DNA of 63,141 nucleotides, the filler included, from Stramenopiles sp. TOSAG23-6 (lineage: Eukaryota): NCBI GenBank assembly GCA_900128565.1. It is 10 parts of 10 records of this genome, joined end to end, with 100 filler letters (N's around TTAATTAATTAA, not from the genome) between each part and the next. Parts side by side here need not be neighbours in the genome. Positions count along the whole stretch, not along the records: positions 7,645 to 15,188 come from LT636553.1; positions 15,289 to 22,825 come from LT636554.1; positions 22,926 to 30,440 come from LT636555.1; positions 30,541 to 38,036 come from LT636558.1; positions 38,137 to 45,624 come from LT636559.1; positions 45,725 to 53,203 come from LT636560.1; positions 53,304 to 60,779 come from LT636561.1; positions 60,880 to 61,960 come from LT639773.1; 2 more parts are not named here. One strand, 5' to 3'. Of this stretch, positions 1-63,141 are shown piece by piece. The number at the start of each line of letters is the position of its first letter. Positions within the stretch are counted from its first letter, which is position 1. The notes under the pieces are model-generated. The model had not been told where the DNA came from. It saw only the letters and a list, made by a program, of their open reading frames with translations, and searched no databases. The translations under genes and the position numbers were made by a program.

Positions 1-55
1 AAAAAAGAAGAAGAACTAAAACTGGCACATGCAGAGCAACTTGAAAAACTTCAAA

Positions 56-3000
56 TTTTGCATTTGAATCTGCAACATCGGCTTCTGCAGCTAATTTGGT
101 AATTTTAGCCTGTGCCTCCATTGTATTTTTAAGTCGAATGTTTTCCTCATGAATATTTTTGTCAGTTTCAGCCTTAAGTTTTTTCATTTCTTCCATCTTT
201 GTATTTGCTTCAGCCAGAGCACTTTCAGCTGCTTCCGTTTTCTCCAATGCCATACGAGTTACCTCTTCAGCATGTACCCGAGCTTTGTCTTCAGCATGTT
301 TTTGCAAGCGTTTGATATTCGCCAACTCTTCTTCACTAAGTTGACCATTACCATCTTTGTCACCAGATGCTCTAATTGTTTCTAATTCATTCTTCAACTG
401 ATTACGCAATTGATCTTGTTTAGCATCGGCTTCTTTTTGTATGTAGAGAACTTGGTTTTGTTTTTCATCTAATTCTTGCTTTAATGTATCGTGTTTATCT
501 TTGATACTCTTTTGCAGTTGCAAATGTCTTAGTTCTTGTTCAGCAGCCATGCTTTTGAATTCTTCTTCTTTTTCTTTCAGCTCCGAATTACGCTTAGCAA
601 GAAGATATTCTTTTAGCTCTTTTAACTCATCTTCGTGTTCTTTACGTCGTCTTCGGTCTGACTCCCGCCATTCATTTTTTTGTCTTTCCTGTTGACTTTG
701 CCATTCAAGACGTTGTTTCTCTAGTGAAGCATTCATCGACTGCTCATAGATCTTGCGTTCTGCAGCTGCGCGCTCTGTATTTTCCCGGTTACGCTTTTGT
801 ATTTTCTGCAGTGCGATATTTTCGCGCTCAATTTTGGCGGCAGCATCAGCCATCGCCTTTTCTCGATTTGTTTCAATTTGTTTTAGCATTGCATGTTCAC
901 GCGAGCTTAACCGTTCTCTTAATCTAGACATTTCAAGATCATTTTTCGTTTCTGATTCTATTCGCTTTCTCCTCTCTTCGTCTACTATTTTTTCTCGGTA
1001 TTCCCGCTCCTTCTTTAATTGTTGTTCGTGTATAGCTCTTTGACGTTCTCTTTCATCATCTGCATCTTTATGAAGCTTTTCAATTTCTGATCGTGTTGTT
1101 TCACGATTAGCGTCAGCGGCAGCGGCGAGTTTGTCGTTAAATGCAGACTCCGATTGTGTCAAGAGTCGCTTCATGTTCCTCTTCATTTCATCGTTTGCAG
1201 CTTGCATTGCACTGATTTCCTTTTTACGGGCTCGCTCTTCGGCATCTCGTTGAAGTTGCACAACCTGCTCTAATTCGTTTTTGTTCAGTTGGCCATCGCC
1301 ATCGGTGTCCGCTAATGCTAATATTTTTGCCTTCTCTTTTTCTAATTCTTTCTTAATATGGGAATTGATTTCTTCGCTTTTTTTCTTTAACATCAGTGCA
1401 TGTGATGTTTTAATCTCTTTTATCTCCTCTTCTCGTCTCTCAAGATTTTCCTGTAACTCTTTTTTTTCCTTTTCAACAGATTCTGCGAGCTCTAATTTTT
1501 TCTGACGAATTAAGGCATCAGCCTCTATTCTTCGATCTCTGTCCCGTTGTTTTAGGTCCTCAGTCTGAGCTGACATTTTCTTAAGATATTGTTGTAACTC
1601 TTGTGTACGAGCCTTTTCCCGAGCAAGTTCTGATTTAGTATCAAGATGTGCCCTCTCCTCAGAAAGTTTGGCTTGGTATTTTTCTTCAACCTCGCGCTGA
1701 AGTTTTTCCAACTTTGCTTTCTCTTCCCTACTAAGGACGCCGTCCTTATCCAAGTCTGCTTCGGCAAAAAGGCGGGATTTGGCGACCTTTAGCTCATCTT
1801 CAATCTTGTCTGCAATAGCCTGTCGCGCGAAACTTTCACTTTCGATTAATTGTCGTTCAGATTGTATTCTATACTGTATACGCATTTCATCCATTTTCGC
1901 CGCAGCGGCCTTCTGCTCTTCTACTCTAGCAGCGTCTACAGCAGCACGAATACGGCGTTCTTCATCAATTAGTTTCTGTGATGCAACTCGTTCAATATCA
2001 TCTATTATTTGTTTTTTATTGTCGTTCGTATCTGCACCATCACTGATAGCTGCCGCTTTTTTACGCATCATACTCAACTCAATTTCCCACGCCTCGCGCT
2101 TCTTGGTGTCACGTTTTTCCTGCTCAGCTTTAAGTTTCATCTCTTTTCTCAGTTGTTCTAATTCACGCTGAAGCTTCGCAGCCTTTCGTTCGGAAGCAAT
2201 TTCTCTTTCACTAATTTCCTCAAGTTTTAACTTCAATGCTTCTTGTTTTTCGCGTTTCAACTGCTGTAATTCATTTGCGATTTGGTTTTCACAATCCACT
2301 TTTATTTGTTTGCGCTCCGCCTCAAATTGATTTCGAAGTCTGCGTTCCATATTATGCTGACTACGATCTAGCTCATTTTTTTCATTTTCATCTAGTTGTC
2401 CATCTCTATTTTTATCAGCTTCAAGTTTTATCTTTGCAAGCTCTCTTTCGACCCGCCTCATATTGCTTACTTCCAAAGCTTCCAGCTTTCGAACTTGCTC
2501 TTTCAAACTTTCCTCTAACAATTTTGTTTCTTTAGCTTTGTAAGCTGTATCTGAAACAGTTCTTTCTCTAGCCCGCTCATCCGCAAGGGCAAGTTTGTTT
2601 TTTTCATCAAGGGTTTCTAACATCGAAACTAATTTAGCTTGTGCATCATCTTCAGCCTTACGCTGAAGTCTATCGACTTTATCAGTTTCCAGTTCGTTCA
2701 ATTCGCCATCTTTTCGCATAGACTCTAATATTTTTGCCTTCTCTAAATCCAATTCATTTTCAATTTGTTTTTTAGCACGCCAAACTTCTTTTCTTACGCC
2801 ATCCAACTGATTTATTACTTGATCCTCAATTTCACGAACATAATCTTTTGTTTCACATAGTTGTTTCTCACGAGATTGAGAATTCCCATTTGAAGACATT
2901 TTGTTACTATCCTGACTGATATTGCCTGAAGCTGCGATTCGAATCAAATTTAGCTTTTCTTGTTGAATAATAGCATCATGTGCTGATTCTTCAGCTTGTC

Positions 3001-6000
3001 GCTTTAGAGCAGCAATATGTAGTGCTTCTTTATTTACTCTGTCAATATTTTGAGTTTCTTTTATAAGTTGCTTTGCTTCTTGTTCCTGTATTTTTTTGTT
3101 TAAGTCGTCGAGAGTTTTTTTTGCATCGGCTTCTACTTTTTCAGAAATACGTCTACTCATTTCAACTTGTTTTTTTTCCAATAAAGCAGCAAGTTTTTCT
3201 TCTGATTCTTTTGCGTTAGCTGCAAGTTCTAGCTCGATGCGGGCTTTCTCGGCATTCATTTGCTGATTTGCTTGTACTCGCATCATTGTGAGCTCCTTCT
3301 GCATTCTTTCATTAATCAGAAACTTTGCTTTTTCAAGCTCTATCTTTTCGGTATCATCGAGTTTCCCATTGCCATCTTTGTCTGCTGCCGATTCTACTTC
3401 CTTCAGAGAATTATTCAGCCGTTCCTTATATTGTTTTTCGAGTAACTGGATATTCATATTTTGCTTTTGAAAAAATTGTTCGTTGAATTTTTCCTTTTCA
3501 TCTAGTCTTTCACGACGAATTTTCATTTCTTCTTTATTATGCTCTTTTTTTAACTTTTCATGGAGTTCCCTCAAAGCAATTTCTTTTTCTGCTTTCATTT
3601 TCTTCGCTACAATTGACCGCTCATGCTCCATTTGCTCTGCATGTTCACGTTTCATTTTTTCTTTCATATGAGCTAATTTTAACTCAGCAATCTCTTTCTG
3701 TCGTTCAATCTCTTTTTGGTGAATTTCTTCCATGTGTACCTTATGTTTTTCCTCAGTTTCTCGTTCCATGCGCCGAATCATTTCTTGTTGCTGCTTCTGA
3801 AACTGAATAACCAATTCTTCTTTCTCGTGTTGAAGGGTTTGTTGCATTCGAAGTCTGGTGTCTTGCTGTTTTTTTATCAACTCTTCCTTTTCCTCTGAAT
3901 CTAATTTCCCATCTCCATCTTTGTCGGCTTCTGCGTGGAGACGTTTTTCAAGAGTTGAGCTTTCTTCGCTAATAGTTTTCTTCATTTCACGAATACGACG
4001 ATCATGTTGAATCTGTAGTCTAACTAGTTCCTTGGCATGTTTTGCTTGAATATCAGATCTCTCTTCGGCCGCCAAACGTTTTTGTTGTTCTCGCTCAATA
4101 TCTGCTTTTCGTTTATGCTCTTCAATTAACTCTTTCATTTCTTCATTTTTGCGATTTTGTTCCTTGCGACGTTCCTCGGCTTCATGGTGAATCTGGGACT
4201 CGACTTCAGCTCGTTTCATTGCAACTTTCACAGTATCAGGATCTCTAAATTCTGTACCACCAGCAGCAATCATCCGGACTTGTTGCTTTTTAATTGCACT
4301 TTGGCGTTCAAAATATTCGCGTTCGCGCTTTTCCTCTTTTTGTCGAGACTCTTCTTCGAGTTTTTGTTCTTCTAGATGATGCATTTTCTTGAGTTTTTCA
4401 AATTCTGCTAGTTGCCGAGCCGCAATTGCTTGTTTTTCTTCTGCTAGCTCTAATGCTAAACGCTGCTCTACATCTGCAACTAGTACTGTCACATGTCGAC
4501 GCTCATCTTGATCAAGCTCTCCATCACTGTTTCTGTCTGCTTCTTTATGTGCCAATTCTAAGGCTTCCCTTAATTTCTGTTGATGGTGCTTTTCCAGAAC
4601 TTCTTTCTCGCGACGAGATGCGCGCTCATTTNCTTNTATTTTTTTTNGACNAANTNCTTTGAAGTCTCATTTGTTCACGTTCACGCACAGCTTTTTCAAT
4701 TGTTAAGCTTTGATTTCGTTGTTTTTCAAGTTGGCGTTTTAATTCTGCAATTTGATTTGCTTGCAATTTTGCCTGCTCTTCTATAGCTGCGTATTTTTCT
4801 TGACGACCCTGTGCTATGAGTTCATTCTTTTTCATGTTGTACTCATCTTCCATACGTTCCCTCTCCACTTCTATATCCTCTAAATTGTTTATATCAGAAG
4901 ATTTATCTTGAAAAGGGGTGTCTAATTTTCTATCAAGGCGTTCAGAGTTGCGAGATTTCGTTTGCTCCAGATTTAACAACTCTAAGCGCTGTTTTTGTCC
5001 CATAAGTTGCTCTTTTGCCAAAGCTTTTGTCATGTCTAATATTCGCCTTTCCGCTTCTTCATGTTCTGTCGCAAATCGGAGACGCAGTTTTTCCTCTTCA
5101 AAAGCAACACGCTTTGCCAATGCAATTTTTAATGTATTCTCCTCTACAAGTTTTGCTTGTTCAATAGCATTTTTCTCCTCCAAAGCAAGTTTTATTTTGA
5201 GCTCTTTTAATTTTGTCTGGAATTCTTTTTCATTCATTTTACCAGAAACCTTTTGAGCTTTCATATCTGCTGCGACACGAATCATTTCTTTAGCGTGTTG
5301 ATCTTTCAAATCATTCGCAACTGCTTCAGCATTGATTTGAATTTGCTGAGCTACTTTTTGATGTTCATCCTCCAAGAACTTACGCAACGCCTTTTTTTCT
5401 TGTTCTTGTTTGGCAGTTGTTTCGCGCCTCAAAGCTTCACGTTCTTCTTTCATTCGCATTTTCTGTAGTGCATCTTCTTCTGCTATTCGAGAAGCTTCTG
5501 AACGAAGTTCGTTGATCTCTTGATTTAACCGTTTAGTCGCCATTTCATGTTGTTCCTGTAGTGCTATGCGCTTTTCTTCACTTTTCCGGTTCATCTCCGA
5601 TTTCATAGCAGCAAGCTGTGTAGCATCTATATTATTTTTATCTGCTTCCTCTCTAAGTTTTCTAGCATCTGCTTCTTGTTGAGTCTGTAGTTTACGCAAT
5701 GCATCTTGTAGTTCTTTCTGGTCTTTTTCCGACTCAAGAACAAGATTTCGTTCCATATCTTGATACTTTTTCTGTTTTTCTGCTTCGCTATTTAGTTTCA
5801 GTTGTAAGCATTCGACTTCTTTCATGTGTCTATCCTCTTGAGCTCTTTGTAATTCTCGGGCTCGTTCTTTCAAAAGTTCTTTCTGGTGCTCCTGTTCTTC
5901 TTTTTCTTTCATCATTTGTTCTTCGTGGTTTTTCCGGATACGCGACTCACTTAAACTTGCAGCAGCAGTATATTCTTCACGTTGTTTTTCCAGTGCACGC

Positions 6001-7544
6001 AGAATATCAGCTTCAGCATTTGCTTTCGCTTCTTCTTTCTGTCTTTCAAGTTTTCTTTCCATTTCACGTTTTAGTCTATGGTGCTCATCTTCACTAAGTG
6101 CTGTTTGTTCTGCAATTTTGCGAAGACCCTCAACACGCTGTGCTTCTATCTTAAGCTCAACAAGATCGAGTGCGTGTTTTTTGTCCTTTTCGGCTTCTTC
6201 AAGCAGTCGTTGTTGTTCATATTCTTGCAGTTTATTTATCCGAGAAAGCTCTGCTTCCATTATTTCCTTTTGTTGTTGAATAGCGCGATCCATTTGCTTT
6301 TTATTCTTCATTTCAGTTTGCGCATTTCGCTCAGCTGTGGTGGCTTTCAGTGAAATCTTCTCTTCTTCCATACGCCGACGCATGAATTCAATTTCAGTAT
6401 CATGTTGCTTTTGCATTTCAGCTAATTGGCGCCTGCATTCCTCTTCGGCAGCTTTCTCCATTTTCAAACGAATACTTTGTTCAATCTCAATTTGCTTTTC
6501 ATCTATTTCTTTTTGTCTTTGCATAGCTTTAGCTTGTCTTTGTACCATGTTCTTAAGTTCCAAACTTTTCATTGCACCTTTTATTCGACCCCAACCTTTT
6601 AGAGATTTTTTATTACGGTTTTCTATTTCTGCAGCCTCTTCAGCACGAGCCGCAGCTATTGCAGAATCTCTCTCTACTCGAAGTTTTTCCCGAAGAGCTT
6701 TTATTTCAGCATCGAATACGTCTTGAGCTTTTGTTTGCCGATTATTCATTTCTGCCTCCATCACTCGCTTCATCCGATCAATTTCTTTATCTTGCATGAT
6801 TTGCATCTGTCGACGAATATTTTCTTCTTTCTCACGTGCGATATCTTCTGCATAACGTTGTTTTTTTTCTATCTCAAGAAGTTCGGCACCAGAAAGGATA
6901 CCATCTTCTTTTTCATTCTTGACTTTCAGTATACGATCTTTTTCCTCGTTGAGTTCAAGCTTAATCTGTTGCTGAAGCAATGACATCTTGTTATTGACTT
7001 CCTGAAGCATATTTTCTCTTTCCTTTGTAGCTTCTTCAGCAAGTCTTTCTTTTTCTTCTTGTATGGCTTTTTTCTGAGCTTCTTGTCGATCACGTTCACG
7101 CTTCTGTGCTGCTTCTTGATCTTTTTGGTGAAGGGCATTCTGCTCGGCAAACCATTTTTGTCGTTCGGAGTCTTTTCGTTCAACATCTAACTGTCGTGCA
7201 ATAGCTAATTGCTCTTCAATACGCCGCTGCATTTCTTTTTGAACTTTCACTGCCCTTCGCGCATCACCCCAGCCAATACCACTCTTTGAAATTTTCTTTG
7301 GTTTCTCGGTTGAGATTGTATCCCCAGTAATATCGTCTGTTTTTTGTGTCATCAATAATGCAGCAGATTTCACAGCGTTTTCAGCAACTTTCTTCTGTTC
7401 TTGAAGTTCTTCCATGAATTTTTTCTCTTGTGCTTTCATCATTGCCTGGGCCTCTTTTTCTTTTAGACGCATCATTTTGGCTTGTTCATTTTGAAGTTTT
7501 TCAAGTTGCTCTGCATGTGCCAGTTTTAGTTCTTCTTCTTTTTT
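56..7544 (-). CDS. Giant E/K/Q/R-rich coiled-coil protein with isolated EF-hand-like loops (partial at both ends, about 2500 aa)
   Basis: The 949-aa ORF 4626-7475 continues (NERASRREKEVLEK...) after a 1-nt frame slip in the N-containing stretch 4630-4657. DxDG[DN]GxL loops near 3930, 3382, 1309 and 361 are all in that same downstream frame. Confidence 0.8.
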
Positions 7545-7643
7545 NNNNNNNNNNNNNNNNNNNNNNNNNNNNNNNNNNNNNNNNNNNNTTAATTAATTAA
7601 NNNNNNNNNNNNNNNNNNNNNNNNNNNNNNNNNNNNNNNNNNN
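7545..7643. other. Artificial contig linker (N44-TTAATTAATTAA-N44); others at about 15189-15288, 22826-22924, 30441-30540, 38037-38135, 45625-45724, 53204-53303, 60780-60879, 61961-62060
   Basis: The same six-frame-stop linker separates every contig. Confidence 0.97.
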
Positions 7644-7771
7644 NTTTTTTTTTTTTTTTTTTTTTTTTGTTAGGTATAAAAATTTACTACAAAATTAAAT
7701 CAAATTTTCGTATTACTACGTACTACGTAGTATACGATTTCTAAAGTTGAATTTATTTATATTCTAAATAG

Positions 7772-8733
7772 TTAAAGGTAACGAATACCAGAAGCTGCTC
7801 CATTATGTCTCCCTATTGGTGGAATTGTCAGTTTATTGGACCTTGATCTATGAGATCTATCTGTATTATAAGACGAATTGGACGAATTGTCATTTCTTTC
7901 GTGAGGTCTTTTGTGTGGTGAACGTCCTTTCGATGAGGCTGTCAGAATTTCGACTCTGGCATGATATCTGTCTACTAGATTCGTTCCAATGCTACTTCTT
8001 TTTCTATATGGTGTATTTAAATGGGCCCGTCTTCTAGTCAACGTTGTTCTACTAATCTTGGAAGTGTCCATTTCTGATTTTAACTGAATACTTTTTAGGA
8101 AACAGTGAATCGAAATAACCAAACCCAACAAAAAAGCTACACCAGCACCTATCATTAAAGGTATAAATATTCTCCTAGATTGATATTTTTTATCATCTGG
8201 TGGATCATACATATGAATATCCGATAAACACACATTCTTGTGACAAGTTAAACCTCTTTTACACGGTACCTGAGGAGAACACCGTTCATTCTGGTTTTTT
8301 CTTCCAACACAACTTCCATTACTATAATACTCATCATCTTCACATGGATTTGCGACTGTGCTTGTTAATCTTCTTGATGTATTATCTACTTTTACACACT
8401 CACGACTATCTAAATTACAGTATCTGTCAGGGGCACAAGTGATGGTCGTACCACCAACTTTAACATTAGGGTTAGGGTTTCGGCCTCGGCAATCCGCAAC
8501 ACATATATTTTTTTGTACGTTACAGTGCTTATACTGCCCCGTACAATGTACATCAGTTCTACACATGAGCAGACATTGTTTCAGGGTTTTACTATGATCC
8601 AAATAATCGCATTGTAGAGAATTGCCACACGTATTCGTGCAGGAGTCGCCTTCGCTAAGTTTCTCAGTCAACGCGTTTGTTCCATGACTAGAAACTAATA
8701 GGGCAACAACCACTAAATACATATAACGTATCA
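7772..8733 (-). CDS. Signal-peptide, cysteine-rich single-pass membrane protein
   Basis: Hydrophobic N-terminus MYLVVVALLVSS, several small Cys-rich modules, TM segment IFIPLMIGAGVAFLLGLVISI, basic cytoplasmic tail. Confidence 0.75.
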
Positions 8734-9058
8734 TGAATCTAGTATATCTAAACGATGAGGGAGCTCTAAGCCTCAATTTTCTAGGACAATGGAACACCTC
8801 CAATGTTTCGACTTTGTATAGTAATAGTTGAATAAGAGTTTATTCCACTATACTACGAGTTAGTACGCAGCTGTTGATACTGTAGTCAACCAATCGATTC
8901 AGTTCACCGTTTCAGAGGAACTCATATGACGATTTTTGATTACCGGGTACCGATTATTATTTTTTTCAACAACAGGTCGCAACAGGTCAGCCGTTTCATC
9001 TATATTATAATAGTTTATAGAAAGGCGTTCCATTCATATACACACAAAACTTGTAATA

Positions 9059-9637
9059 ATGGAATCTGGATGGATCTCTCTCGATCAAGTCTCAAACTTA
9101 AATGCTTCAGTTGGTGATATTCCTCGGCTTCGTGAGCAGTTAGCACAGCTTTTTGTTCCAACTGCCACATACGGATTTTGTGGCTCTCCAGTCAGTGTTG
9201 AAAATACGGCACTGTTGACAGATATTTACTTTTATGCTTTCGCATGTGCTAAAACGAATAACTTTTCAGTACGACAAATAGCTGCCTTTTTAACGCTACT
9301 TCGTGACGTAGTTGATAGTGACTGTGATTCTGGTATGTCGTCCTTAAATGAAAGTTTTGATCGTTTTCAAACAATACTTTTACGACTTAGTGCTGATCGT
9401 CCACCCATTAGTCTTGGAGTTTTCTCTACAACTGAAGCTCGATATATTGTAAACTTTATGATGGAAAATTATTATCGCCAGTTTAAGCTATACAAATCTT
9501 GTTTCATTCCAAAACGATATGTAAATTTGAAACAAGTCCTTCCATGTTCTGTGGAAAAAGCAACAGTGCCTCGACCACTTAGGGAAGGGTTGATTGTCAA
9601 ACCAGCTTTGTCTGGCACAGTAAAAGATATAGAATAA
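9059..9637 (+). CDS. CFAP119: Flagellar C1a-32 / CFAP119 (CCDC189)-like protein
   Basis: Motifs DIYFYAF, FSVRQIAAFL, RPPISLGVFS and YYRQFKLYK are typical of the family. Confidence 0.7.
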   Translation: MESGWISLDQVSNLNASVGDIPRLREQLAQLFVPTATYGFCGSPVSVENTALLTDIYFYAFACAKTNNFSVRQIAAFLTLLRDVVDSDCDSGMSSLNESFDRFQTILLRLSADRPPISLGVFSTTEARYIVNFMMENYYRQFKLYKSCFIPKRYVNLKQVLPCSVEKATVPRPLREGLIVKPALSGTVKDIE

Positions 9638-9911
9638 AAACAGCTTTGTCTGGCACAGTAAAAGATATAGAATTAAAAAAAAAAAAAAGACAAATAAAAT
9701 ATTACTACGTACTATAAAGAATAGAAAACTCTTGATTTTCAAATTTATAGTTCTTTTATATATATATATACATTAAATTAAGAAATTGTTCGTCTTGTGC
9801 AAAACATTGAATACACTGGATTCCTACAATTTTTGGTATCTAATTTTCAGAAAATATTGTAAGAAGGAAAAAAACTTTTAAAAAAGATATGAATCCATTG
9901 TATTGGTACAA

Positions 9912-11081
9912 TTATATCATCCAAGTTTCATTGGAGTTTATATATGACTGGCGCTGATCCATAGAAAAGTCCAAGCCTCCTATTGGAGGTAGAACACATT
10001 CAAATAAATTCTGTATGTCCGGTATAGAGCCATATTCACCAACTGCGTTACTCATGAATTCGGCTGTGCAAAGGTTAGCATCAAATTCATCTAATATTGC
10101 CTCCTTGTGCTCATCGTTGAATCCATATGTTCGTACATATCTATTGAGATATGAATGAGGAGTAGTTTCATTTGATCGTTTAGGTTCTTTCGCCAGTTTT
10201 TGTTCAAGATCATGAATATAGTCCAACACAGCTTCGTTCCTTTGTATTTTCACTTGTTTTTTTTTCTTCATGACATTTTTATCTTTAAGCTTTGCTTTGA
10301 GACATCGGTTGCACACAAGACGGCGATCATATCTTGGCAACTGACACATTTCTCCATTTGCATGCTTGCAAGGACCCCATCCTGAACAGTGGCAGTGGCG
10401 GCATCCATCTGATAATCCACACCACGGACATTCTCTTGGAGATGGTCCAGGTTTCCGTCTTTTTTGACACTTATTCACTTTTGTATAGGGCTTTGATATT
10501 TTTGGTACGTTAGTGACCGAAGGATTCAGAGCTTTGTTCTTCAGATTACCAAGTGTACCATATCTCTTGACAGAACGAGGATTTTCTTTACGACTTTGTA
10601 AAACTGCTGGACGATTCGGTTCAACTTTCATGATGACTCGTTGACTTTGTTTATAAAGTAAATTCGATTGTTCCGGTGTTGACTTGAATGTTTTTTTAGT
10701 CATCAACTTTGTTTCTTCTGATGCGGGCATTGTTTGTTCGTTTGTAATGTTTTCATTTTGAGTAATCATTTTGGTTTCCAGTAAAAACTCAAAATTAAGA
10801 GGCCTTTTTAAGTTACGCTTAATGACAGCTTTATCATGGGCAAGAGCTGCATCTTTTTCGTTGATGAAACGATGTATATGCGTCTTTTTACCATTTTCAC
10901 GAACGTATGCAAGCCACTTATTTGTATTTGAATCAAAGTAAACGCCGTAGTATTGCGATGTCGAGTTTTTTCGCTTTCTCTTCTTTGGTCTGTGCTTGGT
11001 GGCTTCATGTTGTTCAAGGACCTTTCGTTTTTTCCCAAAGCCATTCGTCAACTCCACCATATTTTCAAATAGAGTTACCAT
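9912..11081 (-). CDS. AP2-domain protein with a Cys/His-rich putative zinc-binding region
   Basis: SQYYGVYFD..KWLAYV..F.NEKDAALAHDKA is an AP2 domain; CPWC..CRHCHC..C.H..C..CNRC cluster. Confidence 0.75.
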   Translation of the reverse strand: MVTLFENMVELTNGFGKKRKVLEQHEATKHRPKKRKRKNSTSQYYGVYFDSNTNKWLAYVRENGKKTHIHRFINEKDAALAHDKAVIKRNLKRPLNFEFLLETKMITQNENITNEQTMPASEETKLMTKKTFKSTPEQSNLLYKQSQRVIMKVEPNRPAVLQSRKENPRSVKRYGTLGNLKNKALNPSVTNVPKISKPYTKVNKCQKRRKPGPSPRECPWCGLSDGCRHCHCSGWGPCKHANGEMCQLPRYDRRLVCNRCLKAKLKDKNVMKKKKQVKIQRNEAVLDYIHDLEQKLAKEPKRSNETTPHSYLNRYVRTYGFNDEHKEAILDEFDANLCTAEFMSNAVGEYGSIPDIQNLFECVLPPIGGLDFSMDQRQSYINSNETWMI

Positions 11082-11860
11082 GATAATTATTTGTAAATGT
11101 TTTGTTAGTTGTTTCGTTTAGCTATAGTCTCTTTTTTATTTGAAAGTATAAACTGTATTGGAACTTTCTTGTGCTTTATTAACAAAAGTGTAGTATTAAG
11201 ATACGTTTTGTTGACTTGACAAGACTTAAGGAAAAAGAATTTTTTCCATAGGTCAAGTTTTAACGCATTTTTCGGGTTTTCTTCCTATTTTTCCGTTTCA
11301 GGTCGATTTTTGAAACTTTTTTTCGAAACTCTTAGGTATACAATTTTAGTACAAAATCATTTATTATTTCGTTCCACAAATTGCGCCAGGAAGTGATCCT
11401 TAAGCTTGCCCTCTACCAAATCCGCGTACCTAATTAAGATCCTGTATCTTTGATTTGAGATACATTTTTTCGCCATTTTTTCCTACGATTAGGGTTAGGG
11501 TTAGGGCCTAATCTCAGAAATCAAATATATTAGTGACGTCATCTATCTCACCATTTTTCGGATACAACATATGAATCTTTACTATCAATGTAACGTTGAC
11601 GAGTACCACATATTATATATCCTTACATTTTACTATATATGATGAGACACTCTTTGAATCAAGTAATTTGATCTGTATTGTATAGTATTATCTAAATTAA
11701 TTGTACTACATCTAGGTTGATTATATAGCTACAGCTCGTTAAAGATGTCGGTTGAAAGTCTAAAAGGGCTAAATAATAATCATATAAATCAGCAAAACAA
11801 CAACTTAGTAAGATTTAAAGTGTAATTAATCATTTATATATATATATGGAGTCAAAAAAT

Positions 11861-12046
11861 CTACATAGGGGTAAGTACCTGCCAGAGAGAAGGACGCGGC
11901 TCCGTATTCATCCCGATAATAACAACTACCGGAACTAATCCGTAGTGCACATATGGTTTTAAGGTGACGCAAAAATTTTCGACAGCATTTGCTGCATCTG
12001 CTAATGTATTTAATGCAATAGTTGTGTATTTTTGAATCGCTGGCAT
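11861..12046 (-). CDS. TOM7: Mitochondrial import receptor subunit TOM7
   Basis: 61 aa with KPYVHYGLVPVVVIIGM..EPRPS. Confidence 0.8.
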   Translation of the reverse strand: MPAIQKYTTIALNTLADAANAVENFCVTLKPYVHYGLVPVVVIIGMNTEPRPSLWQVLTPM

Positions 12047-12296
12047 GCTTTGTTAGTGAGATGGAATATAATGTATTGTATTTTTACTATCGAATACAGA
12101 CACTCAGTACTCGCGGATCGTGTGGGTCGTCCTCGGGAAGCCATAAACTGACTTGAGTCACTTGACCAGTCAATGTCATGACAGAAACATGTACGATACC
12201 CGGTACCCCTATATAATAACCCCAGTTCAAGATTCAATATTGCATGAGACTTCAAGTCAAAGCAACTTGTACTTTACTTACAATACCAGATGAAGA

Positions 12297-14030
12297 ATGA
12301 CTCGGATGCAAGTACTTTATTCGTGGTTTCCTAGATCTGTTCGACATGTGCGACCTCTTGCAACACGCACGTGTATACGTACTACACCTCTTTCAACAAA
12401 ACATGTGTATAGATACACCCATAGCTATAATTCACCAAACCTTGACTTTGACGACTTTTTTAATGCCGATGAAAGTCAAGAGCAACCCAGCGAAACTGCT
12501 GCAGCTGATATAGATTCTATTGACTATACAAATATTAGAAAATACTTGCGTCGTTTGTTGATGCGGGTGCATCCAGATAAATTAAGAGGATATCCAAGTT
12601 CTGTTTTAAAAATGAATGAGCAGTCGCTTGCCGTACTGAACGACTTTGTTGACATTGCAGAGCAAATGTGTTGCAGTAAACAGACTGTTGTAAACGGTGT
12701 AGGGGCCCGAATACCAGCATCTTATAAGCTAAAGTTTTTCTATATTTGTCCAAACCAGGATAAAAGTGTGTTGGATGATAAAGAGAAGCCTTCGAAACTT
12801 CTTCAATGTAGAATACACCTTGTCGTTCCGTCGGATCTTCAAGCAGCTGGTGTAAGTCTTTCTTCTGAACAGATTTCCAACTGGCGTGAATTTGTTCATG
12901 AAGCAATTTGTAATCTACTTCATGCAGCTGAAATTGAATTAGATGAAGAACTTTCTCGTGTTGCTCCAAGTATTGTGTCATCAATTAACGCAGCTCGTCG
13001 GTCAAAATCTCGAAGTATTCAACGAAGAAAAGAAGCCGAAGAAGAAAAACAATTTGAAGAGTATGCTGACCGTAGACTTGCACAAGATAGAAATAACCGT
13101 GCTGTATTTGCATCAGATTTATCTCCTAGTGGACAAGATGAAGAACGTAAAAAGATCGCACTCGATATAATTTCAAGGACTTTTGGATCAGGGAAAAATA
13201 CTGCTAATTTATCTCAAAATATTATTGAACAATTAGGACAGCCGCTTACTACAGAAGAAGCTTCTCTTGGAAGAATGTATGTTTTATTTTTTTTTGTATG
13301 AATTTTTTTTTATAGTACATTTTGTACCTAACAAATTTAAGTTTTTTTTTTTGAAATATTTTTCCAAAATATTTTTTTTTTATAGTAAATTTTGTACCTA
13401 ACAAATTTTAATTTTTTTTTTTGAAATATTTTTCCAAAATACATGCGTTTGTTTAGTATTCTCAGTGATGAATACTCATTTAATCGCCTTGGACTAGAAA
13501 CGCCTATATGGAATGATGTACGAATCATTCTCGCTAGAAAATTTGGATTATTAAAAAAAAAAACGTGTATCGTTGTTCCATTCGACGTTTCAGAAGATGA
13601 ATTTTTTGATGTTTGTGATGTATATCTGAATAAATTACGACGAATTTCTGCAAAGCGTAGAAAAATAGAGTTGCAAAATAATCTCTGTGCTGTCGATGAT
13701 GATAATAGTGAGAAGTGTGATGATAATTCCTCGGTTGGATTTTCTACCACTGAACAAAAAGAAAAACAAGAAAAACAAGAAAAACAAGAAAAACAAGAAA
13801 AACTAGAGTTTAGAATTGATGCGACTGATGGTATGGTATATACACTACAAGATTTTATTACATATTATGGTACTATAGAAGGAAGAGAGCAGTGGAAAAA
13901 ATCTAAAATTGTCAATGATTGTATAGATAATACTATAGATAAGGAAGAATATACAAAATTTTCAAATGAAATGCATTCGACGCAAAAATTACTTGACGCT
14001 TTGAAAGAGAATAAAAATCACTTGTTGTAA
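12297..14030 (+). CDS. DUF4460/TCAIM-like putative mitochondrial protein; exons 12297-13276 and 13445-14030
   Basis: R-rich presequence, LRRLLMRVHPD..NEQSLAVLN motif; frame joined by intron 13277-13444. Confidence 0.65.
13277..13444 (+). mobile_element. Family intron (GT..AT) with internal duplication of the core
   Basis: AGA AT|GTATGT...TACCTAAC (x2)...CAAAATACAT|G CGT; an in-frame AG further downstream also exists, so this copy is not diagnostic. Confidence 0.65.
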
Positions 14031-14281
14031 GACTTCTTTTAGTATTCAGAAATAATTCAATTTTTTGTATTGTTATTTTATAATTTAATAAAAATATGTA
14101 CAGCGTTAAATTATAAAACTAAGTCTTACCTATAGTTCTTGCATACTTATTAATCCTAACCCTAACCCTAATCATACCCTTCAACTTGAACATTCCAACG
14201 TGGCGAATTAGCAATGTTTTACATATTTTTGAAAATATGTGACCCTCCTGTGAAGCTACATAATGGGGTAGCTCCGACGTA

Positions 14282-15188
14282 TTAATCATCTGCTTGTGCA
14301 GCACCATGATCGGTGAGTAGTTGAACTACTTCTGCTGATGAAGCAACATCCAATGGGGTTTGTCCGCCGTTGTTAGCCTGATTGACATCAGCACCATTCT
14401 CAAGAAGTAGTTTAACTACCCCAACACGACCTTTATATGAAGCAGCATGCAATGGGGTGAATCCATCTTTCATAGCCTGATTGACATCAGCACCAGCATC
14501 AAGTAATATTTGAACTACTCCTGCATGACCATTATTTGAAGCAATATGTAATGGGGTAGCTCCGTATCTCTCAACCTGATTGACATTTGCATCAGCAGCA
14601 ATGAGTTTTTCAACTACTCCAACATGACCATTTGATGAAGCAATATACAATGGTGTAAATCCGCCTTTTTTAGCCTTATTGACCTTTGCTTTAGCTTTGA
14701 GAAGTTTTGCAACTACTTCCACATGACCTCTCTGTGAAGCAGTAAACAATGGGGTAACTCCGTTTTTATTAACCAGATTGACATCAGCACCATTCTCAAG
14801 AAGTACTTCAACTACTTTTGGATGACCATTCGCTGAAGCAATCCACAATGGGGTTCTTCCAAAATCGTCCACAGCATTGACAAGGATTACCTCTGTATCA
14901 AGGAGGACTTTAACTACTTCAACATGACCTCTCTGTGAAGCAAGATACAATGGGGTATATCCGTCATTTGTTGCCTTATTGACATCAGCACCAGCAGTAA
15001 TGAGTTTTTCAACTACTCCAGCATGACCATTTGCTGAAGCAATCCACAATGGGGTTCTTCCAAAATCGTCCACAGCATTGACAAGGATTACCTCTGTATC
15101 AAGGAGGACTTTAACTACTTCAACATGACCTCTCTGTGAAGCAAGATACAATGGGGTATATCCGTCATTTGTTGCCTTATTGACATCA
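14282..15188 (-). CDS. Ankyrin-repeat protein (5' truncated)
   Basis: Many TPLxxAS.xGH repeats; near-identical 201-nt tandem duplication. Confidence 0.9.
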
Positions 15189-15288
15189 NNNNNNNNNNNN
15201 NNNNNNNNNNNNNNNNNNNNNNNNNNNNNNNNTTAATTAATTAANNNNNNNNNNNNNNNNNNNNNNNNNNNNNNNNNNNNNNNNNNNN

Positions 15289-16400
15289 TCAGCTATTGCA
15301 GTCACTAACTCTCCTTTGTCATCAAGTGTAGCATGTACTGTGATGAAACTCGCCAAGAAATCTTTTAGATTGTACGAATGAATTCTCCAATAAAGCGAGT
15401 GCCTTTCCGAATTTATTTGTCCTGTAGTAACATTGCGCTAAATTATTAGCCAAAACTAAGGAAAATTCAGGTGTTGTGAAAAAATATTTTGAGAAAAAAA
15501 AATCGTCAAAGAGGAATTTTCTATAAAAAAAATAAATTTGAAAATTGTTATGAAAATGTACAGTATCTGTAGTTTTTGCAAACAATTTTTCAAAGACCTC
15601 TGTCGCTTTTTCAAGCTCATCAAGTCGCACGTATTGTGAAAAATATTTTTTTTTAAATTCGTTAGGTACAAAATTTTCATAGCAAAGATAATAAATTAAA
15701 AATTAAAGCGGACAGCATACAAATACAAACATCCAATTGTACTGAGTACAGAATCATCAATGGGTTCAGTTAGATCTATATTTTTTGCAACTTCAGATGC
15801 GCGTTCGTATAAATTCAAATCCATCAGTACTAGAATTTTACGTTGCAGACACTGGAGCATATTTGTTTTATGAGATTTATTTGGAAAATTTGTGTAAAAT
15901 TCGTGCGCTTGTTCCAACAAAGGTAAAGCCTCCTCGGAGGAACCTAATTGATAAAGAGCTCCTGCTACATCCGTTGCAGCACTCGCAATACAACTTTCGG
16001 GTCCTCCTTCGGTTTCGTATATAGTAACGATGGATGGGTATTTAGCTCTATCAGGGTTATTAGGTTCGGAGACCATTGTATAGTATTCTTGTGCTAGCTT
16101 AAGATTGAGATGGCCTGTGTACCTCTGGTGACAAATAGTGCAACGCGTCCACATACTAGCATTATATTTTGCTGCCTCAAGAATACACGAGATGTGGACA
16201 AATCCCGAACTTCCACGGCATGCACAGCCTCTATCTAGTTTTCCCCCGTTGCTACCCTCGTGACAAATGTAACACGAAGCATCTGTATTTTTTGCATCAA
16301 CAGAATTACGAGTATTTTCCATTTCTATATCCTCTTTCCTCAACTGTAAGTCATCATTTTCAGCTTCCGGTTTCAATTTGCTTTCACACTTGACTGTCAT
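15289..16400 (-). CDS. RING-variant (RING-CH) plus TPR protein, 3' truncated; introns 15629-15720 and 15469-15561
   Basis: CYICHE..RGCACRGSSGFVHISC..CTIC, followed by TPR-like helices. Confidence 0.8.
15469..15561 (-). mobile_element. Family intron (GT..CT)
   Basis: GAT ACT|GTACAT...TTTGAC...AAATATTTTTTCACAACACCT|GAA TTT; CT duplicated at both ends; 93 nt, in frame without a stop. Confidence 0.6.
15629..15720 (-). mobile_element. Family intron (GT..GT)
   Basis: TAT TT|GTATGC...TACCTAAC...CACAATACGT|G CGA CTT restores the TPR frame LYLRLDELEKA. Confidence 0.7.
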
Positions 16401-16707
16401 TTTTTAATAAATATAGTTAGTCTTGAATAATCTCAAAATCGATGTATTGCATATACATCCTTACGTATGACAACTGTAGACTGCTGCAGCCTGCATGAGT
16501 CATGACAGTGTACTATCTTGACACGTGGTTCGCAACCGTTTAAACTGGCGACCGTTAAAAAAGAATTTTGCCTATAGCTAGTATTCCATATGAATAACTA
16601 TAAGAACAAAAATAGTACAATCTTGTGCGTACGACTTGCCTATCTAGCAAAGAGTCTTCTTTTTGCACACGCACACGTAGAGTACCAAATAGTAAGCTGA
16701 ACTTGAA

Positions 16708-19010
16708 ATGTCTGGGTGTGTTACAAAGAGCTCTAGTGCGTCTACGAAACTCCAAATTTCACCTTGTAAGCGAGAAATTCGTGCTAAACGTATATTTCAT
16801 CTTCTGCAGTATAAAACAACAGGAAAATCAAAGACTTTGCTTAATAAAGAAGATATACATTCCCTAGTGACTCAAATGGGTCGTAATCCAAGAAAGAGGA
16901 AAAGAACAAAAATTTTGAGGAGCAAGAATAATATTGACACTTTATTTTCCAACATTGGGGAAAGAAATAAAATTGGTGTGACTTTTCCAGAGTTTTTTGA
17001 GTGGTTCACTCGGGAATATCCAACTTGTATAAACGACATTAAGAAACACATTCGCTTTCTTTTCGATGGTTTGGACAGAGAACATATAGGAACGTTATCT
17101 AGAGAAGATATCCAAAAATTAACAAAAAAGATAGTAATAAATATGAAGACGATTTTTAGTGGAAAAGAAAAGTTTAAGCTTGAACTACAAGATAAGAATA
17201 AGAAGTTATGTTATGACAATGACAGTCGCGTTTCATTTCATGTTTTTTTCACTTGGTTTGAAAAAACTATTCTTGAGCAAGTTTTATCTGGAAAATTACA
17301 AAATCGTGAGTTTGGAGAAATATTCATTGCTTCTGCCACTTCAAAAGCAAAAGAAGTTGATGAAAAATTAAAATTGAAGATGGAAAAACACCGAAATAAT
17401 AGTGCTACTATAATCCAGTCTATGGCGAGAAAACGCTCACGAAAAATCATGGTTGAAAAACGAAAAAGACGCTTGATATTGGAAGCAGCTCAAAAGCATA
17501 GATTAGAAATTCAGCGTCGTATACGTGGATTTGTTGTGTTACAGTCATTATTTAGAGGTATTAATGCAAGGAAACAGTATACACTCTTAGCTGAGGAGCA
17601 TAAGAGACATAAGAGAAAACAGCTGATTGTGTTACAGTCATTATTTAGAGGCATCAATGCAAGGAAACAGTATAAACTCTTAGCTGAGGAGCATAAGAGA
17701 CAACAGCTGATGAAATATAAAAAAGCGCAAAAAGAAAAATGTCTTAGACTCAAGCAAAGAAAGGCTGCTATACAATATTTAAAAGTACAAAAATCAAAGT
17801 CAAAGGCTGCTATAAAATTACAATCAAAGTCAAAGGCTGCTATAAAATTACAATCATTCTGTAGAAGTATTTTTGCTCGAAAGCATAAAAATGCAGCTCT
17901 AAAGATACAATCATTATTTAGAGGTACTTACGCTCGGAAGCGGAATGCATTATTAGCTATATTGAAATACTCAAATGGTTTAAATTCTATTCATGAAAAG
18001 GATGAGTACATGAAATTATTATTGGGTGTCAATACATTCAACAAAATAGAAAAAGATTTTGTACAAAAACTTGAAAAAAGTAGAAAAACAAAAACAAACA
18101 CAATAAAAATAAGTCAATTGTGCAAAGATTTTAAAACTATCCAGGATCGTAATAAATCAATAAAGACAAGCATGTTTGATTCTTCGATAATGAATCAGTC
18201 TAAGGAAGACTTTCGCGTATCATTAAATATGTTGTGTAAAAATTATAAGACTAGTCCTTTGAAACAAAAAAGTTTATTGGTTCTTGCAATTTCAAAATGC
18301 CTGGCGAAGTGTAGATATGAAAAGGCTCATTCTGTTTCACGACGGCTTTACATAGAAGCAGACGCAAAACAATCACGGCTCGAAGAATCTAAAAGAATTG
18401 AAGATAAATTACACAAATTACGATGTATGGCTGCACATCCAAAGACTTCTCCTAAATCTAGAAAGATTCTTGAACAAATTGAACAAAGGGAAGGAAGTTC
18501 GACTCGCAAAATTAGTCCTTTTGGTCATCGATTACATCAGCATGGTGAGCAACGATCCCTTGCTATAGCTGCTAAAAGGCAGAAAATATTAGATCAATAT
18601 GAAGTAAAAATGGCAGAAGTTTGTACATGTATGTTGTATTTAAATTTATTTTTTTTCAATTTCAAAAAAAATATTCATTATTTTTAGAAAATTTTGTGCC
18701 TAACAAAAAAATTAAATTTGACATATTTTCTCAAAATATATTTAGTCCAAAAACAAATCATACAATAAAACGCGAGAAAGCCAAGCTTTGTAAAAACACA
18801 AATAGAACGAAACAAAATGGTATAAGTCACAAAGAAAAGCAACATTGGTCAGAACGCCTATCACCCTCACAAGAAAGTATTGGAATATTACTAGATAAAC
18901 GTGCAGAAGATGCACGTCAAATTCAAATGAAATCTTGTACATTTCAACCAGATATCTCAAAGTCAATGGAATCTCTAAAAAATAACAGATATTTAAATTT
19001 TTCAAAATAA
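16708..19010 (+). CDS. EF-hand plus multiple IQ-motif protein; intron 18629-18741
   Basis: Degenerate EF-hands, repeated LQSLFRG.NARK IQ motifs, CTFxP repeats. Confidence 0.75.
18629..18741 (+). mobile_element. Family intron (GT..AT)
   Basis: ACA T|GTATGT...GCCTAAC...CAAAATATAT|TT AGT CCA gives CTFSPK, matching the later CTFQPD repeat; the nearby AG gives a stop within a few codons. Confidence 0.75.
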
Positions 19011-19045
19011 ACATTTTTTTCAAAATAATCAAATGATCTCTGTTT

Positions 19046-19107
19046 GTCTCTCTATCTGTCTCTCTATCTGTCTCTCTATCTGTCTCTCTATCTGTCTCTC
19101 TATCTCT
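19046..19107 (+). repeat. (GTCTCTCTATCT)n minisatellite
   Basis: About five tandem 12-mers. Confidence 0.9.
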
Positions 19108-19148
19108 GATTAGAAAATATTTGTGAGATTCTTCGACATTCAAACTTA

Positions 19149-19220
19149 ACCGCGGTGGTGTAGTGGTAATCATATTCGCTTCCCAAGCGAATGCCCCGGG
19201 TTCGATTCCCGGTCGTGGTA
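19149..19220 (+). tRNA. tRNA-Gly(CCC)
   Basis: Cloverleaf: acceptor ACCGCGG/TCGTGGT, D-loop AGTGGT, anticodon arm TTCGC-TTCCCAA-GCGAA, T-arm CCGGG-TTCGATT-CCCGG. Confidence 0.9.
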
Positions 19221-19332
19221 GATTTTAATCTAAACATTTTCCCCGGGTTCGATTCCCGGCCGTGGTACTTTCTGTTACATACATTTTCTTTAAACAAAAT
19301 TTTTCAACGATTTTTATAATATTATGTTCGAT

Positions 19333-20604
19333 TTAATTTAAAAGTCTTTTTTGTGAAATATCTGGTGAAACAGCTTCTTCTGAGAAGATACTCAAACTTG
19401 CAGCTCTCATACCAAATTCAACACTCTCATACAATTTATTACCATTTGCAAGCATATAAACAGTTGCACCAGCTAAAGTATCACCTGCACCCGTACAATT
19501 AACTATATCTTTCGCAATAGTTTGTGGAGATATTTTATGTACTTTCAAAACTTCATTCGTGACAGAATCAAGTATTGTGAAAAAATATTTAAAAAAAAAT
19601 CGTTAGGTACGAAATTTCGTATGAAAAACAAAAAAAGTTAAAAATTAAGGTGAAAAAAATCAAGGGTTAAAACGTACAATAGTTGGTTTTGCTGATACTA
19701 TAAAAACTCCTTTTGATCCTCTTGTCACTATAATATGTTTGAATTTTGCTTTACCTTCTCCTACTTTCATATTTTTTATGACTGTAGCTGCTAAATTAAT
19801 AATGTCGTCTTCAGTGACATTTTTGTAATCTGTTTTTGCATCAATATCGCGATTATGAATTGCATCCACAATGGAACATATATTATGAAAAAGTATTTTA
19901 GAAATTTGATTTGTTTGTTAGATACTATATGTACTACAAAACAAAATTGAAATGAATGATAAAAGCATACACATGTATTTTGGAAAAATATTTCAAAAAA
20001 AAAACTGAAATTTGTTAGGTACAAAATTTCGTACGAAAAAAATATTTAGACAAAAAATTGAAAAAAAAAACATACAATTCTTCAACATTAGGAGATAAGT
20101 ATGTAAGTTGTCGACAAGACAATAACCCATTAGACACTGCAAATATTGTGAAAAATATTTTTTTTTTTTTGGATAATAAAAAAAATCATTAGATGCAAAA
20201 TGTACTACGAAACAAAAAACAAAAACATAACAAAACATTTTGAAAACGCACACGGTGTGCCTTTGGTACAGATGTAGATTCAAACCAAATCAAAGGTTTA
20301 TTTCCCATATTTCCCATATTTCGAATATCCGATTTTGTTTTATCAGATTTTGTTTTATCAGATTCGTCTTCAACACAAATTGTGAATAATTCTTGCATCG
20401 TATTTCTTGATAAATTTCCATCTAAAACGACAATGTATATTGAAAAATATTTCAAAATATTTTTTAATTTGTTATGAGTCAAATTTTCATAGTAAAAACA
20501 AAAAAAAATAAAATTGAAAATAATGGAAAACGTATATACTAGATGCTTTAATGGAAGATTCAAACGATCTGATGTCTGAACTGCTCAACGTTTCTAGGAC
20601 CTGC
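19333..20604 (-). CDS. PfkB-family kinase (pseudouridine-kinase-like), C-terminal part; introns 20433-20535, 20141-20251, 19973-20075, 19878-19970, 19570-19677
   Basis: Spliced product: IVVLDGNL..WFESTSVPKAHR..YLSPNVEEL..IIVTRGSKGV..IVNCTGAGDTLAG. Confidence 0.8.
19570..19677 (-). mobile_element. Family intron (GT..TT)
   Basis: ACT ATT|GTACGT...TACCTAAC...CACAATACTT|GAT TCT; TT duplicated at both ends. Confidence 0.7.
19878..20075 (-). mobile_element. Two tandem family introns (19973-20075 and 19878-19970) separated by a 2-nt exon at 19971-19972
   Basis: GAA TT|GTATGT..ACAT|GT|GTATGC..ATAT|GT TCC gives PNVEELCS; each intron has its own CTAAC. Confidence 0.7.
20433..20535 (-). mobile_element. 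Family intron (AT..AT)
   Basis: AGT AT|ATACGT...ATACAT|T GTC GTT TTA GAT GGA AAT gives SIVVLDGNL. Confidence 0.7.
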
Positions 20605-20704
20605 ATGTATTTTGGAAAAATATTTCAAAAAAAAAAAACTGAAATTTGTTAGGTACAAAATTTTTATAAAAAAAAAATTCATACAAAAAAAAAATAAAAC
20701 ATAC

Positions 20705-22596
20705 ATGGATACTAGTTTTTCTCTTTTAATTGATTTTGGCCAAACAAGAGATACAATTTGAACAACAATTTTTGCCATGACACGTGGCATTACAGTATTC
20801 GTTTTTCGTGTAAAGGTAGGAATTCCAATAGACGCTAACCCTAGAGATTGTTCAGGTATTGGTTCGTTACCAGGTACAACATTATCCATTGCAGTGTGTA
20901 TTGTGAAAAAATATTTAAAAAAAAATCTAAAAAAATCNTNAGNTACAAANTTNGTACGAAAAAAAAAATTTACTCAAAAAAAAAAAAATATTTGAAATGT
21001 ATCATTGAAACAAACAGTACAAGCTGAAATAAATAATGATAATGCGGAAGAAATATCATCCCAATAAAATGAAAGAATACTTCGGATCGTTTTCATTTTT
21101 TCATGTTTTTCATGTTTTTCATGTTTTTCGTTTGTTTTGTGTTTTTCGTGTGTTTCCTTTTTTTCGTTCTCGACACAAACCTGTTGAATAGGTAGAGAAA
21201 GTTGTGTAGTGCCTCCAGTGGTATATACAACTGACTTTATAACATTATACAAACAGTCAAGTGCAAATTTAGCTTGAATTGTAAATGGTTCCCGGGTCCC
21301 TCGAAGTAAAGGCAGGATGTATTTTAAAAAAATATTTCAAAATTTACTAAAAAAATTTTTTTTGTTAGATACAAAAATTTCAAAAAAAAAAAAAAACTTT
21401 TTTGTTTTTTTGTTTTTTTGTTTTCTATGAAAATTTTGTATAAAAAAATAAAACATATATAATATTTTGCATCGCAAAATCAAATTTATATTTTGCAATG
21501 ACAACAACAAATGCAATACAAGGTGGTACATCTTCATTTTTACTCATATCTTTCGAATTTTTTGATAAAAAAGAATTATATGTATATGAATACGGATTAT
21601 CGACATTAGGGTTAGGGTTTGTCGAATACATTTCAACATCAAAAACGTCAAAAAAATTACAAACATCAATCCAATAAGTAGGGTTAGGGTTTTTAAAGTT
21701 TTTAAGGTTTTTAAGATTTTGGTTCACATCTATGATATTGTTCAAAAGTATACTTGTTGGAATATTTTTGAAATTATCAAAATGAATATTATCTAAAAAA
21801 TTAGACAATAGATTAAATGTAGAAGGAAGATATTGTGAAAAAATATTTTTTTTGTTTTTTGTTAGGTACAAAATTTCGTACGAAAAAACAAAAATGAAAA
21901 AAAAATATTTTTTTTTGATTTTTTTTTGTTAGGTACAAAATTTCGTACGAAAACCAAAAAAAAAAAATTAGGCAAAAAATATAATGAAAACGTACACAAT
22001 CACTGTTTTACTCAAATGTCTGCTTTTATCTTTTATTTCCTTGGATGTGGCTCGAGAAAGTAATACAGAATTTTGTACTATCGGACAATATTTCAAATTG
22101 TTTTTTTTAAATTAGGCTTACGTACGAAATTTCGTATGAAAAAAGTTTGAAATTTTGAAATTTTTTTTTTTTTCAAAAAAAAAAATGATGTATAATTTCA
22201 AAACAATTTCATTTTGAAAAAAAAAAAATTGTAAGAAAATTTTCATAGAAAACATAATTTGAAAACAATTTTAACTTTTGAAATGTTAGATGATTCTAAA
22301 AATACATATATATATATATTGAATATATATATTGAATATATATATTGAATATATATATTGAAATGTATGCAATCATGATAATAGAAACAAAACGTACAAC
22401 TATTGGTTGCAAAATTTTTAACACAGTCTGCCCAGGATTAGGGTTAGGGTTAGTAATGCATTTTGAAAATCGAATCAACATTTCTGAAATTAAAGTTGTT
22501 ATACAAGTTAGTGTTACTTCTCGATACTTCATATGTTTTTTATATACATTAAGAAGTGGTTTTATTATTGTTGATAGAGACGTTGTCCAGCCATCC
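20705..22596 (-). CDS. Fragmented multi-exon hypothetical gene with family introns (20605-20704, 21317-21458 AT..AT, 21828-21995 GT..CT, others); may be mis-joined to the PfkB gene
   Basis: Open exon frames join across 21317-21458 and 21828-21995; no recognisable domain. Confidence 0.45.
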
Positions 22597-22653
22597 TATA
22601 GAATTTAAAAAAAAGTCCAAAAAAAAATAGGGTTAGGTATAAAATTTTCTATG

Positions 22654-22688
<35 letters not shown>

Positions 22689-22924
22689 TTTAAAAATTTT
22701 TAAAAAAAAAAAAAAATTTTTTTTTTTTAGGTAAAAAATTTTATAAAAAAAAAAATTAAACAAAAAATTAAAAAAAAAAAAAAAAAAAAAAAAAGTTTTT
22801 TTTTGTTAGGTACAATATTTACTATNNNNNNNNNNNNNNNNNNNNNNNNNNNNNNNNNNNNNNNNNNNNTTAATTAATTAANNNNNNNNNNNNNNNNNNN
22901 NNNNNNNNNNNNNNNNNNNNNNNN

Positions 22925-25900
22925 NCGGGTAAAACTGGCGAATATTATCTTCAGCACAGTTGGGGTCTTTATGCTGGTGTTGCTCCTCAAGCGGATTGCT
23001 TTACTATTAAATCGAAAACACATGGCCTTTGGTGGCCTGCAATTTCTACATCAAATTTTTCAAGTGAAGTATTCATCCGTTTTGGAATTAAAGGCAGTCG
23101 TGTTTCAATAGCATTAGCACCAGACGAAACAATAGAAAACGGAGGATACACAACATCACATTGCCCCAGGGGTTATCAGGTACACCAAACAATGCCTTTA
23201 TGTTGCCAAGGAAATTGTATCACAAAATGTGATCAGAATAATATCAAGTGTGCAAAGGAGGTATGCGCCTTAGATGTATTGTATGTGTGGGATAATCCTG
23301 TAAAAGAATGCGATACACTCGAAATAGTGAAACAAACTGAAAGGATTCAACTAAGTGATGGTCCATGGTCCAACGAAGGGCTTCTATCAGCACTACTTGT
23401 AACAGAAAATAATAGTAGTAATGCTCCCAAATGGTACCCGGTATGTTATAACGTTAGTGAAATAGTAGTAAAAAATACGGCAACTGTTGCTTGTCGCAAC
23501 CTTGGTTTTGATGGGCTGCAAGAGTATATAATGAAAAATAAAAATGAAGAGAAAAATAATGGAAAACTTATAAATATTAATTGCCAAGGAAATGAAAACA
23601 GTCTTCAAGAATGTACCATACATGGAAAAAGTGAATGTCAAACAAACCGACAGTTATGGATTAAGTGTCAATCGCTATATAGAAACACACTTGACGAAAT
23701 GTATAAATTCTCTATTGATTCACACACTTACAAAATGTCGAAATATAATAAAGGTATGGTGCAATTGTTAGATGAAAAAGTAAATGCATCAGAAACATTG
23801 GTTAATTCGAGCATCTTCTCGTGGTTTTGGATCTCTTTGAAAAAGAAAGAAAACCAGTTAAATATAAATTTTGGAAAAGGTTTAGACAAAGGGGAAAATG
23901 TACTATTGAAACACGAAGAAAATTTAACTCAATCAATAGACTTCAGTCGCATTCTTGTGCAAGCTTCAGATGCATCTCAAGCAAACTTTATAATTTGTAA
24001 AGAACCATTACTTTGTGATAAAACTCCAAAAGTTGGCTCGACTCACCCGGAAAATGCAGTATCAATCAATTCAACTGAAATAGCACATGGAAGCAAGGAA
24101 CAGATCTCAATAATTAACGAGTCAATTTGTAATATTTATGGCTCTTGTTATAATCCATGGTATGGGGGTCCTAAATGCTTTAAACCGTCAAAGAAACCAG
24201 AGGTCGATGATCATGGAGAATTTCGTTTTAAATCACCAATTGTAGAAAGTATATTATCTCCAAAACCAGTCGAACAAACAAATGTCACAATGAAATTAAT
24301 ACCAACTTCAAAGGAAAGCGAATATACTTGGACTTTGCAATATGTAGGTAGAGCGTTGACATTTCCCCCCAAAGAAAACTGGTCGCCTACTTTAGACCAA
24401 ATTATGAGTGATGTTGCAAAAGCATCACCTAAGGATAAAGAATATTTTCTTGCTGGACAAGCGAAACTTTATGAATATTCATCATTCCTCCGTAACGTAA
24501 CAACTCTAGAAAAAGATTATGAAAAACTTAGAGACGAAGCGCAGAATGCAACTCGAATATTCGATGGATTATTGTCAAACTCAACATTGGCACATTCAAA
24601 ACCATTGACTTCGGAAGCTGGTGTATCACGATTAAAACAAACTGATGCCAACGATTTATGTGCTACTGGAGCAATAGATTATACTTCATATGGTCCTAAA
24701 TGTGTGAAAGCGTTCATCAATGGAAAGTCATGTATTTCTTTGTCTATAATTAATAGTAATCTTTTATCATGTATAGTTCCAGCTGGAACGGGTAAAGATA
24801 TGAAAGTCAGCGTTTCATCAGATAATCAAAGCAATACGAATGCAAACGTAACACTTGCATATGACAGACCTAAAATAGATTCTATATATCCATCGAATTC
24901 GCCCGTCTTGGGAGGAACAACTTTACATGTATCTGGATCTAATTTTGGAGATCCATCGACCAATATCACTCTGAATTTATACATTAGAGGTAAGCCATGC
25001 ATTTCAACGATCCATATTTCGGATACAGTAGCAAAATGTATTGTACCACCCAATATTGGAAAAGGGGCAATCGTTACTGCTACAGTGAATAAACAAACGT
25101 CAGAAAGCAAGGTCTATCTTACATATAATAATCCAAGAATTGATTCTGTAGAACCACCAATTATGTCTACAAAAGGTGGCGAACTTTTAATTACAGGAAT
25201 AAATTTTGGATTTATGAATCATACAAAATCCAAAAACAATAATTCTCTTGTAGTGGAATTTGTCAGTGACGGAGATAGTTCATTTCGTGGATCTTGTTCG
25301 AACATAAAATGGAAAACGGATGGGGCAATTACATGCACAGCCCCGCCAATACAGTCTTTAAAACGTATTGATGGAAATCTTTCAATAGTTGTCAAGGTGT
25401 GTTACCCGAATAATTCAGACAAATCAAATTGTTTGGGCTCATTGAGATATAAGATTGAATATCAGGGTCCAACAGTCAAAAGTGTTAGCCCTAGTGTTAT
25501 GGATACAATAGGCGGTAAGCCCTTGGAAATACATGGGGAAAATTTTAGTGAAAATTTGGATGCTTTATTTATTGGTACTAACAGATGCTTAAAAAACAAT
25601 ATAGTATATATAAACCCCCAATTAGTGCGATGCACAAAAGTACCACCCGGGGTAGGATCTGATTTAAATGTTCAAGTTCTTATTCGTGGTAGAGCATCAG
25701 TCCAAAATAATTTTTTTAGTTATGCCTCTCCAACTGTAACAAAGGTTATCGTCGACAATAATTCTATTTGGGGNCCTCCNCCCGCCGGTGCATTTTATCG
25801 AGATCATATAGATATCGGAATAAAATATCATATTAAAGTTTACGGTAAAAACTTTGGACACAGTAAGAATTCTCAAAATGTTTTAATAAATGGGGTACCT

Positions 25901-27081
25901 TGTACAGCGACTATCTGGTATTCAGATAACCTTCTCTGGTGTACGTTTTCACAATGAATTCATATATTTTTTGTACCAAATTTTGTCATTAACGATTTTC
26001 GATTTTTTTTTTTTTGTGCATTACATGTTTGGCGCCTCGAGCTAATGGATTTAATCTAGCCACTCAAGTTGAAGTTGGTAATCAAATTTCGCAACCACTT
26101 AAGAAAATTTGCGATGACAATACTCCTGATAAAAAGGCCAAAAATGATAAATGTCAATTTTCGGTATCATACGATCCGCCAATTATTACTCGATTGGACG
26201 CAACGGATTTAAATAGTAACGGAGGCATAATTGAAGTATATGGGTATAATTTAGATATGAACTATATAAAAATGGGATATATCGGAAAGATAAAGCTAGT
26301 AACGACTCACTGTAAAACTCAAGATAAATCCAAAACAAAAAGTTACAACAAAATGTGTTTTTCGGCACCCAAGGGTGTGGAAGTAAATGAACCAATATCA
26401 CTCCGTGTTGAATGGGTCGATGTTGTACAAAAAAAAAAGAAGTTTCGGGTATTTTCTCAAGTTCCAAAATTTTCCCCTCAGTTTATAGGCTGCTATCCAG
26501 GATGCAATACTAACTCTCAAATTCTGAAGAATATTAAAAGAACAACTGTATACAATCAGAGTCTAATAAATTGCAATAAGATTTGCAATAAACTTGAAAA
26601 TGATGGCAATGTTGTGTATCCTTTTATGAGTGTGATAAAACTAACACCTGGAGAAAGTGGAGTTGCACAAGCTACTGTTACAGAAGACGGACGTCCATTG
26701 AAAGATGCATCGAAAGGTAAGCAAAATGACAACCAAATTAAAACGGCTGATGGAGTATTTGAATGTGATTGTTTTGCTACTATCGGTGATTTTCCGATCT
26801 CATGTGGACAGGATTGTAATCAACCGCTTTATAGTAACAATGTCAGATTGTCAAACTTAAATCAACCTTTATTAATGTCTGCAGGGAATGATGTAAGTTC
26901 AAACCGCATGGGAATTAGTCTAGAAGAAGTTTGTAGAATATTAAATTCATTGAACCTCTTTACCGCAAAGCAGATAAAATTTCTTTCGACGCCAGGAAAT
27001 ATCTGCTCTAAAGATAAGACATATAAACCTCCGAGTGTGTCATCTGTGAAAGGTGCTATCAATATTTCTGTATCTAAATAG
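22925..27081 (+). CDS. Large extracellular protein with SRCR and multiple IPT/TIG domains (5' truncated); intron 25941-26026
   Basis: SRCR: W.PVC..ATVACRNLGF..INCQGNENSLQEC; repeated P.I.S..P...GG..L.I.G.NFG IPT motifs. Confidence 0.85.
25941..26026 (+). mobile_element. Family intron (GT..AT)
   Basis: TGG T|GTACGT...CATTAAC...TTACAT|GT TTG gives LLWCLAP; shifting both boundaries 2 nt upstream creates TGA. Confidence 0.75.
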
Positions 27082-27166
27082 AAAAAGAAATATGATAAAT
27101 ATATTTGGTTCCAGATATATATAATGGGAAACACTACAAAAAAATGTAAAATTTTCTTTATAAAAA

Positions 27167-29287
27167 TCATAAAACATCCACATCTTCATTTTTCTTTTTA
27201 AAATTATGTTTTAGTTTCGCGTATTTTTCCTGTAATTCTGGATCGGATAACATATTAACTGGTACCTTTTTCAGGCAATTTATTGAATTGTACGCACAGG
27301 ATGCCATTCCATCAACCTCAGTTAACAAATAGTCGATAATATGCGTATTTTCATGTTCAAATAATATGTGCAATATTGTATTTTTACGAAGGTTCTCATG
27401 AAACGGATCTGCTCCATTTTGTATTAAATTTTTAATTATATCCAAGTCACCTCTGGAAGCTGCATGGAATAAGGGTGTATTTCCATTCTTGTCTGCCTTA
27501 TTTACCAAACTTTCAACGCAGTTCTTACCTTTTTCGGACGCTTCGGTGAGATATATCTGCATTGATTCCACCGTTCCTATGGCACAGGCTTCTAGAAATG
27601 TATGTTTCTTCGCCCATGCATCCGCCTGCAATTTTGCTACCTCGTGTTTTTGTCGAAGTCTTTCATCTTCTCTTTCTTTCTGTTTATTTTCAAACGCTGT
27701 TACAGAAAAATGTGTGTGGTATATTTTGTCTAACTTAAAATCTAAACTTTTAGATGCCACAAAGGCCGCAGACTCTGGTGATTTGGGTATTTCGTCTTCT
27801 GCAGTTACTTTTTCTTTTAGAGCAGCTTGTCGATCCCTCTCAGCCTTCCCAGGATCCTCACAATGATGTATAATCAACTTCCTATATAAAGACTGAGAAC
27901 CACCAGGATTCCCAATTACTTGCATCATTTTACTACACCGAGCTAATTTTTGACCTTTTTGTAACTTAAATTTTTCTTCAAAAGTGAACTTTCGAATTCG
28001 GAATAATTCTTCTTTTTTATTTTTAGGTGGAGCTGTTACATTCGTATTACTCCTTTGAAGAAGTCCTTGTATTCCCGTCATGTTTCGTTCTTCCTTCAAT
28101 CTACCTATCAAATCCGTTCGAATCTTACTTTTTATTTGTTTTTTTCTTTCACCAATGTACAAACTACGCATCCCTAAATCGCTTAAGTTTTGGACATCAG
28201 ATTTAGAGAGTTCTTGTCCAGCTGCTTTCAAAAGCTCACCCTGTGCAAACTTTTTATTTTTATCATTTTTAGCAATTTTAATAGTCTTGTTTGAATTGCC
28301 ACCATCCACCAAAAGGTTTTGGTTTCTTTGCTTGTCAAATTCTTCATTTTGGCTACATTTTACTATACTTTGTGATTTTTTAGTAAATTGTTTCTTTCGT
28401 GTTTTCTTTGTAGTTTTAGTTTTTGTAGGATTTACGAGTAAATTTTCATCATCCAACGCATCAGGATTAAGCCCCATTTGAATCATTTTTTGCTTTAGAT
28501 GTGACTTGGGTAGATCACATCGCCGCAATTTAAAAAAATGTTTATAACTAGAATCAGTGCGGGCGGGAACAAGTTTATTTTTTTCCGGGGAAAAATCATT
28601 TTCTGGGGGAAAATCATTTTTCGGCTTATCGGCTTTTATCTTGGATTTTATTTTAGAGTTCTTTTTGGAAATATTTGACTTTTCAGTCGTTAATTCAGGG
28701 ATACCGCTATCACTATATAGTGCTATGGAAATATCCTCAGGATGAAATAAAACAAATTGTAAAGCTTGTTCTGCTNNNNGTATAGTAGCAGACGCATTGA
28801 AGGGTTTCTTCTTCATCGTTGTCACGTTAGCGGACTGACGAGCCAACTTTGCTAAACGGGACTGATGTGCTCGAATAAGACTACTACGCTCTTTCATTTG
28901 TGATGTAACCCATTCAGAAAGTGCTTTATTGTAAGACGCCACTGATGCAACACATAAATATGCAGTGGCGTAGTCTTCTTTAGAATTACAAAACACACCC
29001 ACTGCGTTGAGTCCCCTTTGAAACCAACTATTTGTTATTCGTGGTGAATATGGCGTTTCATTGGTTTCATCGACTACTTTATTATCAGTTTTATTCTTGG
29101 CATCTTCTAAAGGTGGACAAAGACCTAATGCGACAGGGTCAAAAACGCTTTCTGCGAGAGGTTTCGGTGGAGTACAAGCTTGAAGAAGTTGGCGTTCAGT
29201 CACTTTTCGTTTCCGTAAAGATGCTCTAATCCAAAGTAAAATCTCGAGCAAGTCACCTTGGGATGGAAATGCTAATGTTACAGGCAT
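27167..29287 (-). CDS. Protein with a YxxFFK..P...KM..G motif and C-terminal ankyrin repeats (5' end uncertain because of Ns)
   Basis: 706-aa ORF; GNTPLFHAASRG ankyrin; YKHFFKLRRCDLPKSHLKQKM. Confidence 0.7.
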   Translation of the reverse strand: MPVTLAFPSQGDLLEILLWIRASLRKRKVTERQLLQACTPPKPLAESVFDPVALGLCPPLEDAKNKTDNKVVDETNETPYSPRITNSWFQRGLNAVGVFCNSKEDYATAYLCVASVASYNKALSEWVTSQMKERSSLIRAHQSRLAKLARQSANVTTMKKKPFNASATIXXAEQALQFVLFHPEDISIALYSDSGIPELTTEKSNISKKNSKIKSKIKADKPKNDFPPENDFSPEKNKLVPARTDSSYKHFFKLRRCDLPKSHLKQKMIQMGLNPDALDDENLLVNPTKTKTTKKTRKKQFTKKSQSIVKCSQNEEFDKQRNQNLLVDGGNSNKTIKIAKNDKNKKFAQGELLKAAGQELSKSDVQNLSDLGMRSLYIGERKKQIKSKIRTDLIGRLKEERNMTGIQGLLQRSNTNVTAPPKNKKEELFRIRKFTFEEKFKLQKGQKLARCSKMMQVIGNPGGSQSLYRKLIIHHCEDPGKAERDRQAALKEKVTAEDEIPKSPESAAFVASKSLDFKLDKIYHTHFSVTAFENKQKEREDERLRQKHEVAKLQADAWAKKHTFLEACAIGTVESMQIYLTEASEKGKNCVESLVNKADKNGNTPLFHAASRGDLDIIKNLIQNGADPFHENLRKNTILHILFEHENTHIIDYLLTEVDGMASCAYNSINCLKKVPVNMLSDPELQEKYAKLKHNFKKKNEDVDVL

Positions 29288-29649
29288 GTGGACACTATAT
29301 CATGNNNNNNNNNNNNNNNNNNNNNACCAGACAAGCGCATAGAATACTAACAATAAAGAGCTGATCAGGTGACACAGAAACCTACAGTAAGTAAAGAACT
29401 TCTCAAAGGTAGTATTAGTACCATACAAATGAAGTGTAACTGTAATCTGATTTCTTCCTTCTTCTTTCCCATCGACAGCAGGTTTGTACTTTTTTTTTGC
29501 TTTTTTTTCTAATTTTCCCCCGACGGCGCGTCGACAATCCATTCAGTTTAAACTTTAAAAATTGTACCTGCCGTCTACCTGACCTGAAGTGAAGATTGTA
29601 CGAGCAAAGCAAGTAAAAACTCATCCTCAATTACGCATTATTGATTACA

Positions 29650-29801
29650 ATGAACAAATTTGTTATATTTACATTCTATTTACTCTTATCTTTGTTCAAC
29701 TTAACTATACTTGTGGAAGCAGCAACAAAACGATCTGCTGAAGGCCTAACTGGCGACGAGACTGCCCGACAACGACAACGACGGCAGCAACCGCAACAAC
29801 G

Positions 29802-29835
<34 letters not shown>

Positions 29836-30440
29836 CGACAACGTTTAATAACTGATGAGGAGGTAAAGATATACATCCAACAATTGAATAGTGTGAACTC
29901 TTATCAGTGTATGCCAAAATTTGTCCCTTTATTCTCAAACCGATTACGCCAAGGAGTATTTAACATGGCCCGCGCCACTCTCGAGGAGGTGGAGAGGGCA
30001 CTCATGATGGTCCCTTCAAATAGGGATGTATTCAGTAGAAATGAACAAATATTTGTGGAATTACAAGGTCTTTTGAAATGTCAACCAATTATGCGCCATC
30101 GTTCGTTAAATGCCCTTTATTTTTTAACAAAAGATCAAGCAAATGTTGTTCATATTATCCCAGAAAAAATATTTCAAGTTCTTTTTGAAGCTGTTGATGT
30201 TAATACCATAGCATCGGCACTTGGTTTACTTGCCAATGTTGCCACTCCTGGAAATGCCACTAAACTCGGTGACGCGGGTATTATTTCCACTATTGTAACA
30301 TTATTAAAGACACATCCACAATCTACTCTAATTGTACAAAATGCACTCAGTGTACTGAGCAAAATTGCCCACGAAAATCCCACAAACAAAATCAGGGTTG
30401 GTGAGGCAGACGATGCGATTTCCACTATTGTAACATCATT
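29650..30440 (+). CDS. Signal-peptide, polyQ, ARM-repeat protein (3' truncated)
   Basis: Hydrophobic N-terminus, (CAA)n tract, ARM-like AGIISTIV repeats. Confidence 0.7.
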
Positions 30441-30540
30441 NNNNNNNNNNNNNNNNNNNNNNNNNNNNNNNNNNNNNNNNNNNNTTAATTAATTAANNNN
30501 NNNNNNNNNNNNNNNNNNNNNNNNNNNNNNNNNNNNNNNN

Positions 30541-32467
30541 TTCATCAAGCATTTCTGTTTCATTGGGAGCAACTTGGGACACAGAAGCAGGTGTTCGTGG
30601 TAAAGTGGAAGGAATCAGAGATACTGAATTTCGTGTTTTGTGGGAAGATGGCAAAGATGAGTGGTACGATAGAAATGGTATTGCTACAAGTGCTGCTGAA
30701 GGAGAAAGACGTACACTTATATATGCGCTTCCTGCAATAGTTGCAACTATACCTAGAGATGAAGAAGATAAAATTATAGAAATGACACAAAAAGAAGCAG
30801 ATGCTATTCTTACGGGTACAGAAGCGAAGACTTCAAAAAAAGAGAAAAAATTCCGTGTTCCTAGTCTTTTCGTGTTTCGTCAATCTGCTGCTGGAGGTCG
30901 TGTTCTTCTACTGGAAGCAGTCAAACAGGAAGAAGTGTACTTGGAACATAGTCGCTCCCCATGGGCGGCGCAGGCATTAGAAGAACATCTTGGTTTATTT
31001 GATTTTAAAACTTCGTGGTCCAAAGCGCATTTTACAATTACTACGAGTAATGATCCTTCAAAGTGGTTATTTGGTCAGCGTCGTGATCGTAATCCCTTGT
31101 GTGAGGCTCTAGTATACAAAGATTACGTAGCGAACTTCTTAGGAGCTTTCCTATCAGAAAAAGTATTTCGTTGGGTAGTTAACCTTGGTGGTCTCTGCGA
31201 AGATTGTCGCACAAATCCACATTCCATTTGGTGTCGTGCAAAACATACTTGCAACAAAAAAACTGATGGTTTCAACGAATGCACCCTCTCTATCTCCCCA
31301 TTTGGTAATCCTTGTGTTGTCATCATTGAGAGTGGTACATCTCAAAAACGACCCAAAGAAGAAACAGAAGTAGCAGTGGAATATCACTTGACGCAAAATA
31401 TCAATCCAATGATGCTCTTCTCTATTGGTATTTTGGTAACTTCATTAGATTTTGAACTTGCTCGAAGTGAAGTTGTGCAGAGCATGTATCTTTTCAAAGT
31501 TAAATTTAAATTTTTTTTGTATGAAAAATTTGTAGCTAACAAAATATTTTTACTAAAACAAATATTTTTTCACAAAACATCGGATGTCTCTTTATTGGTG
31601 CTCTATATGTACCAATTTTTACTTTATATTATTCTTTGCGCTTAATCCTTGGTAGTTATGCACATACGGCAATATTATCCATGTTAATTACTGCCCTAGC
31701 CATGTGTTTTTTACACAATGAAATTTTATATGAAGCTCAAGAAATTTTTTTCCGATTTTGGAATTTTGTCCATATCATTGAAGATAGTTTAGTAGAAGGC
31801 CCGATGAAAAGTGTTCATGAAGGTATACATGGTATATTAGATATGTTTCATTTTGATTATCGAATGCCTCCTGGAATTCTTCTTGGACAGATGTATTTTT
31901 GGTTATCAGGGTTACTTTTACTGTTTTGCAGTCGATATGTTTGTTATCATTCTTTTTTTTTTTAGGATTTTTCTTTTTTCGTTAAAAAAAAAAATTGTAC
32001 CTAATGATTTTTTTACATCAAAAAAATATATATTCACAATACATGGACATGTTCCACATGAAATTTCATATTTAGGATTGTATTCTCTTGAACTAACAAT
32101 TAGTGTAGTTGGATTGTTTTTCCTTATTGATAGTATTTCTCATCCTCTGCTAGGTATCGTCGTATATTTAACTTTGAAGACCTGGCAAAGAACAGTTGAT
32201 CTCCATTATCAATTTCTTCTGTGGTGGCACTCAACACATCCATCTAAATATCGTCGATTGATCTCAGAAAAAGAGTTTGAAACACAAACGCAAAATAATA
32301 CTTATAAGGAGATGAATCGTCTTCGGAAGATGGTCTTGAAAAAACCTAGTCTTTTGCGGAAGCTCCCAATAGAACGCCGAAATGCGATGCTTTCTTTTAT
32401 TAATGGAAATAATTTTCACTATAAGACTGACGAACCAGAATCTGGAGGAAATTGTTTAATCAGTTAA
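30541..32467 (+). CDS. NEMP/TMEM194-like multi-pass membrane protein (5' truncated); introns 31486-31580 and 31939-32044
   Basis: RRLISEKEFETQTQNNTYKEMNRLRK is NEMP-like; TM helices join via two GT..AT introns. Confidence 0.65.
31486..31580 (+). mobile_element. Family intron (GT..AT)
   Basis: AGC AT|GTATCT...AGCTAAC...CACAAAACAT|C GGA joins the frame of ORF 31636. Confidence 0.7.
31939..32044 (+). mobile_element. Family intron (GT..AT)
   Basis: CGA TAT|GTTTGT...TACCTAAT...CACAATACAT|GGA CAT. Confidence 0.65.
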
Positions 32468-32718
32468 TGGACTGACATAAAAGCTATTGTTTTGATAAAT
32501 TTATTTGCAATTTATTTGTTTAAAAAAAATAAAAAAAAACTCACAAATTTGAAAACACGAAATATCCCAAATCGAAAATCGTGTATATTTTTTGAGATTC
32601 AGTGAGAAGTCAGACATCACAACAACTACAGTTAGGAGGAAGCACAATCAACCTACTGCTAGCTATACGTAGTCTACAGGTAGTAGTAGCCTTCTAATAA
32701 AATAGAGGCAACTGAATA

Positions 32719-33873
32719 ATGGGTAAAAAGGCAAAGGAAGCTCGTAAACGACGACGAGCCGCAGCGCGGGCAGGTATAATAGAAAGTCCCGCAAAGAAGC
32801 AATGCACTGCTAGAGCTTCAGACACGTTGGTGCGTCATCAGAGTTTACAAGTGTTCCCAGAGCGACGTGGTCGTCGTAGAAAGAAACGTGGTCGAAAAGC
32901 TGGACAAACACAGCTCATATCTAAATTTCATACAATTCAAAAAATAATGGCTCAACTACCGACTATGAAAGAATATAAAAATGACCCTGTAGCTCTAATG
33001 GAAAAGAAAAAGAGTCTGAATCTTGAGTTGGAAAAGCTTGGTGGTATTGAAGCATACCAGAGGGCAAGCATCCTGGGGGAGTCTAGTCAGTCGGAGTTTG
33101 AGTCATCTAGTTGGGTTCTTTCTGAGATAAGTAATAGATACTCCAATTTAGTAGATGATACAAAATTATCCGCTAATGAAAAAATATCTCTTCTTGATGT
33201 CGGTGCAATTGTAAATCATTATCCAGAAACGTTCTCAAAGTGGTCAAAGAAACAAACAGAAATACGAAATAAACTTGTTGTGACATCTATTGACTTGAAC
33301 GCCCAAGACGACGTAGTTATTCAAACAGATTTTTTTGATTTTGCGCAAAAATGTCTTGCAAATAGTCCACCGCGTCGATTTCATTGTATCGTGTTGTCAT
33401 TAGTTGTGAATTTTGTTGGTTCAGCAGCCAAAAGAGGCGAAATGTTAAGGTTAGCTTCATCATTATTGCGACCTTATGGATTGTTGTTTTTAGTTTTACC
33501 TAGCGCATGTATACAAAATAGTCGTTATATGAAGTATTCTAAAATAGTTAAAATATTGCGATCTATTGGTCTTCCACCTGCTGAAATGAGGGCAAACCCT
33601 AACCCTAGTGGTATCAGAAAAGAAGAAACTGATTTTGTCGATGTACTAGAGAAAAGTGCTATGAAAGGCGATGAAACTGAATCTACTAATAATTCTACTA
33701 ATTTCTCCAGTGAAACAAAATTCCAACATTGCGTCCAACTTGCTAAAAAATTATTCTTTGTAGTATGTCGCCGTAGTGACCTTCCTGAAGATGGTTATAT
33801 GACTTATCGGCCGTTTAAGCGTAAGTTGTGCCGTGGTGGAATTCATCGGAATAATTTTTCCATCACTTTATAA
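32719..33873 (+). CDS. BMT2: 25S rRNA adenine-N1 methyltransferase Bmt2-like
   Basis: LGGIEAYQRAS, LLDVGA, SIDLN, IVLSLVVNFV..RGEML, C..NSRY. Confidence 0.85.
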   Translation: MGKKAKEARKRRRAAARAGIIESPAKKQCTARASDTLVRHQSLQVFPERRGRRRKKRGRKAGQTQLISKFHTIQKIMAQLPTMKEYKNDPVALMEKKKSLNLELEKLGGIEAYQRASILGESSQSEFESSSWVLSEISNRYSNLVDDTKLSANEKISLLDVGAIVNHYPETFSKWSKKQTEIRNKLVVTSIDLNAQDDVVIQTDFFDFAQKCLANSPPRRFHCIVLSLVVNFVGSAAKRGEMLRLASSLLRPYGLLFLVLPSACIQNSRYMKYSKIVKILRSIGLPPAEMRANPNPSGIRKEETDFVDVLEKSAMKGDETESTNNSTNFSSETKFQHCVQLAKKLFFVVCRRSDLPEDGYMTYRPFKRKLCRGGIHRNNFSITL

Positions 33874-34034
33874 AGATTCATTCATTTCAAATTTATCTAT
33901 TTTTCATACGAAATTCTGTACCTAACGAATTTAAATCAAAATCGGAAAGCCGGATAATATTAACATTTTGGTAGTCATTTCTTGAGTTTTTTCTTTATAC
34001 CTACTAAAAGTGATTTTATTGATACGACAAGAAG

Positions 34035-35003
34035 ATGCCAAAGCGGCACTATGTCGCAAATTTCTTAACAAAGAAGCGCTCACGAATTATCAAAAGTAGT
34101 GTTCCCCCAACGTGTAGTCTAGAGCCAATTATATCCAACATGAAAGAGACTGTTAAAGTGCTGATATTAGGGACTCATCCTAGTCGCCAATCTCTTGCAG
34201 AAAAAAAATTTAGGGACGTTGACATAATAAGGCGTGGAGGAAGTGGTCCACAAAATTATGGCCACCCTCGCAACTCTTTTTGGATGATTGCTGGTTCAGC
34301 TTTAGGATTTTACAGACATCAGATACCATATGATAAACAATGTGATATATTCACTAGTAATGGGTATGCTCTCTGGGATGTTATACATAAATGCTCAGGT
34401 CCAGGATCGTTGGATTCAGATATTGATAGGAAAACAATGGTAGCCAATAAAATTCCAGAATTAGTAGTGAATTGTCCAAATTTGAATCGTATATGCTTAG
34501 CAAAGTCGTCCGCGGAACTTTTTAAACATAAAAATGGGCATAAAGACTGGCTCACCACTGGGAAGTTCGCAGGAACTCATTTTTCCTTTGTTATACGGAA
34601 AAAATCCCCGTCTGGTAATGCCACTTTAAAATCTTTCAAATCCTTCACCAAAAACAAAAATTCCGCAGTGACAGTCTCTCTGACAGAACTAGATTTTATG
34701 AATAAATTGTCATCAAGTACACCAGGAAATAGAGTAATTGAACTAGTTGTTGTACCGAGTACATCACCCGCTAATGCTATTCAAAGTCCTGCGGAAAAAG
34801 AAGTTGAATGGCATAAATCATGCTATAACCTAAAAGAACCTCCAATAACATACAAATGTGTTGCTTGTTGTAAAAATCACTGGTTTCAAGATTGCCAAAA
34901 TAAATATTTTTGGATGAAGAAACAAGAATCTAAAAGTAAATGTGATTTAAAAGATGAGGTGAATGGTGATCGTTGGTACTTTCGTAAACTATCTAAAAAA
35001 TAA
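34035..35003 (+). CDS. Uracil-DNA glycosylase superfamily protein (hypoxanthine/Mug-like) with a C-terminal zinc knuckle
   Basis: VLILGTHPS..SL, YGHPRNSFW, ALWDV..C..GSLDSDI, PSTSPAN; CVAC..HW..DC. Confidence 0.8.
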   Translation: MPKRHYVANFLTKKRSRIIKSSVPPTCSLEPIISNMKETVKVLILGTHPSRQSLAEKKFRDVDIIRRGGSGPQNYGHPRNSFWMIAGSALGFYRHQIPYDKQCDIFTSNGYALWDVIHKCSGPGSLDSDIDRKTMVANKIPELVVNCPNLNRICLAKSSAELFKHKNGHKDWLTTGKFAGTHFSFVIRKKSPSGNATLKSFKSFTKNKNSAVTVSLTELDFMNKLSSSTPGNRVIELVVVPSTSPANAIQSPAEKEVEWHKSCYNLKEPPITYKCVACCKNHWFQDCQNKYFWMKKQESKSKCDLKDEVNGDRWYFRKLSKK

Positions 35004-35034
35004 AAAAATAATAATATGAAAAATGAACAAGCTG

Positions 35035-35092
35035 AATACAATACAATACAATACAATACAATACAATACAATACAATACAATACAATACAAT
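35035..35092 (+). repeat. (AATAC)n microsatellite
   Basis: About 11 tandem copies. Confidence 0.95.
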
Positions 35093-35143
35093 ATATATAA
35101 AAATAAAGAAAAATTTTAAAATTTTAAATCATACATATACCTT

Positions 35144-36303
35144 TTATTTTCTCTGATTTCTCTGATGTCTCTTATTTTCAAGTGTGTCAAACCAACTCTT
35201 GATTTTATCATTTACAATTTTACCACGCACGGATTCAAAAAAGTTTTCAAGTTTGATGCCATGCAGTTCCTCATATTCATTAGCCTGGAGACACATTTCA
35301 AATTTATCAATATCTTTAACAAGTAGACCCTCTGCTGATGCTTTTAGTTCATATTCCCACCAAAGCTTGGCAATGCGACCACCAACTTTAGGACCAAGCA
35401 TGTTTTGTGAAAAAAAAAATTGGATAAAAATCATTAGGTACAAAATTCTCTATGAAAAAAAAAATACATTTGAAATTTAAATGGACAACGCACATCTTTT
35501 CTATTTTTTCAATTGTTATTTTCTCACGTCTGTGTTTTTCCTCTTTAGATATACCATCAAATGGGGTAATATCACCAACAACTGCTTCTGCAATGTCATG
35601 AACTAAAGCTATGAGAACACATTTTTCAATATTTACAGATTCACCTTTTTCATCTTTTTCGTTCAATGCAAAAGCCAATAATGCCATTCGATACATATGA
35701 TCAGCAACGGACTCGCAATCACCAAACTTTATACCACAGCGTAACCACCCCGATCTCTTTTGTAGCTTTAATAGACCAATTAGACGGCAATAATCGAGGA
35801 TATCAGTGCCAAGAGTAGGTTCCTTAAAGGTAGAAACAATATTATTTTTTTTACAACTACTTGGAGAAACTGAAAAATTCAAATCATTTGATTTGGTAGC
35901 AACTCTAGAAACAGAATGCCCGGCTGATACAACTTTAGCAATCGCGAGCTCAACGTCACTAATTTTAGTCAAAAAGTAGTCTGTAGACTCTGTATTCCCA
36001 ATTGCTTGGTACGTTTTGCTTGGAAGATCAATATCCTCAAGCAAAAGTGATAAACTAGACATTCTACCTTTTATTTTAGGATATGTCACCTTGAATGCAG
36101 ACCAGTCTGAATCAATGACATAATCAGAAGTATCTTCTTTCAAGCGTTCAGTAAAACAAGAAGGAAAAATTATTGAAAACCCATCTCCAGTACGTGTAAT
36201 TGATACAAAAGGAGTATCTAAACCAAGTAGCCATAGCGGTGGTACTGAACCTAAAGGAAGACTCGCAAATGATAAGACATCTTCCAAGAGCGTCAAATGC
36301 ATT
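35144..36303 (-). CDS. HDDC2: HD-domain 5'-deoxynucleotidase (HDDC2-like) with an N-terminal CASTOR/ACT-like region; intron 35400-35493
   Basis: LK..KRSGW..ESVADHMYRM..ALVHDIAEAVVGDITP..LWWEYE..VKDIDKFEM..QA.EYE; N-terminal FVSITRT.D.FSII. Confidence 0.85.
35400..35493 (-). mobile_element. Family intron (GT..AT)
   Basis: AAG AT|GTGCGT...TACCTAAT...CACAAAACAT|G CTT GGT restores the HD-domain frame; the next AG is out of phase. Confidence 0.8.
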
Positions 36304-36619
36304 GTTGATAGTGAATAAATAAGAAAAAATAATACGGTCTGTGCGAATTTGTTGAAAGAAAGAATTTTTTGAGATAACATTTTGAGAAGAACTTCAACTT
36401 GAACTGGCCTTGAACTGAAAATAAATACCGGTACCGGGTTCCCTAAAAGTTTAATCGCGATTAATTTTTTTGATGTTCTAGTTCACATCGACATGATGTC
36501 TTTTTTATACTTTTTGAAAAAACAGATGATCTCTATTCTATTTAGATTTGAATAATAAGCTTAATCCTGCTTCACGTATTGTCAAGGTTGATTGCTGTGT
36601 CTCTAATCAATTCTAAGTG

Positions 36620-37970
36620 ATGTCTTCGTCAGATGATTTGGCTCTTTTATCATGGGTAAATTCGCTAAGCTCCCTGCATGGTGAACCTGAAGCGACCTCG
36701 TTTTCGGACTTAAGTAGAGGATTACTTCTCTGCAAATTATTTGGAAACGTCACGGGAGAAGAGGATATGGTGAATGAGGTAAATGCTGCATTATCATCAT
36801 CGAACACAACTGAATGTTTCAAAGTCGTTACGAAAGGATTGGGTCGTCACTATGGCTGTAATTTTGACGATATTGAAGAACTTTTAACTTCAAATGGAAA
36901 CGATCAAGCTGACGCACTACGGGAATTGGTGCAGTTAATACTGGGTTGTGCTGTCCAAGGACCTCGTGCAGGTGAAATTGTCAATGGAATTATGTCACTT
37001 GCGAAACAAATCCAGACGCCATTGATGGTTGCAATTCAGGCTATTCAAGCAACATATGCTGGTAGTGAGTCTGAAACTGCTTCGGACGTTGATTCTGAAG
37101 CCGATGACTCTACTGAGATTTCTTTTGACATTTCAGTATCAGAACTGGATAAAGTTAAAACATCAGTAGATACAGTAAGTGACTCTGAAAATGATAAACC
37201 ATATTCTGTAGATGGTAATTCTAAAAATCAAAACATACCACAACAAAATTCAAAAAAATCTTCAACGATACTTCAAACACCAATCGAAAAAAAATCCAAT
37301 ACACTCAACCATGAAAGTAACGAAAAATCTCATAGTTTATCTTTACTAAAATCATCTGTATTTAGTAGTGAGATTACTACAGAATTGACCGAACAAGTTG
37401 ATTCGCTCACATCAGAAAACACCATTTTGCGACAACAAGTTGCAACTCTTTCAAAGACGTCCTTAGATGCAAAGCAAGAATTGGAAAGATTAAAACTCAA
37501 TCAAGAAAAAAAAGATAACATTGACCAAAGGTCACGAAATATAAAACAAAGTAAAGCTCTTGCTGAAATTATTTCTCGGGAAAAAACTCTTTTAAAGCAA
37601 CTTGAAGATTTGACACAAACAGTGAAACAAAAAGATGCTGAACTTTTTTCTTTGCGAGAAGAATGTGAAAGTACGAACCCTCTGTGCGTTTTTACAGTAT
37701 GAATTTTTTATAGTATGAATTTTTTATAGTATGATTTTTTTTTGGTACGAAATGTTCTACTTTACAATTTTATTTAATTTTTTTTTTTTTTTGGTTTTTG
37801 GTAGAAAATTCCGTACCTAACGAATTTCAAACTGTAAAACATATTTATTACAATACCTACGAAATGAAGTGGAGACACTAAGAGAAAATCTTGACGTTTT
37901 TCGAAGCCAGGCAGCTCGTTGTGCAAAGGCTGAAAGTCAAATAGCAAAGTATAAAGAAAGACTTGAGGAT
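36620..37970 (+). CDS. HOOK-like protein (CH domain plus coiled coil), 3' truncated; introns 37684-37858 and 37971 onward
   Basis: ALLSWVNS..FSDLSRG..L, LILGCAVQ..I..IMSL...Q..LM..IQ. Confidence 0.7.
37684..37858 (+). mobile_element. Family intron (GT..CT)
   Basis: CCT CT|GTGCGT...TACCTAAC...CAATACCT|A CGA AAT gives PLRNEVETLRENLD; CT duplicated at both ends. Confidence 0.7.
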
Positions 37971-38136
37971 GTATATTTTATTTTTTTTTTTTTGTATGAA
38001 TTTTTTTTTCGTACGAAATTTTGTACCTAACGAATTNNNNNNNNNNNNNNNNNNNNNNNNNNNNNNNNNNNNNNNNNNNNTTAATTAATTAANNNNNNNN
38101 NNNNNNNNNNNNNNNNNNNNNNNNNNNNNNNNNNNN

Positions 38137-39767
38137 TTTCGGAATTTATCAAGTACAAAATTTGGTACATATTGAAGACCATTAGACGATATATTAATAA
38201 TGGAAACCTTATTCAAGACATCCATATTATTAAGTGCATCAAGTAATGATGTTTCATTTGTCATACAATTTTGTAAATTCAACAAACCTGTTGACATAGC
38301 ATCTCGTACAATGACACGAAAATTGACTCCTATACTTTCTGTATCTTCTTTTTCATATGCATCATTAAAATCTTTTGTACATGTATTTTGGAAAAATATT
38401 TGAAAAAAAAAATCTAAAATTTGTTAGGTACAAACTTTCGTACGAAAATATAAATTCGAAATTGAAAAAAAAATAAAACATACAATTACTTTCTACAATA
38501 TTCATAGAATTGAAATTTGGCGGTGGTCCACGAGATCGTAAATATTTTTTCAATGCTGATGTTGGTCCTGTTAATAATGTCCTACGAATTCGACGTAAAG
38601 AATTTCCATCACACGAAATTCGTCGCAAACTTTTAATGTAACCCATGTATTGGAAAAAAAATATTTTTTTTTTTTTTTTTTGTTGTGAAAACATATTTTT
38701 ATTAATCAAATTTGAAAGTTGTTAGGAACGAAATGTTTCTAGTACAAAGAAATCACTTTGAAATTGAAATAAAAACGTGTAAAAAAAAAATAAATTCGAA
38801 ATTAAAATGAACACGTACATATTTCTATTGGAATAGTTTCAAGTTTGTTGTGAGATACACCAAATGTAGATAAACCTGTTGCATTCATGATTTGTTGGCC
38901 AAATATTTTATCAATATTATTAAAATCTACACTTGCTTGTTTTAGATGAGGAGATTTTGGTAAAGTAGGCATTCGTTTTAATTGATTTTGTCTTATATCT
39001 AACAAAGTGATTTTATGCATGGGTAAGAGAACCTCATTAGGTATAGAGTTTATATTATTATGATCAATTTCTAATTGTTCAATATTTACTAAATGACTAA
39101 ATGTAAAAGGTATTGTACATATATTGTTCTTTTTCAAACATAATTTTACAAGACCTGACATATTGACACCAAAATCACCTAAATCAGTAATTTGGTTTTC
39201 TGCAAAAGATATCGATTTGACGCACGGTAATAAAAAACCTAATCCAGACGGTATTTTTTTCAGTTTATTTCCATCTAACGATATCTTGGCAAGTGAAATA
39301 AGACCGGTAAGCGTCTCTTTTTTCAGCTCCGTGATACGGTTAAACGAAGCATCCAACTCTTTTAACAATTCCAAATCAGCACCGAACGAGTCTGGAAGAC
39401 TCTCGAGTTGGTTGTGAGAAATTTTAAGCGTCAACAATTTATCTAGGCGTGGCAGAGAATCTGGTAAAGCTGAAATAACATTATGACTCAAGTCAAGCTT
39501 TTGAAGAGCAACAAAGTGCCAAAATTTTACCGGTTCTGAGAAAGAGTTATTCTTTTTCTTATTTTCTGGGGTGTAATTGTAATTTTCAAGATCAAATATT
39601 TCAGCCGGACATTTCAATAGGCCCAAGTCAACAAGACTCAAATTTCCCGACAAGCGCGCCGCATGGAACCGAGCCCCAAGAGATTTGGGTGCAATGCTAC
39701 TATTACCACGGTCAGAAAAAGCCTTCTTGTACATCGCCAATGAACGATGGGAATTTGAAGCAGCCAT
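38137..39767 (-). CDS. Leucine-rich repeat protein, LRRC40-like (3' truncated); introns 38381-38483 and 38645-38818
   Basis: ARLSGNLSL, FW..LQKLDLSHN, GNSLRRIRR..L..T..LKKYLRSR. Confidence 0.8.
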
Positions 39768-39893
39768 TTTGCGTATTTTTTGTGTTGAAAAGAAAAGATG
39801 ACCCATTTTTTTTTTTTTTGTTTTTTTTGATTGCGATTGACGAGCAAACCTGCTTGCGTACAAAAAAAAATTTGTTAGTCAGCTGACACGTGC

Positions 39894-42800
39894 CTTGAAT
39901 GCCTTTGCAAAAGCTAAGCATGCCAGTGTTGAAAGAGAAACACTATTATAGTTCTCAAGATCAGCAGAGAGAAATCAAAGTACACAACAAAGCAATTACA
40001 TTATTGTTCATATTTTACTGCTGCCACAATGGCAGCAGGAATACCACAATGGTAAGGAGTATCCACTATGGATGCTCCTAGTATGTTTTCAGTGTAATTG
40101 TGAAGCATACTGACTGTGGAGTTAACACAATAGTCAACAAGATTACATTTAACCTGTGAGCCACAATGGTGTATCAGGAGTAACCACTATGGATACTGTA
40201 TGGTCTAATGTTGTACATTGTTAAAAATGTATATAACAAAATGCATGGTTCTTAGAGTATTATTCACTATTTTCTCTGGAACTATGTACAAGAGGTACCT
40301 GAGTCTACAAAAAGTTCTGCCACATCTCTTTTGGATACAGGCAACACCAGCAATGGTGTACCCTTGAAAGCCCAAGAAAAAGGAGATTGTGACATGAACT
40401 GTAGTACTGGTGGTGGTGATGGTGTTGATTTGACTGAACTTTGTAAAGAATGTAAACATAATTTACAACAGTTTTTGAAGAAATTTTATCAATTTATTGG
40501 AGAAAACTGTAAAATGGCTACAAAAAATGAAGTCAAATATTGGTTGAATGATTCCAAGAAATGTTGTCCAAGGTTTGGTGCATTTCAAGTGACTAAGGGA
40601 TGGAAAATACTCTTTTCAGTTATGATCAAATTTTCAAAGGTTGTTGTGATAGTCATCATAACTGTCAACAACACTGTCTCACATCAAACTTTTTTTTTTT
40701 TGGTATCAACACACACACAACACACAGTAGTCCTACTTTCTCTTCCATAAAGTATATTTTTCAAGTATGGATGGTTCACATAATACTCCTGATGATTACC
40801 ATAAGATAAAGGATTTGTTGGAATATCAAGTTGGAGAAATAGTTGGAGATCCACCTACAAAAGAACAAAGAAAAGAACAATTGAGACCTTATCTTGTTCT
40901 GAAGCAAATCACAAGTAAGCCTGGAAAAAAAAAAGCTTGTAAACCAAATGAAAGTCAAAAAGAAATAATTCAAGAACATCTTAAAAAACCAATGAAAATT
41001 GAATGGTTATTCTGTAGCCTTGAGTTACTCCCCAAGAATTAAATTCAACAAACTTAAACAATATGTAAATTATATGAGATGCAACTGGGACATTTGCCAA
41101 GTCTTGCCTTCAATTTGTGAGGAAATATATGACCAGCAGCCACTATATGTAATACTGGTAGCTCCAGAGGACTCAGTCATCCAGTCATCAAAAGGAATAA
41201 TGTACACCAAAAAAGGTGAGGTGTATTGCTTCCAAATCAGGGGTCATGTCTTTGGCAAAGCTGCAGCAGTGATAAATTATTCCAGCACATCAGTAGACAT
41301 ATGAAAACAAAAACATTTACTTCTGATGGGTTAAAAAAAGCAGTACAAAGTGTGATGGTTAATGAAGGAAACTTTGTTGTCAGGGAATCTCCAACTCATG
41401 GACTTGGAGTATTTGTTAAGGATGACATTGGTGCTGATGTTTATATACTGATGTATAAAGGGAAAAAGATTACTGTTCCTAAAGATGGATCTGTGTTAAT
41501 GAACAACTTTCTCTTCACATTGTGTGAAAATGATGACACCTGCGATTGTGTGGACCCAGAACCACTCATGGTTTCCCATGAACCAAATTCTCCTGGGTAC
41601 CCAACTGCAGCCCACATCAATGGTGCCACCAGTGGGAAAAAACCAAACGTTGCTGCTTTTGTGTTTCAAACAAATCTTTTGAAAGGTTCAATTTCAGAGA
41701 AAGAAAATGAACTCTTATGCAACAATAATGGTGAAATTGTTGAAAGAGTTATCCTTATTTTACATAAATGTGTAAACTTTGCAGAATTATTACATGCTAA
41801 ATTAAAATTGGATTGTATTTCAACATCACATTTTAGATTTGAAGGAGAAAAACTTACAAAACAAAGATTATCATCCAACAAAGATATCAAACAAGAGAAG
41901 TTGTAAAATCTGTAATGCAAAATCACTGTAGAAGCATGCTTCAAAAATCTGTGTCTTGTAAGACTGTGATGTTGGAAAAACAATTGCTGATACAAGAACA
42001 TTGGGAAAATAACCAATGTGTACAAGGGCAATTGATGCACACTGATCTGTATATAGATGAAGATAGCACTTACACAACCACTGAAAATAAAACAAAAAAA
42101 GAAATCAAAAAACCCCAAAAAAAAAACAAGGTGTATCATTCCCAAAATCTATAGATGCCCATTCAGTGATTCTTACAACTAAACAACATTCAAGAATGTT
42201 AGTCATTCCTTGTGGTCATATGTACAAGTGGAGAAATAATGACAAAGGAGAATCTCAAAAGTTTTTTAAAGAAATTGTTCAGAAGGGTGGTGTCTGTGAA
42301 GTAACAATGTCCTTCAGCTTATGAGAGATACTGTCACATCTTCTTCAGATACAGTCATAGACTTGTCTATGGACAAATGGGTTTACTTTTGCTGTAAATG
42401 TAAACCAAATATACCAGTGAATACAACCCATGTTGTAAATATAAAAAAGACAATAGAAATATCAATTGTAAATGACAAAAAATGTGATTGTTCTCTTTGT
42501 ATATTACAGGATAGCTCATGGTTATTACATACATATGCAAGCTTGCTATGTGCAAATGGTCCAGGTAATGGAACAACTTCAAAAGAATGCTCCAGCACAA
42601 ATAGCAAAAAGCCTTCAAAATGAAATGAATTTTTTCAAATCAAAATTATGATTGCTAGAAGTTGATTCAGAAGAGGCTATTCAAATTTCTAATAAAATCC
42701 AACAATTGAAGGATAGAAATGTGAAACTGTGGGATATTGAGACTGGTATCTTGTTCAAAATCTTTGAGGCTCAAAAGAGATTGATGCCTATATCACAGAA

Positions 42801-43330
42801 CACTTTTTACCAACGCACAAAAAAACTATTTGTATTGATACAAAGTATTGGGGAAAATACATTCCAATCCAAAAAAAAAAAGCCGAAATCACAAAGGCAA
42901 AAAAATCTGGATGACCAATGGTTTTTTGGATACATATAAAGTTGGAGCTGAATTCATGATGCATCAGGAATAGGGATATGAAGCAGCTGTGAAGCATATT
43001 ATTGAAGTAGCAAAAGAAACCCTTGTAGTCTTGATGCATTCTCCAATGGTTAACTTTAACCTTTTAACCAACAGAATAACCAAAGAAAATATTATGGTAA
43101 ACAGCCAAAATCAAATCTCATCAAAATTGTTAAAAGACTTGAAAAGGATTATACTGATTACATATCATCTGGTAAGTAAAAAGTAAGTATCAGTATACTA
43201 GTTTTTGATATATACTAACAGCCAAATTTGAATACCAATAAATCCAGCATACATCTAATTTTATTGGAAAAATAAGAAAAATAAAAAATCAATTCAAATT
43301 ATAAATCTAATTAACTTTATATTCCTCTTC
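39894..43330 (+). mobile_element. Degenerate CpG-depleted element with reverse-transcriptase-like and SET-like remnants
   Basis: About 4 CpG in 3.4 kb; broken ORFs; D..QV.P and GHVFGKAAAVINY (RT-like); ESPTHGLGVF..MYKG..AAHIN (SET-like). Confidence 0.55.
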
Positions 43331-43476
43331 TCCCAATCTGAAATCATTTTTGTTTTTTTTTCTCTTTTTCCGATTTCGTGTTTTCGTTTTAACCGTCGCG
43401 TTTCGGGAGAGTATCTTCTACTCTTACTAAGATATAATATAATTAATAAGAAAGTCTTCATTATCTATTCTTTGAA

Positions 43477-43941
43477 ATGGCACTTTCTCAATATAGTGGA
43501 ATTAATTTTTCTGACAATGAACTTGAGCGATATAAAGAAGCTTTTTCTTTATTTGACAAAGACGGTTCGGGTACGATAAGTACACGAGAATTAGGAAGTG
43601 TTTTTAGAGTACTTGGACAGAACCCAACAGATGGTGAGTTATACGACGCTATTCAGGAGTATGACCAACGAAAGACAGGGAAACTTACTCTACAACAATT
43701 TCTACAATTAGCTTCAATGAAGGGATCTTATACAGATACAAAGGAAAGCTTTGTTTCTGCTTTTAGTATACTAGATGCAAAGGCGTCTGGGTATGTCGAC
43801 GCTAGAGAACTCATGCAATTAATAACAACTTTGGGTGAAAAACTTTCAGAAGACGAGGCAGAGATATTGGTACGAAATGTAGGTATAGATAGTTTAGGTC
43901 GTGTTAATGTTATGAAACTGGTGCAGACGTTGCAGTCATGA
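43477..43941 (+). CDS. Calmodulin-like / myosin light chain EF-hand protein
   Basis: [28 protein letters not shown]. Confidence 0.9.
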
Positions 43942-44223
43942 CTATATTCAAGTTGATTTGTTTTCGAAATATTTTGAAAATTACAAAAAAAAAAATTAAT
44001 ATTCAAAACTGAAATAAAGTGACTTATACACATTTTTATCGTTATTTGTAAAAAAACAACAATACCAATATAAAATATCACACGTATAATATAAATCTAC
44101 AAATGAACAAAATAATAATTTATATCATATTCCCACAGTTAAAACAAATAAAAAAGAGACACTACAACTAAATTGCTATAATTTCCTAAAGACGTGGTTG
44201 GAATTATTTTGTATTTTTGTTGT

Positions 44224-45078
44224 TTATGAACGAAATCTTCGTATTTTCCTACGGGGAGCATTTGATTGATCTTCATCTCTAGTAGTATTCCTATCATTAT
44301 TATTGTTGTTTTCTTCGTCTCTCCGAATTTCTGCTAATCTTGCTCTGCGAGCTGAAGCACTACTCTCTCCATTATTTTCGCTATGCTCATCATAATCATC
44401 TCTGTTGATGGCGTCAGCATTATTTTCATTATCCTCTTCATATCGAGCAGCAGCTGCAGCTTGTGATGCACTCAAGTTTTGTTTAGCAAGAGCTGCGAAC
44501 CTTGCAGCAGCATCTGGAGTCGCAAATTTATTGAAGGACGTTAAACTAGATGTAAAAAAGTCTCGAACCATATGAATTTCCATAGCAGAAACGTTGTTCA
44601 TTTTTATTGCGTTGGGTACATCCCCATCGGCAGTACGCTGTAATACAATTCCCATACCTTTTCGAATCTTTTCCTGTCGGACGTTTTGTAAATCCATCAG
44701 GAGAGTCATTACCTTTTGTGACTCTTTTATATCGTCTGGTGCTGCATCCAAAAGTAAGCTTCCTATTTCAACGTAGTGATACGCTAATGGTACAAAACCT
44801 GGTTCATTTCTTTCTTTTTCTAGAAGGTGTGCGATATTTTCAGCTTCAAGCCATTCCGGACATTGTATTTGACAACGTTGATTTTGTTTCAAGTACACCG
44901 CTAACCATAAGGGAACATCTACTGGAATACTAGGATCGAGAGGACCATAGTCTCCAGAAATAAAGTGGAAAGTTTTACTTTTAAAATTAGGAATAATCGT
45001 AATCAGCTCATCCTCCGCCATGAATTCAAGAAACGCTGCCGTCGGACGGTTCCTATCATTGTGCGATGACTCATTCAT
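44224..45078 (-). CDS. PSF2: GINS complex subunit Psf2
   Basis: EFMAEDE.ITIIPNF..FISG..GP..VPLWLAVYLK..C.I..PEWL; R..KIR.G. Confidence 0.93.
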   Translation of the reverse strand: MNESSHNDRNRPTAAFLEFMAEDELITIIPNFKSKTFHFISGDYGPLDPSIPVDVPLWLAVYLKQNQRCQIQCPEWLEAENIAHLLEKERNEPGFVPLAYHYVEIGSLLLDAAPDDIKESQKVMTLLMDLQNVRQEKIRKGMGIVLQRTADGDVPNAIKMNNVSAMEIHMVRDFFTSSLTSFNKFATPDAAARFAALAKQNLSASQAAAAARYEEDNENNADAINRDDYDEHSENNGESSASARRARLAEIRRDEENNNNNDRNTTRDEDQSNAPRRKIRRFRS

Positions 45079-45804
45079 TTGTAATGCTTCTTCTTAATGC
45101 CAAGAAGAGAGAGAGAGAGAGATAGAAGATTGAGATTATAATAGACAGAAGTAGTCAAGTCCATCAAAAAATGACAGAGACCGCTTCGAAATCAAATGCC
45201 ACGTGTCGAACGAACAAAGAAGAAAATTAACTTATTAATAACGGTTATTAACTTATTCACTTATTAAACTTATTATACCAAAACGAACTTTGAACTGTCG
45301 AATTTGCTGCCATTCGCTTTAGGCTACTACCTACAGCTATTATATTATATATACTATATTGTAGGCTATTACTAGCATTAGCTAGCTACTAAGCTCTAGA
45401 TAGAGATATCAAAAGATATACTACTACACATTACATAGAATTGTAGAGCAATAAATGTGTTTGACATGAATCATCCACTTCATTCCAACTTTTCAAGTTC
45501 AACAACTAGTTTTAATACAGGAATGATAATAGTGGGACCAGGAGGGCTTCTAAATCGACGAAGAAAAGCTGCTATTAAAATACAAGCTCTATGCCGAGGG
45601 AATGAAACACGCCAAAGACACATANNNNNNNNNNNNNNNNNNNNNNNNNNNNNNNNNNNNNNNNNNNNTTAATTAATTAANNNNNNNNNNNNNNNNNNNN
45701 NNNNNNNNNNNNNNNNNNNNNNNNAAAAATATTTCAAAAAAAATCGTTAGGTACAAAATTTACTATAAAAAAAAAATTCGAAATTAAAAAAAAAAAAAAC
45801 ATAC

Positions 45805-46258
45805 CACCTCGTAGAGCAAAACGATTTTTGAATCTTTCCAATTTATGAGCTGCTTTGCTACCCATACGCGCCATATCATCTGGTGCTTTTATGTGTAAGG
45901 GCCATTTCATTAAGGCTTCAGCTACATCTTCAATACCTATTTTGTGATCGTTTGACAGAAAATCACTGAAACCAAAAGCACTACCATCTTTGTAGCTAGT
46001 GCGACTAACACAAGCAGTAGGTGCAGTGTAAGGAATATTTTTAGCATTCAAAGTGGCATTACACTGATCATTACTGAATTGATATATTGGAAGAGCTATC
46101 TGAATGAATATGTAGAATAAACTGAGTACTATAGTGAGGATAATTGTTTCAACAGTGAAAGAATCCGGAGCGATGCTGCTCGAACGACGACGGCTGATTC
46201 CTTGTTTCATACTTTTCTTTTCACTACTAAATGTTGATGTATTGGTAATACTAGACAT
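45805..46258 (-). CDS. Membrane protein, first exon (3' truncated by a family intron at 45725-45804)
   Basis: ORF with a TM segment ending at GGT G|GTATGT..TACCTAAC. Confidence 0.55.
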
Positions 46259-46535
46259 TTATTTTGTATATTTTACAGAAATATGAAATATCTTAAAAGG
46301 GATAGCATAATGATTTCATTCTTTTTCTTTGATACAGAATAAATCAGAAAAACAAAGTTCAACTGTAAAAAAGACCGCCTGTGCCTGCAAAATAACTGTG
46401 AGAAATTTCCTAGTTACCGGGTATCCTATAATAATTATTAAAATATTTAAAAAATTAAATTCAACACCATTAAATTTTATGTGAATAGTAAATCTTAAAT
46501 CTTATATCTGTGGTTAGGTAGAGTCTGTGTTGAAT

Positions 46536-48416
46536 TTAAGACTGCAAATTTCCTCTCACACCACGAGGCATCAAAACAGAAGTTCCTCCAGCAGCTGCGT
46601 TATTATTTTCAGCACCGTGAATGAGAAGCAAAGATCTCTTCTGACTATCAGACAGAGCAGCAGTAGCTGACCCAGCAACTTTACGCTTTTTATTCACCTT
46701 TTCAGCAGCTTTAGGATAATAATGCATTCCTGTTCCACCCCAATGAGTCTGAGCATTCTGAGTATTTGCAGCATTTATATTCTTCAAAGCTAAAGCTTGT
46801 TGTTGAACCAAGGACGCATTTAATAAATTATAATTTTGGTTCATAGCAGCATAGTTCTGACTCAGTGCAGCATTAAAGCTTTGAGGATTAAAATTTTGAG
46901 TATTAAAGTTTTGAGCGGCTAAATTACTAAAATTTGGTGGTTGTGTCAACGCATTAAAATTTTGAGGAGCCATAGGATTGAATCCTTGCATCGGCTTGAA
47001 ACTGGAGAATTGAGGTGGAGGAACATACTTATTGATAAATTTAGAACTTCGGGGGTTAGGAAGCGCCTGAGCTTTAGTTTTTTGTTTGTTCTGATGATCG
47101 TTGTTGTGCTTCCGGACAATTGCATTCCATCTGTTTTTAATAGCATTTTCGGATCTTCCTGGGAGTGCCTTGACTATTTCGCTCCAACGATTACCTCGAA
47201 GTCTTTGCTCAGAAATGATAATGGTGTCTTCGGCTTCGGTGAACTTTCCTTTGCTCAAAGTAGGATCCAGATGATTCATCCACCTTTCACGACATTGCTT
47301 TCCACTACGACCTGGAAGGTGCTGCGCAATAATTGACCATTTGATAGCTCCGCAACGTTTTCCCATTTCACGAATGTTTTTCATTCCTTCGAATGCGATA
47401 GCTTCTGCGTCCTTCAGCGTAGTCGCCTTAGATCCATCTTCAGAACCTTTACCATCATTCTTCCAATGTTTTACACCATAATCAACAATAGATAGACGAA
47501 GCTTTTCATCCTCAACTTTATTCCATCGAACACCACCACGTTTAGAAGGACGTGCAGGTGGTATTGATGCAGGTGGTGCTTGCATATTCGGTAACCACGA
47601 CCCATCCACAGTTTGGGTAGCGTTTCTTGCAGGAGGATCACGCAAATCTGTAATATTAATATTCATATGATTTTGTTGCTGAACTCCGACAAGCGCAGGA
47701 TTTGCCTCGGTGGCCTTAACCATGACAGGAATCTTGGAATCCTTGGCACGAGAGTTAGAGTTCTTGGCAACATTGGTGTTTTGCCAATTTACCTCACTCT
47801 CCTTCTTCTGTAAACTTCCTACATCGTCAAAAACATTTATGGTTTCTTCAATTCTTATTACATTCTTATCAATAAATGTTGAGAATACAGGAATATCTTG
47901 GCCACAGGAAGATAACTTAAGAACTTGTTCGCACGAAAGAAGATTAGGCTGCTCCTTTTCATCTGGGAATTTACCTTCGTAGAGACATGCTAAAGAGTTC
48001 TCTGCTTTTCGCTTCACTAGCATATCATTTCTGTTATATGAACCACGACGACCCGCATATCTATTTTTAAGCGTCGTTAAAACATTTTTGAGTTTTTTAA
48101 TACCACTCTTTATCGCCACGTTACGGATATAGGACTTCTGGAGAACGAGAACCACATCCAACACATCTGCTGACAAAACTGGGCCTGGATTTCCGTTAGC
48201 GAACAAAAAATCAAGAACCTCATCATTAAGCTCTCCTTTAATTTCTTGCCCGACACCTAATAGAGGGAACGTGTTCCGTTCTCGTTTTGAAAGCGATTCC
48301 AAAAACTCCCGCGAAATATTCTTCTCTGTCTCCTCCGAATTTTGAAGAGGAGGAACGTCTTCATTTCCTTTCGGAAGATCTTCTGGTTTGATCACAGGAT
48401 CAGGTAAATTTGTCAT
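46536..48416 (-). CDS. MYB-repeat transcription factor
   Basis: WSIIAQHLPGRSGKQCRERWMNHLDP..FTEAED..GNRWSEI..LPGRSENAIKNRWN. Confidence 0.92.
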   Translation of the reverse strand: MTNLPDPVIKPEDLPKGNEDVPPLQNSEETEKNISREFLESLSKRERNTFPLLGVGQEIKGELNDEVLDFLFANGNPGPVLSADVLDVVLVLQKSYIRNVAIKSGIKKLKNVLTTLKNRYAGRRGSYNRNDMLVKRKAENSLACLYEGKFPDEKEQPNLLSCEQVLKLSSCGQDIPVFSTFIDKNVIRIEETINVFDDVGSLQKKESEVNWQNTNVAKNSNSRAKDSKIPVMVKATEANPALVGVQQQNHMNINITDLRDPPARNATQTVDGSWLPNMQAPPASIPPARPSKRGGVRWNKVEDEKLRLSIVDYGVKHWKNDGKGSEDGSKATTLKDAEAIAFEGMKNIREMGKRCGAIKWSIIAQHLPGRSGKQCRERWMNHLDPTLSKGKFTEAEDTIIISEQRLRGNRWSEIVKALPGRSENAIKNRWNAIVRKHNNDHQNKQKTKAQALPNPRSSKFINKYVPPPQFSSFKPMQGFNPMAPQNFNALTQPPNFSNLAAQNFNTQNFNPQSFNAALSQNYAAMNQNYNLLNASLVQQQALALKNINAANTQNAQTHWGGTGMHYYPKAAEKVNKKRKVAGSATAALSDSQKRSLLLIHGAENNNAAAGGTSVLMPRGVRGNLQS

Positions 48417-48888
48417 TTCGTATAATGAGACAGCCACTGGATATTATTAAAATGTGTAAGTAATAATAAAGCAACAAATACTAAATAATCGCGAAGAATG
48501 TCTTGTTGAGTTTCTCCCCTTTGTGTTTCCACACTTACTGATATCACGCTTCGAAGTTCGAACGGAGAACCGGTAAAATCAACGCATCATCATTTTTAAG
48601 TACAAAAATTCGTACCAAAGCCAGAATAGAGCTGAACCGCAGGAACATCGATTCAGAGCGACACGAAATAATCACGCTCAAGTAAACTAAAGTCGTCCAG
48701 AAGTCCGAAGTCAAACATCAAACTTTTAATCACACTCTGGTAGCAGTGGTCTTCTCAGGACCTGGTCTGTGGTCTTCTGTTCTGAAAATTCTTCTCTTCT
48801 TCACGATTTTTTTCTGTTGCAAGACTTAGTATCGTTCGCTACTGTATCATTTTAAACTGCCAAATTTAGAATTTTACAGTAGATACTC

Positions 48889-49617
48889 ATGGACGACGCA
48901 ATTTCAATGGATGCACGCGTTGGTGCTTGGGAGGTTGGTGAACGTATAGGACGTGGTGGATTTGGCATGGTTTATAAGGGTATAAATCCAACAACGAAAG
49001 AAGCTTGTGCAATTAAGCGAATTCCACTCACTGGTTTATCAGCAGATTCGCTTGCTTGTGCTGAGAGCGAAATCGACTTACTTAAAAATTTAAGTCACGC
49101 CAATATTGTCGAGTATCGCGGTACAGTACGGACTCCAACTCATTTAAACATTATACTTGAATTTGCCGAAAACGGTTCCCTAGCAGACATTGTCAAACAA
49201 TTTGGTACATTTACGGAAACACTTGCTGTGGTGTATATTACACAAGTCATGAGAGGTTTAGAATATTTACACAGTCAAGGTGTGATCCACAGAGATATAA
49301 AAGGAGCCAACATTTTGACGACAAAAAGTGGTGTGGTCAAACTAGCCGATTTTGGTGTTGCTTCAAGTCTCGGAGACGCTAAATCAAAGGGTTCTTTGAG
49401 AAAAAGTATCGGCCAAGATACTAGTGGTATAGTAAATACCTCGCATAATAATCCAAAGAGTTCGAAGGATATGATATCAAATGACCTTGACGTTGTTGGC
49501 ACTCCTTTTTGGATGGCACCAGAAATTGTTCAGATGTCAGGTTTGACGACTTCATGCGACATCTGGAGTCTCGGTTGTACTTTAATTGAGCTACTTACAG
49601 GAAAGCCCCCCTATTTC
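48889..49617 (+). CDS. Cdc15/Cdc7(SepH)/MAP3K-epsilon-type kinase domain, truncated after GKPPYF
   Basis: GRGGFG, EIDLLKNLSHANIV, EFAENGSL, HRDIKGANILTTKSGVVKLADFG, VVGTPFWMAPE. Confidence 0.88.
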
Positions 49618-50202
49618 ATGCGTAATCATTTAGGTACGTATGAATGCAAACTATGCTTATCCATACATAATAATGAAGGTAACTATTTAGCGCACACTCA
49701 AGGAAAACGTCATCAAGTAAATCTTGCTCGCAGAGCTGCCAAAGAAGCCAGAGATAACCCAGCGCAGCCACAACCTCTAGGAATTTCAAAAGTACGTATT
49801 CGGAAGAATATTGTAAAAATAGGAAGACCTGGTTATAAAGTAATAAAGCAAAGGGACTCTGAAACAAAGCAAAGAAGTTTAGTATTTGAGATTGCTTACC
49901 CAGAAATTGAAGAAGGCGTTCAACCTCGACACCGCTTTATGTCTCCATATGAGCAGAGAATTGAACCCCCTGATAAAAATTTCCAATATTTGTTATTTGC
50001 TGCAAGTCCATATGAAACAATTGCATTCAAAGTGCCAAATATGGAGGTTGACAAGAATAAAGATAAATTTTTAACGAATTGGGATCCTAACACGAAAACT
50101 TTTACTCTCCAACTTTACTTCAAAAACGAGAGAACCCAAGTCAAACAGGCCAGTTCGGGTAGGGTCAAACTTATTGCCAAGGAACGTGATTGTGCATATT
50201 AA
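49609..50202 (+). CDS. SF3A2: Splicing factor SF3a subunit 2, N-terminally truncated and fused in frame to the kinase
   Basis: PYFMRNHLGTYECKLC..HNNEGNYLAHTQGKRHQ.NL; KIGRPGYKV; PRHRFMS.YEQ; PYETIAFK. Confidence 0.92.
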   Translation, partial: PYFMRNHLGTYECKLCLSIHNNEGNYLAHTQGKRHQVNLARRAAKEARDNPAQPQPLGISKVRIRKNIVKIGRPGYKVIKQRDSETKQRSLVFEIAYPEIEEGVQPRHRFMSPYEQRIEPPDKNFQYLLFAASPYETIAFKVPNMEVDKNKDKFLTNWDPNTKTFTLQLYFKNERTQVKQASSGRVKLIAKERDCAY

Positions 50203-50367
50203 CATGTTTTGTTTTTGAAAATTGTTATGTGCGAAAGGTTTTTCACGAATGAATATTTTTTGTTTATAAATACGAAATTATATTTATTTCTTATCAATTC
50301 CTATTACAATTTGTGTACAACTACAATGAGTAAGTACCAGGTATCTTGTACAATAAATAATATTGAA

Positions 50368-53148
50368 TTAGCCAGCAAAACCTTTATCAAACTCCTTCAG
50401 TAATTGATTAGCTACTTGTGTGACAATAACCATACCCCTATTCACAACAGACAACTGTCTCACACAAGGCCAAATACCAAATTCAAGTAATAACCTTCTT
50501 GGCCTTGGATGAGCTTTAAAAGCACTTTGTAACATTAATAAAAGTCTTGTTCTTACACGAGATGTAGGACATTGTAATAACTCAATCAAACGAAGTATAA
50601 ATAGTGGAGATAATGATAAAGATTGACTAAATCGTCTTGAAATTGACATCATTCTTTCTAAAGGCTCTAACAAATCTTCTAGTCTAGTTTCCGGTACACC
50701 ACGAAAAAATGAAATGATCTGACTTGAAACTGGAGAGCGAAGAAGTACAGATTCAACACGTTTCGTATCATCTGATAGCCATTGTTTTAATGAGCCTAAT
50801 GCATGTCTCTGACAGTATGGATCTTTCAGTAAATGTACGTAAAATTCAATAGCTTGATTTTCCCAAAGATATTTGTGAACTCCAGTATTATAAGCCATTT
50901 CACACATAATAGGTAATGCAAATTCAAGACCATTATCAAGAGTTGCTGTACCACTTGTTTGAGTTCCTATCTGAGCAAGTGATGTTTTTCTTGATGCAGA
51001 ACCAAGAGATAATGACTTCTTTGCAAGAGTTACAGCACATTTTAACAATGGTACTATACCTGCATCTGCAGCTACCTTTTGTCTTCCTCTATTGAGTCGT
51101 AACAAATAGAATAATATTTGAAATAACATTCCTTCGCGACTATCAATCCCAGATACACCATCAACATCTTTCAAACTATTATTTTTTAAACTATTTTTTC
51201 CATCCTTTTTTACAGATGTTTTGTCCGTTTTGTCGTCTTTTACATCTAGCGTTTTTTTCAGGAGAGAGACGAGGACAGGTATAGCACCACATGTATATAA
51301 AATCTCTAAATTATTAGGCAAAGATGCAAGATTTCGTATTACTAAAAGGACTTTATCCATGATACGTTCAATAGTGTGTGAAGTCATTGATGAATTTCGA
51401 CTATTTTTTACTTCATTCTGAAATACATTCAAGACTGATAACAGACCACTCACTAAATTTACAGAACCAATCGCTTCTAGTGTAGACCTATTTTTACAAA
51501 ATAAACGCACCAATAGATCAGCGACATGATCGCCAAATGATTCAGCAATTGAAGAAAATGAGTTTGAATGTGTTGATTCAATGATTAGAGTTTTTTCATA
51601 CCCTAATGTTTTTAAAAGTAAGCCTTGCTCTCCAGCTAATCTATTGGCCAAATCACCACCGTCGGATATAATGAGAGATACTTCATGCTGTACACCAAAT
51701 CCACCATATCCTTCGGGGGGTTCACTTTTTAATATACAGAGTAATCCTTCCACTCCATAGAAAGATAACTCATGCTCTCCCTTCTTACGTTTTTCTTCAT
51801 TAATACGGGAATGATTTTTTGAGAATTTATCATCAGAGATCTCTACATGACAATTAATTAAAGACGAGAGGACAATTGCACCACCACAAGAGATGAACAT
51901 CCTTCTAGTAGTTATCGTGCCTTTGCATAATCCAACCATAAGTTTGGAGGCTTCAAGTCGTACACAAAAGACATTTCCTACGGAACTAAATCCAAGAATA
52001 ATAGGAATGATCCCTAATAAAGTTAACATTTCAAGCAGAGGTTCGTCATTAATAACTAAGCAACTAAGAAGCTGAAGTGCCGAGAGCGTCAAAGCAGAAT
52101 TGTTTTTTAACGTAGAAGAAGTCAATAAAGCGAGTAAAGGCGCGACTCCTCGACTTTGAATAAAAATACCTTTTGTGAGTATATCATGACAATCCTTTCC
52201 TCGAGTACTAAAATGTTTCTGTAATGATATACAAGCCTGGTGAATTTCTTCATCATCCTGATCACTGTGTCCTTTAATTTGTGAAATTAGCCGTTTCATC
52301 TCAGATGACATGGGTAAAATATCAGTATTCGCAGCATTCCCACCAGTATTTTGATAATTCGATAGGTACGAATTTTTATCAACATTAGATAAAGTATTAC
52401 TCGACAAATGTATTTTGGAGAAATATTTCAAAAAAATTCGTTAGGTACAAAATTTCGTACGAAAAAAAAACTCGAAATTGAAAAAAAAAAATACATCCTC
52501 TCCAATATCAAATGAGCCTAACCCTAGACAACTTCTATTTATTCCACTTCGCAGAGATGAAAATCCAAATAAACCAAATTTTAATTCTACTCCCGGAAAT
52601 TTACGTAACAAAGGTGATTCGCTTGCCTTGAAAGGATTATTGTTTTTTTCATCCATAGACATTATATTTGGCAAATTTGAAATTGAATCTGTACTAGATT
52701 TCGTTTCATGAAGTTGTAACACTAATCCATTATTTGCATTATGACATGTATCATCTTCAGAATTAGATATACTTATATCTAATTTTTTCAATATTTTAAT
52801 TTTGGTGAGATCATTTGTCATATCACTTTTTGGTCTTGGTGTTGTTGGTCTTGGTGGTGCTTTCCCTTTTTCGATGATAGGGCTTCTTGAAATTTTCCCA
52901 CTTTCTTCCTTTACATTTTCAATTGTACCATTTTCAACGGTTTCAACATTAGGGTTAGGGTTCGAAACTTTTCGAGGTCTTGGAGGTGGTATTTTTTTAT
53001 CTTCTACATTTTGATCAAAAAACATTTTTTTTGTAGTTATTTTTGGTGACATTGGACGTGAAGGTCTGGGAGGAACGACTTTTACTAGTATATCCGTATC
53101 AAATCTCTTACATGTATTAAGCATTGAAATTCGCATCATATAAAAGCA
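50368..53148 (-). CDS. ARM-repeat C-terminal region of a Cdc15/SepH/MAP3K-epsilon-like kinase; intron 52408-52494
   Basis: RQKVAADAGIVPLL, FALPIMCEMA, LW....EFYV.LL.DPY....AL....WL..D..RVE. Confidence 0.65.
52408..52494 (-). mobile_element. Family intron (GT..AT)
   Basis: GAG GAT|GTATTT...TACCTAAC...CCAAAATACAT|TTG TCG joins two long ORFs. Confidence 0.75.
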
Positions 53149-53352
53149 ATGTATTTTGGAAAAATATTTCAAAAAAAATCGTTAGGTACAAAATTTCGTA
53201 CGANNNNNNNNNNNNNNNNNNNNNNNNNNNNNNNNNNNNNNNNNNNNTTAATTAATTAANNNNNNNNNNNNNNNNNNNNNNNNNNNNNNNNNNNNNNNNN
53301 NNNGAAATTTTGTACCTAACAAATTTCGAATTTAATTTTTTTTACAATACAT

Positions 53353-54730
53353 GTGATGTTTTAGAAGTGAAAACGTATAATAGATTAAGCCCTCTGACTA
53401 TAAGTAATACGTGTATACAACATGATATTGAACATGGTATAGAACCTGGTGATTGTTTGATTGCTTTCAGTCGGAAAGAAATATGTACTTTTTCATGATG
53501 ATGTTTTGATTTTTTTTTTTTTTTTTTTTGGTCATGAAATTTTTTTTTTTAAAATTTTTTTTTTTTTTTTTTGATTAAAAGAACGTATCGATTCGATGGG
53601 TCATAAATGTTGTATTGTATACGGTTCATTACCCAATGAATCAAGAAAAGAACAGGCAAAATTATTTAATACACCTAATAATGGTTATGATATTCTAATA
53701 GCAAGTGATGCTATTGGCATGGGTTTGAACCTTAATATTAAAAGAATTATTTTCACAACTTTACAAAAATTTGATGGCACTCAGACAAGGACACTCTACC
53801 CCCAAGAAGCCCGACAAATTGCTGGTCGTGCTGGTCGTTTTAACTCTGAATATTCTGATGGTTCTGCTATTTGTTTGCAGCGTGAAGATGTAAAAACATT
53901 GAAACATTTAATGCAATCTAAAGTTCCCCAATTAGAAAAAGCTGGGTTATGTTGTAATGATGAACAAGTTGATAATTTTTGGTATTTTCTACAAGAATCT
54001 AGAGACTCAACTCAAGAAGTTCCATTTAGTGAAGCTTTGCGACTTTGTAATGATAATGTTAAAATAGATTCTTCTTTATATTTTATGTGTAATGGACAAG
54101 ATTCAGAAGAAGTAGCACGATTGATCGACGATATTGAAATTCCTGTCGCGGATAGAATATATGTTTTAATCAATTTCAAATTTATTTGTTTTTTCATAGA
54201 AAATTCTGTACCTAACAAAAATTTTAATTTTTTTTTGAAATATTTTCACAAAATATATGATTTTTGCACGAGCTCCAGTAGATGTTGGAAATGAGAACGT
54301 CGTCGCATGTTTTCAAAATTTTGTTTATGAATATTCTACAATTATTTCAAGAAAAACACACGAAATACAAAGTGTATCTCTCAGTGGAAAGTTAAAACTA
54401 CGACAAAATGGTATACCACGAAATCCATATAATGTCGCAAAATTGGAAGATATGAACAAAATCTTGGAAATTTATTCTTGGTTGTCTCTTCGATTTCCTT
54501 CTTATTTTGATGAAGCTATTGAAGCTGAATATAAACAAAATGAAGTGGCTGATTTGATTGCCTCAGGCTTAGATAGAATGAGTGATAATGCTGGTTTTAA
54601 ACATTCTATACGAAATAAAAGACGCCGATTTTCTATTAGCCCTAACCCTAACACTAAGAGACTAAAAAGTCACTCTACAAAAAGAAATAAAAATTTCAAA
54701 AGAAAAAAGAAAAGAGTAAAAAGATGTTGA
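53353..54730 (+). CDS. SUV3: Mitochondrial RNA helicase SUV3 (5' truncated); introns from 53485 and 54159-54258
   Basis: Y.RLSPL, GDC.IAFSRKEI, VYGSLP..R..QA..FN, ASDAIGMGLNLNIKRIIF, QIAGRAGR, Y.WLS.RF. Confidence 0.92.
54159..54258 (+). mobile_element. Family intron (AT..AT)
   Basis: AGA AT|ATATGT...TACCTAAC...CACAAAATATAT|G ATT TTT gives DRMIFARAP, the SUV3 R-x-x-F-x-x-AP spacing; no in-phase GT-AG pair nearby. Confidence 0.8.
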
Positions 54731-55075
54731 ATACTTGTAAAATCTTGATTTTTGTGTACTAAAAGATGTTGAATGATTTTTGTATACTAATGGTACAAAA
54801 TCACGAGTGATTCATTGATAAATAAACTCAAATTTGCTATATTTTAAGAAAAACCTAAAATGTTTTTATATTCAAAGAAGTTTTCGTCGAAGTTTTCACA
54901 CCCAAGTGAGTATAAATTATAGTCATATTTTCAATAAAATCAGCCCAATTATTGATATGCGATGATTGTGTATAAAGTAGCTCAAATGTGCTACCCATGT
55001 ACCCAATATGATAAGTACCGCGTACCATTTTTACCCTACCTAGTGTAGCTAGAATACGGGTACTGTAACCCTAAT

Positions 55076-56623
55076 TTAATTTTTAGGAATCATGGTTGCG
55101 CGAACTACAAAACCTAGTGGAAGATTTTCAATACTTCCATCGGCTTTCATTTTAGCTAAAAAACGAGCAGTCTTATAAGTGTGAAAGGTAAGCATACTCA
55201 CATATTCCGGCATATTAGGCTGGTGCCCAGTCACAGCAGAATAATCCTTTTTAAACTGTGCAGACACAGAATGAGGTATACGAATTGTGACAGGTTCATA
55301 TCTATTGGATACATCATTACCATTTGAAAAAATCAAATCAAAGTCATCAAATTTTGAAATACTTAAATATGAAATGTTGTTTCTATGATATAAAGCCCAT
55401 TGTTGAATGGGTGATGAATGTGCATATGTTGCCGCATAGTTAATATTATTTAGATATAATGTTTCTTCTTCCCTGAGTTTTCCCGTGAATTGAAGCATTA
55501 TTGCCTCTGTAATCTTTTTGGCTTCAACTTGCAATCTTAAAAGTAAATCAGATAATTCACATAATTCTTTGTAATTTAAGAAGCGTCCACGGCCGTATTT
55601 CGCATGTGCGGCCCTCAGTTCCGGTGAAATTGGGGCATTAGGTAGTTTGGGCTGCAGCCATTCTCCACAAGTGAAACCTCTATCAAACCAAAGACCGGTA
55701 CAATGTCCTTTTAGAAATGATTGATAGAGCCGAGCTTGTCCTTGGAATGTTTCTAGGACCAAATGATGACAAATCACATCAAACTGAAGAAAGAAAATCG
55801 CATGTTGTGCAGTTTGGTATTTTAGATCATTTGCTGTAGCTGACGTGAATTGGAGCCAAGGCATATTGTCACCACCACAATCCTGTCTCAACAATAACAT
55901 TCTCAAAGATTTCTCAAAGATATGACACTCGGAAGTATCTCGAATAGAGGGATTTTGCATAATAATATCTAATAGTGAAGTATTAGGAGGATGGTCCCAA
56001 ACAGACCAATCAATTTTGCTCTTTACAATTGTTAAATTCTTTGTAGCAATCGAAATTGGTTTTACACAATCATCGGGTCCACGCTCAACACCTGTAACTT
56101 TCCATCTTTCTTTGTTTTCCAATTTCTTTATGCAGACACAAATTGTTCCATTTAATGAAGGGCGGCTTAGAATTCCATTAATTTTGACGCGAGTGCCGTT
56201 TTTTAATTTTTCCATTCCATTAATTTTGACACGAGCGCCATTTTTATTTTTAAAATGTTTGGTAATTTGCTTTTCTGACAGACCTGAAAGTTGGCGAATC
56301 GTAGTCAACGTTGCTTTATCTTTCATGGTTTTATTAGTGATTAGTTCACTAATAAAATCTTCAAATATTGCATACGTAAAATTGTCAGGGGATTTGACCT
56401 GGCCTTCGCATCCCCAAGGCTTTAAGAGTGTAAGATACCACTGTGCAAAACTTTGTTTTTCTGATTCACTCATACCCTCACGCCATTTTGGTGCCGAACG
56501 ACCAAGCATCTGTTGACCAAATGAATTTAGTCCTTCTGGAGTCAACCAGGGGTGCCGCCCGGTGCCCGCTGCTCTCTCGGCTGCGCGTTTCCGGGCCTTC
56601 TTGCCACCACGCTTCTTTGCCAT
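55076..56623 (-). CDS. Hypothetical protein with an SH3/KOW-like G..V...GL....NG motif
   Basis: Uninterrupted ORF of more than 500 aa; GTRVKINGILSRPSLNGTIC..ERWKV. Confidence 0.7.
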   Translation of the reverse strand: MAKKRGGKKARKRAAERAAGTGRHPWLTPEGLNSFGQQMLGRSAPKWREGMSESEKQSFAQWYLTLLKPWGCEGQVKSPDNFTYAIFEDFISELITNKTMKDKATLTTIRQLSGLSEKQITKHFKNKNGARVKINGMEKLKNGTRVKINGILSRPSLNGTICVCIKKLENKERWKVTGVERGPDDCVKPISIATKNLTIVKSKIDWSVWDHPPNTSLLDIIMQNPSIRDTSECHIFEKSLRMLLLRQDCGGDNMPWLQFTSATANDLKYQTAQHAIFFLQFDVICHHLVLETFQGQARLYQSFLKGHCTGLWFDRGFTCGEWLQPKLPNAPISPELRAAHAKYGRGRFLNYKELCELSDLLLRLQVEAKKITEAIMLQFTGKLREEETLYLNNINYAATYAHSSPIQQWALYHRNNISYLSISKFDDFDLIFSNGNDVSNRYEPVTIRIPHSVSAQFKKDYSAVTGHQPNMPEYVSMLTFHTYKTARFLAKMKADGSIENLPLGFVVRATMIPKN

Positions 56624-57144
56624 TGCGGTGTATAGTGATGGGTAGAATTTCAACCCGTCGTAGGTACTTATATCTAGCTAGAGCTAGAGCGCTAGATATT
56701 CCACAGATTTAATGATGCGTTCGATGGCCTATATGAACGAAATAATATTCCAATCCTAACCGACAAAAAAACAGCACGCTTGTCTAAGTTACTACAAATA
56801 ATTTTGCTCTTAGTCTTGTCACTGATCACTAGTAGTAGAATCTCAAATCACTAATATTTCAAAACAAAATTTAAAAATATACAGTAGGCATACGAACGAA
56901 CTCCGAAAAGCGCGTCCTAATTCGCTCCTCAAAAAAAAAAATAGCATTTTTGAGTTTTTCCAGATTTCGTGTAAATAGCTTTCTTTCAAGTGGCGTCGAT
57001 CGGATTTCCCCGAGAACTATCATTATTCTGATTATTCATCTTCTTCTTCTAGCCACAAATATAAGTTGAACAACAAACGATTACTCATATTTGTTTCTAG
57101 CATAAGTAGAAGATACTTCTTTAGTACTGGTTACATATAATAAT

Positions 57145-57985
57145 ATGGATCCTGATAACACATTTACGTATAAGCTTGTACTATTGGGTGAGACAGCAGT
57201 TGGTAAGAGTAGTCTTGTAATGCGTTTTGTAAAAGACGAATTTAACAACTGCCAGGAAAGTACCATTGGAGGTAAGTAAAATTTCGTTTTCATCTCTATT
57301 ATTTCATCCACGAATAGACGTGATATAACATTCATGGCTATTATTTGTGCGGACATTTCGTCTGAATCATTTATTTGTTTTGTGTTTTGGTTATTATACA
57401 GCTTTTGAGTGTGAAGGAAAGCCTCTTTCACCTCAAAAGTATACACAGTTCAATGCCGAATAATACTAAAATTAAATTTTTCATTTCAATATTTATTACA
57501 TTATAGCTGCATTTTTCACGCAAAAGGTTAATGTCGAACGTGATACAGTTAAATTTGAGATCTGGGATACAGCAGGGCAAGAACGTTACCAAAGTTTGGC
57601 ACCAATGTATTACCGGAATGCAAAGGCTGCAATTGTTGTTTATGATATCACAGATATGGCTTCATTTGAGCGTGCAAAGAGATGGGTAGAAGAGTTGCGA
57701 AGTTCAGGGACTGTAGATTTGGTCATTGGTATGGCTGGCAACAAGTGTGATTTGGAAGAAGAACGAAAAGTCCCTACAGCACGAGCCCAGGAATACACAT
57801 CCGCAAATAATATGGTTTTTCTTGAAACCTCTGCAAAGACCAACAAAAACGTCACCGAGTTATTTAGTAGTATCGCTGTAAAGCTCCCTAGGGGCACTCG
57901 TCAAGGTGCTGGTAATAGTATGGGATCGGGAGGATTGCCTAGGCCTAGGTTACAACAACCTCAGAGGAAAAAAGGCTGTTGTTGA
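57145..57985 (+). CDS. RAB5: Rab5-family GTPase; canonical intron 57272-57506
   Basis: [49 protein letters not shown]-terminal CC; G|GTAAGT..TAG|. Confidence 0.93.
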
Positions 57986-58262
57986 TTTCTGTTTTCAATG
58001 TTGGTACGGAATTTTGTATGAAAAAGAAAACCTTTTGCGCGATTGGTTTTTGTTCATGCTTGAATATATTTGAATATATACATATGTTTATGATGTAATA
58101 TTATGAATATTTCATGTATCTCTAATGTAAAGTGTGCTCTATATTTCATGCACAATATTTTATTGATGTGGTCTATAATTTTAAGACACATATTGAAAAT
58201 TTTGAAGAAAAGTGAATTTTATTAAATCTAACATTTTCAGCTAATTTCATGTTTTTAACCTT

Positions 58263-59600
58263 TCATATATTTTCGTGTTTTCGTTTTTTCCCTGTATTTG
58301 AAGTACACAATTCTTCATTTACAGAAGTAGAAGTTTTTTCTACACAAGTTGATACCGCTGCAATATTTTCATTTATAGTTGAAATATGACCTGGGCGCAC
58401 TAAGATAACCTTCTGTCTCGGTATATTATTTGTTTTCCCTACTGTTTCTTTTATACAATCTTCATTTAATATTTTAACTTTATATCTACCTCTTTTTTCA
58501 TCTAAACCTATAATTACACCTTCACGACCATTATATTGTATGCCTTTTTTCTGTAAACCTACCACTCGACAACTTTGACCCACTGAAAATTGATCCAAAA
58601 GTTGTCGAGTATTTTTCACTACAACAACATTTGTTTTTGGTATCTGTGAAGTGTCTTGCTTGGTATTCTCATAACGAGATTTAGCACGAGATGCCCGTCG
58701 GGCACGTTGAGCTGCCCATCTACGCGTAGAACAGACTTTGTCTTCTTGTTGTTGCTGTGCTCTGTTTGTTTGAATAGGTTTGTGTATCCTTGTTCTATTT
58801 TGTGTATTTAGTCGTCTCGACCTCCGAAAAGAAATCGAATTATTTCGTGTACGTCTAAGATTTGGTACACGAACGGATGATGCAGACCTTCTTTGTACAG
58901 ATCTTTGTACATTTGTATTTCCAGTTGCCTCCGATGTAGTATTGCTGTTTTTTACTGCTTTCTCCGAAACGTCTTTGACAGTCTCAGAAGTATCAGGAGT
59001 ATCAGGAGTAGGGTTAGGGTTTGTAAAATTTTCACTTAGTCCACGGGGCCTCATTCTAGACACCCTCCCTATCTCAAACTCTTGATCACCAGTAGGAAGT
59101 TCATACCGACATACTGGACATGTATTATGTGTTTTCACCCATGGTTCAATACACTTTCGATGAAAACAATGATTACAGGGAAGTCGGTCAACTCTAAGAT
59201 CTTTGTCAGCATGAACACCCAAATCAAAAGCTTCAAAACAAACCGGGCATGACATTTTACATGCAACTTCCTCCTCTGAAATGCCTGACTTGGGAAGTCG
59301 GTCCAAAATCCCATCCTGTGCAGGTGGTGGTCCGCGTGATTCACCTGCGGCGCGAATACCAGCCTCAACAAAGTGACGTAAAAGATCTAAACCAACACGA
59401 AACAGTTCCGAAGAAACTGGAGGAGTATGAAAACCTATCCCAGAAGAAGAAGTAAAAGTAAAGCTAGCATTATCTAAAAATCGAAATGGATGTGGTCCTG
59501 TCAATACAGCTCGAATAAATTCATTTTCAAGATTAGACTGTGAACTTGTTTGGTCACTATTGGAAGACGAGTTGTCGTCCGGAATACTATGGTTGTCCAT
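58263..59600 (-). CDS. RING-H2 E3 ubiquitin ligase
   Basis: CPVCFE..LPCNHCFHRKCIEPW..HNTCPVCRYELPT. Confidence 0.9.
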   Translation of the reverse strand: MDNHSIPDDNSSSNSDQTSSQSNLENEFIRAVLTGPHPFRFLDNASFTFTSSSGIGFHTPPVSSELFRVGLDLLRHFVEAGIRAAGESRGPPPAQDGILDRLPKSGISEEEVACKMSCPVCFEAFDLGVHADKDLRVDRLPCNHCFHRKCIEPWVKTHNTCPVCRYELPTGDQEFEIGRVSRMRPRGLSENFTNPNPTPDTPDTSETVKDVSEKAVKNSNTTSEATGNTNVQRSVQRRSASSVRVPNLRRTRNNSISFRRSRRLNTQNRTRIHKPIQTNRAQQQQEDKVCSTRRWAAQRARRASRAKSRYENTKQDTSQIPKTNVVVVKNTRQLLDQFSVGQSCRVVGLQKKGIQYNGREGVIIGLDEKRGRYKVKILNEDCIKETVGKTNNIPRQKVILVRPGHISTINENIAAVSTCVEKTSTSVNEELCTSNTGKKRKHENI

Positions 59601-60218
59601 TCTATTTGTGTCGACACTACTTTACAATTTCAAATATTTAGGGTTTTCAACCAGACGCAACCACCAGATGATATCAAATCTGGATTGTACTGGTATTATT
59701 TGTAGTGATAAGTTATTACACTGTCGATATTCGGGGCGATAGCAAGCGATTTCAAATTGCAGATGTACTTGTTGTTGTTTACAAGTCATGCAGGACAAAC
59801 GAACACAAAGAAGACCGGAAAAGAACAACATCGACGTTTCGTTTTCAAAAAACAAAAAAATAGCTAAGCAAGCAGGTTTGTGTGGTTCCCGATCATTTGT
59901 ACCAAATTCTTGGTATAATGCATTGAAATTTTGCATTATTTCTTGAAATATTCACGAAATGTCATGAAATTCGCTCAACGACAATCTTTTGTTTATTTTG
60001 CTTTAAAGATTATTCTTTTACAATCTCACTCAATTAGATCTAAACAAAGTTGTAAGGTTTATTTGTTTTTTTTGAAATATGCAAAACTTTAAAGAAAATG
60101 ACTTTTATAAAATAAAAAAAGTAATTACATGACAGCTCTGCCGAATTTTGGATAAATAAATTTAATAAAATAACTTTAATAATTTGTTTTATAAATTACG
60201 CAATTTTTTTTTATAAAT

Positions 60219-60724
60219 TTATAAATACAGAGAAGCCGCAAAAACGATATCTCTTTTAATTGCTTTGATACCTTCAAGGAACTTTCCTGCTAATTCTGGA
60301 TTTCCCATGGCTCTACAAGCCGCCGCCAACTCACGTAAAACTTCTTCCAAACGTCTAATGCTTCGTATAATGCTACCTTCAAATTGTTCAGTAACTTTAC
60401 AAATATCAGAAAATTTTGATCCACTTGCCCACATATAAGCTACCTCCATCATTTCAACATTAAATTTTTCAGAATATTCCTTTGGGTCTATATCAATTCC
60501 TGATTCTTGAGACACTTGTGCAATACGTCGTGCTCCATCTTTTAACAGTCGTAGTGGTGCTCGAAGCTCTGGTCGAACAATTTCTTCATCGTCACCTTCA
60601 GTTTTTTTTCTATCATTTCCAGAAAAAACACTCATAAGAGCAACAGTAGTCGGAACATTAAGATCGTTAAAAACACTATTAAATAATAATTCCGTAACTA
60701 ATAATTCATCGGCAGAATTAATAC
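60219..60724 (-). CDS. MTR4: MTR4 RNA helicase, last exon
   Basis: INSADELLVTE, FEGSIIRSIRRLEE, IKRDIVFAASLYL; preceded by a family intron end CAAAATACAT. Confidence 0.92.
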
Positions 60725-60945
60725 ATGTATTTTGGAAAAATATTTGAAAAAAAATCTAAAAAAATTTGTTAGGTACAAANNNNNNNNNNNNNNNNNNNNN
60801 NNNNNNNNNNNNNNNNNNNNNNNTTAATTAATTAANNNNNNNNNNNNNNNNNNNNNNNNNNNNNNNNNNNNNNNNNNNNTACTTTTATACATTGTAGGAT
60901 AATATATTTTTTTTTTTTTTTTTTTTTTTTTAGGAAAAAAATTTC

Positions 60946-60989
<44 letters not shown>

Positions 60990-60993
60990 GTAC

Positions 60994-61947
60994 ATCGTCT
61001 TCTGAAGTAAACACGAAATTAGCTAATTTGATATCCCTATGAGCAATATCTTTGGAATGACAATACTGAATTGCTCCTAACATTTTCCGTACCTAGAGAG
61101 AAAACAAAATGTAAAAAAAAAAAAAATCTTAGGTACAACATTTCGTATGAAAAAAAATTGAAAAAAAAAAATTAAATTTTTTTTTCTTAGGTACGAAATT
61201 TCGTATGAAAAAAAAATTGAAAAAAAAAATAAATTTTTTTTTCTTAGGTACAAAATTTCGTATGAAATATTTAAATAAAAAAACGTACGAGACGTCGAGT
61301 CGCTGATTCTGAATATCGTTTACCAGGTTGTGCTTGTAATCTATCATATAACTCTCCCCCAGTACATAACTCCATGACCATATATTGTACAGAAATATTC
61401 TAAAACTTGAAAAAAAAATTATGTTTTGCTTTTTTGCTTTTTTGCTTTTTTGCTTTTTTGCTTAGGTACAAAAATCCGTATGAAAAAAAAATGTTAGGGT
61501 TAGGGTTTGATATATTTTTTTTGTCCATTTGTAAAGCAAACATTGAAATGAGTGAGGAAAAAAGTACATATGAATAATATCACCTTGTCTATATGTTCGA
61601 TGGAGTTTAACAATGTTTGGATGATCAAGTTGTTTTAAAATTTCGATTTCGTTTAAAAGTGTTTTTCGATATTTTGGTAACACTTTTTGTAAGTCAATAA
61701 TTTTCATGGCATAACGAACTCTAGTGCGTCGATGTTCAATGACGACGACGGAACCTGTCGTACTTTCACCCAACTCTCGTGTACCAATATCATACACATC
61801 TTCTACCTTTTCATCTGTACGTATGGGTACGAGATTACTATAGGATGAACACATCCGTAAAGGTGGGTTGTGTCGTGGTTCAGTCAAATAATCATCATCT
61901 ACACCGCTTTTTTTATGACTATGACTTGTACTAGAACATAAACCCAT
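60994..61947 (-). CDS. CDPK/CaMK-type protein kinase, N-terminal part; introns 61380-61567 and 61093-61288
   Basis: MGLCSS acylation-type start, NEIEILKQLDHPNIVKL, MVMELCTGGELYD, HRDIKLANF. Confidence 0.85.
61093..61288 (-). mobile_element. Family intron with a canonical end (GT..AG) and three tandem core copies
   Basis: CGT CTC|GTACGT...(GTACCTAAG)x3...TCTCTAG|GTA CGG AAA ATG. Confidence 0.8.
61380..61567 (-). mobile_element. Family intron (GT..AT)
   Basis: CAT AT|GTACTT...TACCTAAG...ACAATATAT|G GTC ATG GAG gives IHMVMELCTGGE; the two AGs nearest the 3' end are out of frame. Confidence 0.85.
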
Positions 61948-62060
61948 TATTGTATTTTTTNNNNNNNNNNNNNNNNNNNNNNNNNNNNNNNNNNNNNNNN
62001 NNNNTTAATTAATTAANNNNNNNNNNNNNNNNNNNNNNNNNNNNNNNNNNNNNNNNNNNN

Positions 62061-63060
62061 TATGGAGTGATATTTCGAATCTTGTGACAAAATCATTTAT
62101 TGCATTTGAACCTCTTATAGTCAGTGAATCACGGCGCCTTGGTTATAAAGCCGATAATGGATATGAGTTATTTGGTATAGATATAATGTTGGTGAATGGT
62201 AAAACAAATGACTCGGTTGTCTCATTATCAAAGACGAGTCCACAGCCGGTTCCTATTTTGATTGAATTAAATTATCAGCCACAAATAGATGCTGCCATGC
62301 CAATGGATGTACACTTCCGCCTGCATTAGATAAGCGATTCAGAGCTAAATATCGTAATCAAATAGGTAATAAAAATAATGGCGCTGATGTTGGTGCTGGA
62401 TCTTCTTGGTTTTCTGACAAAACGGATCCATCTATTAGTATTGATTTCACAAATAAACGAAAACCAGAAGTATATAATGGAAGAACTTGTCCAGCGAATG
62501 AACATCCAGAATACATAAAATTCTTCAAAATGATTCGAATGGGTTTACCTCGCTCCCTAGTCATTCAGAAAATGAAACAAGAGACTCAGATGAGAGGTCT
62601 TCGCCCTTTTCTTGTTTTTGATACAACTGCACTTGATGATCCTACAAAACTAGTACCATGGCCAGAACCTGGTGCTGATTGTGGTAGTGGTGATAATGAT
62701 ACAGAGATACCATTGAATGAAGAGAAGTGTCCAACATCTCAACGAGATTTGTTTGAAAAGTTTCGGACAATTGAGTCTTGTATGCACACAAAAGAAAACG
62801 ATACGGAGTATAGTTGTATAATAAATCATAAAGCACAGATTGATGACAGTAGTTTCATAAAACAATTATCAGAAGAATATCGCCGTATTGGTCATTGGCA
62901 TCATATATTTCCTAGAGTAAATGCATCGGTGATAGACTGTGCTGAATTCGCGGAAATGTTTTCCACAAGAGAATCACGGGAAAGATATAAAAACTTAGCG
63001 ACTCATTTACGCGAGGCTTATGCGTCTGGTGTATTGTCTATACACAGCCAAGGAGCATGA
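62061..63060 (+). CDS. Tubulin-tyrosine ligase-like protein, C-terminal part, with a frame break near 62310
   Basis: YELFGIDIML..PILIELNYQP; later HPEYIKFFKMIRMGLP and EEYRRIGHWHHIFP. Confidence 0.7.
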
Positions 63061-63141
63061 GAAGTACTGACTAAATCAATGTTTGAAAATAAAATCTGAT
63101 TTTTATTTCAATGTAATATAATTCCCTGTTTTTTTCTATAT

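Follow-up and report, generated by a model that had tools for sequence, protein, structure and literature searches.

Probable transposon-derived introns with AG-independent 3' splice sites in a stramenopile genome

The window analysed here, a stretch of 63,141 nucleotides from Stramenopiles sp. TOSAG23-6, an uncultured marine protist that according to a source label may be of MAST-3 type, consists of ten contigs with N-spacers between them, and includes genes for a SUV3 helicase, a PfkB-type protein, an HD-domain (HDDC2-like) protein, a protein kinase and Rab5, as well as genes with IQ/EF-hand, LRR and TIG features. An nhmmer search with an HMM seeded with five element copies yielded 39 matches (E<=0.01), spread over 8 of the 10 contigs, to a single element of 85-190 nt (Table 1), and at least six contig ends fall inside an element copy. 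All 22 complete intragenic copies, 86-188 nt long (median 103), lie on the sense strand of the ORFs on either side; a further copy with internal N's (20893-21020) was excluded from all counts. In the DNA run X1, 7584 of 99,615 contigs match one 5.6-kb stretch, the summed depth being ~3-6e5 in the element parts vs ~5 in the unique parts. The family is real.

Table 1. Element copies, their fragments and ordinary introns in the window; carets mark the predicted boundaries.
Position	Strand	Feature	Boundaries	Phase	Context
13277-13444	+	complete, 168 nt, two tandem cores	T^GTATGT...ACAT^G	2	joins 327- and 194-codon ORFs in frame
15469-15561	-	complete, 93 nt	CT^GTACAT...ACCT^G (CT end, CT flank)	0	chain-consistent with adjoining intron
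15629-15720	-	complete, 92 nt	T^GTATGC...ACGT^G (GT end)	2	ORFs of 227 + 101 codons joined
18629-18741	+	complete, 113 nt	T^GTATGT...ATAT^T	1	IQ/EF-hand gene; 644 + 88 codons
19570-19677	-	complete, 108 nt	TT^GTACGT...ACTT^G (TT end, TT flank)	0	PfkB gene
19878-19970	-	twin, downstream member, 93 nt	GT^GTATGC...ATAT^G
19973-20075	-	twin, upstream member, 103 nt	TT^GTATGT...ACAT^G	2
20141-20251	-	complete, 111 nt	GT^GTGCGT...ATTT^G (TT end)	0	chain
20433-20535	-	complete, 103 nt	AT^ATACGT...ACAT^T	2	inside PfkB IVVLDGN motif
20605-20704	-	complete, 100 nt	CAT^GTATGT...ACAT^G	2	chain
20893-21020	-	copy with internal N's	ambiguous; no T at expected 3' place (..ATACAC/ACT)
21317-21458	-	complete, 142 nt	AT^ATATGT...ACAT^C	2	156 + 113 codons
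21828-21995	-	complete, 168 nt, two cores	GT^GTACGT...ATCT^T (CT end)	2	38 + 133 codons; chain
25941-26026	+	complete, 86 nt	GT^GTACGT...ACAT^G	1	TIG repeat
31486-31580	+	complete, 95 nt	CAT^GTATCT...ACAT^C	2	314 + 127 codons
31935-32044	+	rule-breaking, 110 nt	G^ATATGT...ACAT^G		out of frame
33878-33933	+	core fragment without recognisable ends			between two + strand ORFs
35400-35493	-	complete, 94 nt	AT^GTGCGT...ACAT^G	2	HD-domain (HDDC2-like) gene
37684-37858	+	complete, 175 nt	CT^GTGCGT...ACCT^A (CT end, CT flank)	2	355 + 56 codons
37971-38036	+	5' part, truncated by contig end	T^GTATAT..
38381-38483	-	complete, 103 nt	TT^GTATGT...ACAT^G	1	LRR gene
38645-38820	-	rule-breaking, 176 nt needed	T^ATGTAC...ACAT^G; equivalent to ATATGT(38822)...AC(38647)
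45725-45804	-	5' part, truncated by contig end	G^GTATGT.. (exon -1 = G)
52408-52494	-	complete, 87 nt	AT^GTATTT...ACAT^T	0	229 + 679 codons
53149-53203	-	3' part at contig end	..ACAT^T
53304-53352	+	3' part at contig start	..ACAT^G		upstream of SUV3 exons
54159-54258	+	complete, 100 nt	AT^ATATGT...ATAT^G	2	SUV3 helicase gene
57273-57506	+	unique GT-AG intron, outside element family	G^GTAAGT...TATAG^C		Rab5
58003-58030	-	short core fragment			between Rab5 and next gene
60725-60779	-	3' part at contig end	..ACAT^G		upstream of Mtr4-like DSHCT exon
60905-60993	-	degenerate copy	5' T^GTACGT at 60993; 3' end indistinct near contig end		kinase gene
61093-61288	-	GT-AG intron; three cores of element, without terminal AYNT module	C^GTACGT...CTCTAG^G		kinase gene
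61380-61567	-	complete, 188 nt	ATAT^GTACTT...ATAT^G	2	kinase hinge motif

Logos of 21 rows, in which the twin copy 20075-19878 counts as one, agree with the motifs that the original prediction had ascribed to the family, namely the donor, the T-run, the branch box and the AYNT end. Position +1 is G in 17 rows and A in four, +2 is T in 21/21, +3 is A (18) or G (3), and +4 is C (10) or T (11); G at +5 (17) and T at +6 (20) are followed by the T-run. In 19 of the 21 rows, the distance between a GTACCTAAC-like box and the 3' end is 33-48 nt, the exceptions being the copy at 38818 (57-157 nt) and the one at 61567, whose CTAAG box was missed by the pattern. The 3' end reads ..C-A-(A/C)-A-A-T-A-Y-N-T, in which A(-4), Y(-3) and T(-1) are invariant (21/21 rows) and N is A in 15, C in three, T in two and G in one; the end is mostly YAU, a U-tract lies ahead of it, and the nearest upstream AG is found 20-175 nt from the 3' end. 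In sequence, both the donor and the CTAAC branch box resemble those of U2-type and yeast introns. The kinase, SUV3 and HD introns had been correctly delimited, as had the CT ends at 15469 and 21828, the TT ends at 19570 and 20141 and the GT end at 15629; a further CT-ending intron exists as proposed, 37684 being its 5' coordinate and 37858 the place of its CT end. A consensus error at the terminal T had been named as a possible refutation. The DNA is not miscalled: a metagenome DNA contig of another study (X4 record 17) spans 15469-15561 and has the same CT end, its three differences all falling elsewhere.

Under the rule tested, the intron begins with the R of RTAYGT and its last base is the T of the closing A-Y-N-T. 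The flanking frame is restored by this rule in 20 of the 22 complete copies (binomial 3e-8), a count that involves judgement, since ORF length did not decide the frames of four copies (20075, 19970, 20251, 61567), which were set from the chain or from homology; when the frames are taken from the longest flanking ORFs alone, the rule agrees with 16/22. The AG-based rules perform at chance level, with 6/22 copies in frame when the donor is joined to the first downstream AG and 9/22 with the nearest upstream AG. The rule is broken by two copies. At 31935-32044, the frame is kept by removing either 109 nt (31935-32043 or 31936-32044) or else 118 nt (31935-32052, ending in ATGT). At 38818-38645, where the frame is set by the downstream LRR frame (..IPxEIG-type repeat, ..KKYLRSR..), removal from GTACGT (38818) to ACAT (38645), 174 nt, is out of frame. 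An exonic T, earlier asserted to precede the donor of every NT-ending copy, is found in 20 of 21 logo rows, copy 31935 having G. The predicted one-nucleotide boundary ambiguity is borne out: the cut slides by 1 nt in every copy, so that its exact position can be placed only tentatively from sequence.

Protein conservation fixes four junctions, namely those in SUV3, at one PfkB site (IVVLDGN), at the TIG Cys and at the kinase hinge; among the motif-fixed junctions proposed earlier, SUV3, IVVLDGN and the kinase hinge hold, and the HD and CTFSPK sites do not. In SUV3, the alignment with the PDB SUV3 stops exactly at the last residue of exon 1, and the rule's class is the best of 1383 in-frame junctions (348.4 bits vs 335.7 for the best GY-AG). 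Within IVVLDGN, it trails the highest score of 769 in-frame junctions by no more than 0.2 bits, the best GY-AG being 15 bits worse. The junction codon T^GT at 25941-26026 encodes the conserved Cys of the TIG repeat, the rule yielding the ..LLxC.. pattern, and shifting both cuts 2 nt upstream creates an in-frame TGA. In the kinase, homology to PDB kinases reaches the exon end and the exon 2 motif was read off the sequence; the copy itself contains a (GCAAAAAA)4 run and (CCCTAA)2. Searches for GY-AG alternatives gave none at 31486-31580 and none stop-free and in frame within 45 nt at 21317-21458.

Removal of nine introns from the PfkB-type gene gives a stop-free product of 576 aa, which aligns to HMM positions 442-657 and crosses six family junctions, five of the six junction scans being of low resolution. 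At 19570-19677, splicing leaves a chain without stops that can be aligned with a PfkB HMM, with the junction in a variable loop. When the twin members are cut separately, the GT left between them (19971-19972) yields a conserved PNVEEL-type PfkB motif in frame; excision of 20075-19878 as a single intron of 198 nt is out of frame.

It had been claimed that no plausible in-phase GT-AG pair was available at these sites, and this does not hold throughout. The intron of the HD gene, bracketed by Pfam HD_3 positions 89 and 95 with five residues for five positions, may be an ordinary GT-AG intron, because the pair GTATTT..CTAAAG fits the homologues as well as the rule does (245.9 vs 243.4 bits in the homologue HMM). 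This pair is used in the published HD gene model, the only published model checked, which forces GT-AG at the site. GT..AG pairs of equal length, displaced by +4/+4, are likewise available at 18629, 20251 and 20704, offering an alternative in which these three introns are ordinary as well; at 20704, the alternative scores similarly in the PfkB junction scan. As to RNA, no spliced joint at the family introns was seen among the joints listed for one RNA library (7% of sampled words). A contig from the library (X7 record 32) runs from the exon into intron 20605-20704 and is unspliced RNA or DNA. The library as a whole may hold DNA or unspliced RNA, because its element-to-unique depth ratio resembles that of the DNA runs. 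The proposed removal at non-AG 3' sites, next to ordinary introns, is supported indirectly but strongly by the uniform sense orientation, the frame test, the four junctions and the true GT-AG introns described below.

A direct repeat of at least 2 nt between the end of exon 1 and the end of the intron occurs in 13 of 20 copies, vs 38% when cross-paired (permutation p=0.0035), which suggests a transposon target duplication. The terminal inverted repeat (GTAT..ATAC) is short and of low complexity; neither an autonomous partner of the element nor an empty site was found. The 2-nt repeat, the very high copy number and the contig breaks inside copies, which together form a mobile-element signature, were absent from the earlier reading, and this signature would account for the exonic T.

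Taken together, these data make it likely that the family consists of U2-type introns that derive from a transposon and whose 3' sites do not depend on AG. They would have arisen through the spread of an 'introner', a small mobile element, non-autonomous but equipped with a strong donor of its own (GTAYGT or, less often, ATAYGT), a body rich in U, the yeast-like GTACCTAAC branch box and, on the 3' side, the module AAATATTTTT-C-CAAAATAY. Insertion would duplicate a 2-bp target (NT), and the spliceosome would remove, at the RNA level, the element along with the downstream copy of the duplication, restoring the mRNA without a scar; since that NT copy would leave with the element, the intron would read RT...AYNT. 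Exon ligation would then take place at an AG-less 3' site, mostly YAU preceded by a U-tract, at a distance of 33-48 nt from the branch A; pairing of the intron's initial G or A with its final U probably docks this site. The closest precedents come from Fritillaria, Amoebophrya and prp18 mutants of yeast. In yeast without Prp18, the non-G 3' sites used most are CAU and UAU, these sites need an upstream poly(U), and a G+1:U-1 pair has been proposed (PMC10711555).

Ordinary GT-AG introns coexist with the family, as anticipated, in Rab5 (57273-57506) and in the kinase gene (61093-61288). The exons flanking the latter, as read off the sequence, form continuous kinase subdomain V-VIb sequence, and here the element repeat, without its 3' module, makes a normal GT-AG intron.

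A search with an HMM built from five copies (one iteration, E<=0.01) finds 39 matches to the family, that is, to the 85-190 nt repeat with RT...AYNT ends that interrupts genes, on eight of the ten contigs in 63 kb. Complete copies within genes number 22 and measure 86-188 nt (median 103); besides them there are seven partial copies or fragments and one copy containing N's. Many similar copies occupy unrelated intron positions, the pattern by which introners are recognised: the host genes encode such dissimilar proteins as SUV3, a kinase, an HD hydrolase, a PfkB kinase, and TIG, LRR and IQ proteins. At least six contig ends lie inside a family copy, as is to be expected of a high-copy repeat that breaks assemblies. 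In the DNA run coded X1, 7584 of 99,615 contigs map to a 5.6-kb stretch, with a summed depth of about 3-6e5 over the element parts against about 5 over the unique parts; this depth is not to be read as a copy number, and it shows that the number of copies is very high.

Logos were drawn from 21 rows, with the twin copies at 20075-19878 entered as a single row, and they bear out the motifs of the original prediction. The last exon base before the donor is T in 20 of 21 rows, and the element opens with R-T-A-Y-G-T followed by T's (+1 G17/A4, +2 T21, +3 A18/G3, +4 Y21, +5 G17, +6 T20). This is the GTAYGT donor of yeasts, with the extension complementary to U1 and U6 that marks the 5' end of U2-type introns. 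A GTACCTAAC-like branch box, a (GTAC)CTAAC-like element followed by T-runs and thus in keeping with the U2-type YTRAY branch site, is placed 33-48 nt before the 3' end in 19 of the 21 rows. Copy 38818 deviates (57-157 nt), as does copy 61567, whose CTAAG box was missed by the pattern; the latter has GTACCTAAG, and its CTAAC further upstream is only telomere-like. The 3' module reads ...C-A-(A/C)-A-A-T-A-Y-N-T, with A(-4), Y(-3) and T(-1) present in every row and with A15, C3, T2 and G1 at position -2, YAT being the last three bases in 15/21; the first base of exon 2 is G in 14/21. The AG that ends U2-type introns is found in none of the 22 complete copies, which end in AT, CT, TT or GT, and the AG closest to the 3' end lies 20-175 nt upstream or 4-75 nt downstream.

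Several copies carry internal embellishments. The element core (the part containing TTTTCGTACGAAATTTTGTACCTAAC) occurs two or three times in tandem in each of three introns, which accordingly have several branch boxes. A small palindrome, CGTACGAAATTTTGTACC (with variants such as CATACGAAATTTCGTACC), stands immediately 5' of the CTAAC box and in several copies folds into a hairpin of 5-6 bp. In the kinase intron, a (GCAAAAAA)4 microsatellite separates the branch box from the 3' module and stretches this intron to 188 nt.

When considering whether these inserts are removed as introns, the reading frame is the most general test. All 22 complete copies are sense to the flanking ORFs. The rule to be tested cuts before the R of RTAYGT and after the T of the terminal A-Y-N-T; with the frames taken from the longest flanking ORFs only, it joins the exons in frame in 16/22 cases. 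At four copies (20075, 19970, 20251 and 61567), the short true exon is exceeded in length by a spurious AT-rich ORF, and the frames were therefore set by homology and by the chain that the neighbouring introns form. With these four included, the frame is restored in 20/22 (binomial 3e-8 versus one third). From the same donors, joining to the first downstream AG restores the frame in 6/22 and joining to the nearest upstream AG in 9/22, which is chance. The gene with nine introns yields a stop-free product of 576 residues that aligns to positions 442-657 of a PfkB-type profile (made from 14 long homologues out of 114 matches), an alignment that spans six family junctions. For the family as a whole, the rule common to the copies weighs more than the evidence from any single site. 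Outside the family, a scan for GT..AYNT introns does not discriminate, AYNT being too common in AT-rich DNA.

Two copies depart from the simple motif. Copy 31935 has G, not T, before ATATGT, and its in-frame removal takes out either 109 nt (31935-32043 or 31936-32044) or 118 nt, in the latter case to 32052, where the end is again A-T-G-T. At copy 38818, 176 nt rather than 174 must go to reach the clear downstream LRR frame; the solution, with cuts after a T and before ATGTAC (38820) and after ACAT (38645), is equivalent to ATATGT(38822)...AC(38647). Both solutions still have the form RT...NT, although the simple motif rule does not yield them. The twin consists of two copies back to back with only GT between them. 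Its removal in one piece is out of frame, and both the frame and a conserved PfkB motif require two separate introns, which implies either a 2-nt exon or stepwise (recursive) splicing.

At some sites, protein conservation fixes the junction. The alignment of the SUV3 product to the solved human SUV3 stops exactly at the last residue of exon 1; when all 1383 in-frame, stop-free junctions within 36 nt were scored against a profile of 60 homologues, the rule junction and its silent slides came out best (348.4-348.5 bits, versus 335.7 for the best GT/GC-AG junction). At the PfkB IVVLDGN site (20535), the rule class is within 0.2 bits of the top among 769 junctions and the best GY-AG junction is 15 bits lower; the scans of the other PfkB junctions had low resolution. 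In the TIG repeat (25941), the junction codon, split as T and GT, encodes a cysteine that is conserved in the other repeats of the protein. In the kinase (61567), homology to solved kinases reaches the end of the exon, and exon 2 opens with the hinge motif HMVMELCTGGE that the original prediction had quoted. The HD-domain gene is the counterexample. Under the rule its Pfam HD_3 match is continuous, with 5 residues for profile positions 90-94, and against a profile of 80 homologues the rule scores 243.4 versus 245.9 for a GTATTT...CTAAAG model, so that this junction is not fixed. Exon 1 of this gene is 100% identical to the protein P0001, a published gene model whose label in its source ('GSMAST32...assembled CDS') suggests a MAST-3-type marine stramenopile, all other matches being distant homologues. 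P0001 uses just that GT-AG pair: it reads 9 codons into the intron and removes the first 5 codons of exon 2, with the result that the loop is four residues longer than under the rule. At any site of the family, the gene models of this assembly may be affected. The earlier claim that no in-phase GT-AG pair is available thus holds at SUV3, the kinase and IVVLDGN and fails at the HD and CTFSPK sites. Matches in the SUV3 homologue search did not exceed 55% identity and included a transcriptome-derived SUV3 from a record with the prefix INCI but no identical record, the search with PfkB exons for longer homologues found none, the homologue searches for HD, SUV3 and PfkB contained no near-identical transcript-derived protein crossing a junction, and Pfam gave no match to the short exon pieces.

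The exact position of the cut is a separate question. Since T stands both before the donor and as the last intron base, a slide by 1 nt is possible in every copy, and copies whose exon 2 begins with G can be shifted in the opposite direction as well. A more consequential alternative is that the same introns are cut 2 nt further upstream at both ends, which would place them, with NT...AY termini, in a U2-type class resembling AT-AC introns. Such a register would give AT...AC in about half of the copies and TAY as the last triplet in 18/21, and would turn the invariant A(-4) and Y(-3) (21/21) into a terminal AC or AT; the in-frame solution at copy 38818 can be written in the same way, and for the animal Fritillaria the available text describes YAY as the last triplet of the introns (PMC13326754). 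Of the 20 tabulated copies, 11 have AT as the flank and yield an identical mRNA in both registers, and the mRNA is the same in 13/20 altogether. The registers can be told apart in the other 7/20, where flanking and terminal dinucleotides differ; six of these were translated, and the upstream register brought one stop and five substitutions. At 25941 it creates an in-frame TGA and loses the conserved Cys context, and therefore it cannot be general. It would also put GTAYGT at +3 to +8, which fits neither pairing with U1/U6 as it is usually understood nor the U12 5' motif, and on the whole we regard it as unlikely. Somewhat less likely still is that splicing uses cryptic canonical GT/GC-AG sites, which is what conventional gene predictors take for granted, and that the proteins carry small insertions or deletions there. 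P0001 does exactly this at the HD gene and scores as well against homologues, and three copies have GT..AG pairs of equal length at +4/+4. As a general explanation, however, this is hard to uphold: AG-based rules restore the frame at chance only, four of 20 rows (the twin being one composite row) have no stop-free in-frame GY-AG pair within 45 nt, the best GY-AG junctions are 13-15 bits worse at SUV3 and PfkB-IVVLDGN, and the kinase and TIG motifs would be broken.

Coordinates of copies, genes and other features discussed in the text
Feature	Position	Strand	Remark
Contig 1	1-7544		zero element copies
Single N's or short N runs within contigs	4632-4656, 20938-20953, 25774-25780, 28776-28779, 29305-29325		one set lies inside a family copy, the ends of which are therefore unreadable
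tRNA-Gly(CCC)	19149-19220	+	between the IQ/EF-hand gene and the PfkB-type gene; sole Rfam match in the window
Gene with nine introns	22111-19336		576-residue product
HD-domain gene (model P0001)	35147-36482	-	
Copy preceded by G	31935-32044		
Copy requiring removal of 176 nt	38818-38645		
Twin copies	20075-19973, 19970-19878	-	GT between them at 19971-19972
Introns with tandem element cores	13277-13444, 21828-21995, 61093-61288		
Palindrome 5' of the CTAAC box (example)	52440-52470	-	
Microsatellite in the kinase intron	61400-61460	-	
Copies in which the two registers give different mRNAs	25941, 15720, 20075, 19970, 20251, 21995, 38483		
Copies with equal-length GT..AG pairs at +4/+4	18629, 20251, 20704		
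Rows with no stop-free in-frame GY-AG within 45 nt	31486, 15561, 20075, 21458		
Telomere-like dodecamers	8466, 11489-11506, 14155-14171, 21606, 22438, 52949, 54641, 61494		

A search of sequencing runs with 15289-22825 brought up one metatranscriptome, with 7% of the sampled words, whose contigs were placed on 15289-20937. It holds a few exon contigs and contigs containing intron sequence, one of them running across an exon-intron border; the joints listed for this stretch include no spliced one (487 lie beyond those listed). At the DNA level, record 17 of the metagenome contig set X4 spans the intron 15469-15561, and its three differences from the window all lie elsewhere. The CT end of this intron, which might have been a consensus error in the terminal T, is thus independently present and is not an error.

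The exclusive sense orientation, the yeast-like 5' site, the CTAAC box and the U-tracts, as read from the sequence, argue for removal by an RNA-level, strand-specific process. Ordinary introns exist alongside the family, as had been noted from the sequence: Rab5 has a unique GTAAGT...TATAG intron. In the kinase gene itself, the family repeat at 61093-61288 lacks the terminal module and forms a normal intron, GTACGT...CTCTAG, between C and G. Three other kinds of removal have to be weighed. Non-spliceosomal excision of RNA guided by pairing of the intron ends has been proposed for euglenid nonconventional introns and Amoebophrya hairpin introners; here the ends are weakly complementary (GUAU..AUAC) and pair in 3/8 minimum-energy folds, and the borders show direct repeats as described for Amoebophrya in the available text of PMC7789003. 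Yet the fold z-scores range from -2.3 to +0.7, with a value below -2 in 1/8 only, so that no hairpin is conserved; the 5' variants GTACGT and GTGCGT come without compensating 3' changes, and excision of this kind, which we hold to be improbable, would not need such strongly conserved U2-type 5' and branch signals. More improbable again is elimination at the DNA level from somatic DNA, in the manner of the internal eliminated sequences of ciliates, with the assembly representing the unprocessed form. The elements are, to be sure, short, AT-rich, very numerous and bordered by direct repeats, and their precise removal restores the frame. Elimination, however, would not require 22/22 copies in sense orientation; the DNA contigs of X1, X3 and X4 carry the inserts, none of the DNA joints listed skips exactly one insert, the borders are T followed by RT..NT rather than TA..TA, and the long ORFs are in the standard code and give no hint of a ciliate. 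Removal by the minor spliceosome has hardly any claim. U12-type introns have a 5' motif RTATCCTT and a branch box that typically lies about 10-15 nt from the 3' end. The family shares with them RT at the 5' end, and its TACCTAAC box loosely resembles the U12 branch consensus; an RTATCCTT-type motif, though, is found in 0/21 copies, and the box is at 33-48 nt in 19 of the 21 rows. U12-type introns are known to tolerate varied 3' terminal dinucleotides, and cases with ends other than AG or AC are on record in the available text of PMC1557818.

The major spliceosome, then, appears to be the best candidate, presumably with a relaxed or altered second step. The non-canonical introns of Fritillaria are processed by the major spliceosome, according to the part of that paper available (PMC13326754). 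In the accessible portion of a study of yeast lacking Prp18, the CAU and UAU 3' sites need a strong upstream poly(U), and its authors propose a U(-1):G(+1) pair (PMC10711555). In the present family, a U-tract lies just upstream of the end, and every copy has R at +1 and U at -1. Exon ligation in this organism might accept a 3' U docked at +1, as occurs in yeast only without Prp18, and a mobile element with a 2-bp NT target duplication could exploit this AG-independent step and spread as a self-contained intron. The joint reading, to which we assign an even chance, is that in an abundant uncultured marine stramenopile the second step of the major spliceosome does without AG, the 3' U being docked on the first intron base, and that an NT-duplicating element has spread as a scarless intron to thousands of gene positions. 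Transposon-derived introns with non-canonical ends would be the best available interpretation of the family. The original prediction was largely right in what it observed, and its interpretation is the best available candidate.

As to the origin of the element, the dinucleotide preceding the donor is identical to the one that ends the intron in 13/20 copies, versus 38% when borders are cross-paired (permutation p=0.0035), and the matching dinucleotides include CT-CT twice and TT-TT once. This is moderate evidence of a 2-bp target duplication at the borders. The removed piece would then comprise the element (GTAYGT...AAATAY) together with the downstream copy of the duplication, and its removal would return the mRNA to its state before the insertion. 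At 25941, the upstream copy is GT, inside Trp and Cys codons, and the downstream copy is AT, which fits an intronic downstream copy that drifts freely toward YAU. The terminal inverted repeat amounts only to GTAT..ATAC, plus T/A runs. A 17-base piece of the element core has matches at 64 metagenome loci; nhmmer showed these to be chance matches around the 17-mer, none being a full element. A metagenome protein query with the exon 15723-16403 found no relative.

Among known systems, the closest parallel to the 3' ends is offered by the larvacean tunicates Fritillaria borealis and F. pellucida, in which 34% and 44% of introns, respectively, have 3'AT (PMC13326754, as far as its text is available). 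The terminal pyrimidine-A-pyrimidine triplet and the U-rich tract before the end, described in the same portion of that paper, are likewise seen here, YAT occurring in 15/21. In Fritillaria, however, the 5' ends are non-canonical too, with AG/AC and AG/AT classes and only 5% GT/AG introns (PMC13326754, same portion), whereas the present family has a strong GTAYGT (GT 17, AT 4 of 21) and deviates at the 3' end only; it is, moreover, a single recognisable repeat family with a conserved branch box. Fritillaria is an animal for which there is RNA evidence, whereas here a protist is known from sequence. Introners of Micromonas, Aureococcus, dinoflagellates and others are, in the accessible parts of PMC9860276 and PMC12130899, short non-autonomous sense repeats in unrelated genes that bring splice signals with them, are bordered by target-site duplications and leave the mRNA restored, much like the elements studied here. 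The introner families described in those parts are GY-AG, curation having accepted AG or AC as 3' ends, whereas this family ends in NT. Since introner surveys, as set out there, start from RNA-supported annotated introns, a family of this kind in an unannotated single-cell assembly would be missed. The marine protist Amoebophrya, in which more than 60% of introns are non-canonical, also has repeated families with direct repeats of 3-5 nt at the borders that render the cut ambiguous; its elements are distinguished, in the consulted part of PMC7789003, by terminal inverted repeats of 8-20 nt, a hairpin and no common terminal dinucleotides, whereas the present copies have no consistent hairpin and conserve the 5' GT, the branch box and the terminal T. 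The CAU/UAU 3' sites of Saccharomyces cerevisiae without Prp18 resemble the family in being U2-type with GUAUGU/UACUAAC-type signals, but the yeast HAU sites are, in the portion of PMC10711555 available, low-level errors of a mutant, whereas in the present case a whole family would use them constitutively as its normal sites, and position -2 is C, G or T rather than A in 6/21 copies. Euglenids, finally, have introns with non-canonical borders beside conventional ones and 'intermediate' forms that combine both; their type is defined in the available text of PMC4770533 by secondary structure that joins the ends and by variable borders, and such structure is not conserved here. What is unusual in the present family is that canonical 5' and branch signals are kept while the intron ends in U. 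In the literature on non-canonical introns, introners, GT-AT and MAST-3, as far as its text was available, no description of the family was found for marine stramenopiles, supplements (possibly with intron statistics) being outside the search, and the main texts of the MAST single-cell genomics paper and of the MAST-3 culture paper do not describe it either.

If the proposed reading is correct, the lineage would provide an independent and unusually clean case of wholesale AG-independent splicing, in which hundreds to thousands of near-isogenic test introns come from one repeat family; because the 5' site and the branch box are canonical, such introns would allow the choice of a 3' site without AG to be studied in isolation. 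The case would link to the G+1:U-1 docking idea from the yeast prp18 mutant and to the U2AF changes described in Fritillaria. With regard to intron origin, an element would be making an intron in which the element's target duplication serves as the 3' site. On the practical side, the current proteomes of the lineage would be systematically mis-spliced at family sites, and the gene models of an ecologically important group would be wrong wherever the predictor forces GT-AG, P0001 with its 4 extra residues in the HD domain being an example. Introner surveys limited to AG or AC 3' ends, as those available in part appear to be, would overlook such families.

The window itself is made up of eight contigs of about 7.5 kb and two of 1.08 kb, separated by N44-TTAATTAATTAA-N44 spacers, with a G+C content of 25-40%, and its sequence is present in DNA runs and in seawater metagenomes. 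The ORF products include parts of SUV3 and Mtr4-type helicases, Rab5, protein kinases, an HD-domain 5'-deoxynucleotidase, a PfkB kinase, TIG, LRR, ankyrin and EF-hand/IQ proteins, and SF3A2; a single tRNA gene is also present. Nearly all of contig 1 is taken up by two very long minus-strand ORFs of 1543 and 962 codons, with matches to EF-hands, and its strands are strongly skewed (AT skew about -0.37). Telomere-like (TTAGGG)2 dodecamers occur 9 times in the window versus 0 times in 100 shuffles. One of them lies inside the kinase intron; at five loci they lie within long ORFs, where the C-rich strand is always the coding one and the frame reads N-P-N-P-N. These dodecamers could be repair footprints or a coding microsatellite.

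Follow-up and report, generated by a model that had tools for sequence, protein, structure and literature searches.

The question raised by this stretch of DNA is how its genes came to be interrupted by short introns whose last two bases so often repeat the last two bases of the exon upstream, and by what splice site such introns would be removed; the evidence favours an origin from a mobile element and excision at an atypical splice site. The window, meaning the whole stretch of DNA analysed (63 kb, 25-40% GC), consists of about 10 short contigs with N linkers between them, and is almost entirely genes. The intron set comprises 19 complete introns that were frame-verified in the window, to which the copy at a metagenome locus (L110) was added for the flank statistics (n = 20). 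For 17 of the 19, the ORF joined over the intron continues without a stop for 25-80 codons in either direction; the adjacent pair i05/i06 (19878-20075, minus strand) was verified only via the spliced model of a pfkB gene. Left out of the counts were a copy in which the family register fails to join the frames (i16, 38645-38818, minus strand), a region of doubtful coding status (21830-22007), a copy upstream of a start codon (20897-20976), six copies truncated where a contig stops, two partial copies outside introns, a single GT-AG intron and one possible CA..AT intron. As a caveat, the sample amounts to 20 introns and a single fragmentary assembly with at least one chimeric join, which counts against the explanation preferred below.

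The repeat family in the introns

All 19 verified introns are copies of a single repeat family, 86-175 nt each, with the layout 5' GTAYG, a branch-site-like core GTACCTAAC, a tract rich in T, and ATAC plus two bases at the 3' terminus; the consensus of 18 aligned introns is GTATGTTTT..GTACCTAAC..GAAATATTTTTTCACAATACAT, with GTATGT as the 5' consensus and the CTAAC core some 40-50 nt upstream of the 3' terminus. The earlier note had described GTAY..ATAC ends forming a short inverted repeat; by hand count, the starts are GTAY in 12 of the 19 introns, GTGC in 3, GTTT in 1 and ATAY in 3 (GT in 16/19), and ATAC forms the four bases preceding the final two in 11/19, a looser signature than claimed. 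The inverted repeat GTAT/ATAC is present at a length of 4 bp, in AT-rich sequence (approximately 7/9 if extended into T/A-rich sequence). Predicted RNA folds pair the element ends in three of eight copies tested, and none of the structures was significant (z from +0.7 to -2.3, with one of the eight copies below -2).

The family copies occupy unrelated genes. Best pairwise identity reaches 85-93% for i01 (13277-13444, plus), i05 (19973-20075, minus), i08 (20605-20704, minus), i15 (38381-38483, minus) and i17 (52408-52494, minus), each in a different gene, and 69-81% for the remaining introns; mean pairwise identity is 67%. An nhmmer search with the family profile found 31 copies in the 63-kb window and only one, L110, in 236 unrelated loci. 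The core is tandemly duplicated in i01 (two element cores) and in a kinase-gene intron with canonical GT..AG ends (61093-61288, minus), which holds three tandem cores and lacks the family 3' end. Copies also lie outside introns: a partial one follows the stop codon that terminates a gene on the plus strand (33883-33935, plus) and is in sense orientation to both neighbouring genes, and others are located at 20897-20976 and approximately 7645-7700, both on the minus strand.

The window contigs frequently end within element copies; one such cut copy retains its 5' part (37970-38036, plus; gat/GTATAT.., with exon bases in lower case and a slash at the intron border), and the others lie at 45725-45803, 53149-53203, 60725-60779 and 60880-61000 on the minus strand and at 53304-53352 on the plus strand. 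In seawater DNA samples X3-X5, the summed contig depth of bins within the element is 5,000-37,000 versus 3-5 for the flanking exons, a measure that is not copy number. It is very improbable that these are ordinary old introns of an intron-poor genome that resemble one another through shared splicing signals and AT-rich filler, with nothing mobile about them. The best-conserved blocks do resemble a 5' site, a branch site and a pyrimidine tract, and a mean identity of just 67% in AT-rich sequence would suit such a history; yet it leaves unexplained whole-intron identities of 85-93% across unrelated genes, non-signal blocks included, as well as the huge excess depth, the contig breaks at copies, the copies outside introns and the flank association described below.

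Repeated bases at the borders and the reading frame

AT stands at the end of both the upstream exon and the intron in 11 of the 20 introns, bearing out the numerous AT/AT pairs of the earlier note: i01 (phase 2, joined ORF open 79/80 codons), aat/GTATGT..ATACAT/gcg; i20 (18629-18741, plus; phase 1, open 79/80), cat/GTATGT..ATATAT/tta; i09 (20433-20535, minus), tat/ATACGT..ATACAT/tgt; i08, cat/GTATGT..ATACAT/gca; i19 (21317-21458, minus), tat/ATATGT..ATACAT/cct; i11 (31486-31580, plus), cat/GTATCT..AAACAT/cgg; i12 (31939-32044, plus), tat/GTTTGT..ATACAT/gga; i13 (35400-35493, minus), gat/GTGCGT..AAACAT/gct; i17, gat/GTATTT..ATACAT/ttg; i18 (54159-54258, plus), aat/ATATGT..ATATAT/gat; and the L110 copy, in another gene, cat/GTATGT..ATACAT/gg. 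Position +1 of the intron is A in i09, i18 and i19. CT recurs at both ends of i03 (15469-15561, minus; act/GTACAT..ACACCT/gaa) and i14 (37684-37858, plus; tct/GTGCGT..ATACCT/acg), and TT in i04 of the pfkB gene (19570-19677, minus; att/GTACGT..ATACTT/gat), all three exactly where the earlier note had placed them. Six introns are mismatched at position -2: i02 (15629-15720, minus; ttt/GTATGC..ATACGT/gcg, TT vs. GT), i07 (20141-20251, minus; cgt/GTGCGT..ATATTT/gca, GT vs. TT), i10 (25941-26026, plus; ggt/GTACGT..TTACAT/gtt, GT vs. AT), i15 (att/GTATGT..ATACAT/gta, TT vs. AT), and the adjacent copies i05 (TT vs. AT) and i06 (19878-19970, minus; GT vs. AT), which are separated by the two nucleotides GT. 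As previously remarked, the intronic copy is usually AT where the two border copies differ.

The last exon base and the final intron base are both T in 20/20 introns, while T makes up 26.7% of the coding DNA of the window. At position -2, exon and intron agree in 14/20 (11 AT/AT, two CT/CT, one TT/TT), against a mean of 9.0 in a permutation test (p = 0.003); without i05/i06 the match is 14/18 (p = 0.0015). The copying of the last two exon bases, and a correlation at -2 beyond the shared T, on which the earlier note's reading hinged, are thereby borne out, and the two positions together form a direct repeat of fixed length, 2 bp. Where intron -2 is a base other than A (5 introns), exon -2 is never A (one-sided Fisher p ~0.008, hand-worked); among the nine introns in which at least one of the two -2 bases is not A, three match (p = 0.21). 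The CT/CT and TT/TT cases are thus real, and identity at the rarer dinucleotides, which had been put forward as a general property, is only suggestive. Position -3 matches in just 3/18 introns, so the duplication does not extend to 3 bp in that direction. AT closes the upstream exon in 11/20 introns compared to an AT frequency of 8.7% in coding DNA, indicating a target preference.

Removal of the element together with one copy of the repeat restores the reading frame in 17 introns. In the pfkB gene, removal of six copies yields a protein of 312 aa that is colinear with its homologs; the alignment of the spliced model is free of indels at the junctions left by i08, i09 and i05/i06. At i08 the junction codon, ATG, aligns with a Met conserved among pfkB homologs. 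The expectation that excision of the element and one duplication copy keeps the protein intact is therefore upheld. Only 3/18 introns (i01, i10, i15) have an AG in frame in the next 15 nt or so downstream, and in i08 the nearby AG leads to a stop; a non-AG 3' end is thus needed. The simple register does not fit two loci, and possibly also 21830-22007, which counts against the preferred explanation: at i05/i06 the frame demands either a 2-nt micro-exon or a single intron whose end falls 2 nt short of the family position, and at i16 the register atat/GTACG..ACAT/ fails to join two long ORFs, the in-frame alternatives being GTGTT..ACAT or GTACG..TACA.

The position of the cut itself could be shifted; where the repeat is intact, the intron would then be NT+GTAYG..ATAC, so that AT targets would give AT..AC introns with a constant 3' AC. 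AT..AC is a classical non-canonical intron pair, the two registers are indistinguishable by sequence in the 14 introns with identical flanks, and the copies with A at +1 (i09, i18, i19) would also read AT..AC. Nevertheless, this placement is improbable: the shifted register (by -2) produces TGA in i10, confirming the earlier assignment of the upstream copy to the exon at 25941, and in i07 it loses an Arg. The same assignment gains slight backing at the latter site (20251), where Arg stands opposite Arg in 5 of the 14 homologs listed, and at 20075, where Leu stands opposite Leu in 6 of the 14 listed. Moreover, the GTATGT of the element is a textbook 5' splice site, and the family has neither a U12-type 5' end nor a branch site near its 3' end. 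U12-type (AT-AC) introns, defined by a 5' end resembling ATATCCTT and a branch site no farther than about 10-20 nt from the 3' end, were considered as a class for this family and rejected on its 5' consensus and the distance of its core.

Origin and removal of the element

Directly supported by the data are the existence of one repeat family, the sense orientation of its copies, the statistic on the duplication, and the restoration of frame and protein. The introns are probably derived from an introner-type element that carries its own 5' splice and branch sites, with the duplicated target giving a non-AG 3' site. A short non-autonomous introner of approximately 90-110 nt would have spread through genes and would now account for almost all introns; the signals it would bring along are GTAYGT as the 5' splice site, TACCTAAC as a branch-site-like core some 40-50 nt upstream of the 3' end, and a T-rich tract. 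Insertion, presumably by transposition at the DNA level, would duplicate two bases of the target, NT (in most cases AT). The spliceosome, putatively the major one, would cut ahead of the element's GT and behind the downstream duplication copy, so that the 3' splice site would be the target dinucleotide (AT, CT or TT) rather than AG; splicing would take out the element and one duplication copy, and return the coding sequence to its pre-insertion state. The flanks are mismatched (TT vs. AT) in i05 and i15, two of the five youngest copies, which counts against this explanation.

The earlier proposal that a transposon made these introns fits the single repeat family, the above-chance 2-base direct repeat and the restored frames; its specification as a DNA transposon found no backing. 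No transposase family was detected among the 30 ORFs and six exons scanned in the window, which also holds no long copy of the element; the inverted repeat spans 4 bp, whereas terminal inverted repeats of MITEs usually measure at least 10 bp. MITEs would be expected in both orientations and in non-genic DNA; all 31 profile matches are in sense orientation to their host or neighboring gene, a weak test for non-genic DNA in a window of almost nothing but genes. Sense-only copies are a direct prediction of an RNA-based mechanism, and a DNA transposon needs selection to produce them, which counts against it. In such RNA-mediated propagation, the excised intron would reverse-splice into other transcripts, mostly after T, followed by reverse transcription and recombination; neither a transposase nor a true target-site duplication would be involved. 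The strict sense orientation, the location of every copy within or beside transcribed genes, the lack of a transposase in the window, the minimal inverted repeat, and the constancy of the ...ATACAT ends despite an upstream TT in the young copies i05 and i15 would all agree with this route. It does not predict CT and TT intron ends after CT and TT exon ends (i03, i14, i04) or the A/non-A association of the flanks, and the truncated copies after a stop codon (33883-33935) and before a start codon (20897-20976), together with the internal core duplications in i01 and 61093-61288, also speak against it; this route therefore appears unlikely, and insertion of an introner with target duplication is preferred.

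Contigs from seawater DNA samples X3 and X4 span i03 with at least 31 letters on either side, and an X5 contig runs past the 5' (high-coordinate) border of i03 by just 13 letters. The likeness of metagenome contigs to the i08 copy stops at 20706 (26 contigs, X3) and at 20603 (12 contigs, X4), the AT-flanked ends. Among the joints listed for metagenome contigs there is no empty, element-free DNA site. In the single RNA run X7, only repeat-to-repeat joints and no spliced joint were found for these introns, and one RNA contig (20670-20815) passes unspliced over the 5' border of i08. Excision at the DNA level, as for the short AT-rich, 2-base-repeat-bounded inserts (IES) of ciliates, or an artefact of single-cell amplification or assembly, is the least probable of the readings. 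The anatomy resembles that of the IES of Paramecium, which have short inverted ends and a 2-base direct repeat of which one copy is retained, and the assembly does contain a chimeric join; against this stand the strict sense orientation, the spliceosomal signals, the presence of i03 and the L110 copy on independent metagenome contigs, and the lack of element-free joined DNA among the joints listed.

More tentatively, nearly all introns of this MAST-3-like free-living marine stramenopile may come from one mobile element, with the major spliceosome routinely using copied-target 3' sites (AT, CT, TT). If true, this would be the second independent genome-wide break with the GT-AG rule, after that of the larvacean Fritillaria, and the first such departure in a protist whose introns have a constant GT at the 5' end.

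Comparison with known systems

Huff is said to have described introner elements in Micromonas pusilla, Aureococcus and other protists in 2016. Those introners share with the present family short non-coding repeats that form the introns of many unrelated genes in aquatic protists, and a flanking target-site duplication that supplies one splice site while the element supplies the other. Families of this kind, in which element and duplication each bring one splice site, are covered in PMC9860276 and PMC11282704. The known introners of these protists have canonical GT/AG (or GC/AG) ends; duplications of 3-9 bp are given in PMC9860276. In contrast, the family described here has a 2-bp duplication, a non-AG 3' site (AT, CT, TT, GT), an inverted repeat of 4 bp only and a heterotrophic stramenopile host.

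Non-canonical introns of the larvaceans Fritillaria borealis and F. pellucida were reportedly the subject of work by Henriet in 2019. Most Fritillaria introns are non-GT/AG, 3' AT is frequent, a MITE origin is proposed and the upstream copy of a repeated exonic motif is kept in the mRNA (PMC13326754, PMC11282704); the motif, YAY before the 5' site, recurs as the last bases of the intron (PMC13326754). The present introns resemble these accounts in the repetition of a short exonic motif at the intron end, the assignment of its upstream copy to the exon, the frequent 3' AT, the predominance of non-GT/AG introns and the proposed mobile-element origin. By hand count, 14/19 introns end in YAY (CAT or TAT), the upstream exon triplet is YAY in 7/19 (cat three times, tat four times), and the 5' ends are GT instead of AG. 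Fritillaria is an animal whose introns have 5' AG (AG/AC and AG/AT classes) and a 3-base repeat; unlike these, the introns examined here have 5' GT in most cases, a 2-base repeat, and a single dominant family with a strong branch-site core. Among the 56 PSF2 matches listed, none of the named ones is metazoan, and on this evidence the organism is not a metazoan. The window is also matched exactly by a gene model with "MAST3" in its name, which makes an uncultured MAST-3 stramenopile the probable host.

The elements of Amoebophrya have inverted repeats of 8-20 nt that form hairpins, direct repeats of 3-5 nt and no preferred end dinucleotides, in genes of approximately 54-58% GC (PMC7789003). In both systems a marine protist has non-canonical introns that are repeated, with short direct repeats over the exon/intron borders and no transposase inside the element; the present family differs in its lack of significant RNA structure, its constant 5' GT and its DNA of 25-40% GC. 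Finally, the IES of Paramecium have TA at their borders, show no strand bias and are eliminated at the DNA level. They resemble the present elements as short AT-rich genic inserts with a 2-base repeat that leaves one copy and a short inverted end consensus; here, in contrast, all copies are in sense orientation and carry splice signals.

A family of repeated intron sequences

Repeat finding, combined with a scan of the window for the core motif, recovered a recurring sequence that, in the orientation of the host gene, begins with 5' GTAYG and a T-rich stretch, continues through TTTCGTACGAAATTTTGTACCTAAC into more T-rich sequence, and closes with GAAATATTTTT(C)CA(C/A)AATAC followed by two bases. 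Eighteen introns could be aligned over their whole length, and a profile built from this alignment found 31 copies in the window; identity to the nearest copy was 85–93% for introns i01, i05, i08, i15 and i17, all of which lie in different genes, and 69–81% for the others. The introns are thus members of a repeat family, beyond merely sharing splice signals. The conserved blocks of the alignment are GTATGT at the 5' end and TACCTAAC, which contains the branch-site motif CTAAC, approximately 40–50 nt before the 3' end, followed by a T-rich tract; these three blocks presumably act as splicing signals. Three introns (i09, 20433-20535, minus strand; i18; i19) carry A in place of G at position +1, and the reading frame is still restored. 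RNA folding of eight introns revealed no significant structure (z from +0.7 to -2.3, one of eight below -2), the intron ends pairing in three of the eight minimum-energy folds; euglenid-type or Amoebophrya-type excision guided by RNA structure is unsupported.

Applied to loci from public collections, the same profile identified a single real copy among the 236 loci listed, at the metagenome locus L110; of these loci, at least 116 came from a metagenome scan with the core pattern, the one in L110 being the real copy, and 120 came from a scan of genome contigs with the 3'-end pattern, none of them a real copy. The L110 copy (cat|GTATGT..ATACAT|gg, exon in lower case) lies in another gene on an independent metagenome contig. 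Contigs from two seawater DNA runs (X3 and X4) cross intron i03 (15469-15561, minus strand) including its flanks, which places this intron in natural DNA and argues against an amplification artefact. Many metagenome contigs lose their likeness to the i08 copy (20605-20704, minus strand) at its AT-flanked ends. In three seawater DNA runs (X3, X4 and X5), summed contig depth was 5,000–37,000 in element bins vs. 3–5 in the intervening exons, a quantity that does not represent copy number.

The window itself is not one locus; it consists of about ten contigs, ordered by falling length from 7.5 kb down to 1.1 kb and separated by linkers in which 12 letters (TTAATTAATTAA) stand between two runs of 44 N (7545-7644, 15189-15288, 22826-22925, 30441-30540, 38037-38136, 45625-45724, 53204-53303, 60780-60879 and 61961-62060), and genes on either side of a linker are not genomic neighbors. 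GC content ranges from 25 to 40%, and long open reading frames are tightly packed on both strands; their domains are eukaryotic and include SRCR, TIG, ankyrin, Myb, protein kinase, SF3A2, GINS PSF2, EF-hand, IQ, a flagellar C1a subunit, Bmt2 and pfkB. The sole Rfam match in the window is a tRNA gene (19149-19220, plus strand; 57 bits) between two protein genes, adjoining the pfkB gene. Nine tandem units of 99 nt at 14315-15188 (minus strand) encode ankyrin repeats and reach the contig end. Single isolated N bases, probably masked or ambiguous calls, occur within an element copy (20938-20953) and within a long coiled-coil reading frame (4632-4656). A chain of overlapping reading frames at 40256-43183 (plus strand), without element copies, changes frame every few hundred bases and may be a decayed gene or a product of sequencing frameshifts; its first reading frame gave one weak, below-cutoff Pfam match to DUF3452 (E 0.0008), and the other seven gave none.

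Intron borders and the two-base repeat

Donor and acceptor sites were fixed by coordinates, and each was tested by joining the flanks. The joined frame stayed open for 25–80 codons on either side in 17 introns; the adjacent copies i05 and i06 (19878-20075, minus strand) were checked through the whole pfkB gene model. In the family register this pair needs a 2-nt "GT" micro-exon between the copies, and otherwise forms one intron that ends 2 nt early; both readings give an identical protein. Several candidates were left uncounted: i16 (38645-38818), where the family register fails to join two long reading frames; 21830-22007, where the upstream reading frame is doubtful and the frame would move the cut 2 nt earlier; 20897-20976, which precedes the pfkB start codon; six copies truncated at contig ends; the partial copies 33883-33935 and ~7645-7700; and a possible CA..AT intron near 61380-61510. 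Also uncounted was an intron of a kinase gene at 61093-61288 (minus strand), the sole clear canonical GT..AG intron seen; it holds three tandem element cores with CTAAG replacing CTAAC, ends in a pyrimidine tract and AG, and has GTACG at both borders. Short, interstitial telomere-like TTAGGG/CCCTAA repeats were noted at ~11490-11520, at ~61490-61510 and on the reverse strand of L110 (~870-950); those at 61.5 kb occupy the expected place of the 5' part of the element in the possible CA..AT intron.

The earlier note had claimed that the last two intron bases often copy the last two bases of the upstream exon, rarer dinucleotides included. This observation is confirmed: in all 20 introns, the 19 counted in the window and the L110 copy, the upstream exon and the intron both close with T, T making up 26.7% of the coding DNA in the window, and the -2 base is identical in 14 of 20 (mean of 9.0 when the 3' letters are shuffled among introns, p = 0.003), or in 14 of 18 when the i05/i06 pair is set aside (p = 0.0015). 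The individual cases named, CT/CT in 15469-15561 and in i14 (37684-37858, plus strand) and TT/TT in i04 (19570-19677, minus strand), are precisely as described. The overall association extends beyond the shared T; for the rarer dinucleotides it is only suggestive. Five introns have a base other than A at 3' -2; in each of them the exon -2 base is likewise non-A, and in three it is the same base (C/C, C/C, T/T). Of the nine introns with a non-A base in the exon, the intron or both, three match (p = 0.21), and identity among rare dinucleotides rests on these three cases.

The -3 base matches in only 3 of 18 introns, which limits the repeat to two bases on that side. On the other side, exon +1 is G in 12 of 18 introns, and a three-base NTG repeat is, to judge from this frequency, still conceivable; in a hand count, exon +1 was G in 12 of 15 introns starting with G and in one of three starting with A, and was A in none of the latter, a difference that is not significant. 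AT closes the upstream exon at 11 of 20 introns, compared to 8.7% AT in coding DNA, a strong preference in insertion site under any mechanism.

Removal of the introns and the identity of the host

Since the single RNA run X7 yielded no spliced joint, only repeat-to-repeat joints and one contig unspliced across an i08 border, removal of the introns is argued indirectly, in part from the restored reading frames. When the pfkB gene is spliced by coordinates at its six element copies, the predicted product is 312 aa long and can be aligned with its homologs; a full HMMER search returned 114 matches, a word-based search with the last pfkB exon found none, and among the six pfkB exons taken singly only the last matched Pfam. 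In the alignment with the HMMER homologs, the junctions of i08, i09 and i05/i06 are free of indels; the ATG created across i08 aligns on a conserved Met, and the sequence "IVVLDGN" spanning i09 fits the family motif. An in-frame AG lies within ~15 nt in only 3 of 18 introns, and the AG near i08 leads to a stop; a canonical AG is therefore no substitute for the predicted 3' sites.

Only introns whose two repeat copies differ can show which of them is exonic. For such cases the earlier note had assigned the upstream copy to the exon, a rule that the sequences appear to bear out in part: firmly at i10 (25941-26026, plus strand), where the other register gives TGA, and weakly at i07 (20141-20251, minus strand), where the other register replaces an Arg that is aligned with Arg in 5 of the 14 homologs shown, and at i05/i06, where the retained Leu stands opposite Leu in 6 of the 14 homologs shown. 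At i02 (15629-15720, minus strand) and i15 (38381-38483, minus strand) the frame is open in both registers.

A Fritillaria-like larvacean host, suggested by the repeated YAY triplet and frequent 3' AT described for Fritillaria introns, was considered and rejected: among the named matches of the 56 listed in a PSF2 search there was no metazoan, the best being plants and algae, and an SF3A2 search led to the public gene model P0172, whose source name contains "MAST3" and which is identical to the window reading frame in all aligned blocks. To judge from this name string, an uncultured marine MAST-3 stramenopile is the most probable host; the contig is present in seawater metagenomes. Compared to the window reading frame at 48883-50199 (plus strand), P0172 lacks four in-frame stretches, conserved kinase residues among them; the model gives the impression that canonical introns were imposed on a sequence free of introns. 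In the same reading frame a protein kinase domain passes directly into SF3A2 (~49597-49620). P0171, from an independent assembly, is identical from "PYFMRNHLG" on; upstream of this point it shows a normal SF3A2 N-terminus, and the join in the window thus has the appearance of a chimera formed at a short common motif.

Origin of the element and comparison with known systems

In the proposed mechanism, the introner would be a short mobile element that brings its own 5' splice site and branch site; it would insert at NT and duplicate two bases, and the downstream duplicate would then serve as a non-AG 3' splice site. This introner model is the best-supported reading of the element. The non-autonomous DNA transposon that the earlier note had envisaged is consistent with the repeat family, the two-base duplication and the restored frame; it is not borne out by the lack of a transposase among the window reading frames scanned (the frame-shifting run at 40256-43183 included), by an inverted repeat of merely 4 bp, or by the orientation of the copies, 31 of 31 being sense to the neighboring gene. 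These three features, and the fact that two of the five youngest copies have flanks that do not match, leave spread of the element copies by an RNA-mediated route as the main rival.

Under the introner model, the element would represent a variant in a protist whose 3' splice sites are apparently non-AG throughout the genome, which is its chief interest. If RNA confirms the junctions, it would offer a natural test of AG-free 3' splice site choice, in which altered U2AF-type factors could be distinguished from a signal within the element, and a clean added case of mobile-element intron origin in which the duplicated target becomes a splice site. Gene finders restricted to GT-AG introns would break or distort genes in such a genome, P0172 with its four deleted stretches being an example from one reading frame of the window.

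In the literature searched, no account tied introners or non-canonical splicing to MAST-3, a prior description being possible, and among the papers listed none linked an introner to Nanomonadea, Incisomonas or Solenicola, the single introner paper there dealing with Amoebophrya; two MAST single-cell genome papers are silent on non-canonical splicing in their main text. Introners with target-site duplications, in which the element provides one splice site and the duplication the other, are established (PMC9860276, PMC11282704). In Fritillaria, introns with a repeated YAY triplet and a frequent 3' AT are described, together with altered U2AF-type factors (PMC13326754); 3' sites that lack AG and derive from an exonic motif present twice are already known there. 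Amoebophrya has non-canonical introns that are repeated and bear short direct repeats (PMC7789003), and the non-canonical introns of diplonemids (PMC12621601) are GC-rich, unlike the element introns found here. What is distinct in the present case is the combination of a constant GT 5' end, a two-base repeat and a variable NT 3' end with one dominant family, a strong branch-site core and a heterotrophic stramenopile host.

Follow-up and report, generated by a model that had tools for sequence, protein, structure and literature searches.

A candidate two-nucleotide exon between tandem AG-less introns of one repeated family in a pfkB kinase gene of Stramenopiles sp. TOSAG23-6

When two copies of a repeated intron lie end to end within a coding sequence, with only two nucleotides between them, is each copy removed from the transcript on its own, leaving an exon of two nucleotides in the message, or is the whole unit excised in some other way? 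This question is raised by a locus on the minus strand of a window (the whole stretch of DNA analyzed, 63,141 nucleotides including filler) from the assembly GCA_900128565.1, which belongs to an uncultured marine eukaryote. The initial annotation had interpreted the locus as a micro-exon located between two back-to-back non-canonical introns that are spliced sequentially.

Two family copies separated by GT

Direct reading of the minus strand reveals two end-to-end copies of one repeated intron family, at 20075-19973 (intron 1) and 19970-19878 (intron 2), which are separated by GT alone (19972-19971), and the coordinates given in the initial annotation for both introns and the GT were matched exactly by this reading. 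The pair sits well inside the contig at 15289-22825. The exon before the pair (20076-20140, 65 nt), which belongs to a pfkB kinase gene, ends ..CCT AAT GTT GAA GAA TT, in phase 2, with GAAGAATT as its last letters before GTATGT. Intron 1 (103 nt) starts with this GTATGT (20075-20070), has a CTAAC box at 20018-20014, and closes with a T-rich tail of 21 nt (19993-19973, AAATATTTTTCCAAAATACAT) ending in ACAT, the final letters at 19973 being ..CCAAAATACAT. Intron 2 (93 nt) starts with GTATGC (19970-19965), has CTAAC at 19921-19917, and ends in ATAT, at the close of a tail that reads AAATACTTTTTCATAATATAT (19898-19878), with the final letters ..CATAATATAT at 19878. The terminal AG is absent from both members of the pair, and in intron 2 there is no AG whatsoever between the CTAAC box and the following exon. 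This exon (19678-19877, 200 nt) opens GT TCC ATT GTG GAT, and its first letters, from 19877, are GTTCCATT.

The G of the candidate exon (19971-19972) completes the leucine codon TT|G, and its T opens the cysteine codon T|GT. As the T is repeated, the candidate can be written equally well as TG at 19973-19972. At 2 nt, it lies within the limit of three or fewer nucleotides set for a micro-exon, and is flanked on each side by a complete intron. This is the only complete tandem pair of the family found in the window, where one of three regex matches was genuine.

The completeness of the two introns was assessed with a full-length profile built from 13 other aligned introns of the window, from which the pair was excluded. 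Each member of the pair was matched end to end, as the earlier claim of two complete introns would have it, with intron 1 recovered at 20077-19971 (model positions 4-107, E 9.8e-16, 53.4 bits) and intron 2 at 19972-19876 (model positions 4-107, E 4.2e-8, 28.8 bits). The two matches overlap in the GT alone, which is both the 3' flank of intron 1 and the 5' flank of intron 2. Both introns have the preceding T, the RTRYGY start and the CTAAC box, and in both the aligned final position of the tail is occupied by T.

Intron 1 is 87-88% identical to the copies at 38483-38381 and 52494-52408, and intron 2 is 52-66% identical to every other copy, including 63% to intron 1. On this comparison, intron 1 looks like a young, near-consensus copy, and intron 2 like an old, diverged one. 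The low identity between the two, set against the near-identical copies of intron 1 elsewhere, indicates that the pair did not arise by a recent tandem duplication, and suggests that a young intron 1 was inserted beside the pre-existing intron 2, at a T^G site.

The protein encoded across the junction bears on the two nucleotides. The alignment set comprised 29 of 114 exhaustive HMMER matches, chosen by length, of which 23 have approximately 275-380 aa and six longer proteins are represented by their C-terminal 330 aa. The spliced model aligns without gaps from P162 to V171 in all 29 rows. Residue N163 is N in 26 of the 29 homologues, E166, in the exon before the pair, is E in 28, and I170, in the exon after the pair, is represented by L, M or I in 28, while the junction residue itself, L167, is A in 15 homologues and L in 11. 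Given this gap-free spacing in 29 of 29 homologues, exactly two bases must be kept, and the argument from frame and homology makes a strong case, at the level of sequence, for their predicted retention.

The claims that keeping the GT restores the frame, and that removing the introns as one unit shifts it, were both confirmed by translating the junction models. With the two introns out and the GT kept (model A), the frame is open through the next exon, and the removal of 20075-19878 as one unit of 198 nt (model B) causes a frameshift, with a stop after seven further codons. The models in which only one unit is removed (E and F) both reach stops. Two single-intron models remain in frame. The removal of 20075-19880 (model C) gives the same peptide as model A, with TTA for TTG, and the removal of a 196-nt intron at 20073-19878 (model D) gives an mRNA identical to that of model A, which means that the predicted cDNA alone cannot decide between two introns and one.

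Two other placements of the splice sites were considered and set aside. Used as the acceptor, the AG located 10 nt past the branch box of intron 1 (..TTTCAG), which is absent from many copies of the family, would leave 34 nt behind and break the frame of the next exon. An AT..AC reading, in which both borders slide 2 nt to the left, fits only 14 of 20 introns. In the pair, this reading would convert the junction leucine to methionine, a residue seen in one of the 29 homologues, which counts against the reading without being decisive by itself.

The assembly of the pair was compared with two public DNA data sets, X1, which is possibly the source sample, and X3, an independent seawater metagenome from 2024. 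Record 6 of X1 matches 19604-19997 with no differences, and record 16 of X3 matches 19569-19999 with four differences and 18 gap letters. Each of the two contigs extends from intron 3 across the exon at 19678-19877, the whole of intron 2 and the GT, and stops after another 25-27 nt, within the tail of intron 1; this last part is shorter than the 31 nt adopted as the criterion for bridging. Among the contigs listed, none runs from the exon at 20076-20140 through intron 1 into intron 2, a span found in the window's own assembly only. A false join of a family tail to intron 2, induced by the repeat, would be in keeping with the fragmented assembly and its short contigs, often broken inside the repeat. 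The tail, the GT and intron 2 are, however, found together in X1 and, independently, in X3, and the protein alignment has no room for missing coding sequence, all of which makes an artefact of this type very improbable indeed.

The intron family, its boundaries and the host gene

The copies of the family, of roughly 90-175 nt, are found on both strands and in unrelated genes of the 63-kb window. In the 15 full copies that were aligned, the preceding exon invariably ends in T, and the intron opens with RTRYGY and continues through a T-rich body to a CTAAC box; the consensus of the tail is a T-rich AAATATTTTTYCAMAATAYNT, with T as its final base. A profile built from the terminal 72 nt of ten introns returned 33 matches with E <0.01 among the 49 matches listed for the window. 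All 20 copies have T both immediately before the intron and as its last base (with one 3' end corrected), the first base after the intron is G in 13 of 20, and no copy (0/20) ends in AG. Since T both precedes and ends every intron, a leftward shift of each border by one base leaves the product unchanged.

The start is usually GTAYGY and sometimes ATAYGT, with A as the first base in three of 20 copies. These three introns, which begin with ATATGT or ATACGT, are located at 54159-54258 (plus strand), 21458-21317 (minus) and 20535-20433 (minus), and the frame is restored at the family-aligned ends in all three. In the intron at 54159-54258, the third-last base is T rather than C.

The boundary rule was assessed in other introns, with 5' starts set from the alignment of the family and 3' ends as given by the profile, by asking whether the longest frames on either side were joined in phase. 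The rule had been put forward in the initial annotation as open to an independent test at the pair, and it holds on independent introns, given that, with the pair set aside, 16 of 18 introns were in frame (P ~2e-6 if one third is expected), one was ambiguous, and one was off by 1 nt. Copies with 3' ends at 20896 (near Ns) and 22073, in which the 5' start could not be placed, and copies cut by contig ends lay outside this test. In the ambiguous intron, at 20251-20141 (minus strand), the frame supported by homology is in phase under the family ends, and a canonical GT..AG intron, with GT 2 nt upstream and AG 4 nt downstream, fits equally, with two residues fewer. The exception, at 38818-38645 (minus strand) in an LRR gene, with its 3' end corrected, is 1 nt off the rule (upstream phase 1, downstream lead 1), and may be a true exception or reflect an error in the sequence. 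This intron also holds a run of 18 A's.

A protein domain supplies a further instance of the rule. Before the intron at 35493-35400, Pfam HD_3 matches profile positions 2-89 at residues 42-133 of a 135-residue piece, and after it, positions 95-152 at residues 3-60. As the split codon fills the gap in the profile, the domain is exactly continuous across this intron, which also favors the rule. A previous version of the frame test, with a threshold of 20 codons, placed 13 of 16 introns in frame at offset 0, versus 6-7 of 16 at other offsets, and provided no discrimination. The family boundary rule, then, restores reading frames elsewhere and leaves two homology-required bases at this locus.

Two introns of 168 nt, at 13277-13444 (plus strand) and 21995-21828 (minus strand), have a duplicated 3' half. 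Each contains two CTAAC boxes and two tails with one donor, the inner donor being absent, and the frame is restored by the end of the downstream tail. Because it is the end of the downstream module that restores the frame, the inner tail can be skipped. This observation bears on the possibility that the pair is a single composite intron, removed in one step with a shifted end (20073-19878 or 20075-19880) and its inner signals ignored, a reading to which the shared peptide of models A, C and D and the one family intron already 1 nt off the rule also lend themselves. Either version, however, breaks the rule by 2 nt, where 16-17 of the 18 other introns keep it, and a complete, well-scoring inner donor (GTATGC) would go unused together with an inner tail. 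A composite intron is considered unlikely on these grounds.

The abundance of the family extends beyond the window. In the public DNA runs, 7584 of 99615 X1 contigs and 6743 of 6.56 million X3 contigs were found on a 5.6-kb stretch, where their depth heaps up over the intron bins, and these counts, which fall mostly on introns, indicate a very numerous, introner-like family. A 22-mer of the family tail had no matches in genome contigs and none in viral contigs. Direct repeats (1-4 nt) are seen at the borders of the introns, the termini form an inverted repeat of 5 nt, (T)GTAT/ATAC(A), and neither a transposase nor a target duplication of fixed length was found for the family. Lone Ns are dispersed within one family intron at 20938-20953 (ttcgtacNaaNtttgtaNctNaN), which suggests that they represent the consensus of unresolved repeat copies. 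A conserved hairpin before the branch box was considered and rejected, as the palindrome GTACGAAATTTTGTAC is confined to young copies and lost in older ones.

Six introns defined by the rule are found in the host gene on the minus strand, at 20704-20605, 20535-20433, 20251-20141, 20075-19973, 19970-19878 and 19677-19570, and their removal yields an open frame of 312 aa that ends at a stop codon. The frame is open further upstream too. The first three of these introns, the second of which starts with ATACGT, occupy the upstream part of the gene (20141-20704), and intron 3 (19570-19677), downstream of the pair, is of the same family (GTACGT ... ATACTT). The last exon (19333-19569) contains the kinase motif NCTGAGD and the stop codon, and matches PF00294 (PfkB, E 6e-11). 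Its best solved relatives are a PfkB-like kinase (PDB 7c1x, E 1.3e-4) and the pseudouridine kinases 7vtg and 7vkp, and the PfkB motifs PN..E and N.TGAGD are both present in the gene. The host may thus be described as a pfkB kinase gene that appears nearest to the pseudouridine kinases, the branch being assigned by the names of the best PDB matches, with E values of 1e-4 to 5e-3.

When the exon after the pair was used to search metagenome contigs for an orthologous locus, 177 pattern matches yielded a single locus, a gene that proved unrelated (35% identical over 57 residues, with 41% GC and no family intron). Among spliced-mRNA-derived proteins, a word-index search with the last exon returned 227 candidates, none of which was significant, and the same type of search with the exon after the pair returned zero candidates.

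An RNA library, X7 (a seawater metatranscriptome, 7% of sampled words), provided 1272 contigs on the stretch, mostly of intron-family sequence, which may represent unspliced RNA, stable excised introns or DNA carry-over. The gene exons were barely covered by the X7 contigs, the joints at 20075, 19973, 19970 and 19878 were not seen, and no conclusion is drawn from this. One contig (record 32, 20670-20815) is unspliced across the donor at 20704, with DNA carry-over as a possible source. This unspliced contig, and the fact that spliced RNA was not seen where the gene exons are barely covered, would be compatible with a gene copy that is not productively expressed, whether disrupted by the young insertion or carrying elements that are removed at the DNA level or never. 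Such a copy is nevertheless distinctly improbable, given that the 312-aa frame is open across the six introns only under the rule, that the kinase motifs are intact, and that both DNA sets, including the bulk metagenome, carry the units.

Comparison with known systems and the proposed removal of the pair

Ultra-short exons, introners and non-canonical introns are each already known. A single-nucleotide exon is reported in Arabidopsis (PMC4674806), and another is reported to be required to assemble the Fusarium gene CYP621A (PMC12940212). Like these exons as reported, the candidate exon is too short for exon definition, needed for the frame, and located between complete introns. It differs in that both of its introns are AG-less and belong to one repeated family, and that it is known from DNA alone.

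Introners are transposon-like repeated introns, described in Micromonas, Aureococcus and other organisms (PMC12130899, PMC4540971). The family in the window resembles them, as portrayed there, in its very many near-identical short introns, its presence in unrelated genes, the direct repeats at its borders, and the coexistence of young and old copies. The curation of introners in PMC12130899 accepts only AG or AC as 3' ends, whereas NT closes the introns of the present family, which also carry a conserved tail internally. The introner elements of Amoebophrya, as presented in PMC7789003, have inverted repeats of 8-20 nt that form hairpins, and terminal dinucleotides that are not conserved. The likeness lies in a marine protist with repeated introns that lack GT-AG and have direct repeats at their borders (3-5 nt in Amoebophrya), according to the same paper (PMC7789003). 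The present family, by contrast, shows conservation of its 5' GTAYG and its branch box, and has no significant structure.

Introns without conserved borders are found in euglenids, hemistasiids and uncultured marine diplonemids, and those of the uncultured diplonemids were predicted from single-cell assemblies without transcript data, according to PMC12621601, PMC6221363 and PMC10161547. Like the nonconventional introns of diplonemids, as these papers describe them, the introns of the window are AG-less and predicted from the genome only, and come from a single-cell assembly of a marine protist. Unlike the euglenid and diplonemid introns, which in these accounts rely on the pairing of their ends and have unconserved borders, those of the window have conserved borders. 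The nearest named relatives of the Psf2 protein are from plants, Prymnesium and Triparma, and none of its 56 matches is euglenozoan, in a word-based search with a list biased by the make-up of the database; a diplonemid origin of the window is not supported by this sequence comparison.

The removal of the introns by a non-spliceosomal route, through a euglenid-like pairing of their ends, would also leave the 2-nt exon. The absence of a terminal AG is consistent with this, as are the direct repeats and the 5-nt inverted repeat at the borders, and the intron ends are paired in four of five minimum-energy folds. The folds of these five introns are, however, no more stable than those of shuffled sequences in any of the five cases (z -0.27, -0.63, -0.63, -0.73 and +1.22), and the GTAYGY and CTAAC are conserved in the manner of spliceosomal signals, which the euglenid nonconventional introns do not have, according to PMC12621601. 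Assignment to the euglenid type was rejected, given the conserved borders and the lack of extra stability, and a non-spliceosomal route is judged to be improbable.

Other known arrangements of adjoining or atypical introns also differ from the pair. Recursive splicing, at zero-length exons, and the splicing of stwintrons are both two-step processes, in which the donor is regenerated or kept at the first junction. The proposed removal of the pair resembles the former, from which it departs by keeping 2 nt, and a stwintron or twintron was rejected, as the units abut, each with an intact donor, branch box and tail, and neither interrupts a signal of the other. The U12-type introns have A or G as their first base, a conserved branch box similar to CCTAAC, and in some cases a terminal dinucleotide that is not AG, together with an RTATCCTT donor, a branch box approximately 10-26 nt from the end, and minor snRNAs. 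The family shares with them the A or G as first base, a strongly conserved CCTAAC-like box, and the non-AG terminus. Membership of this type was rejected, since the donor here is RTAYGT and the branch A is located 33-42 nt from the end.

With regard to the U2-type introns, the family has the extended GT donor (with A at the start in 3/20) and the branch box, and AG as the last two bases in none of 20 copies. The conserved donor and CTAAC box, and the presence in the window of a gene for SF3a subunit 2 (PF16835, E 4.5e-38), which shows that components of the U2 snRNP are encoded, point to a U2-type spliceosome. The intron end holds a fixed position relative to the conserved tail that precedes it, which suggests this tail as the signal for the 3' end. 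No mechanism is known for spliceosomal ligation without a terminal AG in such sequences, which counts against the spliceosomal removal of the pair. Searches of open-access text turned up neither a family in which a yeast-like donor and branch box are combined with a conserved tail lacking AG, nor a 2-nt exon flanked by two introns of this type.

Taken together, the separate, sequential removal of the two introns is the best-supported reading of the sequence, with a probability of roughly 0.6, and the mature message probably keeps the 2-nt exon. With the introns taken out, the coding sequence has two T^G steps located 2 nt apart, each occupied by one copy of the family, and the candidate exon corresponds exactly to the two flanking consensus bases. 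Intron 1 was probably the later arrival, inserted right beside the 5' splice site of the older intron 2. Each unit would then be excised as an intron in its own right, recognized across the intron rather than across the exon. As a 2-nt exon presumably cannot hold both sets of factors at once, recognition would be intron-based and the two events sequential. Whichever unit goes first, the donor of intron 2 is preceded by TGT and the end of intron 1 is followed by GTGT, and since the base context of the splice sites is the same in either case, either order of removal is plausible.

A broader proposition is put forward more tentatively, its chances falling a little short of even. In this, the spliceosome would take a 3' splice site that has no AG, guided by the tail of approximately 20 nt, in a mobile family that targets T^G and has thousands of copies, and the two members of the pair would be excised independently. 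If this were true, such introns would be recognized wholly from within, and independent excision would be possible with an exon of only 2 nt between them. Splicing as predicted would also mean that recognition needs almost no exon sequence beyond a preceding T and, usually, a following G, and that a motif within the intron, in place of AG, can determine the choice of the 3' splice site. The pair would also show how a spreading intron family can settle beside an existing intron with the gene spared. In terms of annotation, the standard gene finders based on GT-AG will fail on every gene of this genome, and the 2-nt exon offers a compact test case for the splice models built for it.

Surroundings of the locus

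A tRNA-Gly (CCC) is located at 19149-19220, on the plus strand, opposite the kinase gene and approximately 110 nt past its stop codon, and beside it, at about 19040-19105, GATAGAGAGACA-like units are repeated in a short tandem array. Elsewhere in the window, an open frame of 439 aa at 48883-50202 (plus strand) encodes a protein kinase domain that is truncated at profile position 207 of 263, with the zinc finger and SF3A2 domain of SF3a subunit 2 immediately after it. Fusion of two genes, read-through, or a contig of chimeric origin might account for this arrangement.

Contigs of approximately 7.5 kb, in descending order of size, make up the window, where they are joined by linkers of the form N44-TTAATTAATTAA-N44. 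The linkers are found at 7545-7644, 15189-15288, 22826-22925, 30441-30540, 38037-38136, 45625-45724, 53204-53303, 60780-60879 and 61961-62060, and several of the contig ends fall within the intron repeat.

Eleven telomere-like strings (CCCTAACCCTA) are distributed through the 63 kb, one of them with three units. Eight are on the minus strand, at 61505, 59019, 52960, 22449, 21689, 21617, 11506 and 8477, and three are on the plus strand, at 14160, 33597 and 54640. Two such strings are found just upstream, in the open frame of the pfkB gene. The NPNP frame is the sole stop-free frame inside the string in all 11 cases, and at least seven of the strings are located in frames, in unrelated genes, that are open across the whole of the stretch shown. 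The codons are identical in every copy, which points to an origin of these strings at the level of the DNA.
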